Shown one piece after another: positions 1 to 64,000 of a DNA stretch of 64,000 nucleotides (position 1 is the first letter of the stretch; every line of letters begins with the position of its first letter). Location of the stretch: contig CALSNA010000002.1 of NCBI GenBank assembly GCA_943787595.1, forward strand, positions 310,467 through 374,466, given 5' to 3'. A program made the translations under genes and the position numbers. The notes below the pieces were generated by a model. That model had not been told where the DNA came from. It searched no databases and was given only the letters and a program-made list of their open reading frames with translations. This stretch comes from an uncultured Pseudomonadales bacterium. Lineage in GTDB: Bacteria; Pseudomonadota; Gammaproteobacteria; Pseudomonadales; Balneatricaceae.

Positions 1-637
1 AATTTTCGAAGGTATGCTGTCCAAGTTGGTCAATGCCAATACCACTGATAATGCCCATAGATACCGAACGGCTAAATCCATGGGGATTACCAATGGCAAG
101 TACTACATCACCTACCCGAAAGTTATCCTGATTAGACAACTCGGCATATTGCAGTCTATCAAGGGAAATCTCCAGTACAGCCAGGTCTGTCGCTGGGTCA
201 CTGCCAATCAATTGTGCATCAGCAACACGGCCATCATCAAGCACCACCTTAATCTGTTCAGCACTGGCAATGATATGGTGGTTCGTCACAATCTGACCAT
301 TGGCCCCAATGATAATACCAGAGCCAAGGCTAAACGAATTTGTGTTGACTTGAATCAAGTTCTGTTTGATTAATTCTTGGTAGTGTGGATCATCCAACAA
401 CGGCGATAAGGTTTCTTGGGTGGTTTTGTCCACATAAATACTGACAATAGCGGGCATCACCTGGTCTACCGCATCGGCATAGGTAACCTGAGTCGCAGAA
501 AATTGGGCTGGTGGCCAGATGGACGAGACAGCGGCAAAATAGTATGGCAACTTAGGGGCAAGCAGCACCCAGACTAAAGCTACCAGCAATCCGGCTAAGG
601 CTGGATAAAGCAAGTATCTTCTTTTTCGTCTGGGCAT
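1..637 (-). CDS. HtrA/DegS-family periplasmic serine endoprotease, N-terminal part (gene runs off the left edge)
   Basis: Absent from the ORF track because it has no stop in the window. My reverse-strand translation from ATG 637-635 reads MPRRKRRYLLYPALAGLLVALVWVLL (TM anchor) ... GSGIIIGANGQIVTNHHIIASAEQIKVVLDDGRVADAQLIGSDPATDLAVLEI. These are the His (TNHH) and Asp (DLAVL) boxes of S1C proteases. The + ORF 14..373 is its antisense shadow. Confidence 0.8.
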   Translation of the reverse strand, partial: MPRRKRRYLLYPALAGLLVALVWVLLAPKLPYYFAAVSSIWPPAQFSATQVTYADAVDQVMPAIVSIYVDKTTQETLSPLLDDPHYQELIKQNLIQVNTNSFSLGSGIIIGANGQIVTNHHIIASAEQIKVVLDDGRVADAQLIGSDPATDLAVLEISLDRLQYAELSNQDNFRVGDVVLAIGNPHGFSRSVSMGIISGIGIDQLGQHTFEN

Positions 638-1547
638 GTCCTGGGCACCTGCAACAAATCAATAGATGAGTATGATATAACATATAGAGTCAGTTAAGTT
701 AAAGATCGTGCTTGTCATGCAACCCAAATGATCTTAAATACTGCCACTGAACATGTCATCTATCGTGTATCGACTCTACCTGGTTTGCAAGCTTTATTTT
801 GTCAATTGGAATGCAGGGATCATTGCAGGTACGAGGATTCAATACGTTAAACAGGTTGAAGCCATGGCATAAAGATCTATCTGGGTCACTCACTGTCACA
901 ATAGGGGATATCATCCGCATAGGTGATCAAAATAAACTACTCTGTTAACCATCACTTATAAAACAAGCCATTATAGTGATGCGTCCCGTTTTTCCAACCC
1001 TCCGGTTAGATCTGCTTGGTTTCAACCCTGTAACAGGGTTGACTGGCAGATATTCAGACCGTTTGGTTAAAAACGCCCTGAGCCCTGAATTTTGCAGACC
1101 TGATGAAGTATTCTGGTCAGCCTGAACACCGGCTCATCACGCATGTATTAATCTGGATGATTGATGAGTATGGCGCCAAGGAACATCAGGGTTAGGCAGT
1201 GTGCACCGACTGCCGGGCTGGATGACAACATGTGTAGCCAGATAAAACATTTGCTCAGCCTGTCCAGCTAAGGATAAACAACGTACCTTGTATCTTATGC
1301 CCGGCAAATACGCAAATGGCTGGTGTGCAAACACCAAACTGGCCACTTGGCCCCACAAACCCGGCTATACCATGTTTTTTTAAATATAACGTTGTATTTA
1401 CCTGTATATTAGTTATGATTCAAGAGTTAGTTGAAATTAAAGTAATAATAATCTCATTAGACTGGTATTATTTTAATTAACTTTGCTAATACCAGAGGGG
1501 ATATGCTAGTCAAGTGAGCTAACTCTAACCCATAGGTAAATAAAGTT

Positions 1548-3149
1548 ATGTCATATAATAACCGACAGCTGGTTTCCTCCACTGGACTCATGAAAGGGTT
1601 ACATAGTGGTATGGGATTATCAGCAAAATTTATGGTCCTAGGCTTCGTTATATTCACCGTATTAAATGTTGAATTTGCCAGCAGTATTTATTCAGCAGTG
1701 CGTGGATGGATTCAAGCCACATTAAGTTGGTATTACATATTGGTCGCTGTCATCATGGTATTTGTCTGTTTATACCTGATGTGCTCAAGGTTTGGAGCAA
1801 TCCGCCTGGGTAATGACAATTCTAGACCAGAATTTAGTAATTTTTCCTGGTTCGCCATGCTGTTCTCAGCTGGCGTGGGTATCGGCATTTTGTTTTTTGG
1901 TGTGGCAGAGCCCATATTTTATTTTGATAATTCCGGCGGATTTGGGTATCCCAATAATCCCCATGCTGATAGATCCGGCGTTACTGAAATGACGATGGAA
2001 CGCGCCTTACATGCCATGCGTGTCACCTACTTCCACTGGGGATTTCATGGTTGGGCTGTGTATGTCATCGTTGGACTGTGCTTGGCGTATTTTGGTTTCC
2101 GCAAAAAATTACCTTTAACACTGCGTTCAGCCCTGTATCCCATTATCGGTGAACGAATTTATGGGCCCATCGGTCATGCTGTTGATCTTCTGGCTGTGTT
2201 TGGTACAGTTTTTGGTGTTGCAACATCCTTGGGTCTAGGAGTCAGTCAGATGGCTGCTGGATTGAACGTCCTGTTCGGTGTGGATCCGGGTGTCACGACA
2301 CAAATCATTCTAATTGGCATAATTTCAGTCATCGCGACGCTATCGGCTGTTTCAGGCGTTGGGAATGGCATTCGCATAATTTCAGAATGGAACATTTGGC
2401 TGTCCATTGTATTATTAGCTTTCTTCCTGTTTGGCGGACCGTTTCAATGGTTGATGGGGCTGTTTATCACATCACTAGGAGACTATCTGTGGAATGTGAT
2501 TCCAATGGGATTTTGGACTGCTGGAACCGAGGGTAATACAGCATGGCAAGGTGGCTGGACAATCTTCTACTGGGGCTGGTGGATTTCCTGGGCACCATTT
2601 GTTGGCATGTTCATCGCCAGAATTAGTCGTGGCCGTACCATCCGTGAATTCATGGTTGGTGTTTTGTTCGTACCCACCACCATCGCTTTCTTCTGGATTT
2701 GCATGTTCGGTGGCAATGCGATCTACCTTGAATTAAATGCCGCCAATGGCGTTGGTACTGCTGGCATTGTGGATACAGTAATGTCCTGGAATTTGCCCGC
2801 TGCACTCTATGGCACGATTGCGCTTTTAACGGATATCAGTTCGCTGCAATGGATCATGTCGGCGCTGACTACTTTCTTGCTTGCAACCTGGTTCATTACA
2901 TCTTCAGATTCTGGCACTTTGGTAATTACCACTATGTTATCAATGGGCAATGATCATCCACCACAGCGTTTTCGTATCATCTGGGGATTGGGTGAAGGCC
3001 TGGTAGCATCAGCATTGTTGCTTGCCGGTGGTCTAACAGCCCTGCAAACCGCTTCAATTGCGGCGGCCTTGCCGATCTCTATAGTGCTGTTATTGATGGT
3101 TTATGGGGTAATCAAATCATTACACGAAGACCCATCGGCAGTGGTTTAA
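1548..3149 (+). CDS. BCCT-family (betaine/carnitine/choline) osmolyte transporter
   Basis: 533-aa polytopic ORF with the BCCT signature stretch WTIFYWGWWISWAPFVGMFIARISRGRTIREF. Confidence 0.9.
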   Translation: MSYNNRQLVSSTGLMKGLHSGMGLSAKFMVLGFVIFTVLNVEFASSIYSAVRGWIQATLSWYYILVAVIMVFVCLYLMCSRFGAIRLGNDNSRPEFSNFSWFAMLFSAGVGIGILFFGVAEPIFYFDNSGGFGYPNNPHADRSGVTEMTMERALHAMRVTYFHWGFHGWAVYVIVGLCLAYFGFRKKLPLTLRSALYPIIGERIYGPIGHAVDLLAVFGTVFGVATSLGLGVSQMAAGLNVLFGVDPGVTTQIILIGIISVIATLSAVSGVGNGIRIISEWNIWLSIVLLAFFLFGGPFQWLMGLFITSLGDYLWNVIPMGFWTAGTEGNTAWQGGWTIFYWGWWISWAPFVGMFIARISRGRTIREFMVGVLFVPTTIAFFWICMFGGNAIYLELNAANGVGTAGIVDTVMSWNLPAALYGTIALLTDISSLQWIMSALTTFLLATWFITSSDSGTLVITTMLSMGNDHPPQRFRIIWGLGEGLVASALLLAGGLTALQTASIAAALPISIVLLLMVYGVIKSLHEDPSAVV

Positions 3150-3426
3150 ACGGAATTATAGTCGCTCGTGAACCACAATAAGGATTTGCGCTGCCAATGT
3201 TATACTGGTGGCGCAAATGCATTGAGCCAAGGCCTATCAACTTAACTCAAAAGGTCCCCGTGCCGGGTCATGTTGACCGCATTACTGAACTGACGATGAT
3301 GCAGAATGAGGAACTGCACCCATTGCATGAACGAAAATAACCAGCATTGCTTGAATTTCAACGTCCGAGGGATTGTTCTGGCATGCAAATGACGATTACG
3401 GATTGATCAATCAGCCCCACGGTAAT

Positions 3427-4134
3427 ATGACCGAACTAATCCAAAACCATTCAAATGACTTCGCTGACAAGCTGGCGTTAATCAACCAGCGTATTGCCAG
3501 AGCCTGTAGAAAATCGGGTCGTGAGTCAAGGCATATTACGTTGATTGCAGTCAGCAAGACCCAGCCATGGTCGAAAATAGTGGCTGCCTACCAGGCTGGC
3601 CAACGGCATTTCGGGGAAAACTATCTGCAAGATGCACAACCCAAAATAGTACAAAGTAGTAGCATGGGTATTGAGTGGCATTTTATCGGCAAGATCCAAG
3701 CTAATAAAACCCGCGCGATTGCCACTCATTTCAATTGGGTACACACCCTTGACCGGATCAAAATTGCTCAACGGCTCAATGATCAACGCCCGGTACATTT
3801 GCCTCCATTACGGGTATTTATCCAGGTTAATCTCAGCCGTGAGGCAAATAAGGCAGGTATTGACCTGATAGAGCTCTCTGATTTAGTTACACAGATGCAA
3901 CAACTGCCCCGCTTGCAATTGCAGGGCCTCATGTGTATCCCCATGGCAACCCGGAAGTTTGATACCCAGATTAAACCTTTCCAGCAACTGCAACAGGCGC
4001 AGGAAAGGTTGCAGACTAACTATTCACACCTGCAACAATTATCCATGGGCATGTCGGCAGATCTGGAAGCCGCTATTGTTGCTGGAGCAACTCACATTCG
4101 TATTGGCACTGACCTATTCGGTGCCCGCAACTAA
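3427..4134 (+). CDS. yggS: YggS-family pyridoxal-phosphate homeostasis protein
   Basis: Has the HITLIAVSKTQ (PLP lysine), HFGENYLQ, WHFIGKIQANK and LSMGMSADLEAAI motifs typical of YggS. I place the start at the internal ATG 3427 (MTELIQ...) rather than the ORF-track 3373. It lies immediately upstream of proC, as in many gammaproteobacteria. Confidence 0.85.
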   Translation: MTELIQNHSNDFADKLALINQRIARACRKSGRESRHITLIAVSKTQPWSKIVAAYQAGQRHFGENYLQDAQPKIVQSSSMGIEWHFIGKIQANKTRAIATHFNWVHTLDRIKIAQRLNDQRPVHLPPLRVFIQVNLSREANKAGIDLIELSDLVTQMQQLPRLQLQGLMCIPMATRKFDTQIKPFQQLQQAQERLQTNYSHLQQLSMGMSADLEAAIVAGATHIRIGTDLFGARN

Positions 4135-4144
4135 GGAACTACAG

Positions 4145-4963
4145 ATGTTAAAACAACCCGTTGTCGCTTTCATCGGTGCTGGCAACATGGCCCAGGCTAT
4201 CCTAAAAGGTCTGTTGGCACAAGATTATCCAGCTGACCACATCTGGGCCACCGCTCGCAGCCATGATCGCCTACAGCAATTGGCAACCACAACGGGCGTG
4301 CATACCACTCATGATAACCAAGCTGCCTGTCGGGCAGCCGATGTTATTGTGATGGGCGTAAAACCACAAATGATGGCCAATGTCACCCGTAGCCTAGCCC
4401 CTGCCATCGACAGCCAATTGGTGATATCGGTAGCAGCAGGTATCTTGCTGGATAGTCTGGAGAATTGGCTTAGTAAAGACACCGCGTTAGTGCGCTGTAT
4501 GCCCAATACACCATCACTGGTTGGGGCAGGGGCTGCCGGGCTGTTTGCCAACCAATCGGTCAACAGTGACCAAAAAGCCTGCGCTGAATATATTCTAACG
4601 ACTGTGGGCCTGGCCTTGTGGGTAACACAGGAAAATCAGTTGGATATGGTTACGGCGGTATCTGGCAGCGGCCCGGCCTACTATTTCCTGCTAATGGAAG
4701 CAATGATCGATGCTGCTCAGGAACTGGGTTTAGATCTGGATATCGCCCGCCAGTTAGTACTGCAAACTGCCCTAGGGGCCGCCACCATGGCCCACCAGAG
4801 TCAGTCTGAGCCAGCCCAGCTGCGCCAGGCTGTAACTTCACCCAAAGGGGTTACAGAACAAGCTTTGCGGGTTTTTGAACGGGGCCACTTTAAAGCCCTG
4901 TGCCAACAGGCAATGCTAACTGCTCAGGAACGATCTCGGGAACTGGCTGAACTGTATCGGTAA
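4145..4963 (+). CDS. proC: Pyrroline-5-carboxylate reductase
   Basis: The sequence from MLKQPVVAFIGAGNMAQAILKGL (Rossmann GxGxxA) through MPNTPSLVGAGA and SGSGPAYYFLLMEAM matches ProC. The ORF-track start 3959 overlaps yggS and is an upstream in-frame extension. Confidence 0.9.
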   Translation: MLKQPVVAFIGAGNMAQAILKGLLAQDYPADHIWATARSHDRLQQLATTTGVHTTHDNQAACRAADVIVMGVKPQMMANVTRSLAPAIDSQLVISVAAGILLDSLENWLSKDTALVRCMPNTPSLVGAGAAGLFANQSVNSDQKACAEYILTTVGLALWVTQENQLDMVTAVSGSGPAYYFLLMEAMIDAAQELGLDLDIARQLVLQTALGAATMAHQSQSEPAQLRQAVTSPKGVTEQALRVFERGHFKALCQQAMLTAQERSRELAELYR

Positions 4964-5185
4964 AGCTACCTGGGTATCAGCCATGTATTTTACGGGCATG
5001 TATGCAGCCAATTAAACGCTTCGTGCACCACAGTGAATCCTAGCAAAGGCGGTTTGCAGGCATACACCTCAAATCACTTGCCTGCATCAGCGATAGCAAA
5101 TTGATAATATCATTGCGTGGTGTCACTATTTCTTGATTTGTGTATTGCACCTGTCCGTATAAATTATTAATATTCTTTGCAAAGA

Positions 5186-5345
5186 TGGTTCCCATTTTAG
5201 GGTGAATAGGGAACACGGTGTGATTCCGTGGCTGCCCCCGCAACTGTAAGCAGAGAGCATGGTTCTTAATAATACCACTGGGAAACCGGGAAGGTAGAAC
5301 CACATGCCTGGACCTGTAAGTCAGGAGACCTGCCATCTGATTGGT
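5186..5345 (+). promoter_or_regulatory. Cobalamin (B12) riboswitch in the btuB leader
   Basis: Conserved core seen directly: AATAGGGAACACGGTGTGATTCCGTGGCTGCCCCCGCAACTGTAAG, then CCACTGGGAAACCGGGAAGGT, then the B12 box AGTCAGGAGACCTGCC at 5319-5334. It sits about 200 nt upstream of a TonB-dependent receptor. The boundaries are approximate. Confidence 0.85.
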
Positions 5346-5543
5346 CACCTATCGGCAAGCGGGGCGCTTGTTTGAGCGGGTTCCGTAATGGTGGCAATAA
5401 ACAATACAACAGTATTGTTGCCGGAAACAGGTGCTTAGCAGTCCTGTTCTACCTTACACGCGTTTGGTGATAGCTCCCTGAGTTAATCAACACACCTGTG
5501 TCTAAGGGTTTCCGGTTCCGTGCAAACCGAATTGGAGCCTATA

Positions 5544-7406
5544 ATGCACTCTTTTAAGCATGTAAAATGGTCTACCCTATTAATTACAACAGCAGCTGTG
5601 CTATTGCCACTGACCAGCTTGGCTGGTTTGGGCAATGATATCGTGATTTCAGCCTCCCGTGTCGCCATGGCCAGGGTTGCTTCTGGAAATAGCGTTTCGG
5701 TACTGGATGCCAATTTTCTGAAACAGCATCAGATTCGTACCGTCAGCGATGCACTGCGGTTTGTTCCCGGTCTGGCCGTTCATCGCAGTGGTGGGCTGGG
5801 GACCATAGTTGAAGTACGTATCCGTGGTGCAGAGGCCAATCAGACTCTGGTGCTCATTGATGGCATCGAAGTAAACGATGTGGCCAGTGGTTCTTCTTTT
5901 GACTTCACCCGGCTGCTAAATCTGAATATTGAACGGATTGAAGTTTTACGTGGTGCCCAAAGCGCACTTTGGGGCAGTGATGCTATGGGTGGCGTAGTTA
6001 ATATCATTACCAAAATCGGTAACGGGAGAACCCGGATCAATGTAAATTTGGAAGCTGGCAGTTTTGGCACGCATCAGGAAACCTTTCGTATCAGTGGTGG
6101 CAGTGAACAATACAACTATACTCTAGCCAGTACGTTAATTAACACGGATGGTATTTCTGCTGCCAGTGCAGGAAGCGAAGATGATGGTTACGAAAATATC
6201 ACCGTGAACTTTAAAGGCAACCTGCAGGCCACTGAAAATATTGCCCTGGGTATCGTAACTCAGCGCACCAAGGACAAGGTTGAACGTGATGCAGAAGGTA
6301 AGGATAGCTCTGCCACAACTGATGCTGAACAAAACTTCAATCGCATTCATGTCAGCTGGGATACTCCAGACTGGCATCATGAAGCCAGTGTTTCAGATGC
6401 TGAAACACAGCGGGTCGCAGTTGATCCGACCTATAGCTCCAAGAACATTGGTTACAAACGCAAATATGCTTATCAGACCAGTTACGTTATGACCGATGCA
6501 AGCAATGACCAGCATCTAACCTTGGCGCTGGAAAGAGAGAATGAAAGACACGACACCAGCAGTAACAACACCAATGCCAGCAGCCGCAGCATCAATACCA
6601 ACAGTGCAGTAGCCGAATATGGCATCAATTTTAATGATACATATTACGTCAACCTGGCTACCCGCTATGACAACAACAGCATGTTCAAGGATAGTATGAC
6701 GCACCACATGAATGCATCTGGCTGGCTCAATGAGGCCGTGCGGTTACACACCAGTATGGGCAATGGCATCAAAAATCCCACTATGACTGAGTTGTTTGGA
6801 TACGGCCTGAGTTACACCGGCAATACCAATTTGCAGCCAGAAGAAAATTTCACGTGGGATTTGGGTGCTGAGTACTCATTTGCACATCTGGACGGTTACA
6901 TTGATACTACGGTGTTCCATAGCCGAATCGACAGCCTGATCTATTCAGCGGGCTCCAGCGCAACCAATCTAACTGACACTGCCCAAGTGCAAGGCATTGA
7001 ACTGAGCCTGGCGGTCAACCCAAATGATATATTGCAGTTAACGGGCAGTTATACCTATACCGATACCGATGACAGTACCGGAAAAGCGTTGCTGCGCAGG
7101 CCCCGTCATATGGGTAGTTTAAACGCTGTTTATCGGTATTCGGATCATACCAGTATTACCAGTGGGATAAACTATCATGGTACCCGAGATAACCAAGACT
7201 ATACTACGGGCGGATACAGTGGTACACGGGTTAACTTGCCAAGTTACATGCTGATGAATATGGCAGCAAATTACCGGTACTCCAATCAGATCGAGTTGTT
7301 TGGCCGCATTGAAAATGTGTTTAACACCCAATATGAAGAAATTGTAAATTATGGCACCAAAGGTAGAAGTGGCATGGTTGGCATTCGTTTTAGTGGCATG
7401 CCATGA
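5544..7406 (+). CDS. btuB: TonB-dependent outer-membrane receptor, BtuB-like (vitamin B12)
   Basis: Signal peptide MHSFKHVKWSTLLITTAAVLLPLTSLA. TonB-box-like DIVISASR. Plug motifs IEVLRGAQSALWGSDAMGGVVNIITK. Preceded by a cobalamin riboswitch. Start chosen at ATG 5544. Confidence 0.85.
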   Translation: MHSFKHVKWSTLLITTAAVLLPLTSLAGLGNDIVISASRVAMARVASGNSVSVLDANFLKQHQIRTVSDALRFVPGLAVHRSGGLGTIVEVRIRGAEANQTLVLIDGIEVNDVASGSSFDFTRLLNLNIERIEVLRGAQSALWGSDAMGGVVNIITKIGNGRTRINVNLEAGSFGTHQETFRISGGSEQYNYTLASTLINTDGISAASAGSEDDGYENITVNFKGNLQATENIALGIVTQRTKDKVERDAEGKDSSATTDAEQNFNRIHVSWDTPDWHHEASVSDAETQRVAVDPTYSSKNIGYKRKYAYQTSYVMTDASNDQHLTLALERENERHDTSSNNTNASSRSINTNSAVAEYGINFNDTYYVNLATRYDNNSMFKDSMTHHMNASGWLNEAVRLHTSMGNGIKNPTMTELFGYGLSYTGNTNLQPEENFTWDLGAEYSFAHLDGYIDTTVFHSRIDSLIYSAGSSATNLTDTAQVQGIELSLAVNPNDILQLTGSYTYTDTDDSTGKALLRRPRHMGSLNAVYRYSDHTSITSGINYHGTRDNQDYTTGGYSGTRVNLPSYMLMNMAANYRYSNQIELFGRIENVFNTQYEEIVNYGTKGRSGMVGIRFSGMP

Positions 7407-7844
7407 GCATACCTTGGAACCAAGTTGGGTTTAAGCCATCAACAGATCATGCATTAGCACTGAAGCAATGTCATTATATTACTCCAGACGTTTGGCAGGA
7501 CACCGCCTGGGCAGCCAAACATCCTCCTATCGCACAGCATGTAAAGCACAAATATGTATTCATGCAGGGATGAGAATGGGGATAACGGATGTAACTGTGG
7601 GCTGTCGCTGCGTTACCGCACGGACGTCAAGCACACTAAGAAAAAACAGGCGCTAGCCAGGGGTATTATGAAAAGTAGAGGGGATTTCTTTAAAAGTGGA
7701 CCCCCATCGTCTTTTACTTGCAAACCGGTCCCCTGAATTCACGTGGCCACATCATGATCTTATTATACATACACCATCCCTCCCCTACATAAGCACGGTA
7801 GGGGATTAACACGACCCAATTTGCTCCAGCAATGGCAATCTGCC

Positions 7845-8276
7845 TCATGCGTAAATGGCTGAAATGACCAGTGTTAAAATAACGATCCCTGTCACAACAC
7901 AGCGGGTCAGAAAATAGTCAACGCTGATGAGCGCAGCCTGAAGCAGCTTTTTGTCGATCAGTAACAAGACCAAGAAGCTGATTATGAATACAGCAAGCAA
8001 TAATTTAACAGTCAGGATTAAGAAGCTAATCCATAATAACACTGCATTTATGTTGCTAAATGTTGGCAGATATAAGCGCCATTGATCCTCTACATTTAAA
8101 TGCTGCCCCCAATGGGTACCCGCCATAAATGATGTGATGACAAGCGCGTACACACTGATTACTTGATCTGTGGGACCCAGTAAAGGAATGATGTGGATAT
8201 CAAGCACCATACAGAGCGCGCACAGGACAAATGGTAAGGCACCTGCGTAAGTTAGATATGGGTAAAGTCTTTTCAT
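7845..8276 (-). CDS. Small integral membrane protein (DUF3429-like)
   Basis: 143 aa with four hydrophobic segments. The N-terminal LTYAGALPFV resembles DUF3429 as I recall it. The family assignment is tentative. Confidence 0.55.
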   Translation of the reverse strand: MKRLYPYLTYAGALPFVLCALCMVLDIHIIPLLGPTDQVISVYALVITSFMAGTHWGQHLNVEDQWRLYLPTFSNINAVLLWISFLILTVKLLLAVFIISFLVLLLIDKKLLQAALISVDYFLTRCVVTGIVILTLVISAIYA

Positions 8277-8708
8277 ATCTTATATTTTATCACGATCAAG
8301 GGCCGAGGTTTTGCACTTGGACGATCATGCAAACTAAATTACGATGCCATTATCCAGAGTAAAATCTGGATAAATGTCTGAGTGTGGCAATCAGTTCATT
8401 ATCAACCCTCTGACAAATAAAAAGTGGCCCTGTAGAACATACCTTTACAAGCACAATAGGATATGAGCGACAACCACAGATAATACATGTGATCTGTGGG
8501 ATGCTATGTCGATCAAGATACCAATTCCCTGCCGAACAAAACGTATTTTTCAACGTGCTTAAGTTTACCTCTATCAATCCAATCTGGTAGATGATAAAGT
8601 GCATTTATTAATTGCTGGAGTATTTGCACCTATAGATATATCCCAGTGCCTGATAAATCCAACTGATCGTGGCTTGTTGCAGGCAAAAGACGGTACGGAA
8701 CCAGTACA

Positions 8709-9278
8709 GTGCAATCAATACAGATTTGGAACAGCAAAAGCAGCTATGGTCTGGTGGCAATATTGCTGCACTGGCTAAGCGCTGTGGCCGTAGTGGGTGC
8801 CTTTGCACTTGGCGTGTGGGTGACCCAACTGACCTATTATAACAGCTGGTATACACATGCCATTGATCTACATCACAGCATTGGCCTGTTACTACTGATC
8901 ACCATGCTGGGCCGCGTAACATTGCGAACCGTCAATGTAATACCTGACGATGAGGCTGGAATGAGCATAGTGCAACGCAAAGCTGCCCATGGCGTTCATC
9001 TGCTGCTGTATGTATTGGTATTTGTATCAATAGCCAGTGGCTATCTGATATCCACTGCCGATGGCCGTTCAATCGACCTATTTGGACACCTGTCCATTCC
9101 AGCCATTGTGACTGACATGCAGAATCAGGCAGATATTTCTGGTATTGTGCACTGGTACGTAGCACTAGCACTGATAATCCTGACAGGGCTGCACACACTG
9201 GCAGCGCTAAAACATCATTTTATTGACCGAGATCGAACCCTAAAGAAGATACTCGGTACAACCATTCCAACCTGCTGA
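8709..9278 (+). CDS. Cytochrome b561 family protein (CybB/YceJ-like)
   Basis: Four-helix membrane protein with conserved His positions (LLHWLSA, HHSIGLLL, HLLLYVL, HWYVALA). GTG start. Followed by yceI, as in the E. coli yceJ-yceI pair. Confidence 0.8.
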   Translation: MQSIQIWNSKSSYGLVAILLHWLSAVAVVGAFALGVWVTQLTYYNSWYTHAIDLHHSIGLLLLITMLGRVTLRTVNVIPDDEAGMSIVQRKAAHGVHLLLYVLVFVSIASGYLISTADGRSIDLFGHLSIPAIVTDMQNQADISGIVHWYVALALIILTGLHTLAALKHHFIDRDRTLKKILGTTIPTC

Positions 9279-9306
9279 TGTAATTGAAGCAACGGGAGCA
9301 TGATTC

Positions 9307-9885
9307 ATGAAAATAAAAATTCTTTCCACTACTTTACTGGCCGCTACCATTGTATTGTCTTCACAGGTCGTTGCTGAAACATACGATCTGGACACCAAGG
9401 GTGCCCATGCATCGATCCAGTTCCGCATTCAGCATCTGGGTTATAGCTGGCTGCAAGGCCGTTTCAATACCTTTGGCGGCAGTTTTGAATATGATGAACA
9501 AGATCCAGACAGCGCCTCTGTACAGGTTGAAATTGATACAGCCAGTATTGATTCCAACCATGCAAGAAGAGACAAACATCTGCGTAGTAAGGATTTTCTC
9601 AATGTAAGCGAGTACCCTAAAGCCTATTTTGAGAGCACTTCCTTCAATGAAAACAGTGATGGAACCACAATACTAACAGGTGATTTAACCCTGCATGGAG
9701 TAACTAATCCAGTGACTATCAACGTTGAACATATTGGCCACGGGTCCGATCCTTGGGGTGGATATCGCCGCGGTTTCGAAGGAACAACACGGATTTCTTT
9801 GAAGGATTACGACATCAACTATAACCTTGGACCTAAGTCCAAAGAAGTAGAACTGAGTCTCTCTATCGAAGGTATTCGCCGCTAA
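9307..9885 (+). CDS. yceI: YceI-family periplasmic polyisoprenoid-binding protein
   Basis: Signal peptide followed by YDLDTKGAHASIQFRIQHLGYSWLQGRFNTFGGSF ... HARRDKHLRSKDFLNV, the characteristic YceI lipocalin-like motifs. Confidence 0.85.
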   Translation: MKIKILSTTLLAATIVLSSQVVAETYDLDTKGAHASIQFRIQHLGYSWLQGRFNTFGGSFEYDEQDPDSASVQVEIDTASIDSNHARRDKHLRSKDFLNVSEYPKAYFESTSFNENSDGTTILTGDLTLHGVTNPVTINVEHIGHGSDPWGGYRRGFEGTTRISLKDYDINYNLGPKSKEVELSLSIEGIRR

Positions 9886-10403
9886 CGCATCCCTGACCAG
9901 ATAAAACGCGTGCCAATGCATTGATGGCAATGACGCATAAGGCACTGTCGCAGGATTGACTGGAAAGATAACAGGGGTGAAAAGTAAACCCCTCCCACTA
10001 CCTATACCACTGGTAAGCATCTGACTTTATAAAGCGGATGCCTCGGCAATATCTATTGAGGTTCAATTCTGGCGTTTGAATGACCCTGGTGGTTCGCTTA
10101 AAAGCTAATCGGCAATTGTCTGCCTTCGGGCATTCAGACCTGATTTAGTCAAAGCACTGACGTGAACTGATAATATGCAAAGTAACCTAACCCCATGTAT
10201 GCAGGACTAGATAATCTGTTTAATCAATGCACTGCAAACGCTCATTTAAGGCTCATAGCATGCTTTCAAAATCTGCCCAAATATCCGCTCTTTTTATGAC
10301 TTGGATGGCTGACAGTGCCACTCATTGAGTCATTTTTGCAAACAAATCACCCGGCGGTTAAGGCGTTTCAAAGCACCGAGTGTGCTTTCAAGGTTCTGGT
10401 TGG

Positions 10404-10955
10404 CTAATCTGTTTTTTCTATTACCAGGGTTATTTCACCCACTTTAAAGCCCCATTTAGTCATTTCGGTGCGGTTGATTAAGCGCGTATCATCAAGCTGA
10501 TACAGCCAATCGTTAAGATCAATTTGCCATGATTTACCATTGACTTCAATTGCCAGGGTATAATGCCAGTTGAAGGCGAACCCCTGTCCGTAACCAAATG
10601 CATCCTGAGTAACATCATTAGCAGTGCCACTATAACTGCCATCACTATTTTTGGTGAGCGACCAGACACGTCGCTGGGTTTCACCATCGTCATAGTAAAA
10701 GTCTTCTGCCAATGTACCTTTATTGCCTTGCCATTGACCAATCAAGTCAGCATGGAAACGACGTATTACCTTGCCAGAGCGATCCTGTACCATACCATAA
10801 GCATTTAGTTTACCGTTAAAGAAAGACCGCATGTCGAATTCTGGCACACTGGATGTATAGTCCGGTAGCGTTGCAGCACAACTACTCAACATAATCATAG
10901 CCAGTGACAGTAATATGATGCGGTATATATGGGTTAAAAATGGATAAATACTCAT
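10404..10955 (-). CDS. DUF3833-family lipoprotein
   Basis: Lipobox LSSCA, then FFNGKLNAYGMVQDRSGKVIRRFHADLIGQW..GTLAEDFYYDDGETQRRVW ... DDWLYQ ... MTKWGFKVGEITLVI. This matches my recollection of DUF3833 proteins, which accompany photolyase/cryptochrome clusters. Confidence 0.7.
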   Translation of the reverse strand: MSIYPFLTHIYRIILLSLAMIMLSSCAATLPDYTSSVPEFDMRSFFNGKLNAYGMVQDRSGKVIRRFHADLIGQWQGNKGTLAEDFYYDDGETQRRVWSLTKNSDGSYSGTANDVTQDAFGYGQGFAFNWHYTLAIEVNGKSWQIDLNDWLYQLDDTRLINRTEMTKWGFKVGEITLVIEKTD

Positions 10956-11400
10956 TGTCTTAGTCCGATTAACAGGTTATGTGATGCATTCGTTTAATCC
11001 TTGTTCAAATAGCTTGATGAACAGTAAAACATTCAGGCATGATGTGTCATGGAATATACCAATAGTTAATGAATATAAAAAATAATCTTGGCTGGGTTAC
11101 TTAACGTTGAACGATTCGCTGTCGCTGGGTAAAAGATTAGGTTATCTGTTATTCAATTGAACCCATCACCAGTTTTAATCGTCCATTGTTGGTCATTGTC
11201 CCCGGCACTCAGTTGTGTGTAAAGCCTTAGCCTGATAGATTGCCAAATAACTAGAACCTGTTGCCTTGATCAACCAATTTAAGATGGGCATATGGGCCAC
11301 TATTTTTTCCTCCCTGCATCACTAAGCTGATTATCTGTAACAGGACAACCGACAGTAACAATAAGGAAGACAAACATTTCTGCAATATTCACCTGACGAT

Positions 11401-11889
11401 TCACTGTGGTTTCTCCCTGATATACAGGTCAGCTTTAACCAACAGGGGGAAAATAATTGCCCATAAGACAAGCAATATGGAGGATGTGTTCCAAAGGCCA
11501 AGGGGCAGTTCAACAGCCCCCAGCTTCCAACTGGCCAAGTAGGCGTAACAGCCACCCGCGGCACCGATTAAGATCAGCCAAAGGATGTGCAAGCGTCGCA
11601 AAAAAGCCAAGCTATGACCAAAGTTAAGGACAAATGCGAACCAAAGCACCAACAGCCAAAATGGCCATTCACTGAATATAAACACCCCTAACTGCATCAG
11701 GGCCATATCAGTGGCAATACCTATAAGTGCCAGAACCATGATTTGCAAATCTTTTTGCCAGCAAGGGCTTAAAATAAAGTGTAATAGCAAAATACACAAT
11801 GGTAGCATCAACCATTGGTTGCCACCCAATACCGTAGTCGGCCAGATTATTTGAAAGCTCACGGCTTGAAACCAGCGCCATGGAGTCAT
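11401..11889 (-). CDS. DUF2878-family membrane protein
   Basis: 162-aa, 4-5 TM protein whose start lies 3 nt after the cryptochrome stop. DUF2878 is the usual neighbour in photolyase-associated clusters. The assignment rests on context plus hydrophobic architecture. Confidence 0.55.
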   Translation of the reverse strand: MTPWRWFQAVSFQIIWPTTVLGGNQWLMLPLCILLLHFILSPCWQKDLQIMVLALIGIATDMALMQLGVFIFSEWPFWLLVLWFAFVLNFGHSLAFLRRLHILWLILIGAAGGCYAYLASWKLGAVELPLGLWNTSSILLVLWAIIFPLLVKADLYIREKPQ

Positions 11890-11892
11890 GGG

Positions 11893-13239
11893 TTATTCCT
11901 TTATTATAGCGCTATCAGACTTGATCATTGGCCAATCCGCTGCATCGACAGAATCTAATGATTCATCATGACCTTCACCACACCATTTAATAATGAACGA
12001 CTTATCTGGATCATAGCGCTTGGTCTGTTTATCCATATCAAACCATCGCCTGCCGCGAGGGTCTGCCCCAACACCTGCCAAATACTGCCAATTGCCCCAA
12101 TTCACTGCCACATCGTAATCTATTAATTGTTGCTCAAAATAAGCTGCGCCATAGCGCCAATCCAGGTTGAGCTCATTAACAAAATAACTGGCGACAATTT
12201 GACGGCCACGGTTCGACATATAGCCCGTGGCATTAAGTTGATTCATACATGCATTAACGATTGGGCAGGGCGTATTGCCTTGACACCACCGCTGGAATCG
12301 TTCGGGATAGAAGGTCGTGAGAACCTTTTTTTGCCTTATGCCAGAACGGATAAACAATTTTGCCTGATGCGCATGGGCCAGCCACTGAAAATACTCACGC
12401 CATAACAATTCAAATTGTATCCAATACGTGGATTCACTGGCTTTAACATCATGTTCATAATACCGCAGTGCGCTGAGAATTTGTTTTACCGAAATGCTGC
12501 CATTCGCCAGCCAGGGAGAAAATTTGGTCGAATTGTCCCACCCGTCAAGCGCATTTCTAACCTGTTTATAGGTGCTGGGCAAAAGCGTACTGAAGTAGCC
12601 CAGTAAATGGGATTTTGCCCCACTTGCCCCACCTATAAAAAGCAAAGAATCACCACTTTCTCTAGCTAATGGCAGCCTGGATATTGTGGACCACCGTTTT
12701 TCCTTTGGGGGTGGTGGCAAGTGCGTTAATGACGAGATAACGACGTTATTAACTAACGGTTCGACACGTTTTCTGAACTTAAAGAACGTGTCGGGGAAAT
12801 CTGCCAGAGAGAATGGCAAGGCATGTATTGAAAACAGCGTATGTGTTGCTAGCTCTTCAAAGTTAATTGACCGATAGCGGCATTGCAGGGTTTGCCAAAG
12901 TTGATTTTCATAAAATCCAGCATTTTGGCTGCGAAATAATGCTCTGATATCATACTGTGTGATTAGTTTTGCTATGGCATCAAGTGGTGACTCATGGATA
13001 ATCAGTAGCTGTTGCCCAAAGGCTTCAAGTGCCTGTGTCAAATCGACCAGTGTCTGTTGCAAAAACCGCCAACGGCAATTGCCCATGGATTTCTGTCCAT
13101 ACCGATTAGGTGTAAACCAGGCGGGATCAACAACATAGACGCAAAGCATCTGATTAACTCTTGCGGCAGTCTGTGCAAGCGCAAGGTTATCATCTAAGCG
13201 CAGGTCATTTGTGAACCAATATAAACCAGTGTTTTGCAT
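11893..13239 (-). CDS. Cryptochrome DASH / photolyase-family flavoprotein
   Basis: N-terminal LYWFTNDLRLDDNLAL. The FAD-binding C-terminal half has TKFSPWLANGSIS, WREYFQW, GYMSNRGRQIVASYF, DWRYGAAYFEQQLIDYDVAVNWGNWQY and GADPRGRRWFDMDKQTKRYDP. Start placed at ATG 13239; the ORF track begins at GTG 13275. Confidence 0.88.
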   Translation of the reverse strand: MQNTGLYWFTNDLRLDDNLALAQTAARVNQMLCVYVVDPAWFTPNRYGQKSMGNCRWRFLQQTLVDLTQALEAFGQQLLIIHESPLDAIAKLITQYDIRALFRSQNAGFYENQLWQTLQCRYRSINFEELATHTLFSIHALPFSLADFPDTFFKFRKRVEPLVNNVVISSLTHLPPPPKEKRWSTISRLPLARESGDSLLFIGGASGAKSHLLGYFSTLLPSTYKQVRNALDGWDNSTKFSPWLANGSISVKQILSALRYYEHDVKASESTYWIQFELLWREYFQWLAHAHQAKLFIRSGIRQKKVLTTFYPERFQRWCQGNTPCPIVNACMNQLNATGYMSNRGRQIVASYFVNELNLDWRYGAAYFEQQLIDYDVAVNWGNWQYLAGVGADPRGRRWFDMDKQTKRYDPDKSFIIKWCGEGHDESLDSVDAADWPMIKSDSAIIKE

Positions 13240-13951
13240 CAATATAGTAGGTGTAACCCTGTCATAAATTAACACTGTCTGAGCTACATCTGGCGATTGC
13301 TACCACCATATGCTCTCAGGTCGGTGCAACGCATCATGAGACTAGAAATTGTTATAGCGTCATCTTAACCATTCAGCCTTGCCGGCGTTCTTCAGTTTTA
13401 TGAAATGCCCCATATATTGATGTAAGAAGCTCCCAACAAAAAACCAAACAACTATTATAACAGCACCAGTCTAATGTGATTGTCTTATAATGATCAACGG
13501 TTGCAGGGATTTAAATACTTAATTTATTTTTTCTGGTATGTGTAGCCACAAGTTCAAAAAAGATATTTCCTTATGCTACAGCAAGGATTATGAATCCCTA
13601 CCAGTTTTCTAACATAGCATGACAATGTGTGTCTTCCAGAGGCAATAAAAACATGCCCAACGCCGAGAGCAGCCGTGAAACAATGCGATCAACTGTACAT
13701 TAAGGAATACCCCAGCACACAATACTTTTACATCCAGATGAGACAGACACTGATCACATAAGGAGTTCAGCATTCAAAATACCAACTGTGGCTACAGATA
13801 CGATGATATTGCATATGCCCTGGAGCATCAATGCATGTTTAATACACAAATTTTTATCGACGTTTACTAACCGCGTGATGAGATTTACTATTTAAGTCTT
13901 CGTGAAGGAAGGCCGTCTAAACGACAGGCCTCCCCAAATCAACACAATAAA

Positions 13952-14404
13952 TTAAGGGCTGACTATAAAATTGCCACGCATGCTGTAAGAGTGGCCTGGG
14001 AAGGAACAAAAAAAGGCGTATTGCTCACTACTATCAAAATTTGACGCAGCGAATTTTATACTGGTAGTCTCACCACCACCAATGACTGATGAGGCAGCAA
14101 GCACACGCGTGTCGTTAAGTGGAACGTAATCAGCGTCCAGCCCTGCTGCCATGCCATCGTTTGCAACACCTTCCAGATCAGCTGCCTTAGTCAATACCCA
14201 GTTATGTCCCATCACATTAGCCTGTAGTTGGCCACTGTGAGCAAGATTGATGGTAACAGATTCACACTTCTTGCTCACATTGATTTCTGTCAAATTAAAC
14301 TTAAGATTATCACCAACTTCCAGATCAAATACGCAAGCTGCCTGGGATAAACCAGCAACGGCAGAAAAGATAAATAAAGTGGTTACTCTTAACAAATTTT
14401 TCAT
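13952..14404 (-). CDS. azu: Azurin (blue copper protein)
   Basis: Signal peptide, then AACVFDLEVGDNLKFN ... VMGHNWVL ... FFCSFPGHSYSMRG. The Cu ligands are H(GHNW) and C-x4-H-x3-M. Confidence 0.92.
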   Translation of the reverse strand: MKNLLRVTTLFIFSAVAGLSQAACVFDLEVGDNLKFNLTEINVSKKCESVTINLAHSGQLQANVMGHNWVLTKAADLEGVANDGMAAGLDADYVPLNDTRVLAASSVIGGGETTSIKFAASNFDSSEQYAFFCSFPGHSYSMRGNFIVSP

Positions 14405-14984
14405 GATAACTCCATATATTATAAATACTTACTACATCTAAGTTGGGCTGATCAAGACGCTTCCCAATCGTATTGTCCATTGACATGGGTACTTATTTTC
14501 GTTGTTACCAAACGCCTATTTCCGGACGAACAACAGTATACAAGAACACGCCTGGTAAGCCACCCATTTATCACCTCTAGCAGTGTACATAACCTTGATC
14601 TTTCACTCATTCAGACAAACCTGCAAACGAGATAGACTTAATAAAAATGAATTAATTATCAAACCAGTACGCCAGAAGTAAAATAAATACCCTAGGCTAT
14701 TCGTACAGCCACAACTCAGCTAGTTAGCCACTGACAGGAGTATTTACACGTCATATAGTATTGTCAAACTATTCATAACTAATCCCTTATTGTTCAGAAA
14801 TCTACAAATTTATGCACAATGAATTTTATCCGTGTTTGATAAGGTATACATTCATGCATGACTTAGGCTTTTAAGCTTACAAGATCAGTGTGAGGTATCC
14901 TGAGAGTACTCTGAGTGGTTTTTCATTCAGCATGTTTTTGGCGGCTTCACGAAACATATGGTTTCTAACAGGAATATAATCATC

Positions 14985-15255
14985 TTTTGTTTCAGCTGAC
15001 AGTTTTCTTCTTCCAGATCTTTCATTCGGTGGATATCCGCAGCCTCCATGGCACTATATTTAGATTGCCATATATAACAGGTAGCTTGATCAAAACCGTG
15101 ATTACGGTAGACCTCCAGAGCTGGCATACCAGCTTTGCTTCTTTAAAAATGGCGGTGACTTGACTTTTAATTAATCTCTTATTCATCGTAAAAACGCCTA
15201 TTGTTCAATCATAGAAATATTTATGCCCTCATTATTAGTTTAAGGAGTAGCTACA
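14985..15255 (-). mobile_element. Remnant of an IS3-family element (outer inverted repeat plus 5' part of orfA, frameshifted and truncated)
   Basis: The reverse strand from ATG 15186 reads MNKRLIKSQVTAIFKEAK, then (after a frameshift) AGMPALEVYRNHGFDQATCYIWQSKYSAMEAADIHRMKDLEEENCQLKQK. This parallels orfA of the intact IS at 30607-30867. The leader CATCGTAAAAAC and terminal AGTTTAAGGAGTAGCTACA (ending 15255) match that IS end (AGTTTAGGGGGTACTTACA). Confidence 0.7.
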
Positions 15256-15723
15256 CGATCTTCTATGACTTGAACAATTTTCAAGATAACGTTACTATCA
15301 AATAGAATAAATGTAAAAGGCACTATGTTGTGTTAGTGCTTCCAGTTTCTTACGCCTAATCCAAACGCATTCAGGTAACTTAATGCAGTACTTGAAAACA
15401 CTATCCAGTCAACATCAATTTTTTACGTACTATAATTTATCATTGAATTGTAAACATGCATGTCAGGTAATTATAGAAGTTATTACTTTACTGAGAGATT
15501 GATTTTATTTTTACTATTTAATAGGTATTGATGGTTTATAATACTGCTCTAATCACACAAGACGATTATAAGAAAAAATTTAAGCTATTGGCACAATCGT
15601 TTTTTAGTTGATACAAATTGACAGGATTTTTTATTTTTCCAGTAAGTAAATATGCTATATTTTAATATATTGATCTGTATCGGTAATAAATGGATAATTT
15701 AATCTGGACATCTTAAAAAAGAT

Positions 15724-16074
15724 ATGATTATTGAGGTAGCCATGGGATTTGAAAAATATAGTAACGATGAAATTTCAGCATTAATTAACGAACTCAATGA
15801 TGAAAATTGTGGGTGGTATATCGAAGATGAAAGAATGGCCAAGCAGTTTTTATTTAATGATTTTAATAGCGCTTTTAGTTTTATGACCATGATTGCAATG
15901 TATTCAGAGAAAATTAATCACCATCCGGCGTGGTTTAATGTCTATAATAAAGTTAAGGTGCAACTGACAACACATGATATTGGCGGCATTTCGCATAAAG
16001 ATGCGAACCTGGCAAGAAAAATGGATACTTATGCTTGTTATTTGACCAGTGTGTCAAAGGCACACACGAATTGA
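15724..16074 (+). CDS. phhB: 4a-hydroxytetrahydrobiopterin (pterin-4-alpha-carbinolamine) dehydratase
   Basis: [47 protein letters not shown] matches the PCD/DCoH HHP...YN.V...L.TH signature. The start could instead be ATG 15742. Confidence 0.8.
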
Positions 16075-16711
16075 GATAGGCATGGCGCATAAGTATTAAT
16101 TCGTTGTAAAAAAGACCAATAAGGTTTTAAAGTAGCCAAGCAGTTGGTTATCTACTTGGGGTAAAATGCCGTTTAAGCGCTATTGAAACCATCATATTAA
16201 AGCATGACGTATCTCAGGCAGTCTAAGGTTTTATAACAGAATCCCGGTGGAATCTTGGCAGGCTTGGTATCAAGGGTAAAATTAAGGGATTTGGCTTGCC
16301 ATTATGCTCGATTAATTTAAACCTAGATGAATATCTCAATGCAGGCCAAAACAGGTATTAATACTGTGAGCAGCCAATTGGGTATGCCACTCAGAGCTAT
16401 TGAATGCAGTGCCAAGCCCCATGAAGACAAATGTTTACAGTCTAACGCACCATGCCTGGTGGCAACTTGCTGATCGACTACGGTCTGTATTTTGGCAAAA
16501 ACTGCTCCTAAACGACCGAAACTGACCACGCATACTGCAACCAGAAGTGCTACAACTTATTGCCACTGATCATCCAAATCACCCTCTCACTCGGCACCAA
16601 GGATGTTTCAATGACCCCTAGTTATCGAAAATAATCCCTATTCTAAACAATCACACCTGTCTAACATGGGGTTACTTTCAATTTTTATAAATGATAACCT
16701 TTCAAAAAAGA

Positions 16712-17440
16712 TTACTGATCTTTAGACACTTGGTTCTTTATGTATTTTATCATGTCCTCAATTTTATCTAACCTGTTGCTTAATTTATCCTCACTACTAC
16801 CAATAAATTCATCAAAAATTATTCCAGCCAACATATTTACGAGTACAAAAGAAGTAAGTAATATTAAAGTAATATAGTACATCCAGCTTAGCGTATAAAC
16901 AGCCATTATTTCATACATAACATCTGTCCAGTCATCAAAAATAAGAACTCTAAAAAGAGTCAGTATTGATAGTGATATATCTCCCCATAATTCATGATTA
17001 ATATTAGAAATATGATATTGAACCAATTACATCGTATATATAAAAAATAATAAATAATGGAATTAATGTTAGCTATTTGAGGGATAGCCCTATATGGTAT
17101 GAAAATCATTTTAATTAGTTCAGGCATAAAATATATGAATCTAAATAATTTAATTATCCTTAAAATCATGCCCAGAAAAAAGCTGGCTATCTTCAAAAAT
17201 AATCAAGCTACCAACTACTATTAAAAAATCAAAAAGTTTACAGAAATTTTTAAAGAAGTTGATGTAACGATTTTCTAATTTAATCCTAGTAGTGATTTAT
17301 AAAATAAAAAAATAGCAATAGAAACATTATAAAAATATAGTATTTACTTGATCCATACTGTCAATGAAAAAGTAATCATGGAAATTATGATTGCCAAAGT
17401 TAAAATAATTGGAGTTACGATTTTTTTCAAAAATCATCAT
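16712..17440 (-). pseudogene. Decayed voltage-gated ion-channel (ion_trans family, NaChBac/Cav-like) gene
   Basis: Pieces lie in different frames. S1-like KKIVTPIILTLAIIISMITFSLTVWIK, followed by a stop. S3-like NFCKLFDFLIVVGSLIIF. S4-like LRIIKLFRFIYFMPELIKMI (ORF 16960-17196). Pore/S6 SILTLFRVLIFDDWTDVMYEIM...LLTSFVLVNMLAGIIFDEF (ORF 16712-17026). Several frameshifts and stops separate them. Confidence 0.65.
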
Positions 17441-18563
17441 TTTATTAACTCAATAAAAAACCAGAATTTCAAATAACATTAGAATATAGAAAATATTTAT
17501 TTTATAAAAAATCAATATCAAATACGTTTATGGTTAATAAAATATATTCTATGAATCTATACAGAAAACGCGTAAATTTTTATTATAGCAAAAAATATCG
17601 AAGTCATCCAAAAGTATATATTTAAAAAAATATTTCACTTTATCATATTTATTTTTCTACAAATGAATTCAGCATGAGATACGATAATATTCAATTATTG
17701 ATATATTACCTGCTTATCCATGCTGGAAGTATGTAGCAAAATATTAGCCAACCCAGATGATTTAAAGATAAATTGGTTCAACTATAAATGGTTTTCATAG
17801 GAATTCCATAGGATCATTAACCAGTACGGACAAAACATACTTTTAGTATCTTGATCCATGATCACCTTCAGTTGGGCTAATCTCTGTAGTTAATGGTATA
17901 AGTGGTCTAGTTACAGGAAGTTAAAATGTCTACCTGAAAACCAATGAGATGAACTAATGATTGAGTTAGATGCTGAAGTTATGAATACTACTGGCATTAG
18001 AACCATTACGGACGGTCTACTGGGCCAGTTCTACCGGCATTAAAAACTGGATTATCCAAGCAAAGGATTGGGATTTTGGAATAAAGCGGTTTCATGACCA
18101 ATCCAGAAAGATATTCAGGCCTCCAAAACAAGCGACTTTGAGTAATTACAAGTAACAGCTGTGCTGTCGATAACACCATAAAATCTACAGTTCTTCCAGC
18201 CATTACAGGCCTATTACTGTCTTATGATGTGACAATTGATAAATGAGCTGAAAATGATCACTGGAGGACTCGCTGGTTTGCTAATAGACCTTCAGGATTG
18301 CAAGTAAGCGTTAATCTCAGCAGATTAACTCTAAGGGTAAGGAGTAAAGTGATATTTAATATTTATCGACAATCCAGTCTTAGGGTTACTGAGATATTTT
18401 GAGCCAGAAATTAACGTTAATTTGATCCGTTATAAATCCTGACCTGGTTGAGGCATTCGGGAATGGAAAAATTGAATAAAGAATGAATTAATAGTTAGAG
18501 CAGGCATTGTGACAGTTAATGTATTTATCTAAATATGTCATATTTCCAAGCTCAAGATAATAT

Positions 18564-19421
18564 TTACTGATTATCCATTGATGTAAAAAACCGCCCTATT
18601 CTCCCATTGAGATCTGCCAGTTGCATGGCTTTTTGTCGATTTAATTCCATCGCCTGCTTGACTGAATCAGAGAAATAGCTTGTGTCCAGCAAGGTCAGCG
18701 CTGCCATTATTTCGTCACTGTTGGCACAGATGATCATACCTTGAGGATCAAAATAGTCAGCAATATTGGGTGTGCCCCAAAAAATGGGTAATGTACCGCA
18801 AAGCATACAATCCAGTAACTTTTCAGTGTAAAAATCATCTTCTCTTACATTCTCAATGATCACTGAATAATGGTAAGGCAACAAACCATCTGCCTTATTT
18901 TCAAAAGGATTATATCCGCGTCCTAAAATATCCACAGGCAGGTATTGGGCCCGAATTTGTTTAATAATTCGATGGCGCAATTGATGCCCAGGCATATCTG
19001 TTTTGCCTGATGCAATAATAGAGCAAGATTTTTGTTTAACATGGCCAGGACCAAGTACATTGACATCAACCCAAGATTGGACGACTTCAAAGGCATAGAC
19101 ATTATCATAATGATTGCACAGCTTTTGATAGCGACACAGCACCGAATTAAACTTAAACCGCAATAGCCAGAGCATCCGATAATAACGACTCTGAATAGCC
19201 CAGGGTTCGAACATTAACAAAGTTATCTTGCACCGCAGTCTACCAATAGGTTTTAAGAGTCGTGTCGATGAAGGGTAGCAGACTACTCGATCGGCTGTAT
19301 CAAGGTCTGCGATGACTTTGCCATATCTTGGCTTGCTCAGGGGCCAGATTAGCTCTTCCAGGGGGATTTCAGCTAGCTTTGGATGATGGCGCAAGTTGTA
19401 AGGCACGATTCCAACTGGCAT
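18564..19421 (-). CDS. Glycosyltransferase, GT10 (alpha-1,3-fucosyltransferase)-like
   Basis: The C-terminal motif YHYSVIIENVREDDFYTEKLLDCMLCGTLPIFWGTPNIADYF resembles the GT10 signature (F..AFENS...DY.TEK....L..GTVP...G). AT-rich, with no neighbouring sugar-pathway genes. Confidence 0.6.
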   Translation of the reverse strand: MPVGIVPYNLRHHPKLAEIPLEELIWPLSKPRYGKVIADLDTADRVVCYPSSTRLLKPIGRLRCKITLLMFEPWAIQSRYYRMLWLLRFKFNSVLCRYQKLCNHYDNVYAFEVVQSWVDVNVLGPGHVKQKSCSIIASGKTDMPGHQLRHRIIKQIRAQYLPVDILGRGYNPFENKADGLLPYHYSVIIENVREDDFYTEKLLDCMLCGTLPIFWGTPNIADYFDPQGMIICANSDEIMAALTLLDTSYFSDSVKQAMELNRQKAMQLADLNGRIGRFFTSMDNQ

Positions 19422-20325
19422 GATTAGCTTCTCTTAACAGTCTATTAAGCAGGCAGATTAGCACTGACATATAAACTGGTCAATTTTAGAACTTGGCGTG
19501 TTTCTTGTGCTTAGTGTCAATTGTGGTTAGTTCATACTTCACAAAGTAATCATTATCCATACCAGACCTAAAATATTTTGCATTTTGACGGTTTCTGAGT
19601 TTACTTGTTAATAGAAATTAACTGGATATTGTGTGTGTATGAAAATCACCGTGTACAACACCAAGTGATCGGCAGGAAACACGCCAACTGCCACCAATAG
19701 GACTGACCATATATTTAATAGCTTGATCCATTTTCAGAACAGATCAACGCGTCAGGTCTGCTATATCTCCATTTTATAGTCTGTATGTATAAAGCAGATA
19801 GTAAGATAACTATTAATTGGCAGACCAAAAATTATAGCGCCTGTTTTCCCTACTCTATAGGACTACAGCCTAATAGCAGCCCAAAAAAAACTCACGATCA
19901 CTAGGTAGTTTCACCAAATACTACATTAAGTTACCATGATATTTTTGTATCAAGTTTAAAAAAATCGACGTATTAACCCATAGCCATCTAAGTCACCAAA
20001 GCGATAAGGGATTATGGGAGAGCCGCCTGTATCTAGTGACGGGATGAGCCCAATTTTAAATGGTTAATAATCAACTCCAGCCACTTTAAGGGACACTTTA
20101 CTGTAGGTGCGCATGACCTACCAATCATTGCACCGTGAAAAAGCCGAAACAAACGACACGACCATGACAAACACTTTGATAAAATCAACCATCTTTTGGA
20201 GCAGCCCTGTTTATCTCTCAAGCAGTGGCGTGTCAGTGCCACAAGCTATACTCCTTGTGACCCTGTATTCATTGTTGCATGATATGGAGCAAAATAGTTT
20301 GACGATACTATCTGGGAATAAATAA

Positions 20326-21486
20326 ATGCATAAATCAAATAAAGAGAGTTTTCGATCCTTCAGTTTTGGAACTCAAGTACGAAAATCACCCTTTTCTGAC
20401 GCAGCCTTAAGGTGGGGAGCCAAAGGGTTTTCTATTTATAATCATATGTACATACCGCGTGATTTTGGTGATCCCATTCAGAATTTTTGGAATTTGGTAA
20501 ACAACGCCATTCTTTGTGATGTTGCAGTCGAACGTCAAGTTGAAATTAGGGGGCCGGATGCAGCGCGTTTTACGCAGTATCTTACATGTCGTGATATATC
20601 GAATTGCGAAGTGGGACAGTGCAAATATGTTCTTATAACAGATGAGCATGGCGGAATCATAAATGACCCGGTTTTATTAAAACTGGCAGAAGATCACTTC
20701 TGGCTATCTATTGCCGACAGTGACGTATTGCTATGGGCCAAAGGAGTAGCCGTTCATGCAAATATGGATGTGCAGATTGGTGAGCCTGATGTGTCGCCTC
20801 TTCAGCTCCAAGGACCTAAATCCAGAGATGTTCTTAATGCTGCCTTCAGTAGTGTACCAACTGACTTAAAATACTATCATTTTATAGAATTTGACTGGGA
20901 TGGTATCCCTTTGATCATTTCAAGAACAGGATGGTCAAGTGAACTGGGTTACGAAATCTTTTTGCGTGACGGAAATAAAGGTGATCTTCTTTGGGAGCAT
21001 ATCATGAAAGCAGGGCAGCCGTTAGGTTTGGAGCCAGGGCACACTTCAAGCATACGGCGAATTGAGGCAGCCATGCTTTCTTACAATGCTGATATGACAA
21101 CCAAGGATAATCCATATGAATTAGGCATGGATCGTTTAGTTGCCTGCGACAATAAAGTTGAATTCATCGGGAAAGAAGCCTTGCAACGAATAAGGAACCA
21201 AGATGTTGCACGACGTTTTGTTGGTCTTGAGATTTTTGGCGACCCTCTCGTGGGGTCAAACGATGAACGATGGCCTGTATATTTTAATGATACAAACGTT
21301 GGATACGTCACGTCTGCGGTCTATTCTCCAAGGTTAAAGAAAAATATAGCGTTAGCCATGATATCTACAAAAGCAGCTCAAAATGGCACTGAATTAAAAG
21401 TTTATGATGGTGCTATAGAAAAACTTAGTGTAGTGGTTTCGAAGCCATTTTATGATCCAAAAAAGACAATTGCGACAAGCACCTGA
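20326..21486 (+). CDS. Aminomethyltransferase-fold (GcvT family) protein, DmdA/demethylase-like
   Basis: 386 aa. N-terminal VRKSPFSDAALRWGAKGFSIYNHMYIPRDF and LCDVAVERQVEIRGPDAARF resemble THF-dependent demethylases of the GcvT fold (DmdA-like, as I recall). The C-terminal barrel has VGYVTSAVYSPRLKKNIALAMI. Confidence 0.7.
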   Translation: MHKSNKESFRSFSFGTQVRKSPFSDAALRWGAKGFSIYNHMYIPRDFGDPIQNFWNLVNNAILCDVAVERQVEIRGPDAARFTQYLTCRDISNCEVGQCKYVLITDEHGGIINDPVLLKLAEDHFWLSIADSDVLLWAKGVAVHANMDVQIGEPDVSPLQLQGPKSRDVLNAAFSSVPTDLKYYHFIEFDWDGIPLIISRTGWSSELGYEIFLRDGNKGDLLWEHIMKAGQPLGLEPGHTSSIRRIEAAMLSYNADMTTKDNPYELGMDRLVACDNKVEFIGKEALQRIRNQDVARRFVGLEIFGDPLVGSNDERWPVYFNDTNVGYVTSAVYSPRLKKNIALAMISTKAAQNGTELKVYDGAIEKLSVVVSKPFYDPKKTIATST

Positions 21487-21591
21487 TAAAAGCCCCAACC
21501 GTTGGTGTGTAGCGGTGAAAATCAGTGCCCAGCTATATGACTCTTTGTCTGATGCCTTAATGTGCATTGACGTGATGGGTAACAGGAGCTA

Positions 21592-21753
21592 TGTGCAAGT
21601 TTTTTAAAAGCAGCAGTAGCATATTTTGGTTTTAATGCTATTGGACTATCCATTGCTTTTGACATCTTAAAAAAGGTCAGCAATACACGCGTTTTATTAG
21701 CAGACCCTTATAGCTGTGATGATTGTATTATTTGTTGCTATGTAATTGCTTAA
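21592..21753 (+). pseudogene. Fragment of a C39-peptidase paralogue (internally deleted)
   Basis: The 53-codon frame reads MCKFLKAAVAYFGFNAIGLSIAFDILKKVSNTRVLLADPYS. It aligns to residues SFSDLKQAATKFGFNAVGLSIDFDTLKKIK...GISNTHVSLADPSWG of the intact C39 protein at 26701-27318. The catalytic-His segment is deleted. Confidence 0.6.
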
Positions 21754-21809
21754 AGAATAATTGCAGTTTTTTCAAAGACTGCCTTATTTAAAGTATGCTT
21801 TCAGTCTAT

Positions 21810-22356
21810 TACTGAATAGCAAACCGGGATATGGCGGGGCACCCATACAATATCCGCCCTTCTAAATCCAGAGCATCCCGATATTCTATCTTGCAGATCA
21901 CCACCAGTACTTCCAGAATAGAGATGTTGGTAATTAGGAAATGCCCAATATAAGGGAGCACATCGGCCTCCAGTGAGATCCAGACCCTTTGGACATGACC
22001 CTGGCTCCAGCAGCACTATTTATGCTGCCAACATTCTCTGGTCTGATGCCAGAAGGAATTTTCAGCAGTGCGTCTGGTAATATGATGTTACTTTATCTCT
22101 GCGGGATCTCTGCGGAGTCCAGCTGATTGCTCAGGTTGAGCCGGGCCTGATCTCTTGCAGTTCTGGCCGGAGCCAGTGACACTTCAGGGTACACGCCCAG
22201 AGCCAGGGTTTTTTTCTTGCCAGCAAAGCAGTATTTTAGTCGCCAGTATCGGGAGCAGTTGAGTTGTACCAGCAGGTGCAGGCCAGCGCTATCGGCCAGT
22301 TTATAGGGTTTGTCTTTGGGCCAGGCCTGTTTAACGGTGGTATTGGGCAGTGGCAT
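21810..22356 (-). pseudogene. Truncated, frameshifted P4-type tyrosine integrase (N-terminal part only)
   Basis: ORF 22093-22356 (MPLPNTTVKQAWPKDKPYKLADSAGLHLLVQLNCSRYWRLKYCFAGKKKTLALGVYPEVSL...) is near-identical to the N-terminus of the intact integrase at 34963-36180. DNA homology continues to about 21810 in broken frames. The catalytic C-terminal domain is absent. Confidence 0.85.
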
Positions 22357-22506
22357 TGGGGGTACATTTATGGAGCCATGTTATTCGTACCCCAAATACC
22401 CATGGATGACAATAGACACTAGTGGACAGTAATAAAAGAATATCCAAAAAAAATCCCGTAAAAACGGGACTTTATGGACGATTATGGATGCTACTGGTTT
22501 TTAATT

Positions 22507-22521
22507 TGGTGCCCAAGAGAG
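22507..22521 (-). other. attL-like partial copy of the tRNA-Leu 3' end (left junction of the intact island)
   Basis: TGGTGCCCAAGAGAG here versus TGGTGCCCAGGAGAG at 36343-36357 inside the tRNA (14 of 15). Similarity stops abruptly at 22521/22522. Confidence 0.75.
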
Positions 22522-22582
22522 CACACACAAGTAGATATTAATGTGCTGATTTATATGATTATTTATATTTTAATATAAATTT

Positions 22583-22604
22583 ATACCCCCAAAAATACCC
22601 CCAA
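22583..22604. repeat. ATACCCCCAA direct repeats (candidate integrase arm-type sites, left arm)
   Basis: TTATACCCCCAAAAATACCCCCAATT lies about 60-100 nt inside the left junction. The same motif recurs at 36211-36240 next to int. Confidence 0.5.
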
Positions 22605-22722
22605 TTAATATGGCAATTATAGCTGATGGGATGGTTATTGATGCTTAATCATCCAATTTTATATTATATTTGTTTCACTAAACATGTTTGTAACGATATT
22701 ATTGACCCATCATCATTCATGA

Positions 22723-23895
22723 TTAAGTGTATGGCACTACTTGATGTGAAATTGTAGGCAAATCGCATTGAACATCAGAATCTAACACTACAACTGAAGC
22801 ATATTTTGCTCTTGTTATCCCAACATAAAATTTTGCTCTGGCTTCATCTGTCAGTTTTGACTCCATATCTTTAATCCATTCGACCATAGGCTTGGTCGGG
22901 TATAGTAATACATTATCATATGTTTTACCTTTTGAATCTCCATAAGTAGACACGGGAAAATCATCTTCAACACTTACATTTGAACTCCATCTTAGTTGTG
23001 TTACATCTCTACTCATTAGAAACTTTCTTATATTTTTAGGAGCAATCCTAAATACTCCCTTCTCAACATTCTGATTACCTTGGCATGCGATACAGTCACA
23101 TGGTTCAGTCTTTGGAAAGTTTCCATATATTAAAGAGGAGTAGTTGCATATTACTTTAGGATTTCTATGTGAATACTTTAGTGTTTCTGTATCCACCTCA
23201 CAACTTATTCGTTTACCAAGCTCATTTTCAATGAATTTTTGCACATTACCAGAACCATATTTTTTATATTTTCGTGAGAAATGAGTTTTATACGTTACTT
23301 GTCTAGGATCACCAACAAGTGTTAGCGATATATTTGAACACAGAAGAAGCTTGATAATATCAAGATCATAACCAACCATATCTTGAACTTCATCTATGAA
23401 TATATAGTCATAGATTTTTTCAAGTCTTCTAATTAACTTTTCGTTAGACACCCTATTTACCTCTAACGAAAATATGGAAATTTTATCTGAATATATCTTC
23501 CTATCAGATGTAAAGTAGTATTTTATCGGGTTACTTTTACCCCAGTAAATGGTTTGGCCCTTGCTATTTTCTAGCAGCTTACCCTCTGAATTGAACTTTT
23601 CACCAGACTTATTTTTTACCAAATAAAACCCAATATTCCATTTATGGGTCTCAGGTAATAACTGGCTTTGATATGGACGAACCATATGCCTAAGCAGAAA
23701 CGAAAACCATGTTATAACTTCTATAGTTTCAGGGCAGTATCCTTTCCTATATATTAGCTTTGACCTTATTTCTGCTGCGTTTGATTCTGTAAAGGTCGTA
23801 ATTAACACTGGTTTAGGTGAAAGTTTCAATGCCTCATTTACTAGTGTTGTCGTTTTGCCTGCCCCAGCAGCAGCTATGTATAATTTATTACCCAT
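22723..23895 (-). CDS. gajB: Gabija GajB, UvrD/PcrA-like superfamily-1 helicase
   Basis: From MGNKLYIAAAGAGKTT (Walker A), through YIFIDEVQDMVGYD (Walker B/motif II), to YVGITRAKYASVVV (motif VI). The ATG at 23895 overlaps the gajA stop (ATGGGTAA), indicating translational coupling. The ORF-track start 23955 is an upstream extension. Confidence 0.8.
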   Translation of the reverse strand: MGNKLYIAAAGAGKTTTLVNEALKLSPKPVLITTFTESNAAEIRSKLIYRKGYCPETIEVITWFSFLLRHMVRPYQSQLLPETHKWNIGFYLVKNKSGEKFNSEGKLLENSKGQTIYWGKSNPIKYYFTSDRKIYSDKISIFSLEVNRVSNEKLIRRLEKIYDYIFIDEVQDMVGYDLDIIKLLLCSNISLTLVGDPRQVTYKTHFSRKYKKYGSGNVQKFIENELGKRISCEVDTETLKYSHRNPKVICNYSSLIYGNFPKTEPCDCIACQGNQNVEKGVFRIAPKNIRKFLMSRDVTQLRWSSNVSVEDDFPVSTYGDSKGKTYDNVLLYPTKPMVEWIKDMESKLTDEARAKFYVGITRAKYASVVVLDSDVQCDLPTISHQVVPYT

Positions 23896-25510
23896 TGCAC
23901 CAAGAAATTGCATCAGATATATACTTAGGGTACTTGAAACGAATATTAGATTCAAAAATTTTTAGTGCCCACTTGGTCTTATTATTTTTCATATAATTAG
24001 ATACCCACTTATGTTCTGTATGTTGAGTATCCAAGCCTAATTCTTTAATTAGAATCATAATATCATCCTTATTTGCATTAACAAATTGTGGCTCTAACGT
24101 ATTTAATACATCATTATTGTCTGCACAAATTTTTATACATTCACTGTTTAGGTAGGATTCGTACTTTCTGGCTATATTCTTTTCGTAATTCCCATCATTG
24201 TCAGTGATCACACATACGCTTTTACTTAACTTCTCACCAAGCTCTAAAAAGCGCTTAAAGCTTAAACCAACTGAAATCACATCAATTCCGTTTTCAATGG
24301 GCAAGTTGCCATCATTCGAATCCATATAAGCTCGCTGAAATATAAGCTCATCTGAGGCCCCTTCCAGAAGAACAGCCTTTTCACATAAAATCAGTCTTAA
24401 GGTTTGATAACCAGGGAGCTTTTTGAAGAATTCATAGGTGCTTTCACTTAGAGATGATAGCCTACTGACCTTACAATCATGAAGAAGGCTTAAATTCTCT
24501 AGGCCCAATTTATTAGACACGTAACTACTGTGGGTTGAGATGATTAACTGACGATTCTTACATTTTTTAGATATAAGCTTTATAAGCTGATTCAACTTAC
24601 TATGAGATAAATGATTCTCTGGTTCCTCAAGCAGAACGACATTGGATTCTTTACTTTTCTTATGTTCAAGAGCCAAACAGGTTTTAATTATACATTGTTC
24701 TCCTTTGCCTATTTGATGAAAAGGAACATTATCTAGAAATGTTATCAAGCTTGTTTCCCACGAGTTTTGACTTTCCAAATCAACAGAAATACTTAGTTTT
24801 TTTTTGGTTACCTCAGTTTTTTCAGTAATTTTCTTATTAATACCTTTTATTGAATCGTCATCTAAAAAAATCTGTTTTAATTTGCGATAAGCTCGAGAAA
24901 ATCCAACTTTCTCTTCATCATCAAGTTCATTTTTGATAATTCTAGATATATACACATCTGATCCATTGTTATACTTCGTTGAAGTTGAGTCGATTAGAAC
25001 TGATTTAATCGGTATTGATCGACTAACTACTGTTTCACGATTAAATCCTTTCCAGACTACTTGGTAATACTCCATTGGTATTGTTGTTATATTTTCACCA
25101 CTTTCAATCAAAGCTTCATAAGAACGCTTATATCCTTCATCAAACTCTACAGTTAAAGAAACACCTTCAGCTCCTGTTTTTTTATGATTAAAATTTCCTT
25201 CCAAGTTAACATCTGTACAAGAAGAAAAATATAACTCGATAACAAATCTAGGTAGATCTGGATTTTTTCCAGCATCCAAATCAGTTATGAACTTTTCAAT
25301 AATATCATTATTGAATAAATATTGGTTGAGATTATGCCTTAAATATTTGTTTCCAATCATACCTGTTAAAACAAGATTGATTGCTTCTAAGATCGTTGAT
25401 TTACCTGATTCATTATCTCCAACTAATATATTCACACCTTGTTGAAGTGGAAAAGTAAAGCCCCCTTTGAAGACTTTATAATTTTCAATATATAGCTCTT
25501 CAATAAACAT
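23888..25510 (-). CDS. gajA: Gabija GajA, OLD-family ATP-dependent endonuclease (ABC-ATPase plus Toprim)
   Basis: N-terminal MFIEELYIENYKVF...ILVGDNESGKSTILEAINLVL (Walker A). VVLLEEPENHLSH (Walker B/D-loop). C-terminal Toprim AVLLEGASDELIF ... VCVITDNDGN. An OLD nuclease followed by a UvrD-like helicase is the Gabija (class 2 OLD) architecture. Confidence 0.85.
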   Translation of the reverse strand: MFIEELYIENYKVFKGGFTFPLQQGVNILVGDNESGKSTILEAINLVLTGMIGNKYLRHNLNQYLFNNDIIEKFITDLDAGKNPDLPRFVIELYFSSCTDVNLEGNFNHKKTGAEGVSLTVEFDEGYKRSYEALIESGENITTIPMEYYQVVWKGFNRETVVSRSIPIKSVLIDSTSTKYNNGSDVYISRIIKNELDDEEKVGFSRAYRKLKQIFLDDDSIKGINKKITEKTEVTKKKLSISVDLESQNSWETSLITFLDNVPFHQIGKGEQCIIKTCLALEHKKSKESNVVLLEEPENHLSHSKLNQLIKLISKKCKNRQLIISTHSSYVSNKLGLENLSLLHDCKVSRLSSLSESTYEFFKKLPGYQTLRLILCEKAVLLEGASDELIFQRAYMDSNDGNLPIENGIDVISVGLSFKRFLELGEKLSKSVCVITDNDGNYEKNIARKYESYLNSECIKICADNNDVLNTLEPQFVNANKDDIMILIKELGLDTQHTEHKWVSNYMKNNKTKWALKIFESNIRFKYPKYISDAISWCNG

Positions 25511-25699
25511 AATACTCCTATATTGTCTCTTCGTATCATAACCATTGTGTAGAAAAGGATTCCATCTAAAACACTACTCTTTCCACAATAATTAGGTCCA
25601 ACCAATGTAACGATACACTTAGGTTCATTACCCAAGTGTATCGTTAATTAAAAGCATATTTAATAGCTATTCTTCAGTTTTAGCTCCCTTATTACCAAG

Positions 25700-25863
25700 A
25701 ATTGTAGGGATAACTAATTTAAGTCTTGAGAGAGTCGACGTTTGCGTCCACGGTAGGCATCACGCTACTTGGCTAAAATAATTCCTTTTCTTTGATGTTC
25801 TTTAGTCAGCGCTTGTTCAAATTCAGAAAAATCGCCCATCACGGAAAGCGTTAAATTTGTCAT
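25700..25863 (-). pseudogene. Vestige of a serine recombinase (resolvase/invertase) gene
   Basis: The reverse-strand frame reads (M)TNLTLSVMGDFSEFEQALTKEHQRKGIILAK-stop-RDAYRGRKRRLSQ. This resembles the resolvase helix-E region (..GALAEFER.LI.ER...G...AK..G...GRK..L). There is no catalytic N-terminus. Confidence 0.35.
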
Positions 25864-26079
25864 GAAAGTATCAGGATATAATCTATTATCCCAAAAAAAA
25901 AGTGTCAATAAAGCGAAAGATATATTCTAATCTGAGGAGTTTTGGCAGAATGGCTTGACGTTAATTTGAGATATGCCACATCTTAGTATTAGCTAACCTA
26001 AGTAATCAATATCAAAGCATAAGCCAAAATCAAAGTATGAAAATATGCGTTAAAAGCAATGATGGTTAAGGGCCAGTTC

Positions 26080-26502
26080 TCAGAGTAGCCTGCTTATCGA
26101 ACTAAGTTGGCGAGCGATAATGTTAGGTTTGAATATCCCAACAAGCGTACCAGTAATCTGTTGGTCGATGATGACGTTTTCTATCATGCCAGTGATGTGC
26201 AATATATCGGGTTTGCTGCTTGATTTATAATTGTACCAGGTGCGCCTGCTTATATTTAAATGGGCACAAAACCCAGCTATATGCATAGGTCTGGGCTTAT
26301 TAATGGTTGCTATAGTAATCTTATTTCGATAACAAAAAGCCTTGTGTGCCTGTAGTGGGTTATCTTCAACCCACTCAAAATAGTTAACCGCTGCACTCCA
26401 TAGTTGTTCTGCGCTTTCATACTTCTTTTTTGGACCTGCTGGCATAGTTCTAAGCATCCATAGCTTATTACCTTTTTTAAATGAAGTTGAAGATTTACCC
26501 AT
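26080..26502 (-). CDS. Small terminase subunit-like DNA-packaging protein (P22 gp3-type)
   Basis: KKGNKLWMLRTMPAGPKKKYESAEQLWSAAVNYFEWVEDNPLQAHKAF resembles the N-terminal half of P22 gp3-type TerS as I recall it (KGN.FW...P.KFESPE.LW.A..EYFEWVE.NPL). 140 aa. Confidence 0.6.
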   Translation of the reverse strand: MGKSSTSFKKGNKLWMLRTMPAGPKKKYESAEQLWSAAVNYFEWVEDNPLQAHKAFCYRNKITIATINKPRPMHIAGFCAHLNISRRTWYNYKSSSKPDILHITGMIENVIIDQQITGTLVGIFKPNIIARQLSSISRLL

Positions 26503-26642
26503 ATTGTTAATCCTAAATACATCAGACTAATTTGCTACAAAGCTTTCTCCAATAAAAGCCATACTAAACAAACACTTAAGATTCTAACATAAATATTTTA
26601 ATGTCGGAGGTATTTATCTCAAAGCAGCATATTACCAAATGC

Positions 26643-26668
26643 AAAAAAGAGCCACCAAATAAGCAGCT
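26643..26668 (-). terminator. Candidate intrinsic terminator after the C39 gene
   Basis: The reverse strand reads AGCTGC-TTATTTG-GTGGCT followed by CTTTTTTGC. The stem is 6 bp including two G-U pairs, followed by a T6 run. It lies 33 nt downstream of the C39 stop. The stem is weak. Confidence 0.35.
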
Positions 26669-26700
26669 CAAAGGCTAGGTTTACTAGCTAAGTGTGTTCT

Positions 26701-27318
26701 TTATCTGAGGGCTAGGGGCAATGTTGGCAGACTGCTTACTACAGGAGACTTAAAAAAGTCATTATTTGTGGTTGTATGGCCGTTTGGCACAATCACTAAA
26801 GCCTTCCCTTTTAGCGTATCTTTTACTTGCCATAGCTCATTGAATTGATGAACCGTGAATGTCCTGTTCCCCCACGATGGGTCTGCCAATGAAACGTGTG
26901 TATTGCTGATACCCTTTAGCACTGAAAAATGGTCGTTGTCTCGATATTTGAGGTAGAGCAATGCCGGTATTTTGATCTTCTTCAGGGTGTCAAAATCAAT
27001 GGATAGTCCAACTGCATTAAAGCCAAACTTTGTTGCTGCTTGTTTTAAATCTGAGAATGAAGCCGTATTGTCATTTGCTATTTCGTTAACAATCTTGATT
27101 ATGTCTCTTTCGTAGACTTCAGCACCATAATAGAATCGTAGAATGGTAGCCAAGGCAGCCGAACCGCAAGACTCGTCAAGGTCTTGTTTCTCGATCTTTT
27201 GATCTCTAATTGATTTCCAAGATTGAATAGTATTATGTATGGGCGTAGACGATATTAGGTTGTATGCCTTAATCTGGCTGGATAGCAGTAGTAGTATTAA
27301 AGCGACATATCTAGTCAT
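26701..27318 (-). CDS. Free-standing, signal-peptide-bearing C39-family cysteine peptidase (predicted periplasmic)
   Basis: Sec-type N-terminus MTRYVALILLLLSSQIKA. C39 catalytic motifs: Q-x5-C (KQDLDESCGSAALATILRFYYG), His (NDHFSVLKGI) and Asp (SLADPSWGNRTF). There is no fused or adjacent ABC transporter. Confidence 0.8.
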   Translation of the reverse strand: MTRYVALILLLLSSQIKAYNLISSTPIHNTIQSWKSIRDQKIEKQDLDESCGSAALATILRFYYGAEVYERDIIKIVNEIANDNTASFSDLKQAATKFGFNAVGLSIDFDTLKKIKIPALLYLKYRDNDHFSVLKGISNTHVSLADPSWGNRTFTVHQFNELWQVKDTLKGKALVIVPNGHTTTNNDFFKSPVVSSLPTLPLALR

Positions 27319-27617
27319 TGTTGTTGATCTGGTGGGTAAATTATTGTGTCCATACCAGCAGGGAACATAAATGATAATAAGCCAGGTTTAGTTAATGTCA
27401 CTCCAACTCTTATTGCAGGCGGTTCACCATCATAATGACAATCTGCTACTACCCCACCAATTCCCTCTACCTCATAATCGAATAAACAGTACAGTGATGT
27501 TTTTTCTAAATTTCTTTTCATTTCTGAGTAGGGTATTGATTCAGCTTTTTTTAATGCGTCAGACAATACTTGTCTTTCTTCACTAGTTAGTTTTTCTAAT
27601 CTACTTCCATAACTCAT
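27315..27617 (-). CDS. Hypothetical 100-aa cytoplasmic protein (no recognisable motif)
   Basis: Intact ORF with no signal peptide or TM segment. Its stop overlaps the C39 start (ATGA, 27315-27318), indicating translational coupling. Confidence 0.6.
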   Translation of the reverse strand: MSYGSRLEKLTSEERQVLSDALKKAESIPYSEMKRNLEKTSLYCLFDYEVEGIGGVVADCHYDGEPPAIRVGVTLTKPGLLSFMFPAGMDTIIYPPDQQQ

Positions 27618-27637
27618 AGCATCAATCTATATTAATT

Positions 27638-27675
27638 ATTGCCGACCTATATCCATTCTAATATAAATCGGCAAT
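27638..27675 (-). other. Hairpin directly after the 115-aa gene (possible attenuator or RNA-stabilising stem)
   Basis: ATTGCCGA (27638-27645) and TCGGCAAT (27668-27675) form an 8-bp perfect inverted repeat with a 22-nt loop. It starts 8 nt after the stop at 27683. No T-run follows. Confidence 0.35.
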
Positions 27676-27682
27676 GTAAGTT

Positions 27683-28030
27683 TTACCTCCAGAGCGCTAT
27701 ACGGCGATGTCGTTGTGATCCCTTTACACCTACTCTATAAGTAGTTAGCTGGAGATGTGTTCTTCTACCTTGAAGCAGCCCACTTGTAAAGTTATGGTGT
27801 GCAGAATGATAACCAAAAACGTAACCACGACTACCAAATCTAAAATGTCGATTCCAGTAGTCGCCCTTGGTGCTATCCATTTCTTGAGGCGTTAGCAGCT
27901 CAATCTGGCTTATATCGGCAGAACTACCGAAGGCATAAGCTAGACTATCATTGGCACTATTGGCCATTGCCGCATGACTGCCAAACACAGTCATTAGCAT
28001 GGTTAATAGTACAATTTTAATGTGTTTCAT
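27683..28030 (-). CDS. Sec-exported 115-aa protein: signal peptide, acidic pro-region with a double-glycine-leader-like motif, and a highly basic, aromatic 58-59-aa C-terminal part
   Basis: MKHIKIVLLTMLMTVFGSHAAMA / NSANDSLAYAFGSSADISQIELLTPQEMDSTKGD / YWNRHFRFGSRGYVFGYHSAHHNFTSGLLQGRRTHLQLTTYRVGVKGSQRHRRIALWR. I recognise no family. Confidence 0.65.
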   Translation of the reverse strand: MKHIKIVLLTMLMTVFGSHAAMANSANDSLAYAFGSSADISQIELLTPQEMDSTKGDYWNRHFRFGSRGYVFGYHSAHHNFTSGLLQGRRTHLQLTTYRVGVKGSQRHRRIALWR

Positions 28031-28101
28031 AATTGAAGATCCTTTATAATATCTCTCGATTAATTTGGTGTTAATCTATGTTTTTATGAGTTAATCACCT
28101 C

Positions 28102-28746
28102 CTATGGGTTTAGCTTGTGAAGCCATTTCAGACTGATGTTAGAACCTGTATAGTCGCTAATATCGGTCTGAACCTTTAAATTCAATGTCCTTTCTTCGCT
28201 CACTGAATAAACTATGCCCAGCTCTAGTTGTGTCTGTGATGCGCGAGTGCTATTTTCACTGGATTGAATGAAGTTAAGATTTAAGCCAGCACTTAGGCTA
28301 ATTTCATTGTTCACAGCAAAGCCAAGGGCTGGATTGATAAACCATAAGTCATTAGTGGTTGATCTTTGAATGCCTGTTGTAGTCGATAACACTATGGGAT
28401 CACTACTTAGATAAGCTGTTAAGCCGACCATCTTAGTTTTTGTTTTGGATAGCTCCGCAAATCCCAGTAAGGCAGTTGTGTTACTACCAGAGAATAACTT
28501 GCTGTTGATTCCAATAGTTGCATTGTCTCCATTGGTGGCACGTGCATACGCTTCCGTATTGTTCGTTAGTCCATAGCGTATACCTAGAGCCTGACTCGTA
28601 TTGTTCGCGCTGTAAGCGTTAAAATAGTCCGCACTCAGCTCTATAGTTAAATCATTCTTATCAGGTAGAACATCTATTTCCAAGGGTAAATCGGCCATAG
28701 CATGGCTTGATATAGCCAGTAGTAAAATATACCTAAGTTTTCTCAT
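28102..28746 (-). CDS. Small outer-membrane beta-barrel protein (about 12 predicted strands)
   Basis: Signal peptide MRKLRYILLLAISSHAMA. Repeated alternating-hydrophobic strands follow (LTIELSADYFNAY, ALGIRYGLT, TALLGFAELS, MVGLTAYLS, LWFINPALGFAV, ISLSAGLNLNFI, QLELGIVYSV, LNLKVQTDIS, ISLKWLHKL). Confidence 0.65.
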   Translation of the reverse strand: MRKLRYILLLAISSHAMADLPLEIDVLPDKNDLTIELSADYFNAYSANNTSQALGIRYGLTNNTEAYARATNGDNATIGINSKLFSGSNTTALLGFAELSKTKTKMVGLTAYLSSDPIVLSTTTGIQRSTTNDLWFINPALGFAVNNEISLSAGLNLNFIQSSENSTRASQTQLELGIVYSVSEERTLNLKVQTDISDYTGSNISLKWLHKLNP

Positions 28747-29324
28747 AGGTCACTTTGTCTTGTTGTGTTCTTGTTTTAAAGAAGATACTTACTTCAGCAA
28801 TCCATTGATCCAGGTTTGTGAAGTCATGGCCTCCACCCTGAATACTGATATGTTCGCAATTCGAGTAATAGCCAATTACATCTCGAATAATTAAGCTCGT
28901 CTCCAGTCTGCGCCAGTACCAGTATATTTTGTGGCTTGTTGATCTCTATTGCTTCCGACTCTAGAGACTTGAGCTGTTTAACAGCATGGGGTAAGCCCCA
29001 CTCTGACGGCAATTTACCTAATCCGTTAAGTACGTCTCCCTGCTTTAGAATGGGGCTTTCACTGGGAAACACTGATGGATTAAGCAATACAACCGGAATA
29101 TTCAACTTTTGAGATAGTATAGTCGCATAGAAGCCACCTAATGAATGGCCCACTAGTGCAACACGATCCCCCATATCCTTAATGCGTCCTTTTATGCAGT
29201 CCATAGCATGAAAGGGCATGACAGGGACGCGCATCACCTCAGCTCCCAGGGAGTCAATTAATAAATTTCCTTTTCTACCGTTTGGCCGACCCAGGAAGCC
29301 ATGAAGGTACAATATCTTAATCAT
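28733..29324 (-). pseudogene. YqiA-like alpha/beta-fold serine hydrolase (UPF0227), reading frame broken near 28890
   Basis: MIKILYLHGF ... VALVGHSLGGFYAT (nucleophile elbow) ... LAQTGDEL. In the +1 frame it continues IIRDVIGYYSNCEHISIQGGGHDFTNLDQWI (catalytic His). This is colinear with E. coli YqiA (QQTGDEVLDYRQAVAYY...GGNHAF). The listed ORF 28824-29405 ends prematurely, before the His. The restored frame ends at 28733, overlapping the next gene start by 14 nt. Confidence 0.65.
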
Positions 29325-29506
29325 GGGAATGACCCCCACGACTAAACATTGTAAAGATGATGTTTGTTGATGGTGCATGACTGCAACAAAACCTAGCCGT
29401 TGCAATCAGCAAATTGATATACTCGCTGATAGCCATATCTGATGTCCAATATCAGTGTTTGGTTAGGGTCAGGCAAAAGTTAGCGGCTTTTGCTTGGCCT
29501 GTTTTC

Positions 29507-29535
29507 GTTATACGTTGTTCTATTTGCTTTGTCAA
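29507..29535 (-). promoter_or_regulatory. Near-consensus sigma70 promoter facing the five-gene module
   Basis: The reverse strand reads TTGACA (29535-29530), a 17-nt spacer, then TATAAC (29512-29507). It lies about 175 nt upstream of the YqiA-like ATG. A 7-bp hairpin (GCAAAAG/CTTTTGC, 29473-29493) lies in the predicted leader. Confidence 0.45.
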
Positions 29536-29791
29536 TAAATTATGTATGGGTCTCCACAAGCCCCAGGATAGCCTTCAGGCGATTTTTTATAATGCAGCCA
29601 TACTAAAAATTAAGGTAATAGCCTTTTAACTTTCCCGTAAACTACCCGTCCTTCAGAGCCATTAATAGACTCGTTTTGTAAGCTAAACCTACCCCCAACC
29701 TTCCCCCTAATTTTAGTTTTACGCTAACGCTTCGTTAAATTGTGATCGATGTGTAAATACCCCGCTATTAACACAGTCTCGAGGTAGAGAG

Positions 29792-30619
29792 TTAAGCCAC
29801 ATTTAGGTACTCAATGGGTGTCATATCATTAAGCCCGTCATGTGGTCGTTCGTGGTTGTATAACTGTATCCAGTCATCCGTGATTTGCCTGACCTCATCG
29901 AGGTTGCTGAACAGATATAAATCCAATACATCTTCTCGGTAAGTGCGATTCAATCGCTCAACATAACCATTTTGGTAAGGCTTACCGGGCTTGATAAAAT
30001 CAATGTATATATGGTGATGCTCAGCCCAGGCAGCTAACTCATGCGCGGTAAACTCAGGCCCATTGTCACAACGTATGCGCTCTGGATAACCTCGCCATGC
30101 TGCAATCTGATCCAGGTAGCGAGTGACTCGGTCAGCTGTGATGCCAGAGTTAATATCGATACCTAACACTTCTCGATTAAAGTCATCCATAACATTAAAG
30201 GTTCTAAAGCGATGGCCGTGTTGCAGTACATCACTCATAAAATCCATTGACCAACACACATTTAAAGTCGGTGGCACATTCAACGCCAGCGGGTGTCGAC
30301 TGGGTAAACGCCGCTTGGCTTTTCTTCTCATATTGAGCTTAAGCTGCAAATACACGCGATAAATACGTTTGTGGTTCCAGTGATGACCTAAAGTTCGTAA
30401 TCGCTTGCGACACTTCGGAAAACCCCAACGAGGATGTGTATCCACCAGGGCCAGCAGTGTATCAATCAGTTCAGTATCATCACAGCGTATGGGCTGATAG
30501 TAATAAGCTGTACGACTCAAAGCCGCTGCCTGACAACACAGCACAATGCTGGCAGCAAATTGCTCACGTAGCTGATCAACCCAGGCGCGACGATCCGCTG
30601 CTGACCTTACAGCTTTTTT
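29792..30619 (-). CDS. IS3-family transposase OrfB (DDE integrase domain), expressed by -1 frameshift from orfA
   Basis: THPRWGFPKCRKRL ... WSMDFMSD ... DNGPEFTAHELAAWAEHHHIYIDFIKPGKPYQNGYVERLNRTYRE, the DDE/rve motifs. The frame is open upstream to the slippery AAAAAAG at 30613-30619. Confidence 0.85.
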   Translation of the reverse strand, partial: KKAVRSAADRRAWVDQLREQFAASIVLCCQAAALSRTAYYYQPIRCDDTELIDTLLALVDTHPRWGFPKCRKRLRTLGHHWNHKRIYRVYLQLKLNMRRKAKRRLPSRHPLALNVPPTLNVCWSMDFMSDVLQHGHRFRTFNVMDDFNREVLGIDINSGITADRVTRYLDQIAAWRGYPERIRCDNGPEFTAHELAAWAEHHHIYIDFIKPGKPYQNGYVERLNRTYREDVLDLYLFSNLDEVRQITDDWIQLYNHERPHDGLNDMTPIEYLNVA

Positions 30620-30867
30620 ATAATGTCCTCTTGCATTTGGCTTTTTAAGCTCAAGTCAGCATACATCTGCTTTAGACGGCGGTTCTCGTCTTCCAGCTCT
30701 TTAAGTCGTTTAACATCCGAGGCTTCCATACCACCGTACTTACTTCGCCATTTATAGAATGTGCTGTTACCAATGCTGTACTTGCGGCACAGTTCTGGGA
30801 TTGGCGTACCCACCTCAGCTTCCTTCAATATCCCGACAATCTGGGTTTCGTTCAGTCGTTTGCTCAT
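30607..30867 (-). CDS. IS3-family transposase OrfA (HTH)
   Basis: MSKRLNETQIVGILKEAEVGTPIPELCRKYSIGNSTFYKWRSKYGGMEASDVKRLKELEDENRRLKQMYADLSL is the classical IS3 OrfA. It ends IIKKL-stop across the A6G heptamer. Confidence 0.9.
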   Translation of the reverse strand: MSKRLNETQIVGILKEAEVGTPIPELCRKYSIGNSTFYKWRSKYGGMEASDVKRLKELEDENRRLKQMYADLSLKSQMQEDIIKKL

Positions 30868-30939
30868 CGTAAAAACTCCTTCGCATCGTTCGCGATTATA
30901 GTATTTTCTACGTTTGAGCTGTGCTAGTTTAGGGGGTAC

Positions 30940-31422
30940 TTACAGATGCAATTTATCATGCAACTCTTCAGCTAGATAACTTTTCACAAAAGGTAACTCA
31001 ACCCCAGAACCATAAGCGTTTAAAAAAAGTGTTGTGTACCCGAAAAAACGTCCGATTGGACTTTTAATCAATTCTACGTTTTCAATATTGTTTAAGATTA
31101 GGGTATCAATTCTCTGAGTCAAAATACCACTTTGCACTTTTACAGATTCTTCGCTTATCCAAATTTTTACAAAAAATGGCTCAAAAATCGTATGTAGGTC
31201 TTTAAGAACATAGATCGCAGGAAGCACAACTAAACTTAGCAGAGTATCTTTTTGAAAATTCGTACCCACAACTTCTGTACCAATGTACTCAAACACGACA
31301 TAAACAATAACTAAACCTAATAATCGGCATAATATCTCGATTATTGCTTCAATAAACGGAGCCAATTTTACAACCTCAAGTTTTTTCAATTCCAAGTAAA
31401 CTCCCATTCGTTTATCTTCCAT
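30940..31422 (-). CDS. Membrane-anchored bacterial PH-domain (bPH_2 / YdbS-YdbT-like) protein, 3' end altered by the IS insertion
   Basis: Two N-terminal TM helices, then WISEESVKVQSGILTQRIDTLILNNIENVELIKSPIGRFFGYTTLFLNAYG. This matches the bPH_2 pattern (.G.l.r....ipl..I.nve...s...r..G.g.l.i). The stop codon (30941-30943) lies inside the IS terminal repeat. Confidence 0.65.
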   Translation of the reverse strand: MEDKRMGVYLELKKLEVVKLAPFIEAIIEILCRLLGLVIVYVVFEYIGTEVVGTNFQKDTLLSLVVLPAIYVLKDLHTIFEPFFVKIWISEESVKVQSGILTQRIDTLILNNIENVELIKSPIGRFFGYTTLFLNAYGSGVELPFVKSYLAEELHDKLHL

Positions 31423-31447
31423 TTTTTACTTTCTGCTTTTCTACACT

Positions 31448-31492
31448 GAGAGATAGGAGAGATAGGAGAGATAGGAGAGATAGGAGAGATAG
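31448..31492. repeat. Five perfect tandem copies of the 9-mer GAGAGATAG (iterons)
   Basis: Read directly: GAGAGATAG x5 with no spacers, at 31448-31492. This lies between the DUF3987-like gene stop and the bPH gene start. Confidence 0.9.
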
Positions 31493-31672
31493 TAGTATTA
31501 ACAAGGCTTGTAAACCTCTCCACAAATGTCGACATAAGAGAGATATGATTTTACCAATTAGTTATCTCGCCAATAATCTCGCCATAATATCTCTTGCTAC
31601 AGGCTAGGTAAATAAAGCTTTATCGCTATATCGCCTATCTCGCTATAGTTAAGTGTGGTTTGTTATCTCTCA
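31448..31672. other. Putative satellite replication origin (opposed iteron sets flanking an A/T-rich spacer)
   Basis: Besides the 5x array there is a degenerate copy AGAGAGATATG (about 31527-31537). Inverted copies are TTATCTCGC (31562), AATCTCGC (31575), ATATCTCT (31588), CTATCTCGC (31635) and TTATCTCTC (31664). It lies immediately 3' of the replication genes. Confidence 0.5.
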
Positions 31673-32939
31673 GAGTATAAATTGTTGGTCGCCTGCCACC
31701 ATTCTTACTTTCACCCTGTGACTGGTTGATCTTGGGCGGTGTGCTTTCTAGCAGTAGCTTTAAGGCGCATTTAATGTCTTTCCCCCCCTTTCTGTTAAAG
31801 AGGTCAACAATATCATTCTGTGTGCATTGTCCCTTGTCTGATATTAGATTATGTATTCTATCTGCCATTTCATTATGTTTCTTAAATTCTGCTTCCTGTT
31901 CACCAGTTGAAAATATATAGCCGATTGAAGCCCACCAGTAATGAATAATATGCAATGCAGCATTAAGATGGTTAATACTGATTTCCTTTTTCCTCTCCAT
32001 TATGGCGAAAAGCATTGATACCATTAACAAATATTTTGTTGTTCTAGTTAAAAGCTGCTTTTTCTTTTCTGTGCCTTTGGGTTCTCTAAATTTTTCATAC
32101 AAATTATCAAATTTATTTTTAAAACAATCCTTAAATATCATTACTGGCTCTTTATTAACAAATCTCATTATTTCTTCAAGCTCATCAACTAAACCATCCT
32201 TAATATTATTCGGTGTGCGCTTGGGTCTGGGTACATATTTATCAAGCTTCATATTGCAAATCATAAACCGATTTAAAAAACCATTGGCCATATCAACCGA
32301 TTTCACCCTGTTTAATAATTCTGTTTTTGTAACATGCCCCATCATAACCAAGTGAGGTCTAGTGCATTTAAACTGATCGTTCTTGGTTGTATTGTCCAAA
32401 TCTTCACCATCATGCAAGTTCCTTAAAATAGATGATAATGTGGAGCCTTCGCGGTTACATGCTGTTAGCACCTTCGCAAATTCAGAGTCGATTGTTAGAA
32501 CTCTTTTATCTTTGTTCCCTACGTCATAGTCCCTCAATACCTGCATAAGCCCTTCACCACTATTGAGTCCGTTACTGATTCTTTTGGGGTTATCACCAGT
32601 CTTCTTGCTGTACATCTTAAATATGGCTTTAACAAGCGTCTCTGATGTTCCCTTACCTGAACCAGTATTACCCACAAGCAAAAATGAAGGTCTAGCATCT
32701 ATATCATAGTTACCCCAATGGCAAGTTATCCTCTCCCTGCCAGTATAAGCAGAAAGATACGCTAATACGTTAAGTGTAACGGCTATCTCTGATGCCTCAG
32801 AGTTGGTACAAGCTGCATTTACCATGTCTTGCAAAAATGAAGGTAAGCCTTTGTCCTTAAATATACCTGGTTCTAACTCAGGTGGTGCTTTCACTGTGTC
32901 TAGCTCAGTATCAAAGTCGTTTTGAGTATTGTTAGTCAT
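31635..32939 (-). CDS. DUF3987-like P-loop NTPase (satellite/P4-alpha-type replication helicase candidate)
   Basis: 434 aa with Walker A LLVGNTGSGKGTS. It overlaps the upstream primase zinc-ribbon gene by 4 nt. This position and size are typical of DUF3987 proteins in P4-like and PICI elements. The family call is from context and memory. Confidence 0.6.
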   Translation of the reverse strand: MTNNTQNDFDTELDTVKAPPELEPGIFKDKGLPSFLQDMVNAACTNSEASEIAVTLNVLAYLSAYTGRERITCHWGNYDIDARPSFLLVGNTGSGKGTSETLVKAIFKMYSKKTGDNPKRISNGLNSGEGLMQVLRDYDVGNKDKRVLTIDSEFAKVLTACNREGSTLSSILRNLHDGEDLDNTTKNDQFKCTRPHLVMMGHVTKTELLNRVKSVDMANGFLNRFMICNMKLDKYVPRPKRTPNNIKDGLVDELEEIMRFVNKEPVMIFKDCFKNKFDNLYEKFREPKGTEKKKQLLTRTTKYLLMVSMLFAIMERKKEISINHLNAALHIIHYWWASIGYIFSTGEQEAEFKKHNEMADRIHNLISDKGQCTQNDIVDLFNRKGGKDIKCALKLLLESTPPKINQSQGESKNGGRRPTIYTLRDNKPHLTIAR

Positions 32940-33445
32940 TTGTTAATGTCACATTGCAAACTACGTTCTTGTCGGCTTCCGCTTATATTCTTCCCATTGA
33001 TACCGTATGCGTTCATAAAGTTATTTTTGATTAACTGATCTCTAATCTCGTTTGATCTGAAACCAGCTTGTATAGCTCTTAGTCTTTGCTTTTGCTGTAT
33101 AGGTTGAAAACTACTTACCCTGCTTTGGTAAATAGCTATTATGGTTTGTTCTTGCTGTAGCTCTTTAGATAGCCTCCTAGCATCCCACACTGACATAACA
33201 GGCTTCTTGGCGGTTTGCTTAGGTTCTGGCTTTTGTGGGAACAGGCAGCGCATATTGAGGCCCACGGCGTTAGTAATTTCCCTTGCTGTACAACCAGCCC
33301 AACACTTTAATAGAACGCGCCCATCATCCAGCTCAGTGATAGCTAGACTGGCATTTCGATCTTGATGTGAAGGACAACACGCTAACCAGTTCGCTAATTT
33401 AGTGGACTTTACTTGCTTGAGCCTTTGCAAAATATCATTAATCAT
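32936..33445 (-). CDS. Primase-type zinc-ribbon protein (P4 alpha N-terminal-like; no catalytic primase domain seen)
   Basis: WLACCPSHQDRNASLAITELDDGRVLLKCWAGCTAREITNAVGL matches the CP.H.D..PSL.I......L..C.AGC pattern of primase zinc-binding domains. ATG at 33445; the ORF track starts at GTG 33457. Confidence 0.65.
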   Translation of the reverse strand: MINDILQRLKQVKSTKLANWLACCPSHQDRNASLAITELDDGRVLLKCWAGCTAREITNAVGLNMRCLFPQKPEPKQTAKKPVMSVWDARRLSKELQQEQTIIAIYQSRVSSFQPIQQKQRLRAIQAGFRSNEIRDQLIKNNFMNAYGINGKNISGSRQERSLQCDINK

Positions 33446-33554
33446 ATAAACCGCCACGGGAGATTGCTTGTAAGCCTGAATAATTACCTAGGCTTTGAGT
33501 CCTAATCAAAACGACACTAGCTTCACCATAACCAATATTCGGCAGTAAGCTTTT

Positions 33555-33815
33555 TCATGTCTGGGAATCTTGTGTGGTGACAATAGGCCTGGATGACCGA
33601 ATACGTTGTTCAATCCAGTTATTGATTTCCGATTCCAGCCAACCGCTGGCCCGGGGTCCAAGCTTTATCGGTGCCGGAAATTGATTCCGGGCAATGAGCT
33701 GGTGAGCGTGGGAGCGACAAATCCCGACGCGCTTTTGCACATCGGGCCAACGTAAAATACTGTCGATGGTCGTAGAATCTTGATGGGGTGTTTGTGTATG
33801 AACGTGGGTAGTCAT
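33555..33815 (-). CDS. alpA: AlpA-family (prophage CP4-57-type) transcriptional regulator / excisionase
   Basis: ILRWPDVQKRVGICRSHAHQLIARNQFPAPIKLGPRASGWLESEINNWIEQR is the canonical AlpA/MerR-like HTH signature. Confidence 0.85.
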   Translation of the reverse strand: MTTHVHTQTPHQDSTTIDSILRWPDVQKRVGICRSHAHQLIARNQFPAPIKLGPRASGWLESEINNWIEQRIRSSRPIVTTQDSQT

Positions 33816-33969
33816 GTTTCATTCTCTTTAGACATCTTTATTAGATATACAATGTCATAAAGGAATGGCCTTAAATAGGTAGGCAGGTTCAATATACTTA
33901 CAGGGGAATTGGAGCAAATGGGTGTAGGTTTGCCTAACCTATGGGAATTGGCAGTAATTAGGGGTTAGG

Positions 33970-34902
33970 TTATCTTGAACCTGGTGTTTTTGGCGCACCT
34001 CCTGTTGGATTCCAGTTAGCCACTTTTGCTATTTCGTTGATGGCTGTGTTACTTGGCTGACCGTCACCTTTAGTTAATCCATATTGTTCAGCATGATCTC
34101 TAAGCCAGCACTCAAGATTATGTTTAACTGATTTACCTTTATCCTGATATTTTTCATCCGAAGTAACCGCCAGCCATGCATTAACAGCCGCAGCTAACTT
34201 GGGGGCATAATGAGGCGACTGCTTGTTCAGATATGAAGGCGTGGGTTGCCTTGAGTGTTCTTTTGGCAAGGCATTACCTTGCACATCTGACTCCAGCCAT
34301 TTTTGCAGCTCTGCTATTCTATCTGACCGGATAAAAATATCTGCAACCAGTGGGGTAATGTTTGTGATCTGTAATTGCTCTTGCACTTTAGTGATAGCAT
34401 CAATGTCGGTCATGTCGGTTGTTAGATTTTCATCAACCGCTGTATTATCAGTTGATTGACATATTTGATAAGCTTCACCTTGAATAAAAACACGGTCAAT
34501 TGGACCAATTTTCCTGTCGAGAAAACTTAAATCCTTCGATAACTCTGCCAGAATTGGGCTAATATTAGTCCATGGAATAATGCTTTTTTGCGTATCATGG
34601 ATGTGATTCACATGATTGGCAGGTAACATGTCTCCCTCAATGACATTCGTTATGGTCATCACGGATTGTGGATATAACTTGTTGTTGGGTAAATCAGCAA
34701 AACCATTGAAAGGTTTTACGGTGTTTTTATCTAAAGTCCTGTTTGCATTGAGTTTACAAATATAGGTATGTTGTAGTTGGATGGAAACACTCAGGCTACC
34801 ACGGCCTGTATAGGCTAAAAGTTTATCAAGAGGAATATTCCAGCCTAGGCGATTAAATGACTTAACAATGCCGGATAGAGGTTCGTATTTGCTTGAGTTC
34901 AT
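33970..34902 (-). CDS. Hypothetical 310-aa protein between int and alpA
   Basis: Intact ORF on the same strand as the island genes. I recognise no motif. Confidence 0.5.
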   Translation of the reverse strand: MNSSKYEPLSGIVKSFNRLGWNIPLDKLLAYTGRGSLSVSIQLQHTYICKLNANRTLDKNTVKPFNGFADLPNNKLYPQSVMTITNVIEGDMLPANHVNHIHDTQKSIIPWTNISPILAELSKDLSFLDRKIGPIDRVFIQGEAYQICQSTDNTAVDENLTTDMTDIDAITKVQEQLQITNITPLVADIFIRSDRIAELQKWLESDVQGNALPKEHSRQPTPSYLNKQSPHYAPKLAAAVNAWLAVTSDEKYQDKGKSVKHNLECWLRDHAEQYGLTKGDGQPSNTAINEIAKVANWNPTGGAPKTPGSR

Positions 34903-34962
34903 AATATTATTCTGTTGATTGGTAAAATCGACTATTGTAAATGGGTGATGTAGTCAATCATT

Positions 34963-36180
34963 CTAGTGGCCGGGATTTAACTGATTGCCAGCTAATTTAG
35001 TGCTGTATTCCAGTTGTTCCAGATAGTCCGCCCACCACTGCATCATGGTGGCCCGGTCTTTCAGGTACTCCGCATGCTGGGTGTAGGCTCCACGCACCTG
35101 ATTGCGCTCCAGATGGGATAACTGGCGCTCAATGGCATCCGGATTAAAGCCTTCTTCATTCAGGATGGAGGATGCCGTGGTTCTAAACCCATGAGCAGTA
35201 GCCCGGCTCTTATACCCCATACGATACAGGGCATAGGTCATGGTATTCTCCGATATGGGTTTCAATCGACTTCGCTCCCCGGGAAATAACAGGGCATACT
35301 GGCCCGATATGGGCTTCAGTGCCACCAGTATGTCCATCGCCTGTTGGGATAAGGGCACCAGATGCTCAGTGCCCATCTTCATCCGTTCACCTGGAATGCG
35401 CCAAAGTCTGGCCTCCAAATCAAATTCGTGCCACTGGGCAAAGCGACACTCCCCGGGTCGCACAAACGTCAGCAACAGCAAGCGCAGGGCCAGCCGGGTG
35501 ACTTGATGGCCGTCGTAATGACGCAGTTGTTTCAGGAATTGCGGCAGCTCGGCTCTGGGTAATGCTGCACGGTGCTGTTTCTTTCTGGTTTTTAATACGC
35601 CCGTTAGTTCTGTGGCCGGGTTATAGCTGGCCCGTCCAGACTGAATGGCAAACCGGAATATGGCGGTACACCGCTGCAATATCCGCCCCGCCACATCCAG
35701 AGCATCCCGGTGTTCTATCTTGCGGATCACCGCCAGTACTTCTGGAGTGGTGATGTCGGTAATGGGGCGATGCCCCATGTAAGGGAGCACATCTGTTTCC
35801 AGTGAGGTCCAGACCCGCTGGGCATGGTCTTGACTCCAGCGGCCATGTTGATGCTGCCACCATTCCCTGGCCTGATGCTGGAAGGAATGTTCAGCATTGC
35901 GTCGGGCGGTATGCTTTTGCTGCTTTTTTATCTCTGAGGGGTCTACCTGATTGCTCAGGTTGAGCCTGGCCTGATCTCTTGCGGTTCTGGCCCGGGCCAG
36001 TGACACTTCAGGGTAAACCCCCAGGGCCAGGGTTTTTTCCTTGCCGGCAAAGCGGTATTTAAACCGCCAGTATCGGGAGCCGTTGGGGTGTACCAGCAGG
36101 TGCAGGCCGGCACTGTCGGCCAGTTTATAGGGTTTATCTTTGGGGCGGGCCTGTTTAACGGTGGTGTTGGTCAGTGGCAT
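34963..36180 (-). CDS. int: P4-type tyrosine integrase (DUF4102 arm-binding domain plus phage integrase catalytic domain)
   Basis: N-terminal KDKPYKLADSAGLHLLVHPNGSRYWRFKYRFAGKEKTLALGVYPEVSLARAR. Catalytic residues are in LLLLTFVRPGECR, HGFRTTASS and VRGAYTQ. It is adjacent to a tRNA gene. Confidence 0.92.
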   Translation of the reverse strand: MPLTNTTVKQARPKDKPYKLADSAGLHLLVHPNGSRYWRFKYRFAGKEKTLALGVYPEVSLARARTARDQARLNLSNQVDPSEIKKQQKHTARRNAEHSFQHQAREWWQHQHGRWSQDHAQRVWTSLETDVLPYMGHRPITDITTPEVLAVIRKIEHRDALDVAGRILQRCTAIFRFAIQSGRASYNPATELTGVLKTRKKQHRAALPRAELPQFLKQLRHYDGHQVTRLALRLLLLTFVRPGECRFAQWHEFDLEARLWRIPGERMKMGTEHLVPLSQQAMDILVALKPISGQYALLFPGERSRLKPISENTMTYALYRMGYKSRATAHGFRTTASSILNEEGFNPDAIERQLSHLERNQVRGAYTQHAEYLKDRATMMQWWADYLEQLEYSTKLAGNQLNPGH

Positions 36181-36210
36181 TGGGGGTACATTGATGAAGC
36201 CATGTTATTT

Positions 36211-36240
36211 GTACCCCAAATATACCCCCAAATACCCCCG
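36211..36240. repeat. (G/A)TACCCC(C)AAA direct repeats next to int (candidate arm-type sites, right arm)
   Basis: GTACCCCAAATATACCCCCAAATACCCCCG lies between the int start and the tRNA. The motif is shared with 22583-22604 and, degenerate, 22391-22410. Confidence 0.5.
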
Positions 36241-36342
36241 GATGGCAATAGACATGAATGGACAGTAATAAACGAACATCCAAAAAAAATCCCGCAAAAA
36301 CGGGATCTTATAGACGATTATGGATGTTACTGGTTGTTAGTT

Positions 36343-36429
36343 TGGTGCCCAGGAGAGGACTTGAACCTCCACGGCCTTGCGGCCACTAGCACCTGAAGCT
36401 AGCGTGTCTACCAATTTCACCACCTAGGC
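36343..36429 (-). tRNA. tRNA-Leu (anticodon CAG)
   Basis: The reverse complement is GCCTAGGTGGTGAAATTGGTAGACACGCTAGCTTCAGGTGCTAGTGGCCGCAAGGCCGTGGAGGTTCAAGTCCTCTCCTGGGCACCA. It folds as a cloverleaf with a long variable arm, anticodon loop TTCAGGT and encoded CCA. Confidence 0.92.
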
Positions 36430-36444
36430 TAAGCAAGAGCGCGT

Positions 36445-36473
36445 AAGATACTGATGTTAATTAAGATTGTCAA
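36445..36473 (-). promoter_or_regulatory. tRNA-Leu promoter
   Basis: The reverse strand reads TTGACA (36473-36468), a 17-nt spacer, then TATCTT (36450-36445). A GC-rich discriminator ACGCGCTC follows just before the tRNA 5' end. Confidence 0.5.
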
Positions 36474-36522
36474 TATGGCTAACGCAATAAAGTGATGTCG
36501 ACAGTTTCAATCAGTGGTCAGA

Positions 36523-38028
36523 TTAGTGGCGCCGTTGGCGCAAATACAGCGCTAATAGTAAACCCAGTAATCCGAATATGATGACAGGCCAGTTACGCCA
36601 ATAGCTAAAGGGAGTGCGCCCTTGCTGCAAGGTAATGTGGCCAATGATCTCGGTACGAACAAAAGGTTCAGCCATCGCAATGATTTTTCCACGGTGGTTA
36701 ATCAAAGCAGAAACGCCGCTGTTGGTAGCGCGAATCAGAGGACGACCATTTTCCAGCGCACGCAAGCGCGCCATCTGCAAATGTTGCCAAGGTGCAGCTG
36801 ACTTATCAAACCAACTGTCGTTGCTGACTGTGAGCATGGCACTACCTTGGTGTGCAAGACGGGCAATGCTGCTGGCATAAGTAATCTCATAGCATATACT
36901 GGATGCCAGCGGGGTAGCGCCATCAGTGAGCAGGCCCTGATCAACCAGTGGTACATGCAAATTCGACATGGGTAAGTCAAAAAAGGCAATTAGCCCCCTG
37001 AGTTGGCTTTCCCATGGGATATATTCACCAAATGGTACCAGCCGCTGCTTATGATATTGGCCTTGCTCAGCACCAAAAGCAACCAAACTGTTGTGATATT
37101 TGGGTTCGTCCTTACTGCCAGATCGCCAAACAACACCGCTAACGACAATAGTCTTTTGTGCTTCTGCTTGACGCATCAAATTAGCAAAAGTGGGTTCTAC
37201 CAGATCCCAATAAGTGGCAATGGCTGTTTCTGGCCAGACCACTACATCACTGTCCAGATGCTGCTGAGTTTGTTGGTAATAATAAGCCAGGGTAGAATTT
37301 AGATGTTGTGGCAACCATTTTTTTTTCAGGGGCACATTACCCTGCAACAACGTGACTTGCCGAACCCCATTGGCCACATCCTGAGTCAGTGGCAATTGCT
37401 GCAAGGCTAGCCCACTCAACCAAATAGCGAACAGGCCCAAAGTTGACGACCATCGGCCATAGCCCAGAAGTAACCGCAACAGCAAGATAGCACTGAACAA
37501 TATTAACAAGGTCAGCCCATGCACACCCAGCCAGGGGGCCCAACCGTCCAGCCAAGTGTCCATTGCCGCATAGCCCAAGTACAGCCATGGAAATCCAGTT
37601 AGCAGCCATCCACGGAGCAAATCCAGCAGTAACCACAGGCTAATAAACAACAGGGCGTGCTGACTGCGGGTGTGACCAAAACGGTTCGTTAGATAACCAA
37701 GGAAAGCATAAAACAATGCCAACGATGCACAAAATATTAAGGTTAGCAATAATGCTAAAGGCATAGCAGTATTACCGTGGCGTATCATGCTGATATAAAC
37801 CCAGCTGACACCTACCAGAAAATATCCCAATCCATAGCTGAAACCCAGCCGCCCACCAGCTTGAGGCTGTTGTTGCAATAGCCACCAGAAAACAGCACTA
37901 GAAAGGGGTGCCAACGGCCACAGTGATAGGGGAGCCAAAGCCAAGGAGGCAATTGCTCCAGCCAGAAAGGCAGTTATCACACTAAACAGAAGAATCATTG
38001 AATGATTCATGCCGAACAACAGAACCAT
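36523..38028 (-). CDS. lnt: Apolipoprotein N-acyltransferase
   Basis: Multi-TM N-terminal half plus a CN-hydrolase domain (VVWPETAI, HKQRLVPFGEYIP, ICYEITY). It is the last gene of the miaB-ybeZ-ybeY-corC-lnt block. The start is uncertain (38028, 38010 or 37998). Confidence 0.88.
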   Translation of the reverse strand: MVLLFGMNHSMILLFSVITAFLAGAIASLALAPLSLWPLAPLSSAVFWWLLQQQPQAGGRLGFSYGLGYFLVGVSWVYISMIRHGNTAMPLALLLTLIFCASLALFYAFLGYLTNRFGHTRSQHALLFISLWLLLDLLRGWLLTGFPWLYLGYAAMDTWLDGWAPWLGVHGLTLLILFSAILLLRLLLGYGRWSSTLGLFAIWLSGLALQQLPLTQDVANGVRQVTLLQGNVPLKKKWLPQHLNSTLAYYYQQTQQHLDSDVVVWPETAIATYWDLVEPTFANLMRQAEAQKTIVVSGVVWRSGSKDEPKYHNSLVAFGAEQGQYHKQRLVPFGEYIPWESQLRGLIAFFDLPMSNLHVPLVDQGLLTDGATPLASSICYEITYASSIARLAHQGSAMLTVSNDSWFDKSAAPWQHLQMARLRALENGRPLIRATNSGVSALINHRGKIIAMAEPFVRTEIIGHITLQQGRTPFSYWRNWPVIIFGLLGLLLALYLRQRRH

Positions 38029-38878
38029 CCTCGGATAATACAGGTTCTACTTTTAGCAAGCGAATACGTCGGGAATCAGCAGCCAGGATGTGAAAACGTA
38101 GCGCATCAATCACCGTTGTTTCCCCTTTATTGGGTAAGTGACCAAACTGGTGAGTCACAATACCGCCAATAGTGCCAAATTCATCAGCATCAAAACAGGT
38201 GTTGAAATGTAAGTTAAAATCCTCGACTGAGGTTAGCCCTTTGACCATGTGTCCACTTTCAGCGAGCGGACGAATATTGCCACTGTTATCTTCAGCATCA
38301 TATTCATCCTCAATTTCTCCAACAATCTGTTCCAGTACATCTTCAATGGTGACCAACCCCGCCACACCGTTATATTCATCCAACACCAGAGCCATATGAT
38401 AACGATTAGTGCGAAACTCATTGAGCAATACTGTCAAACGCTTACTTTCAGGAACAAAGATAGGCTTACGCAAAATTCTGCTGATATCAAAATCATCTAT
38501 ATTTCCCTGAAGAGTATAGGGTAGTAAATCCTTGGCCAATAGAATACCGTGTATATCATCAAGGGTTTCGCCCACCACTGGGAAGCGGGAGTGGGCACTG
38601 TCGATAATAGTTGTTATGAATTCCTGTGGGGGCTGATTGATACGTACTGTAGCCATCTGTGGCCTTGGTATCATAATATTGCGCACCTGCATTTCTGATA
38701 TCTGCATGGCGCCTTCAATGACACCAAGCGTCTCAAGATCCAGCACCTGGTCGGTTTCAGCCTGACGAATCTGCTGCAACAGCTCTTCTCGATTACTCGG
38801 TTTATCACATAGAAAATTGGAGATTTCATCTAACCAAGAACGTTTTCCCTGTTCTTTGATCGACTTGGGGTCGTTCAT
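37982..38878 (-). CDS. corC: CorC/HlyC-family Mg/Co efflux-associated protein (CBS pair plus CorC_HlyC domain)
   Basis: From MNDPKSIKEQ...: VRNIMIPRPQM, HSRFPV, HMALVLDEYNGVAGLVTIEDVLEQIVGEIEDEYD, and C-terminal GHLPNKGE. Start placed at ATG 38878. Confidence 0.88.
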   Translation of the reverse strand: MNDPKSIKEQGKRSWLDEISNFLCDKPSNREELLQQIRQAETDQVLDLETLGVIEGAMQISEMQVRNIMIPRPQMATVRINQPPQEFITTIIDSAHSRFPVVGETLDDIHGILLAKDLLPYTLQGNIDDFDISRILRKPIFVPESKRLTVLLNEFRTNRYHMALVLDEYNGVAGLVTIEDVLEQIVGEIEDEYDAEDNSGNIRPLAESGHMVKGLTSVEDFNLHFNTCFDADEFGTIGGIVTHQFGHLPNKGETTVIDALRFHILAADSRRIRLLKVEPVLSEDGSVVRHESFNDSSV

Positions 38879-38894
38879 ACGAGGTTTCCTAGGG

Positions 38895-39398
38895 TCACGG
38901 GTAACTGCGTGGGTGAACTGAGTCTTTGCTATAGGGGTTGGGAATATCCAGTTTTGCCAGCAAATTAGTTTCAAGCTGTTCCATTATCATGGCCTGAGGG
39001 CAGTCACTGTGATCATAGCCCTGTAGATGCAAAGTACCATGAATAACCAAATGAGCCCAATGATGCCATAGCCTTTTCTCTTGGCTAGCAGCTTCCCGCA
39101 CTACTTGAGGCGCACTAATTACCAAATCACCCAGCAATCGGTATTTACCCAGTTCTGGAGCGGTAATTCCGGCAGGAAGAACGAACGGAAAAGACAATAC
39201 ATTGGTAGGTTTGTCCTGACCTCGATACATATGATTCAAACGTTGGCTTTCCTCGTCATCTACCACGCGGATAGTTAATTCAACTAGTTGCTGTGCCAGA
39301 CCAGTTGGCTGAAGGGCTAAGTTGGTCCAATTGTGGAGATCAGCCCGACTGGGCAAGTCAACAACAACAGTAGCCAACTGCAGATCAAGTTTTAGCAT
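38895..39398 (-). CDS. ybeY: Endoribonuclease YbeY (rRNA maturation)
   Basis: Metal-binding signature HLVIHGTLHLQGYDH, plus NHMYRGQDKPTNVLSFP. The start at 39398 overlaps the phoH-like stop. Confidence 0.9.
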   Translation of the reverse strand: MLKLDLQLATVVVDLPSRADLHNWTNLALQPTGLAQQLVELTIRVVDDEESQRLNHMYRGQDKPTNVLSFPFVLPAGITAPELGKYRLLGDLVISAPQVVREAASQEKRLWHHWAHLVIHGTLHLQGYDHSDCPQAMIMEQLETNLLAKLDIPNPYSKDSVHPRSYP

Positions 39399-40449
39399 TT
39401 GAAACCCGTTGCTGATCATGAGTGTGATAGTCTTCGACAATGCGTTGCACCAATGGATGCCTGACTACGTCCTTAGAGGAGAAATAAGTAAAACCAATCG
39501 TTTCAACCTGTTTCAACACTGCCATGGCATGAACTAAACCTGACTCGGTATTACGGGGTAGATCTACCTGAGTAATGTCGCCGATAATCACTGCAATTGT
39601 ACCAAAGCCAATCCGGGTGAGGAACATTTTCATCTGCTCACGGGTGGTATTTTGGCTCTCATCTAATATAACAAAAGCACCATTAAGAGTACGACCACGC
39701 ATAAATGCTAGTGGCGCAACTTCAATAATGTTTTTTTCAATCAAGCGATTAACTGTTGCCAAACCCATCATTTCATATAAGGCGTCGTACAGAGGTCGCA
39801 GATAAGGATCAATTTTCTGAGTTAAGTCACCCGGCAAAAAACCCAGTTTTTCACCGGCTTCCACGGCAGGGCGCACCAACAGTATGCGACGGATCGCTTC
39901 CCGTTCCAACGCTTCAACAGCACTGGCTACCGCCAAATAAGTCTTGCCAGTTCCAGCTGGACCAATACCAAAATTGATATCATTGCGCCGGATGGCATCA
40001 ATATAATTACGCTGGGTTGTACCTCGCGGTTTGATAGTGCGGCATCGAGTGCGAATGGATAGGTTGGAGCGAAGGTCACTTAAGACTGTATCGTGCTGGT
40101 TATCCGGATAGCCACTGACAGTGTTATTAACCGTATCATCTGGCTGACTTAAATGACGGGTTTCAATCAGCGCCAGATGAACCATTTCTGGAGTCAACTC
40201 AAGGTGATTTGGTGCATCCTGATACAATCGTTGCAGTGTTTGTCGCCCCTGCTCAATAGCAGTATTGGAACCGCTAAGGTGAAAACGATTGCCACGATTA
40301 CTAATCTGGATTGCAAGACGCTGTTCGATTAGTTGCAGATTTTCATTTAGATGCCCCAGCAACTTGGCCAAATGCTGGTGATGGTCAGGCTCAAGACTGA
40401 AAGTTAGGGTTCTTGCCTCACTGGTAGCCACTGAATTTGATACGGTCAA
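39385..40449 (-). CDS. ybeZ: PhoH-family ATPase (YbeZ)
   Basis: Walker A GPAGTGKTYLAV, ILLVRPAVEAGEKLGFLPGDL, FVILDESQNTT. Confidence 0.9.
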   Translation of the reverse strand: MTVSNSVATSEARTLTFSLEPDHHQHLAKLLGHLNENLQLIEQRLAIQISNRGNRFHLSGSNTAIEQGRQTLQRLYQDAPNHLELTPEMVHLALIETRHLSQPDDTVNNTVSGYPDNQHDTVLSDLRSNLSIRTRCRTIKPRGTTQRNYIDAIRRNDINFGIGPAGTGKTYLAVASAVEALEREAIRRILLVRPAVEAGEKLGFLPGDLTQKIDPYLRPLYDALYEMMGLATVNRLIEKNIIEVAPLAFMRGRTLNGAFVILDESQNTTREQMKMFLTRIGFGTIAVIIGDITQVDLPRNTESGLVHAMAVLKQVETIGFTYFSSKDVVRHPLVQRIVEDYHTHDQQRVSNAKT

Positions 40450-40458
40450 GTTGAATTA

Positions 40459-41856
40459 TTACCTCATGGCATTTGTGATATTTTTATTGAACCAATTTTT
40501 TTGCGTTGGAGCAAGCCCCTGCAACTCAGAATTAACCAGTTGACCACTCAAGGAATGTGGGTGAGCTGCAATAATACGAACCTGGGCAAACTTGCCAATC
40601 AAATCGGGATCATCAGCAATAAAATTAACAACTCGGTTATTTTCCGTGCGCCCACTCAATTTACCGGGGTCTCTCTTGGAATAACCACTGACCAGGATAG
40701 TCTGTAAACTACACACCATAGACTGACTGATGGCATAAGCCTGCTGTTCAATACGTCGCTGCAACAGACCCAGGCGCTGGCGCTTAACATCCATAGGGGT
40801 TTGATCCGGCAGATTAACTGCCGGCGTGCCGGGCCTGGGACTATATATGAAACTAAAGGAGCTATCAAAACCCATATCAGTGATAAGTTGCATGGTAGCA
40901 TTGAAGTCGGTCTCGGTCTCTCCAGGGAACCCGACGATAAAGTCAGATGAAAAACTGATATCTGGTCGCAATTTACGGAGTTGACGTAGCTTAGCCTTAT
41001 ATTCGAGCGCAGTATGACCGCGCTTCATGGCCATAAGAATCTTGTCAGAACCTGATTGCACGGGTAGATGCAAGTGACTGACCAGTTCCGGTATATCATA
41101 GTAGACTGAAATCAAACTATCGCTAAATTCCACCGGGTGAGATGTAGTAAAGCGAATCCGATCAATGCCATCAATAGCTGCTACAAGAGTGATCAGTTCA
41201 GCCAGATCAATTGGTTCACCTCGGCCAGTTTCACCACGATAAGCATTGACATTCTGACCCAGTAAATTGACTTCACGCACGCCTTGTTGTGCCAGTTGAG
41301 TTATTTCTTGCAGTACATCATGGACAGGCCGGCTAACCTCATCACCACGGGTATATGGCACGACACAGAAGGTACAGTACTTGCTACAGCCTTCCATGAT
41401 AGAAACCAAGGCTTCAGCACCATCCGCAGATGGTGCTGGCAAATGATCGAATTTTTCAATTGTGGGAAAACGGACATCTACCACACCGGTCTGTCCTTGC
41501 TCAGTCAACGCAATCATTTCCGGTAGCCTATGTAAGGTCTGTGGCCCGAAGACCATATCAACATAAGGCGCACGTTGACGGATAGCTTCACCTTCCTGGC
41601 TGGCCACACAGCCACCCACACCTATTTTTAAGTTTGGCTTGGTTTGCTTTAGCTTACGCCAGCGACCAAGTTGGTGAAATACTTTTTCCTGAGCTTTTTC
41701 GCGAATAGAGCACGTGTTAAGGAGCAACACATCTGCTTCTTCTGGATTCTGGGTCAGCTCCATAGCATGGCTTGCACCTAGCAGATCGGCCATACGCGAC
41801 GAATCGTAATCATTCATCTGGCAACCATGAGTTTTAATAAACAGTTTCTTGCTCAT
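40459..41856 (-). CDS. miaB: tRNA-i6A37 methylthiotransferase MiaB (radical SAM)
   Basis: [28 protein letters not shown], and the radical-SAM cluster motif [21 protein letters not shown] domain at the C-terminus. Confidence 0.93.
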
Positions 41857-42195
41857 AATGCTACCCTCACATAACCGGGACCCAGAATTTGCACAACAAT
41901 CACCCTATGTTATCTGATCGGGATGCTATAGAGAATCTGGGCATAATATTCTGTTGCACGCGTTCAATGCATTTGCCGAATACCAAAAAAACCCATTCAT
42001 TCAGCTACTGAAAGATCACTGAATGCACTATTATTTGACTTGATACCAGCCTCTTTTGTCACGGTCGCACTCGGCTTTTTTATCAGAACCAAATAGCTCG
42101 TTAAAGCAGGCCACATGGCTAGGAAATCGCTTATAAAGCAGGTTGGCACGACCATATTCTATATTTCTACAAAGGCACAGTGGATCACCTGATCG

Positions 42196-42516
42196 CTAAA
42201 CAGGCTTTTTACCACTGAAAGGCAGGTGATGCAATGCACCATTGGATTTACTGATTTTAGCCGTCCCTTCTTTCTCCACCTCATCAATGCGGATTATAGA
42301 GTGCATCGGAATATAGCTGCATTTTACCTGAGCAAATTCATGCTTGAGCTTTTCCTCAGCAGGATCGACCAAGACTTGGCTGCGTTCACCAAAAACAAGT
42401 TCTTCTACTTCAACAAAGCCGTACATATCACTGGGATATACGTGGCGGGCAAAAATTTCATACACACTATCTTGGCTGGCAAAAATAACCTTGTAAATAC
42501 GATTTGATTTTTTCAT
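42196..42516 (-). CDS. DUF1820-family protein
   Basis: IYKVIFASQDSVYEIFARHVYPSDMYGFVEVEELVFGERSQVLVDPAEEKLKHEFAQVKCSYIPMHSIIRIDEVEKEG matches my recollection of conserved gammaproteobacterial DUF1820 proteins. Confidence 0.7.
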   Translation of the reverse strand: MKKSNRIYKVIFASQDSVYEIFARHVYPSDMYGFVEVEELVFGERSQVLVDPAEEKLKHEFAQVKCSYIPMHSIIRIDEVEKEGTAKISKSNGALHHLPFSGKKPV

Positions 42517-43610
42517 GAAAAATATTAGCCATCATCCAGGGTGGCGCATTGTAGCAGAAAATCATCTCTTACCAAATGCTTAGTAATAACCAATGACACT
42601 AAAATTAGCATAGTTCAGCTAATCATCATATTTTAGCATAGCATTGAAAAACAAGTTGAGCTGAAGGATAGAACCATACCGGCAGATCATCGACTGAATT
42701 GCATCTGATCTGAATATTTGCTGTAAAAGTTGGCCGCTAGGGTTTTAATGTCATCACACAAAGGTATAGTGCTAGGAGTATGCCATATGTAAGAAGTTTT
42801 TGGCCCAATAACATTGTAAACTATTCCAAAACACGTTTTTCTGTCATGCGTTACAGCAATATCTTTGGCTCACAGGACTCAGTTTTCAACTGAATTGCCA
42901 CAACGACCTTTGGCATCCGCCTGTAAAACGAGACCTCAACCGTTTTTTCTCAAAGTAAGGCACGTCAAAATTCATCGCATCAGGCAGATTTGTGGTATAA
43001 AAAGCGACCCATCAGTACTCAAACCCTTTGCTTGCTTCGTAGAAAGAAACTCAACAGGACACCTTGTTATTCTCAATTCAGTGGCACTGAGAATAACTAA
43101 GATCTATGACTAAAGAGCTTGGCAAGAATTCATCAACAACTCGCCATCATAGATAAAACAACAGATGCATATTTTTATTATAACTGTTATCTGGAAGGAG
43201 TTTGGTAACGTTATTGTTAAGACACCCCGTTGCGTTTTAACAATTATGGCTACTAATTGCCTCCAGCCTGGCAGTAATATTGCAAAGCGGCAAGTAGGGT
43301 GCTTTATACCTCATTGTTTATGCATCAGCCATCGTAGAAGCTCTAAGCAAAAAACCTACCCTGAATTTCCAAATTAATACAATATCCAAGTTCTTGGCAA
43401 TGGAATCAAACACAAAAAGAATACACAAATTGTAGAATCTGATACAGGATATGAAAAAAGCTTACAACGACCAAAAATATTTTCAGGGCAGTTAATATTG
43501 CCTTAGTAAACAGGCTAAAAGTGGTTTACATCAAGAAGTCTTTAAGAAAAGGATGATATCAAAATAACATCAGATATTTCAGAAATCTGGAACTTCATTA
43601 GAATAATAGA

Positions 43611-43685
43611 TGGCTGGGGTAGCAGGATTCGAACCTGCGCATGCTGGGATCAAAACCCAGTGCCTTACCGCTTGGCTATACCCCA
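43611..43685 (-). tRNA. tRNA-Gln (anticodon UUG)
   Basis: The reverse complement is TGGGGTATAGCCAAGCGGTAAGGCACTGGGTTTTGATCCCAGCATGCGCAGGTTCGAATCCTGCTACCCCAGCCA. The anticodon loop is TTTTGAT. Confidence 0.92.
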
Positions 43686-43710
43686 ATAATATCTACATTA
43701 ACGAATAAAA

Positions 43711-43787
43711 TGGTGGCTATGACTAGATTCGAACTAGTGACCCCATCATTATGAGTGATGTGCTCTAACCAACTGAGCTACATAGCC
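43711..43787 (-). tRNA. tRNA-Met, elongator (anticodon CAU)
   Basis: The reverse complement is GGCTATGTAGCTCAGTTGGTTAGAGCACATCACTCATAATGATGGGGTCACTAGTTCGAATCTAGTCATAGCCACCA. It is nearly identical in the D and anticodon arms to E. coli metT as I recall it. Confidence 0.88.
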
Positions 43788-43976
43788 ATACTGACTGGCA
43801 GTTTGCTGAAAGCCAAAAAGTAGTATTAATATGGCTCTTTCAACAACTCCCTGAGGACGCGAATTATTCCTTGTTTCCGTATGGCTGTCAAGCATGCCAA
43901 CAAGCGTAAGGGTTTATTTCTCAATCCAGATCAAAACTATCTTTAGGTCTTTACTGAATACAACAATGATAAATAA

Positions 43977-45068
43977 CTATACATTAAAGCGGAAATGAAC
44001 AACATCACCATCTTGAATGTTGTATTGCTTACCTTCCAAACGCCACTTACCTACCTCTTTAGCACCCTGTTCGCCCTTATGGATGATAAAGTCCTCATAG
44101 GCCACCACTTCAGCACGAATAAAGCCTGTTTCAAAATCCGTATGGATAACACCGGCTGCTTGAGGGGCACTGGTGTTCAGCGGTATGGTCCAGGCCCGCA
44201 CTTCCCTGGGTCCAGCAGTAAAATAGGTTTGTAGACCAAGTAGCTCATAGCCAGCCCGAATGACACGTTCCAGCCCTGCCTCTGTCATACCGAGTTCGGT
44301 TAAAAAATCCAAGCGTTCTGCATCAGCCAGTTCAGCAATTTCGGCCTCCATCTGGTTACAAATGGTCACGACTCGATTCCCTTCATCAGCAGCTAACTGA
44401 CACACTGCATTAAGATATGGGTTATCATCAAAGCCATCTTCAGCCACATTGGCAATGTACATGATGGGCTTAGTGGTCAGTAGGTGGAAACTGCGCAGAT
44501 GCAATTTCTCTGCGGCAGTGAAGTTAAGTGAGCGAGTCGCAATACCAGCTGACAAGGATGCTTGTAAACGTTGTAACAAGGCTAATGTTGTGATGGAATC
44601 CCGATCGCCACTACGAGTCACACGCTGGACCCGGGCTATTTGTTTTTCTACTGATTCAAGGTCAGCCAGAGCCAATTCAAGATTGATCGTGGCAATGTCG
44701 TCCAGTGGATCAATCCGGTTGGCAACATGCATAATTTGATTATCTTCAAAGCATCGCACTACATGAGCAATGGCATCAGTCTCACGGATATTGGCCAGAA
44801 ACTGGTTGCCTAAACCTTCACCACAGGATGCACCCGCTACCAAACCTGCAATGTCTACAAATTCCATCGTGGTTGGAATTATCCGTTCCGGTTTAACCAG
44901 AGCGGCCACAGCTTGCAAGCGTGGGTCAGGCATTGCTACAGTGCCTGTGTTGGGTTCGATGGTACAAAACGGAAAATTTTCAGCACTAATGCCAGCTTTG
45001 GTAAGGGCATTGAATAACGTCGATTTACCAACGTTAGGAAGACCAACAATACCGCATTTAAATCCCAT
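43977..45068 (-). CDS. ychF: Ribosome-binding ATPase YchF
   Basis: [41 protein letters not shown], and a C-terminal TGS-like [13 protein letters not shown]. Confidence 0.93.
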
Positions 45069-45086
45069 AGTTTTACTCTGAATCGG

Positions 45087-45698
45087 TTAAGTTATTACAG
45101 CACTGTGCAAACCATGCATGGCTTTTTGCCATTGCCCACAAATGGCATACGGAAGGTAGTTTATGGATTCATCTGCAGCTTGTTGTGATCGCTTTCGATC
45201 ACTTGCCGAAGCTTTGTTCAACACATAGCCCAGTACCTCACAACGATTGCCAGGATGCCCAATGCCCAATCGCAAGCGATAGAAATCGCGCTGCCCACCT
45301 AGCTTACAAATAATGTCACGCAGGCCATTATGGCCACCGTGACCACCACCATGTTTGAAACGAGCAACTCCAGTGGCCAGGTCTAGCTCATCATGGGCAA
45401 TCAGAATGGCAGGGACAGGCAGTCGGTAAAAATTGGCCAGGGCTTGCACAGCCTGCCCACTCAGGTTCATATATGTAGTGGGAACCAAAAGGTGCAAAAT
45501 ATGTCCCTGTATACTAATACGACCATACAGCCCTTGATAGCGTTTTTCAGGCGTTAGCTTAATACCATGCCTTTGGGCCAGTTCAAGAACGAATTCCTGG
45601 CCAGCATTATGGCGGGTTTGATCGTATTTTTTACCTGGATTTCCCAGCCCAACAAGCAATTGTAGGGTATTAGACGTCATAGTGGCTGTATCGGACAT
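45087..45698 (-). CDS. pth: Peptidyl-tRNA hydrolase
   Basis: LLVGLGNPGKKYDQTRHNAG, IAHDELDL, GGHGGHNGLRDI. The true start may be the internal Met (MTSNTLQ). Confidence 0.92.
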   Translation of the reverse strand: MSDTATMTSNTLQLLVGLGNPGKKYDQTRHNAGQEFVLELAQRHGIKLTPEKRYQGLYGRISIQGHILHLLVPTTYMNLSGQAVQALANFYRLPVPAILIAHDELDLATGVARFKHGGGHGGHNGLRDIICKLGGQRDFYRLRLGIGHPGNRCEVLGYVLNKASASDRKRSQQAADESINYLPYAICGQWQKAMHGLHSAVIT

Positions 45699-45790
45699 GC
45701 AGGAAGGCCCTCACTCTAACAAGATACCTAATGTAATGATGTGACAGCCACGATGGTGGTGTTGCCTAAAATATGGGGGCTAAAAATGAT

Positions 45791-46381
45791 CTAGCTGCCT
45801 CGCTTAGCTGTAATAGTCGCAACAGCCTGGTCATAGTCGCCACCCAAATTTAGTGCACGAATGTGCGCACCCTTAGGAAGTTTGATATCAGACAAGTGCA
45901 CTATGCCACCGACCGGGACGTCCATCATGTCTACATGGACATATTCTGGCAAATCTACTGGCAAGCAGGTGATTGCCACTTCAGTTTGTTGGTGAGAAAT
46001 ACGTCCACCACCCGTTTTTACTGCTGGACAACTACCTTCATTAAGGAACTTTATAGGCACAGGAACACGGATCAGATTGGTATCAACAACACGCATAAAA
46101 TCAACGTGCAAGATCTCTTGTTTAGCTGGATGACGCTGTATATCCTTAACAATGACTGGTTCTGAATCACCATCAATATTAAGATTCAGTATGGTAGAAA
46201 AAAAGGTTAGTGTTTCACTGACTTTAAGCAGGTCTTTATGCTCTAGTGTCAACGGTTGCGGCTTTTTATTGCTGGCATCACCAAACAGTATAGCAGGCAC
46301 CAGGCCTGCTTCACGACGCAGTCGGCGGCTCGCACCTTTCCCTGTATCGCTACGCTTTTGGGCATTTAATGTGATTGACAT
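45791..46381 (-). CDS. rplY: 50S ribosomal protein L25 / general stress protein Ctc
   Basis: LNAQKRSDTGKGASRRLRREAGLVPAILFG and IQRHPAKQEILHVDF. The length indicates the long Ctc form. Confidence 0.9.
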   Translation of the reverse strand: MSITLNAQKRSDTGKGASRRLRREAGLVPAILFGDASNKKPQPLTLEHKDLLKVSETLTFFSTILNLNIDGDSEPVIVKDIQRHPAKQEILHVDFMRVVDTNLIRVPVPIKFLNEGSCPAVKTGGGRISHQQTEVAITCLPVDLPEYVHVDMMDVPVGGIVHLSDIKLPKGAHIRALNLGGDYDQAVATITAKRGS

Positions 46382-46477
46382 GGGTCTCTCCGTTTACTGT
46401 CAGTAACACTCGCGACCAGTGCTACTGAGGTTGTTGATTACCTCATCAGAGGCGGCATGGTCAATGCCAAGAATGCA

Positions 46478-47422
46478 CTATGCGCGAAACATGGCACTGA
46501 TGGATTCTTCATTGCAGACGCGGCGTACAGATTCTGCTAATAAATCAGCCAAAGTCAACTGGCGTATTCGACTGGAAGCATTACCTACAAGCGATAATGG
46601 GATCGTATCGGTAACCACAAGTTCGTCGAGCGAAGAATTATTGATATTGTCAAGGGCTGGACCAGATAGAACTGCATGGGTAACATAGGCAACCACCTTA
46701 ATCGCACCACTGGACTTAAGGGCATCAGCAGCCTTACACAAGGTTCCGGCAGTGTCACACATATCATCCACCAGGATACATGTACGGTCAACCACATCAC
46801 CAATAATGTGCATCACCTGGGATTCGTTGGCTTTTTCCCTTCGTTTATCAATAATCGCCAGATCTGTATTTAACTGTTTAGCGACAGCTCGTGCCATGAT
46901 TACACCACCCACATCCGGGGATACAATTAGCGGCTTGTCATAGCTTTGGGCACTGATTTCGTCTAGTAACACCAGCGAGCCAAACACATTGTCAACCGGT
47001 ATATCGAAAAAGCCCTGAATCTGCTCAGCGTGTAAGTCAACTGTTAGGACGCGATCAATACCGCTACGGGCCATCATGGACGCAACTACTTTAGCGCTGA
47101 TGGGAACACGAGCTGAACGTGGCCGACGATCTTGCCGGGCATAACCGAAGTATGGCACAACTGCAGTGACTCGACTAGCTGAAGCACGACGCATTGCATC
47201 CGCCATCAGGATCAGTTCCATCAGATGATCATTGGTGGGCGCACAGGTTGGCTGAATAATAAATACATCCTTACCCCGCACATCCTCATCAAGTTCTATG
47301 GCACTTTCACCATCACTGAACTTGCTAACGGTAGCTTTACCTAATGGAACGCCAAGTTGTTCGACCACTTTTCTAGCCAATTCCGGGTTGGCGTTACCGG
47401 TAAATACCTTAAGTTTTAACAC
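46478..47422 (-). CDS. prs: Ribose-phosphate pyrophosphokinase
   Basis: [40 protein letters not shown] and [12 protein letters not shown] are PRPP synthetase motifs. GTG start. Confidence 0.93.
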
Positions 47423-47677
47423 ACTGATCCCCTTAATTTGGTATTACTGACGGGACCTCTTACAAGCTACTATTTGCATCCTTGTTGATACCCAATAGGG
47501 TAGCTTGGTTACAAGGTATTGAAGTCAAGATTGCGCACTTTACCGCTCAGAGGCTGGCTTGTTGAATTTATGATCCAAACTAGCGATAGTAATTACAAAA
47601 GGCGCGTATTCTGGCTTAAAGGCACACTAATGTCAACTAAATAGGACTTTGTTTTAGGCAGAGATTATGGTGCTTTT

Positions 47678-48280
47678 TCAACTGGATAATGGTACTAGAT
47701 TATGCCAATTTTTTAATATCAGGACTAAGCGTATATTAGATCCAGTAATTTGGATCTTGTAAGGCATGAGTAGACCATCTACTGGTCGTAACTGTTTGTA
47801 ATCCACGACCCAACCAGCCTGCATAATGCGGGTAATCTGTCTCTGTTGGTTATAATCCACTACAGCGTGGCTATCTGGCCCAGGCAAACCAGTTACCCAA
47901 TAAGTCAAATAGTCTAAGGGAAAGGACCAGCCAAACTGTTGTTCAAATAGGCGTGTCGCACTAGTATCACTAATCTGACCCTGGTTGTCGGTGGCTGTTA
48001 TCAGGCCATCACTTCCAACAATATGTAATTTGTGACTACCAAAAGGGTTGCTGAGCAGCAAATCAAATGAGTTGAGTCGCTGACGCCAGCTTAATAAGCC
48101 ACTGTAGCTATTGTTATTAGTATAGATAGCAAGCTTTCCTTGAACATCCCATTGCTGTATCTGTTGCAGTTTACTGTGTAACTGAGGAGCACTTAAGTTG
48201 TGTGTGACAACGGTTTGGTTGCTGCAACCAACAACCAAACCGATCAGTAATAAAAACCAAAAAAGGGACTGGCTAGTCAT
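47678..48280 (-). CDS. lolB: Outer-membrane lipoprotein LolB
   Basis: Lipobox LIGLVVGCS, with WDVQGKLAIYTNNNSYSGLLSWRQ and LLSNPFG motifs. It sits between the TPR gene and prs. Start placed at ATG 48280 (MTSQSLF), overlapping the TPR stop. Confidence 0.8.
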   Translation of the reverse strand: MTSQSLFWFLLLIGLVVGCSNQTVVTHNLSAPQLHSKLQQIQQWDVQGKLAIYTNNNSYSGLLSWRQRLNSFDLLLSNPFGSHKLHIVGSDGLITATDNQGQISDTSATRLFEQQFGWSFPLDYLTYWVTGLPGPDSHAVVDYNQQRQITRIMQAGWVVDYKQLRPVDGLLMPYKIQITGSNIRLVLILKNWHNLVPLSS

Positions 48281-50066
48281 TAGGAAATTGCCGCCGGGCA
48301 TCAGTAATTGCTTGTTGAATAAATGTATTTTCTGGATCCTGTTGCAAGATCTGGTTCCATGCCGCGTAAGCACCGCGCGCATCACCCAAAGCCCAGCGCA
48401 CAACGCCTAGATGGGCGGCAATTTCAGCATCTGGATTACTGTCAAAAGCTTGCTGTAGATAAACCAGAGCCTGTTGATAGTCACCTTGTTTGTAATGTAA
48501 CCAGCCCAAACTATCAATAGTAGCTGGATCTGATGGGTTGATTTGGTAGGCTTTTAAGATCAGTTGCCGGGCTTCCGGCAGGCGGTCAGTACGTTCAGCC
48601 AAAGTGTAGCCCAATGCATTGAGCGCAACTGCATGATCAGGTTGAAGCTCGATAATACGACGTAAATCGATTTCCAATTGCTGCAGTTTATCTGTACGCG
48701 CAGCCAACATTGCTCGACCATAAAGTAATGCAATATCATCCGGATGATTATTTAGCCCAGCATTATAAACCATAGTAGCAGCAATGATATTCTTCTGACC
48801 CAGATTAATATCAGCCTCAAGATAATACAGTTCCGCACTAGCTTGAGATAACGCCAATCGGCGCTGGGCAAAGAATGCAGTAACATTGCCATCAGCATTA
48901 TCTTGCAAGTGCAACTGCAATAGTTCCCGTTGACTGTCCATGAACCTTGCACCACTATCCACCCTAAGGAAATGCTGCCTAGCGATTTGGGTCTGATTTA
49001 GCAACAAAAAGCTGCGGCCCATGAAATAGTGGAGGTTAGAATCATCATAACCATGACGTAATACCGTAGCAAAATATTCGAGCGCCTCATGGGGCATATT
49101 CAATTTCAGACTAATCACACCAGCCATGTAATGTGAGTTGGTATCATTAGGATGATCAATGAGCAGTCGCTGAAAAACTTCGAGAGCCGGTTCCAATTGG
49201 CCCGCTTGAAGCAGCAATTGCCCATAGGGCACAAGCAATCCGGGCGATGCCTGCTGCAACGATTGTAGCTGATGCTTCAGAAAGGTTAGAGCTTCTTGCG
49301 TGCGTTGTTGTTGGCGCAGTAGTTTTACCTGCAATAACTGAGCTGGACGGTAACCGGCAGTGGTAGCCAATGCCTGGCTTATGGCCATTTGGGCCGCATT
49401 CAGGTTATTCTGTGCATAGTAGATTAAGGCTAGGCCATACGCAATCTCTGAGCGATGGGAATATCTCCCAAGCAAGCTATGGTATGCAGTGATCAATTTG
49501 TCCTGCTGAGCCTGATCAGCATTCAAGCTAGTCTCAGCAACTGCAACCAGCCCAGCCCCACCACCATACTCTAATTCCTGCTGTAAAGCATTGAGTGCTA
49601 CCTTGAACTTCCCTTGCCGCGCTAAGGCTAGAGCCAAGTATTGATAAGCCACAGGGTTAGTTGGAGCCAAACCAACCCAAAACTCACCACTATCGCTCAT
49701 TAAACGAGCGTCCCGGGATAACTGGGCTACATAAGCAGCACGCCTTGCAACATCAACACTCCGGGTTAACCGGGCCGCATAGATTAGTTGGCGAGCAGCC
49801 ACATTGGGAAGCTTGCGGCGTAACGCGAGCTCACCCTGCAATAGTGGCAGTAAGGTGCCATCAGGAAACGGCTGAACCACGACTGGAATAGGAGGGGGTG
49901 TCGCTAATTTAGGGTCCGCATTAGCCTGAATGACCATGATGCCAGATGCCACCAAAAGCACAAATACAAGCAGACTGACTGACTTGTCAGCAATACCAAG
50001 ACAGACTACACCTATGGTTGCCAGTCGGTTGGTTAGGGCATTTCTGTCGACAGTATTTTGATCCAT
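48273..50066 (-). CDS. Tetratricopeptide-repeat protein (conserved neighbour upstream of lolB)
   Basis: 597 aa with an N-terminal TM/signal segment and many TPR-like A/L/Y-rich 34-residue repeats. Same position as the TPR gene between hemA and lolB in Pseudomonas. Confidence 0.8.
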   Translation of the reverse strand: MDQNTVDRNALTNRLATIGVVCLGIADKSVSLLVFVLLVASGIMVIQANADPKLATPPPIPVVVQPFPDGTLLPLLQGELALRRKLPNVAARQLIYAARLTRSVDVARRAAYVAQLSRDARLMSDSGEFWVGLAPTNPVAYQYLALALARQGKFKVALNALQQELEYGGGAGLVAVAETSLNADQAQQDKLITAYHSLLGRYSHRSEIAYGLALIYYAQNNLNAAQMAISQALATTAGYRPAQLLQVKLLRQQQRTQEALTFLKHQLQSLQQASPGLLVPYGQLLLQAGQLEPALEVFQRLLIDHPNDTNSHYMAGVISLKLNMPHEALEYFATVLRHGYDDSNLHYFMGRSFLLLNQTQIARQHFLRVDSGARFMDSQRELLQLHLQDNADGNVTAFFAQRRLALSQASAELYYLEADINLGQKNIIAATMVYNAGLNNHPDDIALLYGRAMLAARTDKLQQLEIDLRRIIELQPDHAVALNALGYTLAERTDRLPEARQLILKAYQINPSDPATIDSLGWLHYKQGDYQQALVYLQQAFDSNPDAEIAAHLGVVRWALGDARGAYAAWNQILQQDPENTFIQQAITDARRQFPND

Positions 50067-50501
50067 AGCGCGAGCTGCAATTGAGACATGTTAAAGACCA
50101 TTGGTCCTTTTTGCTGTTTAATTCATATACTATAAAATGTTGCTATATATTATTTACACCGCATTAAACACTGTAACTGATCATTTCGATTCTGGCCAGA
50201 GGCAACTGCCACTGTAACAAGCTACACTGAATCTTACAGTGTAAAGTTACAAACTCAAAGCTATGGTTTAACAACCCATTATTGGTCACTCATTGCTGCA
50301 AAACACGTGTTGATAACTATCTTCATAAAACCCTTATTAAAAACGCAAACAATGAGTACTGCCAAGTTATAACGATGATCTTTTTTTAAGATTGAGTGTA
50401 ATGGATCGATTCAGGGTATAATATTCTCTATTATAAATAAATTTGATCTTTGGCAAGCATTTATCGCCAGCTCAATTGACGAGCTATTTTGTTTTGTTCT
50501 C

Positions 50502-51785
50502 ATGACTCTTTTTGTATTTGGCATCAACCACACAACTGCATCAGTAGCTGTACGCGAGCAAGTAACACTTGCTCCGCAGCAAACTGCACAAGCCTTACGC
50601 AGGCTGATTGCTGAAACCGCAATTGCTGAGGCAGTAATTTTGTCCACCTGCAACCGCATGGAAGTGTATGGTTTTATACCTGATGACGCTGTAGGCAATC
50701 CTGATCCAGCATTCATCACAGCACAATGGCTAACCAAATTTCACCAGTTATCAGCAGTAACATTACTGCAACAGCATGGCTACTGTTACCAGCAAGAGCA
50801 TGCCGTACGACATGCCATACGCGTTGGTAGCGGACTAGACTCGATGGTACTAGGCGAAGCACAAATCTTGGGACAACTGAAATTAGCATATGCACAAAGT
50901 CAACAGCACATGACGGTATCAGGTCAGCTGACGCGCCTATTCCAGCATACATTTAATGCTGCCAAGCAGATACGCAACACAACTAACATTGGTGCAAATC
51001 CTGTATCCGTGGCCTTCGCAGCAGTGCGTATGGCACGACAGATTTTTACTGATCTGGGACAGCAGAAAGCCTTGCTGATAGGTGCAGGAAAAACCATAGA
51101 GCTGGTCGGACGCCACCTACACGAAGCTGGACTCAAGCAGATTATCGTGGCCAATCGAACCCTAAATCGAGCTCAAGAACTGGCGTTCAAGATTGATGCC
51201 ACCTGTGTGTTATTAGCACAAATTCCAGATCAACTGCCAAAGGTTGACATCGTTATTTCATCCACAGCTAGCCAACTGCCTATCTTAGGTAAAGGATTAG
51301 TAGAACGTGCTCTGCGCCAACGTCGCCATCAACCTATGTTAATGGTCGATATCGCAGTGCCTCGCGATATCGAAGCAGAGGTTAATGATTTAGAAAACGT
51401 ATATCTATATACAGTAGATGATTTGAAGGATGTTGTTGATAACAATATCAAGGCACGCAAGCAAGCGGCAGATACAGCTGAATTAATCGTTAATAATCAG
51501 GTAGACACTTTCTTATCTAGCCTCCGAGCTTTGAATGCAGTTGACCTAATCAGAGCTTATCGTAGCAAAATGGAAAGATTGCGGGATACTGAAGTAGCTA
51601 ATAGCATGCATCGACTTAACCAAGGCGAAGATGCAGCTAAGTTATTACAAATGCTGGGTCGTAATTTAACCAATAAAATCATCCATCTGCCGACCGTACA
51701 ACTGAGAAAAAGCTGTGTGGATGAAGAGTTGGAAAACTTGCGGCTGATACAACAAATATTTGAACTTGAAGACTTAGTCCCATGA
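50502..51785 (+). CDS. hemA: Glutamyl-tRNA reductase
   Basis: [31 protein letters not shown] (catalytic Cys), [13 protein letters not shown] (NADPH site). Confidence 0.93.
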
Positions 51786-52876
51786 ATCCATCTATATTGG
51801 CTAAACTGGATCAGTTACAAGATCGTTACCAGGAACTGGAAGCTTTATTAGGTGACGCTGAAACTATTACTGACCAAAACAAGTTTCGCGCTTACTCAAG
51901 GGAATACTCTGAACTTGAAGACACCGTTAAAGTTTACCGTGGATATCGCCAGTTAGAACAAGATATCGCTGATACTGAACTATTACTGGTGGAAAACGAT
52001 GCAGACATTCGTGCCTTGGCTGCTGAAGAAATAGAGACCTGCCGTGAGCGTTTTGAACAATTGTCACTGCAATTACAAAAATTGCTATTACCCAAAGATC
52101 CCAATGATAGTCATAATACCTTTATAGAAATTCGTGCCGGGACCGGAGGAGATGAAGCTGCTATTTTTGCTGGTGATCTGTATCGCATGTATTCACGTTA
52201 TGCTGAAACTATGGGTTGGCGGGTGGAAATGATCAGCACCAGCTTAGGTGAACATGGTGGTTATAAAGAAATTATTTCCCGCATAGTGGGAAAGGACGTC
52301 TATTCCCGGCTTAAATTCGAATCTGGTGTGCATAGAGTACAACGGGTGCCTGAAACCGAATCCCAGGGACGTATCCATACCTCAGCATGCACGGTAGCTG
52401 TAATGCCAGAACTGGATGCAATATCAGACGTAGATATCCACAAGACTGACCTGCGGATTGATACCTTTCGAGCCTCCGGTGCCGGGGGTCAACATGTCAA
52501 TAAAACCGATTCGGCTATTCGCATTACGCACCTGCCGACTGGTTTAGTGGTTGAATGTCAAGACGAACGGTCACAACATAAAAACAAAGCCAAGGCCATG
52601 TCTCTGCTGGCCAGTAAACTGGTATCCAGCGCACAAGAAAAACAGGCTGCTGAACGAGCTGATACCCGTAAGAGCCTAGTGGGTAGTGGTGACCGCTCAG
52701 AACGTATCCGTACTTATAATTATCCACAGGGCCGAGTTACAGATCATCGTATCAGCCTGACACTGTATCGACTGCCAGAAATTATGGTAGGCGATATCAA
52801 TTGTATATTGGAACCACTGATCAATGAGTACCAGGCCGGACAACTGGCAGAGTTGAGTCGCTACAACGCACTTTAA
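51782..52876 (+). CDS. prfA: Peptide chain release factor 1
   Basis: PET tripeptide region ([14 protein letters not shown]) and GGQ motif ([14 protein letters not shown]). Overlaps the hemA stop by 4 nt. Confidence 0.95.
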
Positions 52877-53727
52877 TGCTTACCACAACCATGACCATAG
52901 CTGCTGCTTTACAACAAGGCCGCCAACAGTTATTTGCATCGCACAGCCCCGCCATTGATGCTGAAAGATTGCTGATGCAGGTGATAGAATGTGAGCGCAC
53001 AGCTTTACATACCTGGCCTGAACGCCGTCTGGAAATGACTGCGCAAGTAGCATATATGAACTTGCTAAAACGACGCCAAAAAGGTGAACCAATAGCCTAT
53101 ATTACTGGTCAGCAAGGGTTTTGGGATCTGCAGTTAGAAGTAACACCAGACACTCTAATACCACGACCAGAAACGGAGTTACTGGTAGAAATAGCGCTTA
53201 CCCTGGTCGAGTCAACCTCAGCTCGGGTGGTAGATTTAGGCACTGGCACCGGCGCGATCGCTTTAGCACTAGCTAAAGAACGACCGGGCTGGCAAATAGA
53301 GGGCATTGAACAAATTGCCTCAGTGGTAGAACTAGCACAACGTAATGGCAATCGGAACCAGTTACAGGTTTGCTTTAAACAAGGCAATTGGTGTGCTGGC
53401 CTGCAACCAGGCGTTAACCTGTTGGTCAGTAATCCACCTTACCTTGACCCACAAGATCCACACTTACAACAAGGTGATGTACGCTTTGAACCAACCAGTG
53501 CCCTGATTGCTGGATCACAAGGCATGGCAGCAATCAACATCATTGCTCGTCAAGCAAGTCAAATACTGCACAATGAAGGCTGGCTAGCCTTTGAGCATGG
53601 ATTTCAGCAAGGTGAAGGGAGTCGCGAGCTCCTGCAGCAACTGGGTTACCGACAGGTCGTCAGTCACCGAGATCTGGCGGGGCATGAACGAGTCACTGTG
53701 GGCCAGAAACCGATTGTAGGAGAATAA
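52876..53727 (+). CDS. prmC: Release-factor glutamine N5-methyltransferase PrmC (HemK)
   Basis: SAM motif VVDLGTGTGAIAL and catalytic NPPY (LLVSNPPYL). Confidence 0.92.
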   Translation: MLTTTMTIAAALQQGRQQLFASHSPAIDAERLLMQVIECERTALHTWPERRLEMTAQVAYMNLLKRRQKGEPIAYITGQQGFWDLQLEVTPDTLIPRPETELLVEIALTLVESTSARVVDLGTGTGAIALALAKERPGWQIEGIEQIASVVELAQRNGNRNQLQVCFKQGNWCAGLQPGVNLLVSNPPYLDPQDPHLQQGDVRFEPTSALIAGSQGMAAINIIARQASQILHNEGWLAFEHGFQQGEGSRELLQQLGYRQVVSHRDLAGHERVTVGQKPIVGE

Positions 53728-53731
53728 CTTC

Positions 53732-54481
53732 TTGCAGGATAAACACTTATTACGCTATAGCAGACAGATTATGCTGCCTGAATTCGACTATATCGGACAA
53801 GCTAGTCTGCTGAAAACCCGGATACTGATAGTTGGTCTAGGCGGATTAGGCTGTCCCGTAGCCTTGTATCTGGCAGCTGCCGGGATCGGTGAGTTGGTAC
53901 TGGTGGATGATGACCAGGTTGACAAGACCAATCTGCAACGCCAGATAGCACACACAGAAGCTGCAGTGGATACCCCCAAGGCGATTTCAGCTGCCACAGC
54001 AATCAAACGTATTAACAGCGATACCAAAGTTAGCAGTATAGCTTGCCGGCTGGAAGGCGATTTATTATATCAGCAAGTCAAACAAGCTGATTTAGTGATG
54101 GACTGTAGCGACAACATCACTACCCGTGTTGCCCTTAATAAAGCTTGTATCAAAGAACGTAAACCCTGGGTCTCTGGAGCAGCTGTTCGCTTTGAAGGCC
54201 ACGTCACCGTATTTGATCCACGCCAACCAGAGTCACCTTGCTACCAGTGCCTTTATGGTATAATAAGAGAAGTGAGCTTTACTTGTACTGATAATGGCGT
54301 CATTGGGCCTCTGGTAGGTATCATCGGTAGCACCCAGGCCCTGGAGGCTGTGAAGTTACTAACAGAGGTAGGGGAACCTCTTACCGGTCGTTTACTATTA
54401 TTGGATGGTAAGGTCATGCAATGGCGTAGTTTTGCTTTACCGCGCAATCCAAAATGTCCAGGGTGTGCTGGGATGACCTAA
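53732..54481 (+). CDS. moeB: ThiF/MoeB-family adenylyltransferase (molybdopterin-synthase adenylyltransferase-like)
   Basis: RYSRQIMLPEF, GLGGLGCPVALYLAAAGIG, NLQRQ, and two CxxC pairs (CYQC, CPGC). Confidence 0.85.
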   Translation: MQDKHLLRYSRQIMLPEFDYIGQASLLKTRILIVGLGGLGCPVALYLAAAGIGELVLVDDDQVDKTNLQRQIAHTEAAVDTPKAISAATAIKRINSDTKVSSIACRLEGDLLYQQVKQADLVMDCSDNITTRVALNKACIKERKPWVSGAAVRFEGHVTVFDPRQPESPCYQCLYGIIREVSFTCTDNGVIGPLVGIIGSTQALEAVKLLTEVGEPLTGRLLLLDGKVMQWRSFALPRNPKCPGCAGMT

Positions 54482-54745
54482 TCTGTAGATGCAATAAAAA
54501 TTAAATCCTACCCTGTTTCCAACTAACCATCCAGTCTCACGCCCAGCTAGCCAGTAATTAGCGCAGATTTGGACTATTGCACAACACCCAAGCGGGTTTT
54601 ATACTCCCAAGATAAATTACAAGTGCCTCAGCGTCAGTTGGCACACTGATCACCGTGTCGCTTCAACTATAGTTTATCATCACAATGCTGCATAAAAAGA
54701 TAACCAAAGACATTTAAGTTTAACTCTTTAGATCAGGAAAATTAC

Positions 54746-55759
54746 ATGAACAGGATTTTACGACTGCTAAGCACTGTGCTAGTGGCCACTCTGGTATTCG
54801 CCATACCGGCACAAGCAGAGCAACGCACTCTCACTGTGTACACTTACGACGCCTTTACTTCAGATTGGGGTATGGCGTCTGTAATTACACCACTGTTTGA
54901 AAAAAGGTGTAATTGTAGCCTAAAGTTTGTTTCCATGGACACATCTGTTGGCATTCTCAACCGTGTCAGGCTGGAAGGGCACTATAGCCAAGCTGATCTG
55001 GTACTTGGTTTGGACATGAATCTGATTGAAGCCGCTAAAGCAACTGGAATGTTAGCCACGCACCAAGTGGATACCTCAACCCTAACCCTACCAATAACTT
55101 GGAATGATCCAGTTTTCGTACCTTTTGACTATGGTTATTTTGCGTTTGTGTATAATACGGAACAGCTGCCCAACCCACCTCGTAGCCTGCAAGAGCTGGT
55201 GGCAGCCAATAAGGATCTGAAGGTAATTATCCAAGATCCACGAACCAGTACACCAGGCCTGGGTCTGATGTTGTGGATGAAGAGTGTCTATGGCAACCAG
55301 GCAGGTGCTGCATGGACACAGTTATCCAATAATATCCTCGCCACTACGAAGAATTGGAGTGAAGCATATTTTTCCCTATTTATGGCCGGAGAAGCGCCGT
55401 TGGTACTCAGTTACAGCACCTCACCAGCCTATCATATGGCTATCGAAAATAACCATCAGTATCAGGCTATAGCGTTTGACGAAGGCCACTACTTACAGGT
55501 TGAAGTAGCCGCTGTACTCAAAGATGCACCTAACCCAGATCTGGCCCACCAGTTTCTGGAATTTATGGTATCACCACAATTCCAGCAAGCGGTACCATTG
55601 ACTAATGTGATGTATCCAGTGATTGACCTAGGAGATGCGCTACCAGCAGAATTTGACCAGTTAATCAAGCCTGCTAAGGTGCTGCAACTGGATCAGAATG
55701 AGGTGGCACACCAGCGCCAGAAGTGGGTAGCCGAATGGCTGGAAGCCATGAGTCACTGA
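54746..55759 (+). CDS. thiB: Thiamine ABC transporter periplasmic binding protein
   Basis: LTVYTYDAFTSDWG, FVPFDYGYFAFVYN, DPRTSTPGLGLMLWM, LVLSYSTSPAYH and GHYLQVEVAA are colinear with E. coli TbpA/ThiB. Confidence 0.92.
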   Translation: MNRILRLLSTVLVATLVFAIPAQAEQRTLTVYTYDAFTSDWGMASVITPLFEKRCNCSLKFVSMDTSVGILNRVRLEGHYSQADLVLGLDMNLIEAAKATGMLATHQVDTSTLTLPITWNDPVFVPFDYGYFAFVYNTEQLPNPPRSLQELVAANKDLKVIIQDPRTSTPGLGLMLWMKSVYGNQAGAAWTQLSNNILATTKNWSEAYFSLFMAGEAPLVLSYSTSPAYHMAIENNHQYQAIAFDEGHYLQVEVAAVLKDAPNPDLAHQFLEFMVSPQFQQAVPLTNVMYPVIDLGDALPAEFDQLIKPAKVLQLDQNEVAHQRQKWVAEWLEAMSH

Positions 55760-55769
55760 TGATCATTCC

Positions 55770-57437
55770 ATGCTAAGCCTATACAGAATTTATATAGGCA
55801 ACAACATCCAGAAATTCTGGATGGCATTTAGCATTAGAATTGGACTTGCCGGTCATGGGTGGTGGCTGTTGAGTCTGGCGAGCCTGGCCGTGGTGCTAGT
55901 GCCAATAATAGTAGCTTTAGGCACACTGCTCTGGCACAGTCAAACGTTGATGTTTCGCAATCTGACGGATGTTTATATTTGGAGGGTAGTGTGGTTTTCC
56001 TGGCTACAAGCTAGCATTTCAACACTGCTAAGTCTGCTGCTAGCCATACCCATTGCCAGGGCTTTAGCCCGACGTCAGCACTTTGCTGGGCGGAGCCTGT
56101 TGTTACGTTGCTTTAGCCTGGCACTAGTAGTGCCTACTCTGGTTGCCGTACATGGAATGATCTTGCTGCATGGTCATCAAGGCTGGATCAACCAGTTGAT
56201 GATCTCCTTGAATAGCAGTGGTTATCATTATCTTTATGGTTTGGGAGGTATTCTGTTAGCGCATGTCTTTTTTAATATGCCGCTGGCGGCACGCATTGTG
56301 TTGCAACGGTTAGAAACAATAGCGCCTGAAACCTGGCGTCTGGCCAGCCAATTAGGTCTGTCATCCAAGGACATCTGGAAGCACATTGAATGGCCCCACT
56401 TACGTACTGTATTGCTGCCCCTGACAGGGCTAATTTTTACGCTCTGCTTTACCAGTTTTGCAATTGTTATGACTTTGGGCGGCGGCCCCCAAGCCACTAC
56501 CCTAGAGGTAGCAATTTACCAGGCACTAAGATTTGCGTTTGACTTAGATCAAGCTGTCCTGCTTAGCCTGCTGCAACTAGTATGCTGCGGTCTTATACTC
56601 TGGGTGGGGCTACGCTTAGGGCGACCACTACAATTGTGTCCCAGCACCCAACAACGCTGCCAACGACCTGACTTACACAGCGTGGCTGGACGTATATTCG
56701 ATGGCTGGATGCTGTTCCTGGCAGTGCTTTTAGTACTATTACCATTATTGGCCATTGTGGTAAATGGTAGCAATGACTACTGGCACGTTGTGTTGGATGA
56801 TAAGCGTCTGTGGTATGCAGCTGGCAACAGTCTGTGGATAGCACTGAACAGCGCCTTATTGACAGTCATACTGGCCATGGGACTGTTACTGGCACGGCGT
56901 CATCTACAACTGCGCCTGGGTTGGCATCGGGCAGCAACTGCTCTGGAGTGGAGTGGCTCAGTGATTTTGGCATTCCCGCCACTGGTATTAGGCGCCGGGC
57001 TGTTCTTGGCACTACGCAGCTGGACTGATGTATTTGCCCTGAGTCTATATCTGGTGGTCCTAGTCAACACCTTGATGGGACTGCCTTTCGCACTGCACAT
57101 ACTATCAGCACCTTATCTACAACTGGCACGTCAATATGATCGTTTGTGTAGTAGTCTGGGATTAGCTGGGTGGCACCGGTTCCGTTTACTGGAATGGCCT
57201 CGTTTACGACACCCCCTGGCATTCAGCCTGGCATTGACAGCGGCAATGTCAGCAGGTGATTTAGGGGTAATTGCTTTATTTGGCACCCCGGATGTATCCA
57301 CTCTCCCACTCTTGATGTACCAGCGGTTGGGCAGTTATCAGGGTGAAGCAGCCAGTGTCACAGCCCTAGTGCTATTGGGTCTGTGTCTGGGCCTATTTAT
57401 AGTGTTGGAACTAGGTTTGAGGGGAAAGCATGATTGA
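55770..57437 (+). CDS. thiP: Thiamine ABC transporter permease
   Basis: About 12-TM duplicated ABC permease located between thiB and thiQ. The start is uncertain. Confidence 0.85.
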   Translation: MLSLYRIYIGNNIQKFWMAFSIRIGLAGHGWWLLSLASLAVVLVPIIVALGTLLWHSQTLMFRNLTDVYIWRVVWFSWLQASISTLLSLLLAIPIARALARRQHFAGRSLLLRCFSLALVVPTLVAVHGMILLHGHQGWINQLMISLNSSGYHYLYGLGGILLAHVFFNMPLAARIVLQRLETIAPETWRLASQLGLSSKDIWKHIEWPHLRTVLLPLTGLIFTLCFTSFAIVMTLGGGPQATTLEVAIYQALRFAFDLDQAVLLSLLQLVCCGLILWVGLRLGRPLQLCPSTQQRCQRPDLHSVAGRIFDGWMLFLAVLLVLLPLLAIVVNGSNDYWHVVLDDKRLWYAAGNSLWIALNSALLTVILAMGLLLARRHLQLRLGWHRAATALEWSGSVILAFPPLVLGAGLFLALRSWTDVFALSLYLVVLVNTLMGLPFALHILSAPYLQLARQYDRLCSSLGLAGWHRFRLLEWPRLRHPLAFSLALTAAMSAGDLGVIALFGTPDVSTLPLLMYQRLGSYQGEAASVTALVLLGLCLGLFIVLELGLRGKHD

Positions 57438-58158
57438 TCTGCAAGGCGTGGTCTGTTGCATCGGTGACCAACAGTTTCATTTTGAATTGCAGTTGCCAGC
57501 AGGACAGTGTATTGCCGTGATGGGTGCCAGTGGCACTGGCAAATCTACTCTACTCAACCTGATAGCTGGTTTTGAGACTATCAGAGACGGCAAACTAATT
57601 CTGAATGGGTGTAATTCAACTCATCTCACACCCAAACAAAGGCCAGTTACCAGCCTATTTCAGGAACATAATTTATTTAGTCACCTGAGTGTGTTTGATA
57701 ACGTGGGATTAGGCCTGCATCCGGGCTTGCGACTAAGCCAGCTACAACGAGTGCAAGTTAATGAAGCACTAGCACAAGTGGGCTTAGCCGGGTTTGGAAA
57801 ACGACTACCAGAGACATTATCCGGCGGCGAGCGTCAGCGAGTTGCCTTAGCCCGTAGTTTAGTAAGACGTCGGCCTATTTTGTTGCTGGACGAGCCGTTC
57901 AACGCCCTTGATCCAGCTCGGCGCCAAGATATGCTTAAGTTGATGGACCAATTGCGCCGCTCCAAAGGACTGACGGTTATGCTCGTGACTCACGAACCCA
58001 AGGATGCCGTAGCCATTGCACAACAAATTGTATTTCTACATCAGCGCCAAATCTATCTTAAGGGCACGGTAATGGAGGTATTGGCTAGTCAAAAAGCAGC
58101 TCTATTAGATTATTTGGCGCACCCTGTAATACCGAACAGCCATCATACGATAGTCTGA
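57430..58158 (+). CDS. thiQ: Thiamine ABC transporter ATP-binding protein
   Basis: Walker A GASGTGKSTLLN, signature LSGGERQRVALAR, Walker B ILLLDEPF. Confidence 0.9.
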   Translation: MIDLQGVVCCIGDQQFHFELQLPAGQCIAVMGASGTGKSTLLNLIAGFETIRDGKLILNGCNSTHLTPKQRPVTSLFQEHNLFSHLSVFDNVGLGLHPGLRLSQLQRVQVNEALAQVGLAGFGKRLPETLSGGERQRVALARSLVRRRPILLLDEPFNALDPARRQDMLKLMDQLRRSKGLTVMLVTHEPKDAVAIAQQIVFLHQRQIYLKGTVMEVLASQKAALLDYLAHPVIPNSHHTIV

Positions 58159-58316
58159 TCAATTAAACCGCCATCGTACTTATGGTATAATTAAGATGTA
58201 TCATAGACACACTAATTCGAATATTAAAATAAGTAGCTAATTCAGATATGTTGCTGCAACCGTTGTATCTTCAATAAGATAATTCCATGACCACACGCTT
58301 CCAGTGCCAACCTGCC

Positions 58317-59702
58317 ATGACTGATAATCGTAATCTATTAGTGATAGGAGGCGGCATCTCGGGATTAGCAAGTGCTTTTTTCCTGCAACAAAAAGGTTTT
58401 AAAGTAACTTTGCTGGAAGCTGCAGCCAGGGTAGGTGGTAATATCCAGAGCTTAGAACATAACGGCTTCCTGATGGAGCGAGGGCCCAACTCATGGATCC
58501 ATAACCGCCACGGTATGGCACAGCTGCTGGATGATCTTGATCTGCATGATGAATGTGTGATGGCTAATTCAGTAGCAAAGCGTCGCTATATAGCTCAAAA
58601 TGGGCAGTTGGTAGCATTACCTGATTCTATTGGCGGTATTCTGACTACACCAATGTTGAACCTAAGAGGCAAACTAAGGCTGCTAGCAGAGCCTTGCTTT
58701 GGCCGCGCTACCCATGAAGAAAGCATTGCTGAATTCATCACCCGTCGTTTGGGCTCACAATGCCTAGACTGGTTGGTGGATCCATTTGTTAGCGGCATTT
58801 ATGCCGGGGATCCCAAACAATTGTCAGTACAGGCGGCAATGCCTAAACTGTATGCCCTCGAAACCAAGTATGGTTCTCTGATGCGCGGTGGTGTTGTACA
58901 GTTGCAGCAAACTCGACGACAATCCAGAGACCCAGCTCTGACAGGGGCCATGTTAAGCTTTCGGCGAGGCTTGCGACAACTGACAGAATCCCTGGAACAA
59001 CAGCTTGGCAAGGTAATACACACCAATGTTGAAGTTGATAGGATCAATTATGGAGGTAAGCTCAGTTGGCAAGTATACAGTGGCGATCATTTATGGCAGA
59101 CATCACATCTAGTGCTTGCCGTACCGGCTAACCAGGTGGCCCGCTTGATTAGTGAAATTGATGATAATCAAAATGGCACCATAAAACAGGCACAAGCGTA
59201 CTTACGCGCAGTGGAGTATCCGGCTGTAGCCAGCATTAACATGGCTTTTAAACGTCATCAGATCAGTCACCCACTAGACGGCTTCGGGGCGTTAATTCCC
59301 TATCGTGAGCAACGTCGAACCCTGGGAGTCCTGTTTCCTTCCAGTGTATTTACGGGCCGTTGCCCAAAAGATACATGCCTGTTGACAGCTTTTATAGGTG
59401 GCGCCCGCAATAATGAAGTCATGACCTGGAGTCCCGCCCGAAGACAGCAACAAGTGCACAATGATTTGAGTGACCTACTAGGCATAATAGGCTCACCCTT
59501 GTGGGTAGAAGAAAGTTTTTGGCCACAAGCCATTCCTCAATACACTCTGGGGCATCTACAAAGAGTGGAGCAAATCGAAGCAAGCTTGGCAAACTTTTCA
59601 GGTTTATATCTGCGCAGCAACTGGCACGACGGTGTGGCTTTGGGTGATTGCATTGACAACGCTTGGCAATTAGCACAACAGGCGGCCCGCGAATATGACT
59701 AA
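58317..59702 (+). CDS. hemY: FAD-dependent protoporphyrinogen/coproporphyrinogen oxidase (HemY family)
   Basis: The dinucleotide fold LLVIGGGISGLASAFFLQQKGFKVTLLEAAARVGGN and amine-oxidase-type length suggest this family. The function is inferred from family resemblance only. Confidence 0.7.
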   Translation: MTDNRNLLVIGGGISGLASAFFLQQKGFKVTLLEAAARVGGNIQSLEHNGFLMERGPNSWIHNRHGMAQLLDDLDLHDECVMANSVAKRRYIAQNGQLVALPDSIGGILTTPMLNLRGKLRLLAEPCFGRATHEESIAEFITRRLGSQCLDWLVDPFVSGIYAGDPKQLSVQAAMPKLYALETKYGSLMRGGVVQLQQTRRQSRDPALTGAMLSFRRGLRQLTESLEQQLGKVIHTNVEVDRINYGGKLSWQVYSGDHLWQTSHLVLAVPANQVARLISEIDDNQNGTIKQAQAYLRAVEYPAVASINMAFKRHQISHPLDGFGALIPYREQRRTLGVLFPSSVFTGRCPKDTCLLTAFIGGARNNEVMTWSPARRQQQVHNDLSDLLGIIGSPLWVEESFWPQAIPQYTLGHLQRVEQIEASLANFSGLYLRSNWHDGVALGDCIDNAWQLAQQAAREYD

Positions 59703-59794
59703 ACTATCAACATCACAGTGCTCGCACTCAACGGTTTCACTAGTATGAACCAGATCGTTACATTACAACCTTATTCAAGATTACAGAATAATAA

Positions 59795-60322
59795 TTGGCA
59801 GTACTGACCGATAACATGATTGAAAATATCCAGACAAAAGCGACCATAACTTACAAGAGCGCCCAAAAAAAGCAGCGTTATTGTCCAGACCCAGGCCAAC
59901 AGCTAGCCATGGCTGCCGCCAATTATCACCGTTTGCAAAGCCTGCTGGGAGATATTGGTAGTCTGGAACAAAGCGCATATCAACTCGGTGGGGAATCAAG
60001 CACTAAAACTGAGTTGAGGATCACCGTAATTCAACGTTTCACCTACACCACCACCTTAGAGCTAAGACAGCCAGAGGTTTTGGGCGGTATCCAAAAACTG
60101 GCTCTGGCGGTGCGTTTATATCACGACATGCAACTGGCAGAAGTAGTTCAATCAACCGGATTTGGTCAACATCAAGGACGCTATACATTGCCCGAGCCAC
60201 ATGGCTATAGCGTAGATGAAAAAACCCAGCTAAACCGGTTATTAGCCGAATGGCTACAACAATGCCTAAGGCATGGCGTGCCGATATCAGATCCACAAGC
60301 TATTACTCCAGAGTCCTACTAA
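59795..60322 (+). CDS. yqiB: DUF1249-family protein (YqiB-like)
   Basis: 175 aa containing NYHRLQSLLG. It sits immediately upstream of cpdA (TAATG overlap), as yqiB does in E. coli. Confidence 0.7.
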   Translation: MAVLTDNMIENIQTKATITYKSAQKKQRYCPDPGQQLAMAAANYHRLQSLLGDIGSLEQSAYQLGGESSTKTELRITVIQRFTYTTTLELRQPEVLGGIQKLALAVRLYHDMQLAEVVQSTGFGQHQGRYTLPEPHGYSVDEKTQLNRLLAEWLQQCLRHGVPISDPQAITPESY

Positions 60323-61101
60323 TGCATCGTATCGTGCAACTAACTGATCTGCATTTACAGTCTGATCCGGCGATCAGTTACAAAGGCATTGATGCTGACG
60401 CCCACTTACAGCAGTGTCTGAACTGGATAATGAATCTAAAAGAACGACCAGATCTATTGCTGCTAACCGGCGATCTCTGTCACCAAGGTAGTCATAGTGC
60501 CTATAAACGACTTCACCAGATGCTGCAACGCACAGGTATTGCAAATATATGGCTGGCCGGGAATCATGATGATAAAGTAACAATGGCATCGGTCTATGGC
60601 AAACCAATTGATGAACTGCAGCAGCAGTCTCTGGGAAACTGGCAATTACTGCTGCTGGATAGTAATCATCAGCCCGATGGCTGTGGTGGTGGCAGTTTAT
60701 CTGTAGTTCATCTACAACAACTGGAGTACCTACTGCAACAGCTGAAAAATCAGCCCACATTAGTTGCGTTACACCATAACCCAGTGCCAATACGCGAGCA
60801 CTGGAAAGATACGCTTATGTTGGCTAATGGTGCTGATATGGTGCGGTTACTACAACAGCATCCACAGGTGCAAGCAGTACTCTGTGGCCATGTTCATCAG
60901 GTGCTGGATCGTGTGGTGCGTGGACGACGATTTTTATCAGCACCCGCCACCTCAGTACAGTTTGCAAATCCATGGGAAGAAGTTACCTTGCAACCTGAAT
61001 TAGGACCTGGATTACGGCTGTTGGAATTAACTTCGAGGGGCCAATTATATACGCGAATTCAGTATCTGCCGAAACTGAACAAGCAGTTGCATGCCTTTTA
61101 G
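60322..61101 (+). CDS. cpdA: 3',5'-cyclic-nucleotide phosphodiesterase CpdA (metallophosphoesterase)
   Basis: IVQLTDLHL, LTGDLCHQG, GNHDD, HHNP and CGHVHQ are calcineurin-like metal-binding motifs. Start placed at ATG 60322. Confidence 0.88.
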   Translation: MHRIVQLTDLHLQSDPAISYKGIDADAHLQQCLNWIMNLKERPDLLLLTGDLCHQGSHSAYKRLHQMLQRTGIANIWLAGNHDDKVTMASVYGKPIDELQQQSLGNWQLLLLDSNHQPDGCGGGSLSVVHLQQLEYLLQQLKNQPTLVALHHNPVPIREHWKDTLMLANGADMVRLLQQHPQVQAVLCGHVHQVLDRVVRGRRFLSAPATSVQFANPWEEVTLQPELGPGLRLLELTSRGQLYTRIQYLPKLNKQLHAF

Positions 61102-61159
61102 CACGCTTACCAATGCTATTTAATCCAGATAAATGTCGACCCTCTGATACAGAAACTCC

Positions 61160-63064
61160 ATGACAATTGATAACTATACCGCCGATTCCATTGAAGTATT
61201 AAGTGGTTTAGATCCAGTACGCAAGCGACCGGGCATGTATACAGATACCAGCCTGCCCAACCATCTAGCTCAAGAAGTGATCGACAACGCGGTTGATGAG
61301 GCACTAGCTGGCTATGCAAACCGCATTGATGTAGTGCTGCATGATGACCAATCCCTGTCAGTTACTGATAATGGTCGTGGCATGCCGATTGATCTGCATG
61401 CCAAAGAAGGCGTTAGTGGTGTTGAATTGATCTTAACCCGACTGCATGCTGGAGGTAAGTTTTCCAACCGGAGCTACCAATTTTCAGGTGGCTTGCACGG
61501 TGTAGGCATATCCGTAGTCAATGCTCTATCAAAGAGGCTGGAGGTCACCATTCGCCGTAATGGGCAAGTCTACCATATTGATTTTGTCAATGGAGACAAG
61601 CAGCAGAATCTGACCGTCGTGAACTCAGTTAGCAAGCGCAATACAGGTACATGTGTACACTTTACCCCTGATCCCCAATATTTTGATTCTGCCCACTTTT
61701 CCCTAGAGCGCCTACGGCACGTGCTGCAAGCCAAAGCAGTTCTGTGCGGTGGTTTAACAGTGACTTTTAATGACCTGACTGGCAGTGCTAAAGAACCACA
61801 AATCTGGCACTACGAAACTGGTCTGCAAGACTACCTGCAAGCAGCTACTGAAAGCTGGCCATGTGTGCCAACCATTCCATTTACTGGCAGCCATCAAAGT
61901 AAAACAGAAGCAGTTGATTGGGCCGTGCAATGGCTGCCTGACGGGGGTGATTTGATTCAGGAGGGCTATGTGAATCTGATTCCAACAATCCAAGGTGGTA
62001 CCCATGTTAACGGACTGAGGACTGGACTACTGGAAGCCCTGCGCGAGTTTTGTGAAATCCGTCAACTGCTGCCTCGTGGTGTTAAGCTAGCTTCAGAGGA
62101 TATTTGGGACAAATGCTGTTTCGTACTGTCCATAAAAATGCAGGATCCGCAATTTTCTGGCCAAACCAAGGAGCGATTGAACTCACGCCAAACGGCACCC
62201 TATGTGACCGGGCAAGTTAGAGACACATTCAGCCTATGGCTTAATAAACATACTGCTAGTGGTGAAAAGTTGGCAGAACTGGCGATTCATCACGCCCAGC
62301 AACGCCTGCGCACCCGCAAAAAAATTACCCGCAAAAAAATTACTCAAGGACCAGCATTGCCAGGAAAACTGGCTGACTGTACCAGTGTGGATGCGATACG
62401 GGGTGAACTGTTCCTGGTGGAAGGAGATTCGGCGGGTGGATCAGCCAAGCAAGCCCGTGATCGTGATCACCAGGCGATCATGCCCCTACGTGGCAAGATT
62501 CTCAACACCTGGGAGGTAGAGTCCAGCCAAATCCTAGCATCTCAGGAAGTGCACGATATTTCAGTAGCTATTGGCGTTGACCCAGGTTCAGATGATCTGG
62601 CAGGCCTGCGCTATGGTAAAATCTGTATCCTAGCCGATGCCGATTCCGATGGATTACATATCGCCACGTTGCTGTGTGCCTTGTTCGTGCGTCACTTCCA
62701 ACCACTGGTAGCCGCTGGACACATCTATGTGGCTATGCCACCACTATACCGGATTGATGTGGGTAAAGACGTATTTTATGCCCTTGACGACAACGAAAAG
62801 CAAGGCAGGCTAAACCATATTGCTTCGCAAAAAAAATCTGGCAAGGTTAATGTACAGCGTTTCAAGGGGCTAGGTGAAATGAATCCAGCCCAACTGCGGG
62901 AAACCACCATGCTGGCTGATACACGGCGCCTGGTACAATTAACCATGGCAACCAATGATGGAACCTTTACGCTAATGGATATGATGCTGGCTAAAAAGCG
63001 CGCTGCAGACCGTAAGGCTTGGCTACAAGAGAAAGGCAACCTGGCGGAACTGGCCTCAATATAA
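61160..63064 (+). CDS. parE: DNA topoisomerase IV subunit B
   Basis: LSGLDPVRKRPGMY, GGLHGVGISVVNALS, PGKLADC, EGDSAGGSAKQARDR, DADSDGLHI. About 630 aa with no GyrB-specific insertion. The cpdA neighbourhood matches E. coli parE. Confidence 0.92.
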   Translation: MTIDNYTADSIEVLSGLDPVRKRPGMYTDTSLPNHLAQEVIDNAVDEALAGYANRIDVVLHDDQSLSVTDNGRGMPIDLHAKEGVSGVELILTRLHAGGKFSNRSYQFSGGLHGVGISVVNALSKRLEVTIRRNGQVYHIDFVNGDKQQNLTVVNSVSKRNTGTCVHFTPDPQYFDSAHFSLERLRHVLQAKAVLCGGLTVTFNDLTGSAKEPQIWHYETGLQDYLQAATESWPCVPTIPFTGSHQSKTEAVDWAVQWLPDGGDLIQEGYVNLIPTIQGGTHVNGLRTGLLEALREFCEIRQLLPRGVKLASEDIWDKCCFVLSIKMQDPQFSGQTKERLNSRQTAPYVTGQVRDTFSLWLNKHTASGEKLAELAIHHAQQRLRTRKKITRKKITQGPALPGKLADCTSVDAIRGELFLVEGDSAGGSAKQARDRDHQAIMPLRGKILNTWEVESSQILASQEVHDISVAIGVDPGSDDLAGLRYGKICILADADSDGLHIATLLCALFVRHFQPLVAAGHIYVAMPPLYRIDVGKDVFYALDDNEKQGRLNHIASQKKSGKVNVQRFKGLGEMNPAQLRETTMLADTRRLVQLTMATNDGTFTLMDMMLAKKRAADRKAWLQEKGNLAELASI

Positions 63065-63313
63065 ACAAAAAATTTATAAGCACCAGCCTTCCAGCACTGT
63101 TTTCCAATGGCAAACAGCCGGATACTCATTGATACCATAGTAATGGACTGCTAATAATACAAGTCGCTGGGTGAAATATAAAATATGCGGAATCCACTTT
63201 GCAGTTTATATTGATAAATATCGCTTTTGGGAACTATATCAGCGACACAGCAGACAACTGCCACGTGGTAATTGAAGACGCCAGCTAGCTTGGCCAGATG
63301 GATTCCAGACAGT

Positions 63314-64000
63314 TCAGCCAGAGCGTTTTACCCCCAGCCACTCGTATCCATTTCTAGGCTGGTGCGGCACCCAGAAGGATAACAGCAAAGATATCATGGC
63401 CATAATCATGCCGCATAAGAATACCGAAGAAGGTGAGATAACCCACAATATACCCAGCATGGCTGGCAACAATACGGCTGCAATATGATTAATAGTAAAA
63501 GCGACCCCTGCCGTAGATGCCATATCGGCAGGATCGGCAATTTTCTGAAAATAAGTTTTTTGAGCAATAGCCATAGCAAACAATAAGTGATCTACCACGA
63601 ACAACAGCACTGCCATCCAAACATGTTGTACAAAGGCATAAGTGGCAAATACCAAGATCAGTCCAATATATTCAACCATCAATGCCCGACGTTCACCCCA
63701 GAGACTAACCAGACGGCCAATTGAGGGTGCCAACATCATATTTAACAAGCTGTTGGCTAGAAACAACAGCGCCATAGCATCGGCCGCAAAACCAAAGCGC
63801 TCTACCATCAGTAATCCGGCAAACACCACAAAAATTTGTCGCCGTGCTCCACCCATAAATACCAGAGCGTAGTAAAGCCAGTAACGACGCCGCAAAATCA
63901 ATCGTTTATGCTGCTTAACCCGCACTTGGTAAACTGGAAAAATCAGTGCAATCGACACAGCTAAAATAGCAGTTATACCACCACTGATTAGGTATACCAT
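63314..64000 (-). CDS. Major-facilitator-type transporter, C-terminal part (gene continues beyond the right edge)
   Basis: About six hydrophobic helices with a basic inter-helix loop (RRRYWLY, GGARRQIF). The ATG at 64000 is probably internal. The family call is tentative. Confidence 0.5.
   Translation of the reverse strand: MVYLISGGITAILAVSIALIFPVYQVRVKQHKRLILRRRYWLYYALVFMGGARRQIFVVFAGLLMVERFGFAADAMALLFLANSLLNMMLAPSIGRLVSLWGERRALMVEYIGLILVFATYAFVQHVWMAVLLFVVDHLLFAMAIAQKTYFQKIADPADMASTAGVAFTINHIAAVLLPAMLGILWVISPSSVFLCGMIMAMISLLLSFWVPHQPRNGYEWLGVKRSG

Follow-up and report, generated by a model that had tools for sequence, protein, structure and literature searches.

Directly 3' of the tRNA-Leu(CAG) gene of an uncultured Pseudomonadales bacterium with a small, 2.3-Mb genome lies a 13.8-kb block of genes (about 22525-36342), all on one strand, which raises the question of what kind of mobile element it is and from what it was assembled. 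The window, i.e. the whole stretch of DNA that was analysed, spans 64,000 nucleotides, and a sequence-only reading of it had described the block as a PICI/P4-like phage satellite (PICI, phage-inducible chromosomal island). The integrase of the block is of the P4 type and is followed by a 310-aa orphan, AlpA, proteins of the zinc-ribbon and DUF3987 P-loop kinds and 9-bp iterons; the block also has a lone small terminase (TerS) resembling P22 gp3 and both genes of a Gabija pair. The best explanation, which is given an even chance of being right, is a composite integrative island in which a small iteron plasmid has been combined with a P4-type int/AlpA module, a P22-gp3-type TerS and Gabija, and which is probably packaged by phage.

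The ends of the island, and what lies beyond the distal one, comprise the following features.

36343-36429, minus strand: tRNA-Leu(CAG), the integration target (ARAGORN; Rfam RF00005, 51 bits).
36343-36360: tRNA-proximal att core, the last 18 nt of tRNA-Leu(CAG), read from the sequence.
36181-36342, minus strand: predicted int-proximal attP arm.
36286-36309: tRNA terminator hairpin within the int-proximal arm.
36222-36231: ATACCCCCAA repeat of the int-proximal arm.
36180-36189: inverted GTACCCCCAA of the int-proximal arm.
22507-22610: distal island end, in which the tRNA 3' end is copied imperfectly.
22583-22592 and 22595-22604: the two exact ATACCCCCAA repeats of the distal end.
21592-22506, minus strand: vestige of an earlier, related island beyond the distal boundary, with a tRNA-side spacer holding a terminator copy, half of an int gene and a C39 fragment.
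About 21780-22356: decayed 5' half of the integrase gene within the remnant, with stops and frameshifts.
21595-21708: the C39 fragment, on the opposite strand to the remnant.

The earlier proposal that the tRNA 3' end and a copy of it bound the element is borne out and reinforced. The copy matches at 14/15 positions (22507-22521), or at 16/18 when 22507-22524 is compared with 36343-36360; an identical 11-bp core, TGGGCACCAAA, is kept at both island ends, and exact ATACCCCCAA repeats cluster on both predicted attP arms. With at most one mismatch allowed, ATACCCCCAA has 12 matches versus 4.7 expected, a count reached in 0 of 100 shuffles. The 14/15 repeat is itself the tip of a duplication of about 715 bp (21811-22524 versus 35640-36360, 80-89% identity), and as the island's far end is followed by a second, decayed integrase, the arrangement is one of tandem accretion at tRNA-Leu(CAG). 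Further integrase remnants adjoin tRNA-Leu(GAG) on contig C3 of the same genome, and the locus shows repeated visits of the element family to tRNA-Leu genes in this 2.3-Mb genome. An environmental contig (L026) with a near-identical TerS was considered as an alternative context for that gene and set aside, since it has the same island plus remnant, with the junction at 99.8% identity. A degenerate 36-nt att pattern covering attL, attR, attP and attB gave 0 matches when scanned in metagenomes. In the nearest relatives, where a flank protein is about 52% identical, right-flank synteny is kept, and tRNA-Leu and the left flank are missing.

Between these ends, the sizeable ORFs from 22723 to 36180 are all on the minus strand, as had been read, in the following order from the tRNA.

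34963-36180, minus strand: P4-type tyrosine integrase, 405 aa (Pfam Arm-DNA-bind_3, Phage_int_M and Phage_integrase; NCBIfam PRK09692, 3e-89).
33970-34902, minus strand: 310-aa orphan protein.
33555-33815, minus strand: AlpA-family excisionase/activator, 86 aa (PF05930, 2.4e-15; phrog_2790).
32936-33457, minus strand: zinc-ribbon (CHC2-like) protein, about 170 aa, first gene of the apparently plasmid-derived block.
31635-32939, minus strand: DUF3987 P-loop replicase/helicase-like protein, 434 aa (PF13148).
31448-31634: probable replication origin, with five tandem 9-bp iterons (31448-31495) and degenerate inverted copies.
30940-31422, minus strand: bPH_2 membrane protein (PF03703, 7.6e-10).
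29752-30944, minus strand: IS3-family element, orfA plus orfB (Pfam), with imperfect terminal inverted repeats.
26614-29519, minus strand: five-gene plasmid cargo module (Pfam; 88% DNA identity to 5375-8283 of the circular contig L006).
26080-26502, minus strand: lone small terminase TerS of the P22 gp3 family, 140 aa (PF16677, 3.5e-21; phrog_606, 7e-34).
25720-25926, minus strand: fragment of a serine-recombinase (resolvase) pseudogene, truncated at both ends and interrupted by a stop.
23888-25510, minus strand: GajA, an ATPase plus OLD-type TOPRIM nuclease (PADLOC PDLC00102, 2e-204, full length; Pfam).
22723-23913, minus strand: GajB, a UvrD-like helicase in a short form of about 396 aa (PADLOC PDLC00148, 1e-118; gene call in L026).

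Most of the gene calls made in the sequence-only reading stand: the integrase has its three Pfam domains (E-values of 1e-20 to 1e-32), AlpA and the small terminase (GP3_package) match at the values listed above, the DUF3987 match (5.6e-10) is above the curated cut-off, and GAGAGATAG occurs five times at 31448-31495. The integrase is apparently intact, with HGFR and RGAY motifs, and has a GC content of 0.55 versus 0.44 for the genome. The 310-aa ORF also remains an orphan, having no match in Pfam, PHROG or NCBIfam and nothing meaningful in a PDB sequence search; its C-terminal 100 or so residues belong to a widespread unnamed family with >250 homologues that recurs between int and alpA elsewhere, as in a locus (L033) ordered int, homologue, AlpA and Toprim/DnaB, and the analysis flags this widespread protein family for its placement between those two genes. 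Two calls needed trimming. The "primase zinc ribbon" is a CHC2-type zinc ribbon, with a Pfam score of 19.5 bits that is below the cut-off and a PHROG match (phrog_6088) confined to the N-terminus (positions 4-81 of a 772-position profile); no Toprim or primase catalytic domain was matched in it by Pfam or PHROG. What had been called cargo includes the IS3 element (single-copy), a frameshifted UPF0227 hydrolase gene and the resolvase pseudogene fragment.

An informative comparison is with a circular plasmid recovered from metagenomes, with which the island is collinear from 33457 to 26614 at 85-88% DNA identity. Against the circular contig of 8,638 bp, positions 33457-31466 align at 85% and 29519-26614 at 88%, in the same order, the collinear stretch being the replicase, the iteron origin and the five-gene C39-protease module. 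Circularity is based on a 77-bp terminal overlap in one contig (L005), of which L006 is a permuted version; these two circular contigs may come from one data set. A second member of the family (L030), 53% identical, has the same layout. At the protein level, the zinc-ribbon protein is 79% identical to the plasmid's 170-aa protein, the DUF3987 replicase is 79% identical to plasmid protein P0002, and the UPF0227/214/115/100/C39 module is 82-92% identical; the iteron region is conserved as well, with three copies in the plasmid versus five in the island. The island and plasmid genes give dN/dS values of 0.08-0.27 (0.08-0.21 within the cargo module), and the shared genes are thus under purifying selection. 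In contrast to the island, the plasmids are extrachromosomal and carry a resolvase, ParA and a small partner in place of int/AlpA, TerS and Gabija, with no integrase. The island's resolvase pseudogene lies where the plasmid has its resolvase and has 32% identity to residues 89-154 of that protein (tblastn). As it stands, the island is not an iteron plasmid in the sense of an extrachromosomal circle with resolvase and partition functions, being chromosomal, with ParA deleted and the resolvase reduced to a fragment; rather, these alignments suggest a small free-living plasmid as the source of its replication genes and of a large part of its cargo. This plasmid backbone, making up half of the island (replicase, origin and C39 module), had been overlooked in the earlier reading.

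More distant relatives of the replication module include integrative elements as well. PHROG matches of the DUF3987 protein are to the C-terminal parts of helicases/primases. With the replicase as query, PLSDB and the phage database gave only remote actinobacterial matches, and PDB sequence searches with the replicase and the zinc-ribbon protein gave nothing meaningful. A scan of genome contigs with the single DUF3987 protein found no relatives; with an alignment as query it found 15 distant loci. Among the more distant DUF3987 islands, which share the int/AlpA/replicase order, one (L007) has a TerS, another (L015) a capsid gene of the HK97 type, and capsid-protease fusions also occur; Toprim_3, absent here, occupies the replicase position in related islands.

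The remaining genes are of several kinds. The bPH_2 gene, which stands in place of a 291-aa gene of the plasmid, has had its last 9 or so codons clipped by insertion of the IS3 element, which is flanked by a 4-bp target duplication (CATC), is the sole copy of its type in the genome and is 67% identical in DNA to the multicopy IS found there. Along with the frameshifted UPF0227 hydrolase, the cargo module encodes a 214-aa outer-membrane-like protein, two proteins of 115 and 100 aa, and a C39 peptidase that is periplasmic and closest to FapD/FilB (NCBIfam); an NCBIfam search of the island's orphans returned nothing. Compared with the gp3 proteins of P22-like phages, TerS has 40-42% identity and is shorter, since it lacks the linker that precedes their C-terminal tail; a 141-aa homologue at 68% identity shares this short form, and no TerS paralogue exists in the genome. 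As in known Gabija systems, an OLD-family ATPase-TOPRIM nuclease gene adjoins a UvrD-like helicase gene, both with near full-length coverage of the PADLOC profiles, although the pair, whose anti-phage activity is predicted, is of a compact subtype (GajB of about 396 aa). Neither the promoter scan nor the terminator scan exceeded shuffled expectation.

How this gene content relates to known satellites can be judged against published definitions. The SatelliteFinder model of PICIs has five core functions, four of which define Type B, where the capsid-morphogenesis feature is dispensable (PMC10085698). Counted by gene content, the island fits Type B with four: an integrase, with the 16/18 tRNA-Leu 3'-end repeat and arm repeats at both ends; a regulator of the alpA, merR or stl type, here AlpA; a replicase and origin, i.e. 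zinc ribbon plus DUF3987 followed by five iterons, with no catalytic primase domain on a Pfam/PHROG basis; and TerS. The fifth is missing, there being no Pfam or PHROG match to a head-morphogenesis or capsid-size-redirection gene in any island ORF. Tail, holin, portal and connector genes, whose absence is part of the definition, are likewise lacking. With Gram-negative PICIs that have their own TerS (Fillol-Salom et al. 2018, PMC6092414; PMC10085698), the island shares the order int, accessory gene, alpA, replication, ori, accessory genes, terS and cargo, as well as a single strand, a size of about 10-15 kb, a specific att site, the lack of structural and lysis genes and distal defence cargo. 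It departs from them in having no capsid-morphogenesis gene, in its split zinc-ribbon plus DUF3987 replicase with nearest relatives on plasmids, in the eight genes between ori and terS (including the plasmid cargo module and the IS), and in a host outside the Enterobacteriaceae and Pasteurellaceae; nor was a helper phage for it found in the genome.

The PICI half of the original label therefore fits in gene content and size, whereas the P4 half finds no support. No island ORF has a PHROG or Pfam match to the P4 hijacking genes Sid, Psu, Delta or Epsilon, the zinc ribbon plus DUF3987 stands where P4 has an alpha-type Toprim primase-helicase, and no cos-like sequence is shared with the resident P2-like prophage, the longest matches being chance 13-14-mers and none exceeding 14 nt. 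The P4 replicon can also exist as a plasmid. In common with P4, the island has an integrase of the P4 type placed at a tRNA-Leu gene, a regulator of the AlpA family and a replicon type also found as a plasmid, and its genome contains a P2-like prophage; it differs in having a pac-type TerS, which P4 lacks. It is not a cfPICI, having no capsid, portal, TerL or connector genes of its own. PICMIs are minimalist satellites of marine vibrios, about 6 kb long, next to fis and without terS (PMC10803314); the island, a small element of marine type, shares with them int, alpA, a primase-family replicase, defence cargo and, as predicted for the island, plasmid-like replication after excision (PMC10803314), but it targets a tRNA gene, is 13.8 kb long and has TerS.

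A helper was sought within the same genome, and none with a matching terminase was found. No P22-type TerL was detected anywhere in it with P22 gp2 as query, and the HK97 capsid Pfam profile had no match. Terminase_6N picked out two regions whose TerS types are unrelated to that of the island: on C1 a P2-like prophage, the sole complete one in the genome, with a TerS of the gpM type, and on C5 a phage remnant. Across the host order, gp3-type TerS is rare (2/301 genomes).

Given that the closest replicase relatives are plasmids without TerS or int, the backbone needs no phage. The island might then be a phage-independent integrated plasmid or integrative defence island, in which int and AlpA serve for chromosomal parking and excision, and TerS was captured with no, or an incidental, role in transfer. 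Collinearity with a plasmid backbone over half of the island, the resolvase/ParA setting of the nearest relatives (79% and 53% aa), and the want of a compatible helper, TerL or cos/pac match in the genome agree with this, as does the position of TerS, which may be part of a separate cargo insertion, since it lies outside the plasmid-homologous block, beside the resolvase fragment and the low-GC Gabija genes. Yet TerS is intact and conserved in its short form, the related DUF3987 islands have TerS or capsid genes, a lone TerS beside int, AlpA and a replicase is a recognised PICI signature (PMC6092414, PMC10085698), and profile searches of the island found no relaxase or oriT-type function as another route of transfer; overall, phage independence is judged a serious but rather unlikely account. 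Less likely still is a fixed, decaying and immobile island, retained only for the benefit that Gabija, and perhaps the C39 module, confers on the host. Signs of decay are present (the IS3 insertion, the frameshifted hydrolase, the deleted partition module, the resolvase fragment and two att-copy mismatches), decay is plain in older copies of the family elsewhere in this genome, and the island-plus-remnant junction recurs nearly unchanged in the environment; however, int, alpA, the zinc-ribbon gene, the DUF3987 gene, the iterons and terS, i.e. the genes for excision, replication and packaging redirection, are open and full-length, the IS insertion is clean and recent, and the 11-bp core is identical at both ends. 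A P22-like prophage remnant with only TerS and the integrase surviving, suggested by the likeness of TerS to gp3, is very improbable and was rejected, as no capsid, tail, portal, TerL or lysis genes or fragments were found by Pfam and PHROG profiles or tblastn in the island or the wider window (in line with the earlier claim as to capsid, tail and lysis genes), the replication module is of plasmid/satellite type, and the boundaries enclose only 13.8 kb.

For the composite, probably phage-packaged island, a life cycle can be proposed. Int would hold the island at the tRNA-Leu(CAG) 3' end, with the tRNA regenerated upon integration, until AlpA turns on excision in response to a signal, presumably, as in Gram-negative PICIs, the infection or induction of a helper phage. 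The predicted attP would then link the distal arm through TGGGCACCAAA to the int-side spacer, and the predicted attB the tRNA 3' end to the spacer of the remnant. The excised circle would replicate autonomously from the iteron origin via the zinc-ribbon and DUF3987 proteins, presumably the replicon on which the related 8.6-kb plasmid also depends. TerS would then steer the helper's TerL and headful packaging machinery onto island DNA, allowing spread in phage particles, and Gabija may guard host and island against other phages.

PICI-like islands with defence systems are already well known, and the island as first described is for that reason ordinary. The added value lies in how closely, and collinearly, it matches a free circular plasmid. 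A tentative proposal is that a non-transmissible plasmid recently gave rise to a working satellite, in which case one replicon and its cargo would occur in two lifestyles: a resolvase/ParA plasmid and, with int/AlpA and TerS added, a tRNA-integrating, TerS-bearing, defence-carrying satellite. If so, the pair would document a plasmid-to-satellite transition and one route by which new satellite families originate. The comparison points to a possible assembly of satellites out of plasmid replicons by gain of an integrase/AlpA arm and a small terminase, and the natural plasmid/island pair offers a means of testing which modules make such an element phage-mobilisable.

The tRNA-bounded island read from the sequence was confirmed, with corrections. 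It is explained, at about an even chance, as a plasmid backbone turned tRNA-integrating element: the backbone would have gained tRNA integration and its own small terminase (TerS), a putative pac-type helper phage would mobilise it, and Gabija would be its defence cargo. The features are as follows.

Features of the island and its tRNA
36343-36429, minus strand, tRNA-Leu(CAG) (ARAGORN, Rfam)
34963-36180, minus strand, P4-type integrase with three domains (Pfam; NCBIfam PRK09692, 3e-89)
33970-34902, minus strand, 310-aa ORF, orphan
33555-33815, minus strand, AlpA (PF05930, 2.4e-15)
32936-33457, minus strand, zinc-ribbon protein of ~170 aa (N-terminal CHC2 match only)
31635-32939, minus strand, DUF3987 P-loop protein (Pfam 39 bits, over cut-off)
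31448-31495, iterons, five perfect GAGAGATAG repeats
29752-30944, IS3 insertion, imperfect terminal inverted repeats, target duplication CATC
28736-29339, UPF0227 (YqiA-like) hydrolase, frameshifted
26080-26502, minus strand, small terminase, P22-gp3 family (PF16677, 3.5e-21; phrog_606, 7e-34)
25720-25926, serine-recombinase (resolvase) pseudogene fragment between TerS and GajA
23888-25510, minus strand, GajA (PADLOC, 2e-204)
22723-23913, minus strand, GajB (PADLOC, 1e-118)

From 36180 down to 22723 all substantial ORFs lie on the minus strand, the single orientation that the sequence-only reading had described, and its calls of int, alpA, a DUF3987-like P-loop protein, a P22 gp3-like TerS and iterons were borne out by profiles and repeat finding. 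The primase zinc-ribbon call stands in part: the ~170-aa protein has an N-terminal CHC2 zinc ribbon (Pfam score under cut-off; PHROG match to positions 4-81 of 772), and nothing matched beyond that ribbon. The 310-aa ORF keeps its orphan status, being without a match in Pfam, PHROG, NCBIfam and PDB, and anti-phage cargo, of which such elements are known carriers, is present as a complete Gabija pair (GajA and GajB; PADLOC). GC content is a mosaic (int 0.55, alpA 0.51, replicase 0.38-0.42, TerS 0.40, Gabija 0.32-0.34; genome 0.44).

The DUF3987 protein has its closest homologue, at 79% aa identity, on the metagenomic contigs L005 (8,715 bp, its ends overlapping by 77 bp) and L006 (8,638 bp), which are identical but circularly permuted, possibly come from one underlying data set, and together outline one 8,638-bp circle. 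This small resolvase/ParA plasmid is without an integrase and is ordered resolvase, 47-aa ORF, 170-aa zinc-ribbon protein, DUF3987, 291-aa protein, ParA, 74-aa protein, UPF0227, 214-, 115- and 101-aa proteins, C39 peptidase and 65-aa ORF. Three stretches of the island match it, without any change of order or orientation.

Matches between the window and plasmid contig L006
Window 33457-31466, L006 1082-3087, 85% DNA identity
Window 29706-29634, L006 4109-4181, 89% DNA identity
Window 29519-26614, L006 5375-8283, 88% DNA identity

Island and plasmid proteins are 79-92% identical, and both keep the iteron field, which counts three tandem copies on the plasmid against five on the island. Given a dN/dS between the two of 0.08-0.27 (at dS 0.35-0.69), replicase and cargo have both been kept under purifying selection. 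Inside this collinear block, the island departs from the plasmid in having a bPH_2 protein in place of the plasmid 291-aa gene, a clean IS3 insertion (a single copy of its type genome-wide), the loss of ParA and its small partner, and a UPF0227 gene frameshifted near residue 160, the plasmid copy being intact. A marine metagenome contig, L030, carries a more distant member (53% aa identity) with this layout of the plasmid (C39, resolvase, two small ORFs, DUF3987, UPF0227); no close relative of the replicase turned up in PLSDB or in the phage collection. L005, L006 and L030 represent an undescribed family of small circular plasmids, absent from PLSDB, in which a replicon with iterons and a zinc-ribbon plus DUF3987 replicase is combined with a resolvase, ParA and a conserved C39 module of five genes. 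That module (window 26701-29405; L006 5555-8195) accompanies the plasmid replicon and shows strong purifying selection (dN/dS 0.08-0.21). Its C39 peptidase best matches FapD (amyloid fibril maturation) and FilB (pilus system) in NCBIfam, both under cut-offs; there are hints of a secreted fibre or amyloid-type system, not a bacteriocin exporter.

Between C39 and replicase, the plasmid arc holds the 65-aa ORF, the resolvase and the 47-aa ORF, and the same arc in the predicted circular island would hold TerS, a resolvase fragment, GajA, GajB, attP, int, the 310-aa gene and alpA. Since the plasmids have a whole resolvase and the island just a piece of one, the comparison suggests that the plasmid state is ancestral; because that piece shares only 32% identity with the resolvase of L006, the direction is one that we infer. 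The fragment (25720-25926) may have been left behind by the resolvase of the ancestral plasmid or by whatever vehicle brought Gabija.

Phage-inducible chromosomal islands (PICIs) have as core functions an integrase, an alpA/merR/stl regulator, a primase-replicase, a capsid-morphogenesis gene and TerS, with tail, holin, portal and connector genes forbidden and four of five core functions defining Type B (PMC10085698; PMC6092414). By gene content the island scores four of the five and has zero forbidden genes: integrase, alpA, primase-replicase and TerS are present, whereas the capsid-morphogenesis gene is the missing fifth function. The PICI-type reading is thus reasonable by gene content, whereas the P4-like label fails, with the Sid/Psu/Delta/Epsilon, alpha-type primase and cos matches of P4-like satellites not found in the island. 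The intact TerS has no genomic paralogue, and a homologue 68% identical to it is equally short; the island protein has the N-terminal and core regions in common with phage gp3 (41-42% identity) and lacks the ~20-30-residue linker that phage gp3 has ahead of its C-terminal tail. Across 301 genomes of the order, few carry a gp3-type TerS gene.

A P2-like prophage on genome contig C1 (~396,000-422,000; L023, L024) encodes large terminase (TerL), portal, scaffold, major capsid, gpM-type TerS, tape measure protein, baseplate, large primase and integrase, and a small phage or cfPICI-like remnant on C5 (~9,500-17,000; L025) contains an integrase fragment, a TerS fragment (phrog_51), a 428-aa TerL (phrog_3717) and a head-tail adaptor-like protein. 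Neither carries a gp3-type TerS or P22-type TerL, and the genome's phage elements include no evident helper. The island and the C1 prophage have only chance 13-14-mers in common, and therefore no P4-style cos relationship. The main rival, an integrative plasmid or defence island independent of phages, we consider somewhat unlikely.

Read in the direction of the tRNA, the proximal junction is GTCCTCTCCTGGGCACCA joined to AACTAACAACC, and the distal junction is GTGCTCTCTTGGGCACCA joined to AATTAAAAACC. Because the tRNA 3' end and its distal copy are identical at 16 of 18 positions, with an identical core TGGGCACCAAA, the 14/15 copy called earlier is right and holds over a longer stretch. Beyond it, 21811-22524 is collinear with 35640-36360 at 80-89% identity, the duplicated stretch comprising the tRNA terminator hairpin, a spacer and the first ~190 integrase codons; the integrase copy in this remnant is riddled with stops and frameshifts. 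Such a duplication is the expected footprint of tandem accretion, in which an older related island was displaced from the tRNA by integration of the present one and afterwards lost most of its sequence. Exact copies of the 10-mer ATACCCCCAA lie at 22583 and 22595, within the island close to its far end, and at 36222 in the int-side arm, and inverted near-copies lie at the integrase start and at the corresponding point of the remnant. When one mismatch is allowed, 12 matches are counted where 4.7 would be expected, and no shuffle reached that number. These copies look like arm-type integrase sites spread over both arms of a single attP, and those close to the far end give independent support for the distal boundary. 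An environmental contig with a near-identical TerS (L026) matches the distal junction, remnant included, at 99.8% identity, which shows only the stability of the integrated arrangement in nature, and a metagenome scan returned zero att variants of any kind. In relatives beyond the genus, synteny breaks off exactly at the tRNA. A fixed, decaying island is improbable. A prophage remnant is very unlikely: no ORF in the island interval matched capsid, portal, tail, lysis or TerL families in profile searches, and tblastn of P22-type TerL and portal proteins against the window gave zero fragments, which upholds the earlier statement that capsid, tail and lysis genes are absent.

Elsewhere in the genome, a decayed integrase 5' end of the same family (C3:225011-225574, 78% DNA identity) adjoins tRNA-Leu(GAG), an intact integrase paralogue with its own AlpA lies on C4, and the 183-bp match at tRNA-Leu(CAA) (C4:426053-426233, 77% DNA identity) falls mostly within the tRNA gene; this island family has therefore evidently visited at least two tRNA-Leu genes. 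C39-peptidase fragments occur at window 21595-21708 (44% aa identity), C4:6352-6764 (90% DNA) and C5:441808-442010 (79% DNA), one of them beside the old integrase remnant on the opposite strand. Their scatter suggests repeated arrival and decay of the plasmid cargo module.

The reading of the island as a satellite is supported by its wider family context. DUF3987 proteins at 31-36% identity occur in islands ordered int, X, AlpA, (Toprim), DUF3987 in Cycloclasticus, Methylococcaceae, Rhodocyclaceae and other genomes. Some of these islands bear genes of the hijacking type: in one (L007), a Terminase_2 TerS lies directly behind the replicase and ahead of CBASS-like (SMODS) and type I restriction-modification cargo; another (L015) has an HK97 capsid gene, and capsid-protease fusions in related islands gave three matches to phrog_4523. 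Capsid genes or capsid-protease fusions lie downstream of the replicase at L011 8122-11011, L035 14576-16213, L045 12754-14565 and L015 12505-13872. These distant islands may form a capsid-encoding satellite lineage of Methylococcales-type and other Gammaproteobacteria. The C-terminal domain (~100 aa) of the 310-aa orphan belongs to an unnamed family with >250 homologues, mostly of 200-250 aa, in many phyla. One homologue (L033 8001-8702) is flanked by a P4-type integrase and AlpA, and the replicase downstream of it is of another, Toprim/DnaB type; the int/X/alpA arm therefore recurs as a unit joined to different replicons. PICI-like defence carriers are an already known kind of element, from which the demonstrable plasmid ancestry of replicon and cargo sets this island apart, modestly.

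Follow-up and report, generated by a model that had tools for sequence, protein, structure and literature searches.

The five-gene module at 26643-29535 of the window (i.e., the whole 64,000-nucleotide stretch of uncultured Pseudomonadales DNA analysed here) is probably a bacteriocin-like polymorphic toxin-immunity operon equipped with its own two-step export and carried as cargo by a satellite. An earlier note on this DNA had taken its composition to be undescribed, a view that does not hold, as Fap, nap, and hemocin p250 all pair a stand-alone C39 peptidase with a barrel; since these are published or annotated, the module matches described systems at the level of homology. Judged by that homology, it appears to be a toxin-immunity cassette using export machinery of the nap-island/haemocin-locus type. 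On our best reading, it is a new member of a known, poorly characterised export class, in this case with a small uncharacterised toxin domain and a phage-satellite-like carrier.

All five ORFs lie on the minus strand, flanked by promoter and terminator signals (Table 1), as the earlier note had read them. Neither promoter hexamer varies among four copies of the module (those of the window, L082, L083, and L085), whereas the spacer and upstream flank do; the stem of the leader hairpin is kept in all four, with a variable loop. DNA homology to L083 and L085 stops at 26643, so that the shared cassette ends at the terminator region. The block 26643-29519 is a single unit, 88% identical and common to other mobile elements, and the five-gene operon is thus real and mobile, at a level better than chance. 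Values of dN/dS from 0.08 to 0.21 point firmly to purifying selection on the four core genes. The original description of a discrete, functional-looking, envelope-directed unit is upheld.

Table 1. Features of the module and of the related decayed gene (positions in the window).
Feature	Position	Strand	Basis
Likely operon promoter, TTGACA-17 nt-TATAAC	29507..29535	-	read from sequence; hexamers kept across copies
5' leader hairpin of operon	29466..29500	-	16-pair inverted repeat found by scan
UPF0227/YqiA-type esterase, +1 frameshift	28733..29324	-	Pfam and NCBIfam matches
Compact FapF/NapF/HmcD-family outer-membrane barrel, 214 aa	28102..28746	-	BLASTP, profile, hhalign
Sec signal peptide of precursor, residues 1-23, ending ...HAAMA before NS	27962..28030	-	hydrophobic core and AXA site read from sequence
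Acidic propeptide, residues 24-57, with double-glycine-type leader	27860..27961	-	motif in other loci
Predicted mature toxin, 58 aa, 7.0 kDa, pI 12	27686..27859	-	profile search, cargo swapping
Acidic cytoplasmic protein, 100 aa, putative cognate immunity protein	27315..27617	-	swapped with cargo
Sec-exported stand-alone C39 cysteine peptidase, NapP/FapD type	26701..27318	-	Pfam, NapP identity
Intrinsic-terminator-like hairpin and T-run	26643..26669	-	scan; hairpin and T-run at 26649-26669
Decayed fragment of second C39 gene	21592..21708	+	tblastn, 28/63 identities, E 7e-7

The peptidase gene, joined to the 100-aa gene by a 4-nt ATGA overlap, encodes a protein matching Pfam Peptidase_C39 (3.8e-22), in which Q45, C51, H130, and D146 are invariant across 23 C39 homologues; a hydrophobic signal-like N-terminus is present in all 23, and N-terminal hydrophobic cores also occur in the 115-aa and 214-aa proteins. 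The proposal of a Sec-borne C39 protein with an intact Q/C/H/D set and no transporter domain is thereby borne out, and no ABC or MFP genes were found in the island. Its closest described counterpart is NapP (43% identity, E 2e-46). The best NCBIfam matches are FapD (1.5e-22) and FilB (3.3e-20), with bit scores (80 and 73, respectively) far under the family cut-offs of 330 and 475, and PDB matches are to the C39 domains of PCAT1, LahT, and ComA (~1e-9). The gene has a dN/dS of 0.18 and is predicted to encode the leader peptidase of the precursor.

The 214-aa protein, with a signal peptide ending in AMA before DLPL, aligns with NapF along its full length (24% identity, E 1e-14 by BLASTP); the barrel-family profile matches FapF alone in the PDB (E 3e-6), and HmcD matches that profile by hhalign (98.9%, E 1e-17). 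Homology to NapF, HmcD, and FapF thus upholds the assignment as an outer-membrane (OM) barrel; the count of 12 strands, with a structure model at pLDDT 34, relies solely on the sequence pattern and remote homology. All close relatives keep the length of 214 aa, the gene has a dN/dS of 0.10, and the protein is predicted to serve as the export channel.

The 115-aa precursor (ORF 27683-28030) has the Sec signal and very basic C-terminal part expected of it, i.e., a hydrophobic core and a cargo of pI 12. The intervening propeptide (dN/dS 0.03) carries a leader reading ...LAYAFG...IELLTPQEMDSTKGD, with the predicted leader-cargo junction at LLTPQEMDSTKGD before YW. This same leader follows a Sec signal in 42 ORFs from 33 loci, with the position profile L-12 S-11 E-8 M-7 T-4 E-3 G-2 [AEDG]-1, and positions left free by the search pattern are also kept (T-4 in 36/40 and E-3 in 30/40). 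Since the -1 residue in the window is Asp, not Gly, Ala, or Ser, the precise point of cleavage is uncertain. The 58-aa cargo, with the motif GYHxAHHxF...RxHLQ...GVKGS, has no match in Pfam or the PDB; its profile retrieves 58 representative proteins, and the domain also forms the very C-terminal end of RHS/YD proteins (P0151, P0170, P0165, P0149, and P0154).

Synteny was surveyed at 80 loci, 69 of them with a C39 homologue. The barrel family is present in 49 of these 69, and leader-bearing precursors in 27-33 loci (27/69 as a family, 33 by leader motif); beyond peptidase, barrel, and precursor, no family occurs in more than four of the 69. One locus, L039, is the published Neisseria nap island. 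The expected co-occurrence was found: all five genes stand together in close relatives, distant genomes share the barrel, precursor, and C39 genes, and the esterase falls outside the core. Among the precursors P0111-P0121, the first 57 residues, Sec signal region included, are constant and lead into three cargo types, and a distinct type of downstream gene goes with each. At the DNA level, similarity to the L082 copies is lost between 27864 and 27324, i.e., across the cargo and the 100-aa gene. Close relatives thus exchange the cargo along with the next gene while the leader stays constant, which is polymorphic-toxin behaviour.

From this swapping, we infer that the 100-aa protein is the cognate immunity protein of the cargo. 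It is acidic (pI 4.75), and neither a signal peptide nor an N-terminal hydrophobic core was found in it, consistent with its predicted cytoplasmic location; only five homologues were found. Its AF2 model (pLDDT 84) comprises three helices followed by four strands, for which a PDB fold search gave no match. Small proteins behind the same toxin domain, at L023 and at the RHS locus L088, are related to it: the 84-aa gene behind the RHS toxin in L088 matches the L023 proteins (5e-9), and the 100-aa family is joined to these by a weak link (hhalign E 3e-4, probability 40%).

The hydrolase ORF as read (28824-29405) matches UPF0227/YqiA (5e-16) and contains GHSLGG and GDE. Alignment to intact 196-aa orthologues places one extra T near 28887, which breaks the frame; once restored, it runs through ...IQGGGHDF... 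and overlaps the barrel gene by 14 nt, the frameshift and overlap having been correctly recognized from the outset. The esterase is already inactivated in the window and, because the 14-nt overlap normally couples both genes, a polar effect of the frameshift on barrel translation is possible. The gene is confined to the close lineage, where three of its six copies carry damage (the 5' end is missing in two L082 copies), and was found in none of the distant loci surveyed; it is a lineage-specific accessory passenger, outside the conserved core.

The module lies between the origin and the confirmed TerS gene of a satellite-like island and adjoins Gabija (GajA, 2e-204; GajB, 1e-118), in line with the earlier note, which had also recognized the decayed second C39 gene. 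The latter, in which an internal deletion has removed the His region, adjoins an older integrase/att remnant; 21811-22524 is an 80-89% identical duplicate of the integrase 5' end and tRNA-Leu att region, forming direct repeats with 35640-36360. An IS3-family element lies directly upstream of the module, the promoter and terminator of which are intact and outside that element. Our best reading is that the module is the bacteriocin cargo of a tRNA-Leu-integrated, PICI-like satellite-like island.

In H. influenzae type b and H. paragallinarum, haemocin is reportedly a bacteriocin, said to have been shown as such by experiment in work of Murley et al. in 1998 and Terry et al. in 2003. The haemocin (hmc) locus, e.g., that of Avibacterium paragallinarum p250 (NC_005245.1), resembles the module in its homologous HmcD barrel and stand-alone C39 peptidase, in a structural protein with a Sec signal and a ...LSQKEMSEVKGG leader followed by A, and, on p250, in an annotated hemocin immunity gene directly downstream and a small mobile replicon; it differs in an extra AAA-family ATPase gene that the module lacks, a Cys-rich cargo unrelated to that of the module, a peptidase only ~30% identical, and a canonical Gly at -1. 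The Neisseria nap island encodes NapP/NapF, peptides, and a putative immunity protein, NapI (Poncin et al. 2025, PMC11798529). There, a signal-bearing stand-alone C39 peptidase and a FapF-related barrel flank small peptide and membrane/immunity-like genes on a horizontally acquired island, and the long NapB of N. lactamica carries the same Sec signal and LAELSQKEMKETEGEW leader. Unlike nap, the module has an unrelated cargo (a His-rich basic domain common to RHS proteins), a soluble cytoplasmic partner in place of small membrane proteins, a barrel of 214 aa vs ~285 aa, an attached esterase gene, and a PICI-like satellite carrier. Gonococcal function is published as autolysis, not competition: the cationic Nap peptides have no detectable antimicrobial activity and promote stationary-phase autolysis (PMC11798529), such that membership in this export class is no proof of a competition role.

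In Fap, a catalytically required, Sec-exported periplasmic stand-alone C39 peptidase (FapD) is likewise paired with a dedicated homologous barrel, FapF, which is trimeric and has 12 strands (Rouse et al. 2017; PMC5557850). However, Fap handles amyloid subunits instead of toxins and lacks an immunity gene, FapF carries a coiled-coil domain at its N-terminus, and what FapD cleaves is yet to be defined, whereas the module family has an obvious leader. PCAT ABC exporters of class II microcins and bacteriocins share with the module a peptidase fold and catalytic set, the leader logic (L-12, E-8, hydrophobic -7, and G-2), and a small cargo with an immunity gene; the module peptidase, however, stands free of any transporter and has its own signal peptide, the leader sits internally, behind the Sec signal, and processing is predicted to be periplasmic, with exit by a small barrel, not TolC. 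RHS/YD toxins end in this same domain, ~45 residues long (HxAHHxF...RxHLQ...GVKGS...R[IL]P), with a small gene related to module-type partners behind it at L088, the single RHS locus inspected, but would be delivered by an RHS shell instead of a Sec signal and leader, C39, and barrel.

The autolytic role of gonococcal nap, the closest published relative, raises the question of whether the processed peptide could attack the producer's own envelope (programmed death/autolysis), which on a satellite would aid release or DNA spread rather than competitor killing. The extreme cationic charge of the cargo and the location within a phage-dependent element would suit such self-lysis; we nonetheless consider it unlikely, given that the cargo domain is common to RHS polymorphic toxins, that the small co-varying gene always found behind it is a toxin-immunity signature against other cells, that hemocin, of the same architecture, is an annotated bacteriocin with an immunity protein, and that an envelope-lytic peptide needs no cytoplasmic acidic partner. 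Of the two roles suggested in the earlier note, a Sec-periplasmic C39-OM-barrel peptide route is favoured. Envelope-level anti-phage defence or superinfection exclusion is highly improbable: none of the five proteins matches a PADLOC model, most homologous modules reside on chromosomes or small plasmids without phage context, 2.9 million viral contigs yielded a single relative, and a secreted toxin with immunity would account for the whole architecture. In favour of defence are the adjoining Gabija, which together with the place in the accessory slot of the satellite suggests a defence island, the position between origin and TerS, and the decayed C39 copy at the same att site.

That same decayed copy, together with the esterase frameshift upstream of a normally coupled barrel gene and the adjacent IS3-family element, could also indicate a silenced, non-functional remnant. 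We give this reading very little credence, as the four core ORFs are intact and constrained, the promoter and terminator lie undamaged outside the IS, and other copies with a truncated esterase keep intact core genes. Fap/Fil-like fibre or amyloid biogenesis, with the 115-aa protein as a C39-matured, barrel-secreted surface-fibre subunit, would fit the FapD and FilB matches of the peptidase and the FapF match of the barrel family; with both peptidase scores far under the family cut-offs, a very basic cargo of just 58 aa that has no amyloid repeats, is hypervariable in close relatives, and recurs at the termini of RHS toxins, and no counterparts of FapA/B/C/E, it is scarcely credible.

Ultimately, a bacteriocin-like toxin-immunity operon would operate as follows. 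The precursor would pass the inner membrane via Sec, with its signal peptide cut after residue 23. The C39 peptidase, likewise exported by Sec, would recognize the double-glycine-type leader in the periplasm and cut after G-2/D-1, removing the acidic propeptide, and the mature cargo would exit through the compact FapF/NapF-family barrel. Toxin reaching the producer cytoplasm would be neutralized by the acidic 100-aa protein in that compartment, which would mean that the target in sensitive cells is intracellular. The host would thus gain a competitive or addictive advantage through the element.

The earlier note called the five-gene module a candidate undescribed system. All five of its minus-strand ORFs are present; the claim of novelty fails, as the constituents are homologous to the Nap, Fap, and haemocin machinery. 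The peptidase matches Pfam Peptidase_C39 (3.8e-22) and is 43% identical to NapP, the C39 peptidase of the Neisseria nap island (E 2e-46; the Nap sequences compared are those of the PMC11798529 supplement). The protein stands alone, keeps the complete Q/C/H/D catalytic set, and starts with a predicted signal peptide; in all 23 aligned homologues Q45, C51, H130, and D146 are invariant and the N-terminus is hydrophobic and signal-like, signal peptides being judged by hydropathy and AXA rules only. Within the same operon lies a FapF-family outer-membrane (OM) barrel, which aligns end to end with the long NapF (BLASTP E 1e-14). A profile of the barrel family matches FapF only in the PDB (3e-6), and HmcD, the haemocin barrel, is matched to the family by hhalign at 98.9% (E 1e-17). 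A substrate gene with a double-glycine-type leader is located between barrel and peptidase. These homologies to NapP/NapF, HmcD, and FapF, together with the leader, place the window module in the NapF/NapP–HmcD/C39 export class, which is known but poorly characterised.

Features of the module and its island (window positions)
Feature	Position	Strand	Remark
C39 gene fragment	21592-21708	+	lacks the catalytic His region; E 7e-7 by tblastn
Direct repeat (~700 nt), older copy	21811-22524		80-89% identical to integrase 5' end and tRNA-Leu att region
Direct repeat, island copy	35640-36360		integrase 5' end and tRNA-Leu att
Conserved module interval	26643-29519		one 88%-identical block
Hairpin and T-run terminator	26649-26669		
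C39 peptidase	26701-27318	minus	205 aa
100-aa protein	27315-27617	minus	
115-aa precursor	27683-28030	minus	
214-aa barrel	28102-28746	minus	
UPF0227/YqiA esterase		minus	one extra T near 28887
16-pair hairpin	29466-29500		directly downstream of -10 box
Promoter	29507-29535		TTGACA-17-TATAAC
IS3-family element	29740-30900 (approx.)	minus	HTH_Tnp_1 orfA and rve orfB, 29792-30544
Iterons, 9-bp	31448-31495		upstream of primase
DnaG-Zn-ribbon/DUF3987 primase			island gene
bPH_2 protein			island gene
TerS, P22-gp3-type			phrog_606, 7e-34
Tyrosine integrase	34963-36180		adjoins tRNA-Leu
tRNA-Leu	36343-36429		integration site

In the Fap system, FapD is a Sec-exported, catalytically required, transporter-less periplasmic C39 peptidase that works with the FapF barrel; its target was still called unclear in 2017 (PMC5557850). 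The nap island encodes NapP, the FapF homologue NapF, small peptides, and a putative immunity protein, and periplasmic cleavage followed by export through NapF has been proposed for it (PMC11798529). Locus L039 of N. lactamica is the nap island itself (NapP 95%, NapA 92%), and the long NapB of N. lactamica carries a Sec signal and a LAELSQKEMKETEGEW leader; this EMKETEG leader was not marked as a cleavage site in PMC11798529. Directly after the leader-bearing toxin gene of this locus (L039 3979-4691) lies the protein published as the peptide NapA, of 95 aa with at least two hydrophobic helices; other loci have small immunity-like membrane proteins in this position. In the gonococcus, the island may thus have decayed from a toxin–immunity locus. 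N. gonorrhoeae DSM 9188 has a second, isolated C39 gene with a small hydrophobic ORF and no barrel nearby (L049 5669-6543), which its translations place between pyrBI and pyk; this seems to be an additional locus, degenerate and separate from the nap island.

The haemocin comparison is based on the RefSeq annotation of plasmid p250 of Avibacterium paragallinarum, on which HmcD, a C39 peptidase, an AAA ATPase, a 'hemocin structural protein', and a 'hemocin immunity protein' are encoded. Like the window precursor, the structural protein has a Sec signal and a leader, VLSQKEMSEVKGG, followed by ARSP. In contrast, the AAA-family ATPase gene between the p250 C39 and structural genes (L089 2922-3629) is without counterpart in the window or in most loci.

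In all secreted proteins encoded between barrel and peptidase, L[ST]xxEMxxxxG follows the Sec signal at a constant spacing. The motif was found in 42 ORFs from 33 loci, against a chance expectation of about two matches, roughly estimated for a six-frame translation of ~0.8 Mb. Conservation extends to leader positions that the search left free: T-4 in 36/40 and E-3 in 30/40, while -1 is A, E, D, or G and +1 is aromatic or hydrophobic. Classical double-glycine leaders have the same register, L-12, E-8, M-7, T-4, G-2, X-1, the comparison being with the C39/PCAT substrates reportedly described by Håvarstein and colleagues; N. lactamica NapB and the hemocin structural protein have leaders of this type as well. 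In the window precursor, the leader reads IELLTPQEMDSTKGD followed by YW (more fully, LAYAFGSSADISQIELLTPQEMDSTKGD followed by YWNRHF). The precursor is therefore read as a signal peptide (residues 1-23), an acidic propeptide (24-57, pI 4.05), and a mature part of 58 aa (7.0 kDa, pI 12) with no acidic residue and 6 His.

Across the eleven closest precursor homologues, residues 1-57 are almost invariant and are succeeded by three different C-terminal cargos, i.e., a conserved N-terminal trafficking region with interchangeable C-terminal domains; judged from such sequence comparisons, the 115-aa precursor would behave as a polymorphic toxin. DNA homology between the window and the copies in its close relative L082 ends at the leader/cargo junction (27864) and resumes at the start of the peptidase gene (27324); the cargo and the 100-aa gene were thus exchanged together. 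Moreover, each cargo type is paired with its own type of downstream gene, even in distant taxa (L082 versus L023, L082 versus L037). The 100-aa protein is acidic (pI 4.75) and without a signal peptide; a search of 5.8 billion clusters gave no more than five homologues. Its model (pLDDT 84) has three helices and then a four-stranded sheet, for which a PDB fold search gave no match at E <= 0.001. It is 31% identical to an L023 protein encoded after a toxin of the same type. An 84-aa gene overlapping the end of the RHS toxin P0170 (locus L088) has a product related to the L023 proteins (BLASTP 5e-9), and the 100-aa family compares with these L023/L088 small proteins, profile to profile, at a weak but positive level (E 3e-4, probability 40%). 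Given its position, co-swapping, charge complementarity, and weak homology, the best inference is that the 100-aa protein would serve as the cognate immunity protein.

The mature-domain profile matched 58 of 1.84 billion representative proteins, about a dozen of which are leader-bearing precursors, with the cargo consensus HxAHHxF...G.RxH[LI]Q...W[RK]xGVKGS...R[ILV]P. Several others are RHS/YD-repeat proteins (P0151, 2558 aa; P0170, 1682 aa; P0165; P0149; P0154) that end, after the DPxG core motif, in this unannotated His-rich domain of ~45 residues (HxAHHxF...RxHLQ...GVKGS...RIP). The RHS C-terminal domain and the 84-aa gene of L088 (1694-6959) look like an undescribed polymorphic-toxin/immunity pair. 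An AHH/HNH-type nuclease had been suspected from the AHH motif; nothing supports it. Neither a toxin family in Pfam nor a significant match in the PDB (best E 0.11) came from the toxin-domain profile and its 36 relatives. A GIY-YIG motif guessed by eye in the cargo of another locus, L041, is likewise unsupported, and no Pfam toxin domains were found in ten longer leader-bearing cargos of other loci.

Several other identities were weighed for the module. Classification as a Fap system is rejected: the peptidase scores 80 bits with the NCBIfam model C39_FapD against a cut-off of 330, the operon contains no FapA, FapE, or other Fap genes, and the 115-aa sequence has none of the N/Q-rich repeats of FapB/FapC-type amyloid subunits, its mature part being basic and His/Arg-rich. 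A PCAT system is rejected too: the peptidase, at 205 aa, has its own signal peptide, the leader is internal to the precursor, and island genes contain no ABC or MFP domains, in agreement with the earlier note; a PHROGs search gave only a weak ABC-transporter C39 match, for the peptidase. The same note had proposed either a Sec-to-C39-to-barrel route or an envelope-level defence module. The former is the best explanation of the locus, and the latter found no backing in PADLOC: at E <= 0.01 in PADLOC-DB 2.0 the five proteins had zero matches to known anti-phage systems, in a search that detected the adjacent Gabija genes (GajA 2e-204, GajB 1e-118). The main rival concerns function, namely a Nap-like role in self-lysis, and it holds that place because the gonococcal Nap peptides showed no antimicrobial activity (PMC11798529); against it stand the domain shared with RHS proteins and the small downstream genes that are paired with the cargos.

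As a cassette, the module is well delimited. The promoter and the hairpin with T-run terminator that had been read at its two ends are both there, and the interval 26643-29519 is a single block common to other mobile elements. Both promoter hexamers are invariant in four module copies, with spacer and upstream flank diverged; a consensus promoter scan missed the site only because it demands T at the last -10 position. The 16-pair hairpin below the -10 box is kept in 4/4 copies with a variable loop, and could be a 5'-UTR regulatory structure or an opposite-strand terminator. Purifying selection acts on the four core genes (dN/dS 0.08-0.21). A megablast search of all complete E. coli genomes with the module gave no match.

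The window barrel is 70-100 residues shorter than most relatives. This shortfall is spread over five separate gaps, and the 214-aa length is kept in all close relatives (dN/dS 0.10), which makes it a compact variant, not a truncation. About 12 alternating-hydrophobic segments were counted by eye, in agreement with the 12 strands of FapF; the strand count rests on this reading and on FapF homology because the single-sequence model (pLDDT 34) was unusable. The esterase, a UPF0227/YqiA match, is dispensable. Relative to intact 196-aa orthologues it has a single-nucleotide frameshift, and the restored frame predicted previously does read through GDELNYRDVIGYYSNCEHISIQGGGHDF and end 14 nt inside the next gene. 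Two L082 copies are 5'-truncated in the esterase; there, as in the window, the remaining module genes are intact, and among the C39 loci surveyed none outside the close lineage has an esterase.

The module resides in a ~14-kb island integrated at tRNA-Leu, of which Gabija is also a part. Its gene content (an att-site integrase at a tRNA, an AlpA-type regulator, a primase with iterons, and TerS, without structural genes) bears out the proposed PICI-like satellite context; AlpA and the DUF3987 primase appear on the identical contig. The IS3 element is inserted outside the conserved promoter, with the bPH_2 gene on one side and the module on the other, and it parts sequences that directly adjoin other genes in the related element L083. 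The decayed C39 copy beside an older integrase remnant was also recovered: it adjoins one arm of the ~700-nt direct repeat, and that arm is what is left of an earlier tandem island at this site, a remnant that retained the C39 fragment as well.

The same five genes are found on a ~8.7-kb plasmid-like, circularly permuted element (L083/L084/L085), which has iterons in common with the window (GAGAGATAG, at least 4 overlapping copies in the window; L083 817-886) and a 79%-identical DUF3987 primase. It carries a resolvase and ParA in place of integrase, TerS, and Gabija, so this appears to be one replicon family in two lifestyles. The L082 contig has the module three times. Two complete copies are head-to-head (L082 5567-10618), their junction lying inside the esterase genes, and the third (L082 2579-4783) is partial: its barrel is frameshifted (182 aa), and both its cargo and its partner differ. 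Occurring in the window, in L083-L085, and in L082, the five-gene unit is thus a recurrent cargo of one small-replicon family.

Scanning one genome per species gave 544 loci with peptidase relatives, 80 of which were fetched; tblastn, phmmer, and all-against-all clustering of neighbours were consistent. A C39 gene is present in 69 loci. A barrel homologue lies upstream of it on the same strand in 49 of these, and at least one small protein with a signal peptide is encoded between the two genes in 27 (in 33 when searched by motif); no other neighbour family occurs in more than 4. The conserved core therefore comprises barrel, precursor(s), and peptidase, accompanied by hypervariable small genes. 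A viral-contig scan found one relative only, so carriage by phages is not typical of the module. C39 homologues are also encoded on small ColE1-like or mobilisable plasmids (L091, E. coli pSCU-111-4; L090, Acinetobacter pTR11_4; L092), with neighbours annotated as hypothetical proteins only. The class appears largely unrecognised by annotation pipelines.

Going by the signal peptides, precursor, peptidase, and barrel would be exported by Sec. From the leader register, the C39 peptidase would then cut after G56-D57; Asp at -1 is unusual, so the scissile bond is uncertain. FapF/NapF/HmcD homology suggests exit through the barrel, and the RHS sharing and cytoplasmic partner suggest that cells without the 100-aa protein would be killed at an intracellular target. 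More speculatively, the satellite could benefit from the cassette as competition or addiction cargo. A broader, four-part reading, which we place just on the probable side when all parts are taken jointly, would make the window module, haemocin, and nap one widespread unnamed two-step polymorphic-toxin secretion pathway of diderm bacteria, whereby a Sec signal is followed by a double-glycine-type propeptide removed by a periplasmic stand-alone C39 and then by passage through a minimal FapF-type barrel. The leader L-12 S E-8 M-7 T-4 E G-2 X-1 would then supply the signature long sought for the substrates of periplasmic C39 peptidases; the window cargo would represent a small toxin of new fold, also present in RHS proteins, with a new immunity family; and the cassette would serve phage satellites in competition or addiction, next to their defence genes.

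What is the module's own is a new candidate toxin domain and the putative immunity family that goes with it, a barrel of minimal size, a dispensable esterase, and satellite carriage beside Gabija. Placing the module in the export class removes a false 'new system' call, and makes the known examples part of a much larger class, nearly all of which is annotated as hypothetical proteins. The class provides a testable substrate motif for periplasmic C39 peptidases and would represent a Sec-dependent, ABC-independent route over the OM for bacteriocin-like toxins. That the gonococcal nap island may be a decayed toxin–immunity locus, as comparison suggests, bears on the reading of its peptides. To this class the window contributes a candidate toxin domain of ~45 residues, common to RHS proteins, with its putative immunity family, as well as one example of a phage-satellite-like island bearing a putative offensive toxin cassette beside a defence system.

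Follow-up and report, generated by a model that had tools for sequence, protein, structure and literature searches.

The window analysed here is a stretch of 64,000 nucleotides from an uncultured Pseudomonadales bacterium, and the cassette of interest, which sits in a tRNA-Leu island, has four open reading frames only, all on the reverse strand. These are the gene of an outer-membrane export barrel of the HmcD/NapF/FapF type (28102..28746, 214 aa, assigned by fold and profile matches), the gene of the precursor protein (27683..28030, ATG start, 115 aa), the gene of a soluble 100-aa partner that is exchanged together with the precursor's C-terminal core and is putatively a cytoplasmic immunity protein (27315..27617), and the gene of a Sec-exported stand-alone C39 cysteine peptidase of the NapP/FapD/HmcC type (26701..27318, 205 aa, assigned by Pfam). 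The 115-aa frame had been proposed in a sequence-only reading of this DNA, and it translates to exactly the protein sequence given there; the upstream barrel and the downstream partner, both overlooked in that reading, belong to the system. Just past the C39 stop lies a terminator-like hairpin with a T-run (26649..26669, reverse strand), a consensus match only, which is the likely end of the operon; in the scan for promoters and terminators the sites were not above the shuffled expectation, and only this hairpin is sensibly placed. On the other side, a UPF0227/YqiA-like esterase gene (28824..29405, reverse strand; PF05728 at 5e-16), frameshifted here, is present in all three L001 cassettes and absent from the distant cassettes, being thus a companion in the closest relatives only. 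Related cassettes are found on small plasmids or islands (L009 Rep3, Acinetobacter pTR11_4 and E. coli pSCU-111-4, NZ_CP051731.1). A published Acinetobacter microcin is described as a T1SS system and is not relevant.

The precursor is built of three parts. At its N-terminus, MKHIKIVLLTMLMTVFGSHAAMA/NS, the n-region is basic, the hydrophobic stretch is 12 residues long and an A-x-A site is present, so that direct reading bears out the canonical Sec signal proposed earlier. This signal peptide (residues 1-23, 27962..28030, reverse strand) is kept in all homologues, and the signal cleavage would occur after A23. There follows an acidic pro-leader (residues 24-57, 27860..27961, reverse strand), delimited by alignments, by position statistics and by an unfolded, low-confidence region of the structure model. 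It contains two blocks, the first being DSLAYAFG and the second the double-glycine-type motif IELLTPQEMDSTKGD (27860-27904, reverse strand). The third part is the variable core, the putative toxin (residues 58-115, 27686..27859, reverse strand), with four predicted beta strands; with a net charge of +11 and no Cys, it is as basic and Cys-free as the sequence-only reading had stated. In the model of the precursor, residues 1-57 are unstructured except for a short helix over PQEMDS, and the fold is confined to residues 59-112. The earlier reading had allowed that the leader site might prove to be buried in a folded domain; in the prediction it is not buried, because the predicted fold covers residues 59-112 only.

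We consider now the leader motif. With D57 taken as the -1 residue, the spacing is I-15, L-12, T-11, E-8, M-7, T-4 and G-2, as had been proposed, and relative to the class II consensus the positions -15, -12, -8, -7 and -2 fit while -4 is Thr and -1 is Asp; in some relatives -4 is Val or Ile. A single occurrence of such a motif is weak evidence, because a loose regular expression for it gives about 0.6-1.4 chance occurrences per 100 proteins of the precursor's length. The strength of the motif evidence comes instead from its conservation in 86 non-redundant proteins. Among these relatives the pattern h(-15) L(-12) S/T(-11) E(-8) M(-7) T(-4) G(-2) is conserved while the sequence beyond varies: of the 86 leader-bearing proteins, 75 have L at -12, 78 have S or T at -11, 75 have E at -8, 78 have M at -7 and 74 have T at -4. 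The motif, whose conservation among homologues had been put forward as a check, is thus the best-conserved part of the protein, and the C-terminal part is hypervariable. A profile made of the leader only finds 48 clusters among 1.84 billion representatives, with the same layout in 43 of the 43 sequences read, and a leader-bearing gene adjoins the gene of a Sec-exported C39 peptidase in roughly 35 unrelated loci. It could be argued that the resemblance to a leader has arisen by chance in an ordinary small periplasmic or outer-membrane protein, the loose motif turning up by chance in about 1% of proteins of similar length. This is scarcely credible, with a motif near-invariant in 86 non-redundant proteins of unrelated C-termini, with the constant C39 adjacency and with the uniform layout behind the leader-only profile. 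As judged from the alignments, the leader motif is real, not chance, and the chance origin may be taken as refuted for practical purposes.

The -1 residue of the leader family is E in 33 proteins, D in 14, A in 14, G in 7 and K in 6. The S1 pocket of a canonical C39 peptidase would not accept D, E or K at this position, where G, A or S is expected. In more distant relatives, however, the aligned -2/-1 site carries the canonical G-G, G-A or G-S. At some loci a single C39 peptidase stands alongside precursors having E, G and S at -1, so that either a cut directly after G56 or a relaxed P1 specificity is possible. In the comparison of the -1 classes with the C39 alignment columns, S53 versus A and K/R71 versus E/Q separate, with the covariation confounded by phylogeny. 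The other conserved block of the leader, D-h-A-F/Y-A-F-G, has no counterpart in the classical double-glycine leaders.

The C39 protease that had been placed next to the precursor is indeed there (Pfam Peptidase_C39, 3.8e-22), its gene lying downstream of the precursor beyond the partner gene. It has its own Sec-type N-terminus, and its catalytic set Q45/C51/H130/D146 is intact in the window and invariant among 22 homologues. Its best NCBIfam matches are the FapD equivalog NF058616, with 80 bits against a cut-off of 330, and the pilus-associated FilB, with 73 bits against a cut-off of 475; by these scores the peptidase is a member of a family related to FapD and not a FapD orthologue. The best match in the species-representative genomes has 57% identity, in a search that reported 552 genome loci. 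The barrel, in turn, starts with a Sec signal (...SSHAMA/DLPL), and its AF2 model has 12 strands with pLDDT 79. Its best PDB matches are the FapF structures 5o67/5o68/5o65 (E 1.5e-8, TMq 0.70-0.75); at the level of sequence there is a weak, below-cut-off match to PF13557 and no match to the FapF families of Pfam and NCBIfam. Because the protein has only 214 aa, and about 12 residues precede the first strand in the model, it would be without the periplasmic coiled-coil domain of FapF.

The core and the partner gene form a swappable module (27319..27859, reverse strand), which extends from the predicted cleavage site to the start codon of the C39 gene. This is deduced from the comparison with the sister cassette of L001, where the DNA identity is 82-100% outside this interval and about 40% inside, dropping at the D57 codon and returning at the C39 start. 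The protein identities are 92% for the barrel, 83% for the leader, 33% for the core, 21% for the partner and 94% for the C39 peptidase. The partner has no signal peptide and no transmembrane segment, and its stop overlaps the C39 start (ATGA). Three core classes pair with their own partners: class A with a partner of 99-100 aa (the window and L093), class B with one of 86-90 aa and class C with one of 147 aa, each pairing being found in at least two independent contigs. In the wider family, proteins with 1-4 transmembrane segments follow 17 of the 20 hydrophobic or Gly-rich cores, which are present in many leader-bearing relatives, and none of the 12 basic cores, behind which soluble proteins stand (Fisher p = 2e-6, uncorrected for phylogeny). 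Tandem cassette arrays and leader-only remnants also occur among the related loci. From these sequence comparisons, the core and partner module behaves like a toxin-immunity pair.

That the module boundary falls exactly at the predicted scissile site also bears on the possibility that the pro-region is not cut by the C39 peptidase at all, but is a signal for targeting to the barrel or for chaperoning, or an inhibitory pro-domain, with the peptidase processing another component such as the barrel. The non-canonical acidic -1 residue and the additional leader block would be compatible with this, as would the facts that the substrate of FapD is still unknown and that cleavage of FapF has been considered possible (PMC5557850). 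By contrast, besides the module boundary, the motif aligns residue for residue with LSxxELxxIxGG and has relatives with GG, GA or GS, and the short N-terminus of the barrel is without a segment like a double-glycine leader. We thus regard an uncut pro-region as very unlikely.

In the family of the window core, H79, F81, H92 and Q94 are invariant. For the precursor, the window partner and the partners of other loci, Pfam and NCBIfam gave nothing usable, and no immunity family was recognised there for the 100-aa protein. Compared by fold with the PDB, the precursor model had a best E of 0.2, which is meaningless, and the profile of the basic cores matched nothing among the PDB sequences and in Pfam, so that the core is assigned no known toxin fold. 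It is noted that an AHH/HNH-type mini-nuclease, suggested by 'SAHHNF', was rejected: invariance is confined to the second His (class B has KPHRF), the predicted fold is all-beta and there is no Pfam AHH match. A visual resemblance between the window partner and the class B partner (..IRV.V......F.P..D..Y) was likewise rejected, with a BLASTP E of 3.1.

Since the peptidase and the barrel point to Fap, it may be asked whether the core is not a toxin but a structural surface subunit, i.e., a Fap-like amyloid, a Fil-like fibre or a biofilm matrix peptide, with the C39 peptidase and the barrel acting as in functional amyloid biogenesis. The best NCBIfam matches of the peptidase to FapD and FilB, the best fold match of the barrel to FapF, the predicted all-beta core and the Gly-rich hydrophobic cores of many relatives would all agree with such a role. 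However, the scores of the peptidase are far under both cut-offs; FapA, FapE and the amyloid subunits FapB and FapC with their imperfect repeats are absent from the cassette's four ORFs; repeats are lacking in the core, in particular any rich in Q/N; and the barrel, with its 214 aa, would be without the coiled-coil region. Moreover, one would not expect a structural subunit to be exchanged along with a cytoplasmic or membrane partner of its own, and the leader HMM is silent in the lowest-ranked C39-match loci, which are presumed fap operons. A structural role of the core is therefore quite unlikely.

Based on the above, we propose that the 115-aa protein is probably the precursor of a secreted bacteriocin-like peptide that follows a two-step pathway with the C39 peptidase, the barrel, a toxin core, an immunity partner and module exchange. 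The sequence-only reading is supported, its computational checks having turned out in its favour. In the first step, as its sequence suggests, the precursor would be exported by the Sec machinery and residues 1-23 would be removed by signal peptidase. In the second step, as conservation, homology and synteny suggest, the 34-residue acidic pro-region would serve as a double-glycine-type leader for the periplasmic C39 peptidase, which would recognise h-15, L-12, E-8, M-7, T-4 and G-2 and cut at G56-D57/Y58. In the third step, suggested by fold and synteny, the FapF-like 12-stranded barrel would pass the basic core of about 58 residues across the outer membrane. In the fourth step, the core would act as a toxin against competing bacteria, and the soluble 100-aa protein would be the producer's cognate cytoplasmic immunity protein; both assignments are suggested by the module behaviour and by the hemocin precedent. 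The core and partner module would be exchanged by recombination between the constant leader and the constant protease gene. This pathway is favoured because the leader is conserved and the core hypervariable, with breakpoints that fall on the D57 codon and the start of the C39 gene; because of the GG, GA and GS of the relatives and of an annotated hemocin that shares architecture and partners; because the barrel matches FapF best and the C39 peptidase has an intact catalytic set, its own Sec signal and the precedent of FapD; and because the cassettes ride on small plasmids and islands and the leader is unstructured in the model. The toxin-immunity reading of the module is favoured because the core classes pair with their own partners and the core type tracks the partner type. 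Weighing against the proposal are the D/E/K at -1, the partner and the core with no recognised immunity family and no known toxin fold, the published finding that the Neisseria relatives promote autolysis and do not kill competitors, and the extra ATPase of the hemocin locus.

A wider reading is quite possible but more tentative. In this reading, the C39 peptidase and the FapF-like barrel would constitute a widespread and essentially unannotated two-step secretion pathway (Sec, then periplasmic leader removal, then a small outer-membrane barrel) for polymorphic peptide toxins in Gamma-, Beta-, Alpha- and Epsilonproteobacteria, Bacteroidota and Thermodesulfobacteriota. The address label would be the Sec signal plus h-x2-L-[ST]-x2-E-M-x2-T-x-G-x, a substrate motif for C39 peptidases of the NapP/HmcC type with an acidic P1 tolerated, and the window core would define a new toxin family of small, basic H-x-F...H-x-Q beta domains that act in the cytoplasm and are neutralised by small soluble immunity proteins. 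If this is true, there would be a conserved recognition motif, of the sort that is missing for FapD, for the periplasmic C39 class, which Rouse et al. (2017) called "yet to be characterised". Haemocin, the Neisseria Nap island and Fap amyloid export would be united by one secretion logic, and the Sec signal would be a simple answer for the inner-membrane crossing, a step left open by the Nap model. Unannotated, modular pairs of peptide toxin and immunity protein would exist in large numbers; among them would be a naturally occurring case carried by an E. coli plasmid of 5.9 kb, and the basic cores as a new family. The leader and barrel could, in addition, be put to use in Gram-negative hosts, where the pair would make a compact tag for exporting small proteins.

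We compare finally the window system with the known ones. The class II microcins and the Gram-positive class II bacteriocins have largely the same leader logic and spacing (L-12, E-8, hydrophobic -7/-4, G-2) and are small unmodified peptides with an adjacent immunity gene, as would be the case here, and the Gly-rich hydrophobic cores with transmembrane immunity-like proteins of many relatives recall class II microcins. By contrast, their leader is at the extreme N-terminus, whereas that of the window is internal, behind a Sec signal; their C39 domain is cytoplasmic, at the N-terminus of an ABC transporter (PCAT), whereas that of the window is free, predicted to be periplasmic and without ABC domains; and their -1 consensus is G/A/S, whereas in the window family the residue is often acidic. 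The earlier microcin-like reading, if taken to mean a class II microcin, does not hold, because there is no PCAT/MFP exporter; no ABC, MFP or TolC-type genes are present in the window cassette.

The Fap system corresponds to the window scheme in its Sec-delivered substrates, its periplasmic C39 peptidase and its dedicated 12-stranded barrel with a COG4313-like fold (PMC5557850; PMC6173800). By experiment, FapD is an active C39 peptidase of the periplasm, and secretion through FapF depends on it (PMC5557850); its catalytic Cys is required for secretion (PMC5557850; PMC6173800), and fapD-fapF pairs in five other phyla had already been noted by a 2018 review (PMC6173800). The recognition motif of FapD is unknown, whereas the window system has a clear leader consensus.

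In the Neisseria Nap island (NapF, NapP, NapA/B/C and NapI; PLoS Biol 2025, PMC11798529), the C39 peptidase NapP has a Sec signal and 44% identity to that of the window (E 5e-47), and NapF is a FapF homologue whose N-terminus matches the window barrel (E 4e-6), with the common motifs ADLPL..D...DK and LG-RYGLT-NT. As in the window, the napP-type and napF-type genes flank those of small cationic peptides and an immunity-like gene, and in the published model the peptides are cut in the periplasm and then leave through NapF (PMC11798529). The central part of the island differs in GC content and may be a later insertion. The peptides NapA/B/C, as annotated, are without a Sec signal, and a holin-like protein is invoked by the authors for the inner-membrane crossing (PMC11798529). 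Their GG sites lie outside any LSxxEMxxTxG motif, and they are alpha-helical cationic peptides with no sequence similarity to the window core, predicted to be all-beta. The Nap peptides reportedly promote autolysis and not the killing of competitors: in their synthetic form they spared other bacteria, and NapC lysed erythrocytes (PMC11798529). With the kinship of NapP and NapF to the window proteins, it could thus be supposed that processing and export are as we propose but that the peptide is directed at its own producer population or at a host, by autolysis or by lysis of eukaryotic cells, with the partner modulating self-toxicity. We consider this unlikely: the Nap peptides are unrelated in sequence and do not have the architecture of Sec signal plus leader, while the hemocin, which does have it, has been annotated as a bacteriocin accompanied by an immunity gene, and the polymorphism, co-swapped partners, tandem arrays, leader-only remnants and plasmids are hallmarks of inter-strain toxin-immunity systems.

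The hemocin is a further system that our proposed two-step pathway for a bacteriocin-like peptide resembles in design. The sequence-only reading had taken a leader behind a Sec signal for an unusual two-step arrangement, but it is not unique, since the structural protein HmcA of hemocin, annotated as a bacteriocin on plasmid p250 of Avibacterium paragallinarum (NC_005245.1), has a Sec signal and an internal GG leader (LSQKEMSEVKGG), the same architecture as the window precursor; for this C39 subfamily the Sec signal with internal leader is the rule. The HmcA leader ends VLSQKEMSEVKGG where its window counterpart ends IELLTPQEMDSTKGD, and the leader HMM matches HmcA weakly (E 0.003). The window barrel has a homologue in HmcD of p250 (hhalign probability 96.8%, E 2.3e-10, 171 columns; BLASTP E 2e-6), and the stand-alone C39 peptidase of p250, with an N-terminal hydrophobic segment, is 30.5% identical to that of the window (tblastn, E 3e-18), the best NCBIfam match of both being FapD. 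The hemocin locus, too, is on a small plasmid and encodes a small basic core with a soluble immunity protein directly downstream, in a position analogous to that of the window partner. Haemocin is said to be an experimentally established bacteriocin with an immunity gene. The two systems differ, however, in gene order, which is hmcD-C-B-A-I in Haemophilus influenzae type b and in p250, and in the extra AAA/ABC-like ATPase HmcB, which the window cassette does not have; no HmcB-type ATPase was found between 26000 and 29900, nor in the sister cassettes L001, L004, L009 and L093. They differ also in the -1 residue (Gly in hemocin, Asp in the window), in the extra conserved LAYAFG block of the window leader, in the core, which in hemocin is Cys-rich (CxxC...CxxC) and unrelated to the His-containing beta core of the window, and in the immunity or partner proteins, which are unrelated. 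The design is thus already known from hemocin, and NapP/NapF of Neisseria and FapD/FapF of Pseudomonas are related machineries; what appears to be new is the acidic -1 residue, the absence of an HmcB-type ATPase, the basic H-x-F...H-x-Q core family, and the breadth and polymorphism of the system.

The open reading frame that the sequence-only reading placed at 27683-28030 on the minus strand is present, and its translation of 115 aa is the sequence quoted there. As had been claimed, the N-terminus, read from the sequence, is of the typical Sec type (MKHIKIVLLTMLMTVFGSHAAMA/NS), followed by an acidic, Ser/Ala-rich pro-region that ends IELLTPQEMDSTKGD; the leader spacing also stands, with I-15, L-12, T-11, E-8, M-7, T-4 and G-2 when D57 is taken as -1, the position immediately before the predicted C39 cut, and the basic core of 58 residues has a net charge of +11 and no Cys. 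The observation on the precursor and its motif is confirmed. It is noted that a loose regular expression for the leader motif finds chance matches in about 1% of proteins of this size, so that a lone match proves little and the case rests on the relatives. The pro-region contains also a second conserved block (residues 28-35, 27926-27949, minus strand), D-[LM]-A-[FY]-A-F-G-x, the spacing of which, [DE]-[LM]-x2-A-x-G-x, is that of half a double-glycine motif; this block may act as a second site or as a barrel-targeting signal, or it may be a duplication relic.

The precursor gene belongs to a tight unit of four genes in one orientation (minus strand), with an exported barrel protein of 214 aa (28102-28746) before it, and after it a partner of 100 aa having neither signal nor TM segment (27315-27617), the stop of which overlaps the next start codon, and a C39 peptidase of 205 aa having its own Sec-type signal (26701-27318). 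The peptidase gives a Pfam C39 match of 3.8e-22, its top NCBIfam matches, FapD and FilB, both being far under the cut-off, and its residues Q45, C51, H130 and D146 do not vary among 22 homologues. A terminator-like hairpin is located 3' of the C39 stop codon. Upstream of the cassette is a frameshifted YqiA-like esterase gene, which accompanies the cassette in the nearest relatives only. In this YqiA/UPF0227-like gene (28746-28960, minus strand) a one-base frameshift follows ...GDELNYS, and the last 50 residues, among them the GGGHDF catalytic-His motif, run on in another frame, with the gene being either a pseudogene or affected by a sequencing error.

Close homologues of the precursor number only 11, all metagenomic. 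Checked among them, the motif is conserved, with residues 1-57 being nearly invariant, while the alignment divides the C-terminal parts into three classes unrelated to one another. Every core class has its own downstream gene, encoding a partner of 99-100 aa for class A (the window and locus L093), 86-90 aa for class B and 147 aa for class C, and each pairing is repeated in independent contigs. Between the window and a class B cassette, the protein identity is 92% for the barrel, 83% for the leader and 94% for the C39 protein, but only 33% for the core and only 21% for the partner. Correspondingly, the DNA sequences agree at 82-100% as far as about 27860 and at 82-98% again from 27328, with about 40% identity between 27856 and 27329. 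Since the D57 codon is at 27862-27860 and the C39 start at 27318, the drop and the recovery of the identity imply that the module which is exchanged consists of exactly the core and the partner gene, with the predicted cleavage site as its 5' edge. One 24-kb metagenomic contig, L001, has cassettes of classes B, B' and C side by side. These three tandem cassettes occupy 1-8419; the two class B copies are inverted, with cores and partners that diverge from each other in the same central segments, and the class C copy has a truncated barrel and no C39 gene, which suggests active diversification and decay; elsewhere the contig carries a ThsB_TIR gene and a resolvase gene.

The same leader occurs far beyond these relatives. 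The C39 protein has 105 homologues with identities of 35-94%, and a scan of species-representative genomes gave 552 C39 loci. With a leader HMM applied to 80 loci, leader-bearing ORFs adjoin the C39 gene in about 35, and leader-bearing loci span Gamma-, Beta-, Alpha- and Epsilonproteobacteria, a Saprospiraceae MAG and Thermodesulfobacteriota. Searched with a profile of the leader alone, 1.84 billion representative proteins yielded 48 clusters, and all of the 43 sequences inspected have the same layout. Among 86 non-redundant precursors, where G at -2 was set by the search pattern itself, a hydrophobic residue is present at -15 in 74, L at -12 in 75, S/T at -11 in 78, E at -8 in 75, M at -7 in 78 and T at -4 in 74. 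Position -1, acidic in the window (D57), is E in 33, D in 14, A in 14, G in 7 and K in 6, besides others, and +1 is mostly W, F, Y, L or V. The family leader lines up with the classical LSxxELxxIxGG at every residue, and distant members have a true GG, GA or GS. Where precursors with mixed -1 residues stand with a single C39 gene (E, G and S at locus L017; E and S at L022), either the P1 specificity is relaxed or the cut falls directly after the invariant Gly.

The cores of the family are of two kinds, hydrophobic and Gly-rich or basic. The next gene product has 1-4 TM segments in 17 of 20 hydrophobic-core cases versus 0 of 12 basic-core cases (Fisher p = 2e-6, in a test that ignores phylogeny). 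Some loci hold arrays of precursor-partner pairs together with leader-only remnants, which are habits of polymorphic toxin-immunity systems. Two such remnants (locus L012, 1882-2076; locus L011, 2006-2215), precursor genes ending right after ...FDQQMREI, sit in arrays of several pairs upstream of one C39 gene, and resemble the displaced 'orphan' modules of polymorphic toxin loci.

In the predicted structure of the precursor the leader region is not buried in a folded domain: residues 1-46 have pLDDT below 50 except 8-12, the confidence stays low to about 57, and the only ordered part is a short helix covering 48-53, the amphipathic stretch of the leader. Residues 59-112, the core, are modelled as four beta strands with pLDDT of 70-81, and a PDB fold search gave no significant match for this fold; likewise, no known family matches the basic cores. 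When 12 basic cores from different cassettes are aligned, H79, F81, H92 and Q94 (precursor numbering) are invariant, a pattern suggestive of a site for specific binding or catalysis, and not of a simple membrane-active peptide. The barrel model has 12 strands (pLDDT 79), with its best PDB matches being the FapF polypeptide transporter (E 1.5e-8, TMq 0.70-0.75), and it also matches the COG4313 channel Pput2725.

A P4-like island at a tRNA-Leu carries the cassette as cargo, with a Gabija defence system beside it. This P4-like or satellite-type island spans 22093-36429, with the tRNA-Leu at 36343-36429, an integrase (34963-36180), AlpA (33555-33815), a CHC2 zinc-finger/DUF3987 primase-like pair (31635-33457), a bPH_2 membrane protein (30940-31422) and an 87-aa duplicate of the integrase arm-binding N-terminus (22093-22356), which probably represents either the far boundary of the island or a tandem island that has decayed. 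An IS3-family element (29792-30867, minus strand; orfA with HTH_Tnp_1, 30607-30867; orfB with rve, 29792-30544) has inserted a short way upstream of the esterase/bacteriocin cassette. The gene directly following the cassette (26080-26502, minus strand) encodes a 140-aa protein whose domain is of the phage DNA-packaging gp3 (small terminase-like) kind (PF16677, 3.5e-21), which would fit a phage-satellite lifestyle of the island. The Gabija anti-phage system (22723-25510, minus strand), which this island also carries at a distance of about 1.2 kb from the cassette, is complete, with GajA at 23888-25510 (PADLOC E 2e-204) and GajB at 22723-23955 (PADLOC E 1e-118).

All the computational tests that were run favour the proposal that the precursor is a substrate of the C39 peptidase, which we regard as supported at the level of sequence and models. 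The pathway would then be as follows. After Sec export, signal peptidase would cut after A23; the periplasmic C39 peptidase would recognise the acidic 34-residue pro-leader and cut at G56-D57/Y58; the basic core would pass through the FapF-like barrel; and it would act on competitors, with the 100-aa cytoplasmic partner as the putative cognate immunity protein. For the last step the alternative is that the peptide acts on the producer, as reported for Nap, instead of killing competitors. For the proposed pathway, the strongest indirect support comes from the module boundary, the family-wide conservation of the leader and the precedent of hemocin discussed below.

The sequence-only reading had taken a leader behind a Sec signal to be an unusual design. 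Such a design has precedents, because hemocin has it and the Nap and Fap machinery is related. In Pseudomonas, the C39 peptidase FapD is exported by Sec to the periplasm, and secretion through FapF requires the catalytic Cys of FapD; the substrate of FapD is unknown and its class of C39 peptidases was called uncharacterised by the authors (PMC5557850). According to a 2018 review, fapD-fapF pairs occur in five other phyla (PMC6173800). In the Neisseria nap island, described in 2025, genes for small cationic GG peptides lie, together with an immunity-like gene, between those of the FapF homologue NapF and the C39 peptidase NapP (PMC11798529). The window peptidase shares 44% identity with NapP, and NapF and the window barrel have N-terminal motifs in common; by contrast, the Nap peptides as annotated have no Sec signal, their crossing of the inner membrane being unexplained.

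Haemocin is a bacteriocin established by experiment. A plasmid search led to Avibacterium paragallinarum p250, where RefSeq annotates a 'hemocin structural protein' and a 'hemocin immunity protein' along with HmcD, a C39 peptidase and an AAA ATPase. The structural protein on p250, MKKFFILLIAIIFSSASLA/SS...ATVLSQKEMSEVKGG/ARSPVYTCSVCG..., has a Sec signal and an internal canonical GG leader in the same register (LSxxEMxxVxGG); HmcD and the window barrel are homologues (hhalign probability 96.8%); and a soluble immunity protein directly follows the structural gene, like the 100-aa partner. No description of this architecture as such, or of its spread, was found in the literature.

Unannotated cassettes of the same build are present on the Acinetobacter plasmid pTR11_4 and the 5.9-kb E. 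coli plasmid pSCU-111-4, the sole case among 5,426 complete E. coli genomes. The latter (NZ_CP051731.1), a ColE1-type mobilisable plasmid from a healthy human, carries at 4691-5902 and across the origin the full set of barrel, precursor (leader ...PLSETELDETTG/K), multi-TM partner and C39 gene, which are hypothetical proteins or without annotation. On pTR11_4 of Acinetobacter sp. TR11, a 108-aa multi-TM ORF (4978-5304, minus strand) lies between a 188-aa leader-bearing precursor and the C39 gene and corresponds to the immunity-like gene expected there; the gene table of PLSDB, known to be incomplete, does not list it. What looks new in the window cassette is the non-canonical acidic -1 residue, the lack of an ATPase, and the new cargo with its putative immunity family, and together the loci are evidence for a broad, modular and almost wholly unannotated peptide-toxin export pathway.
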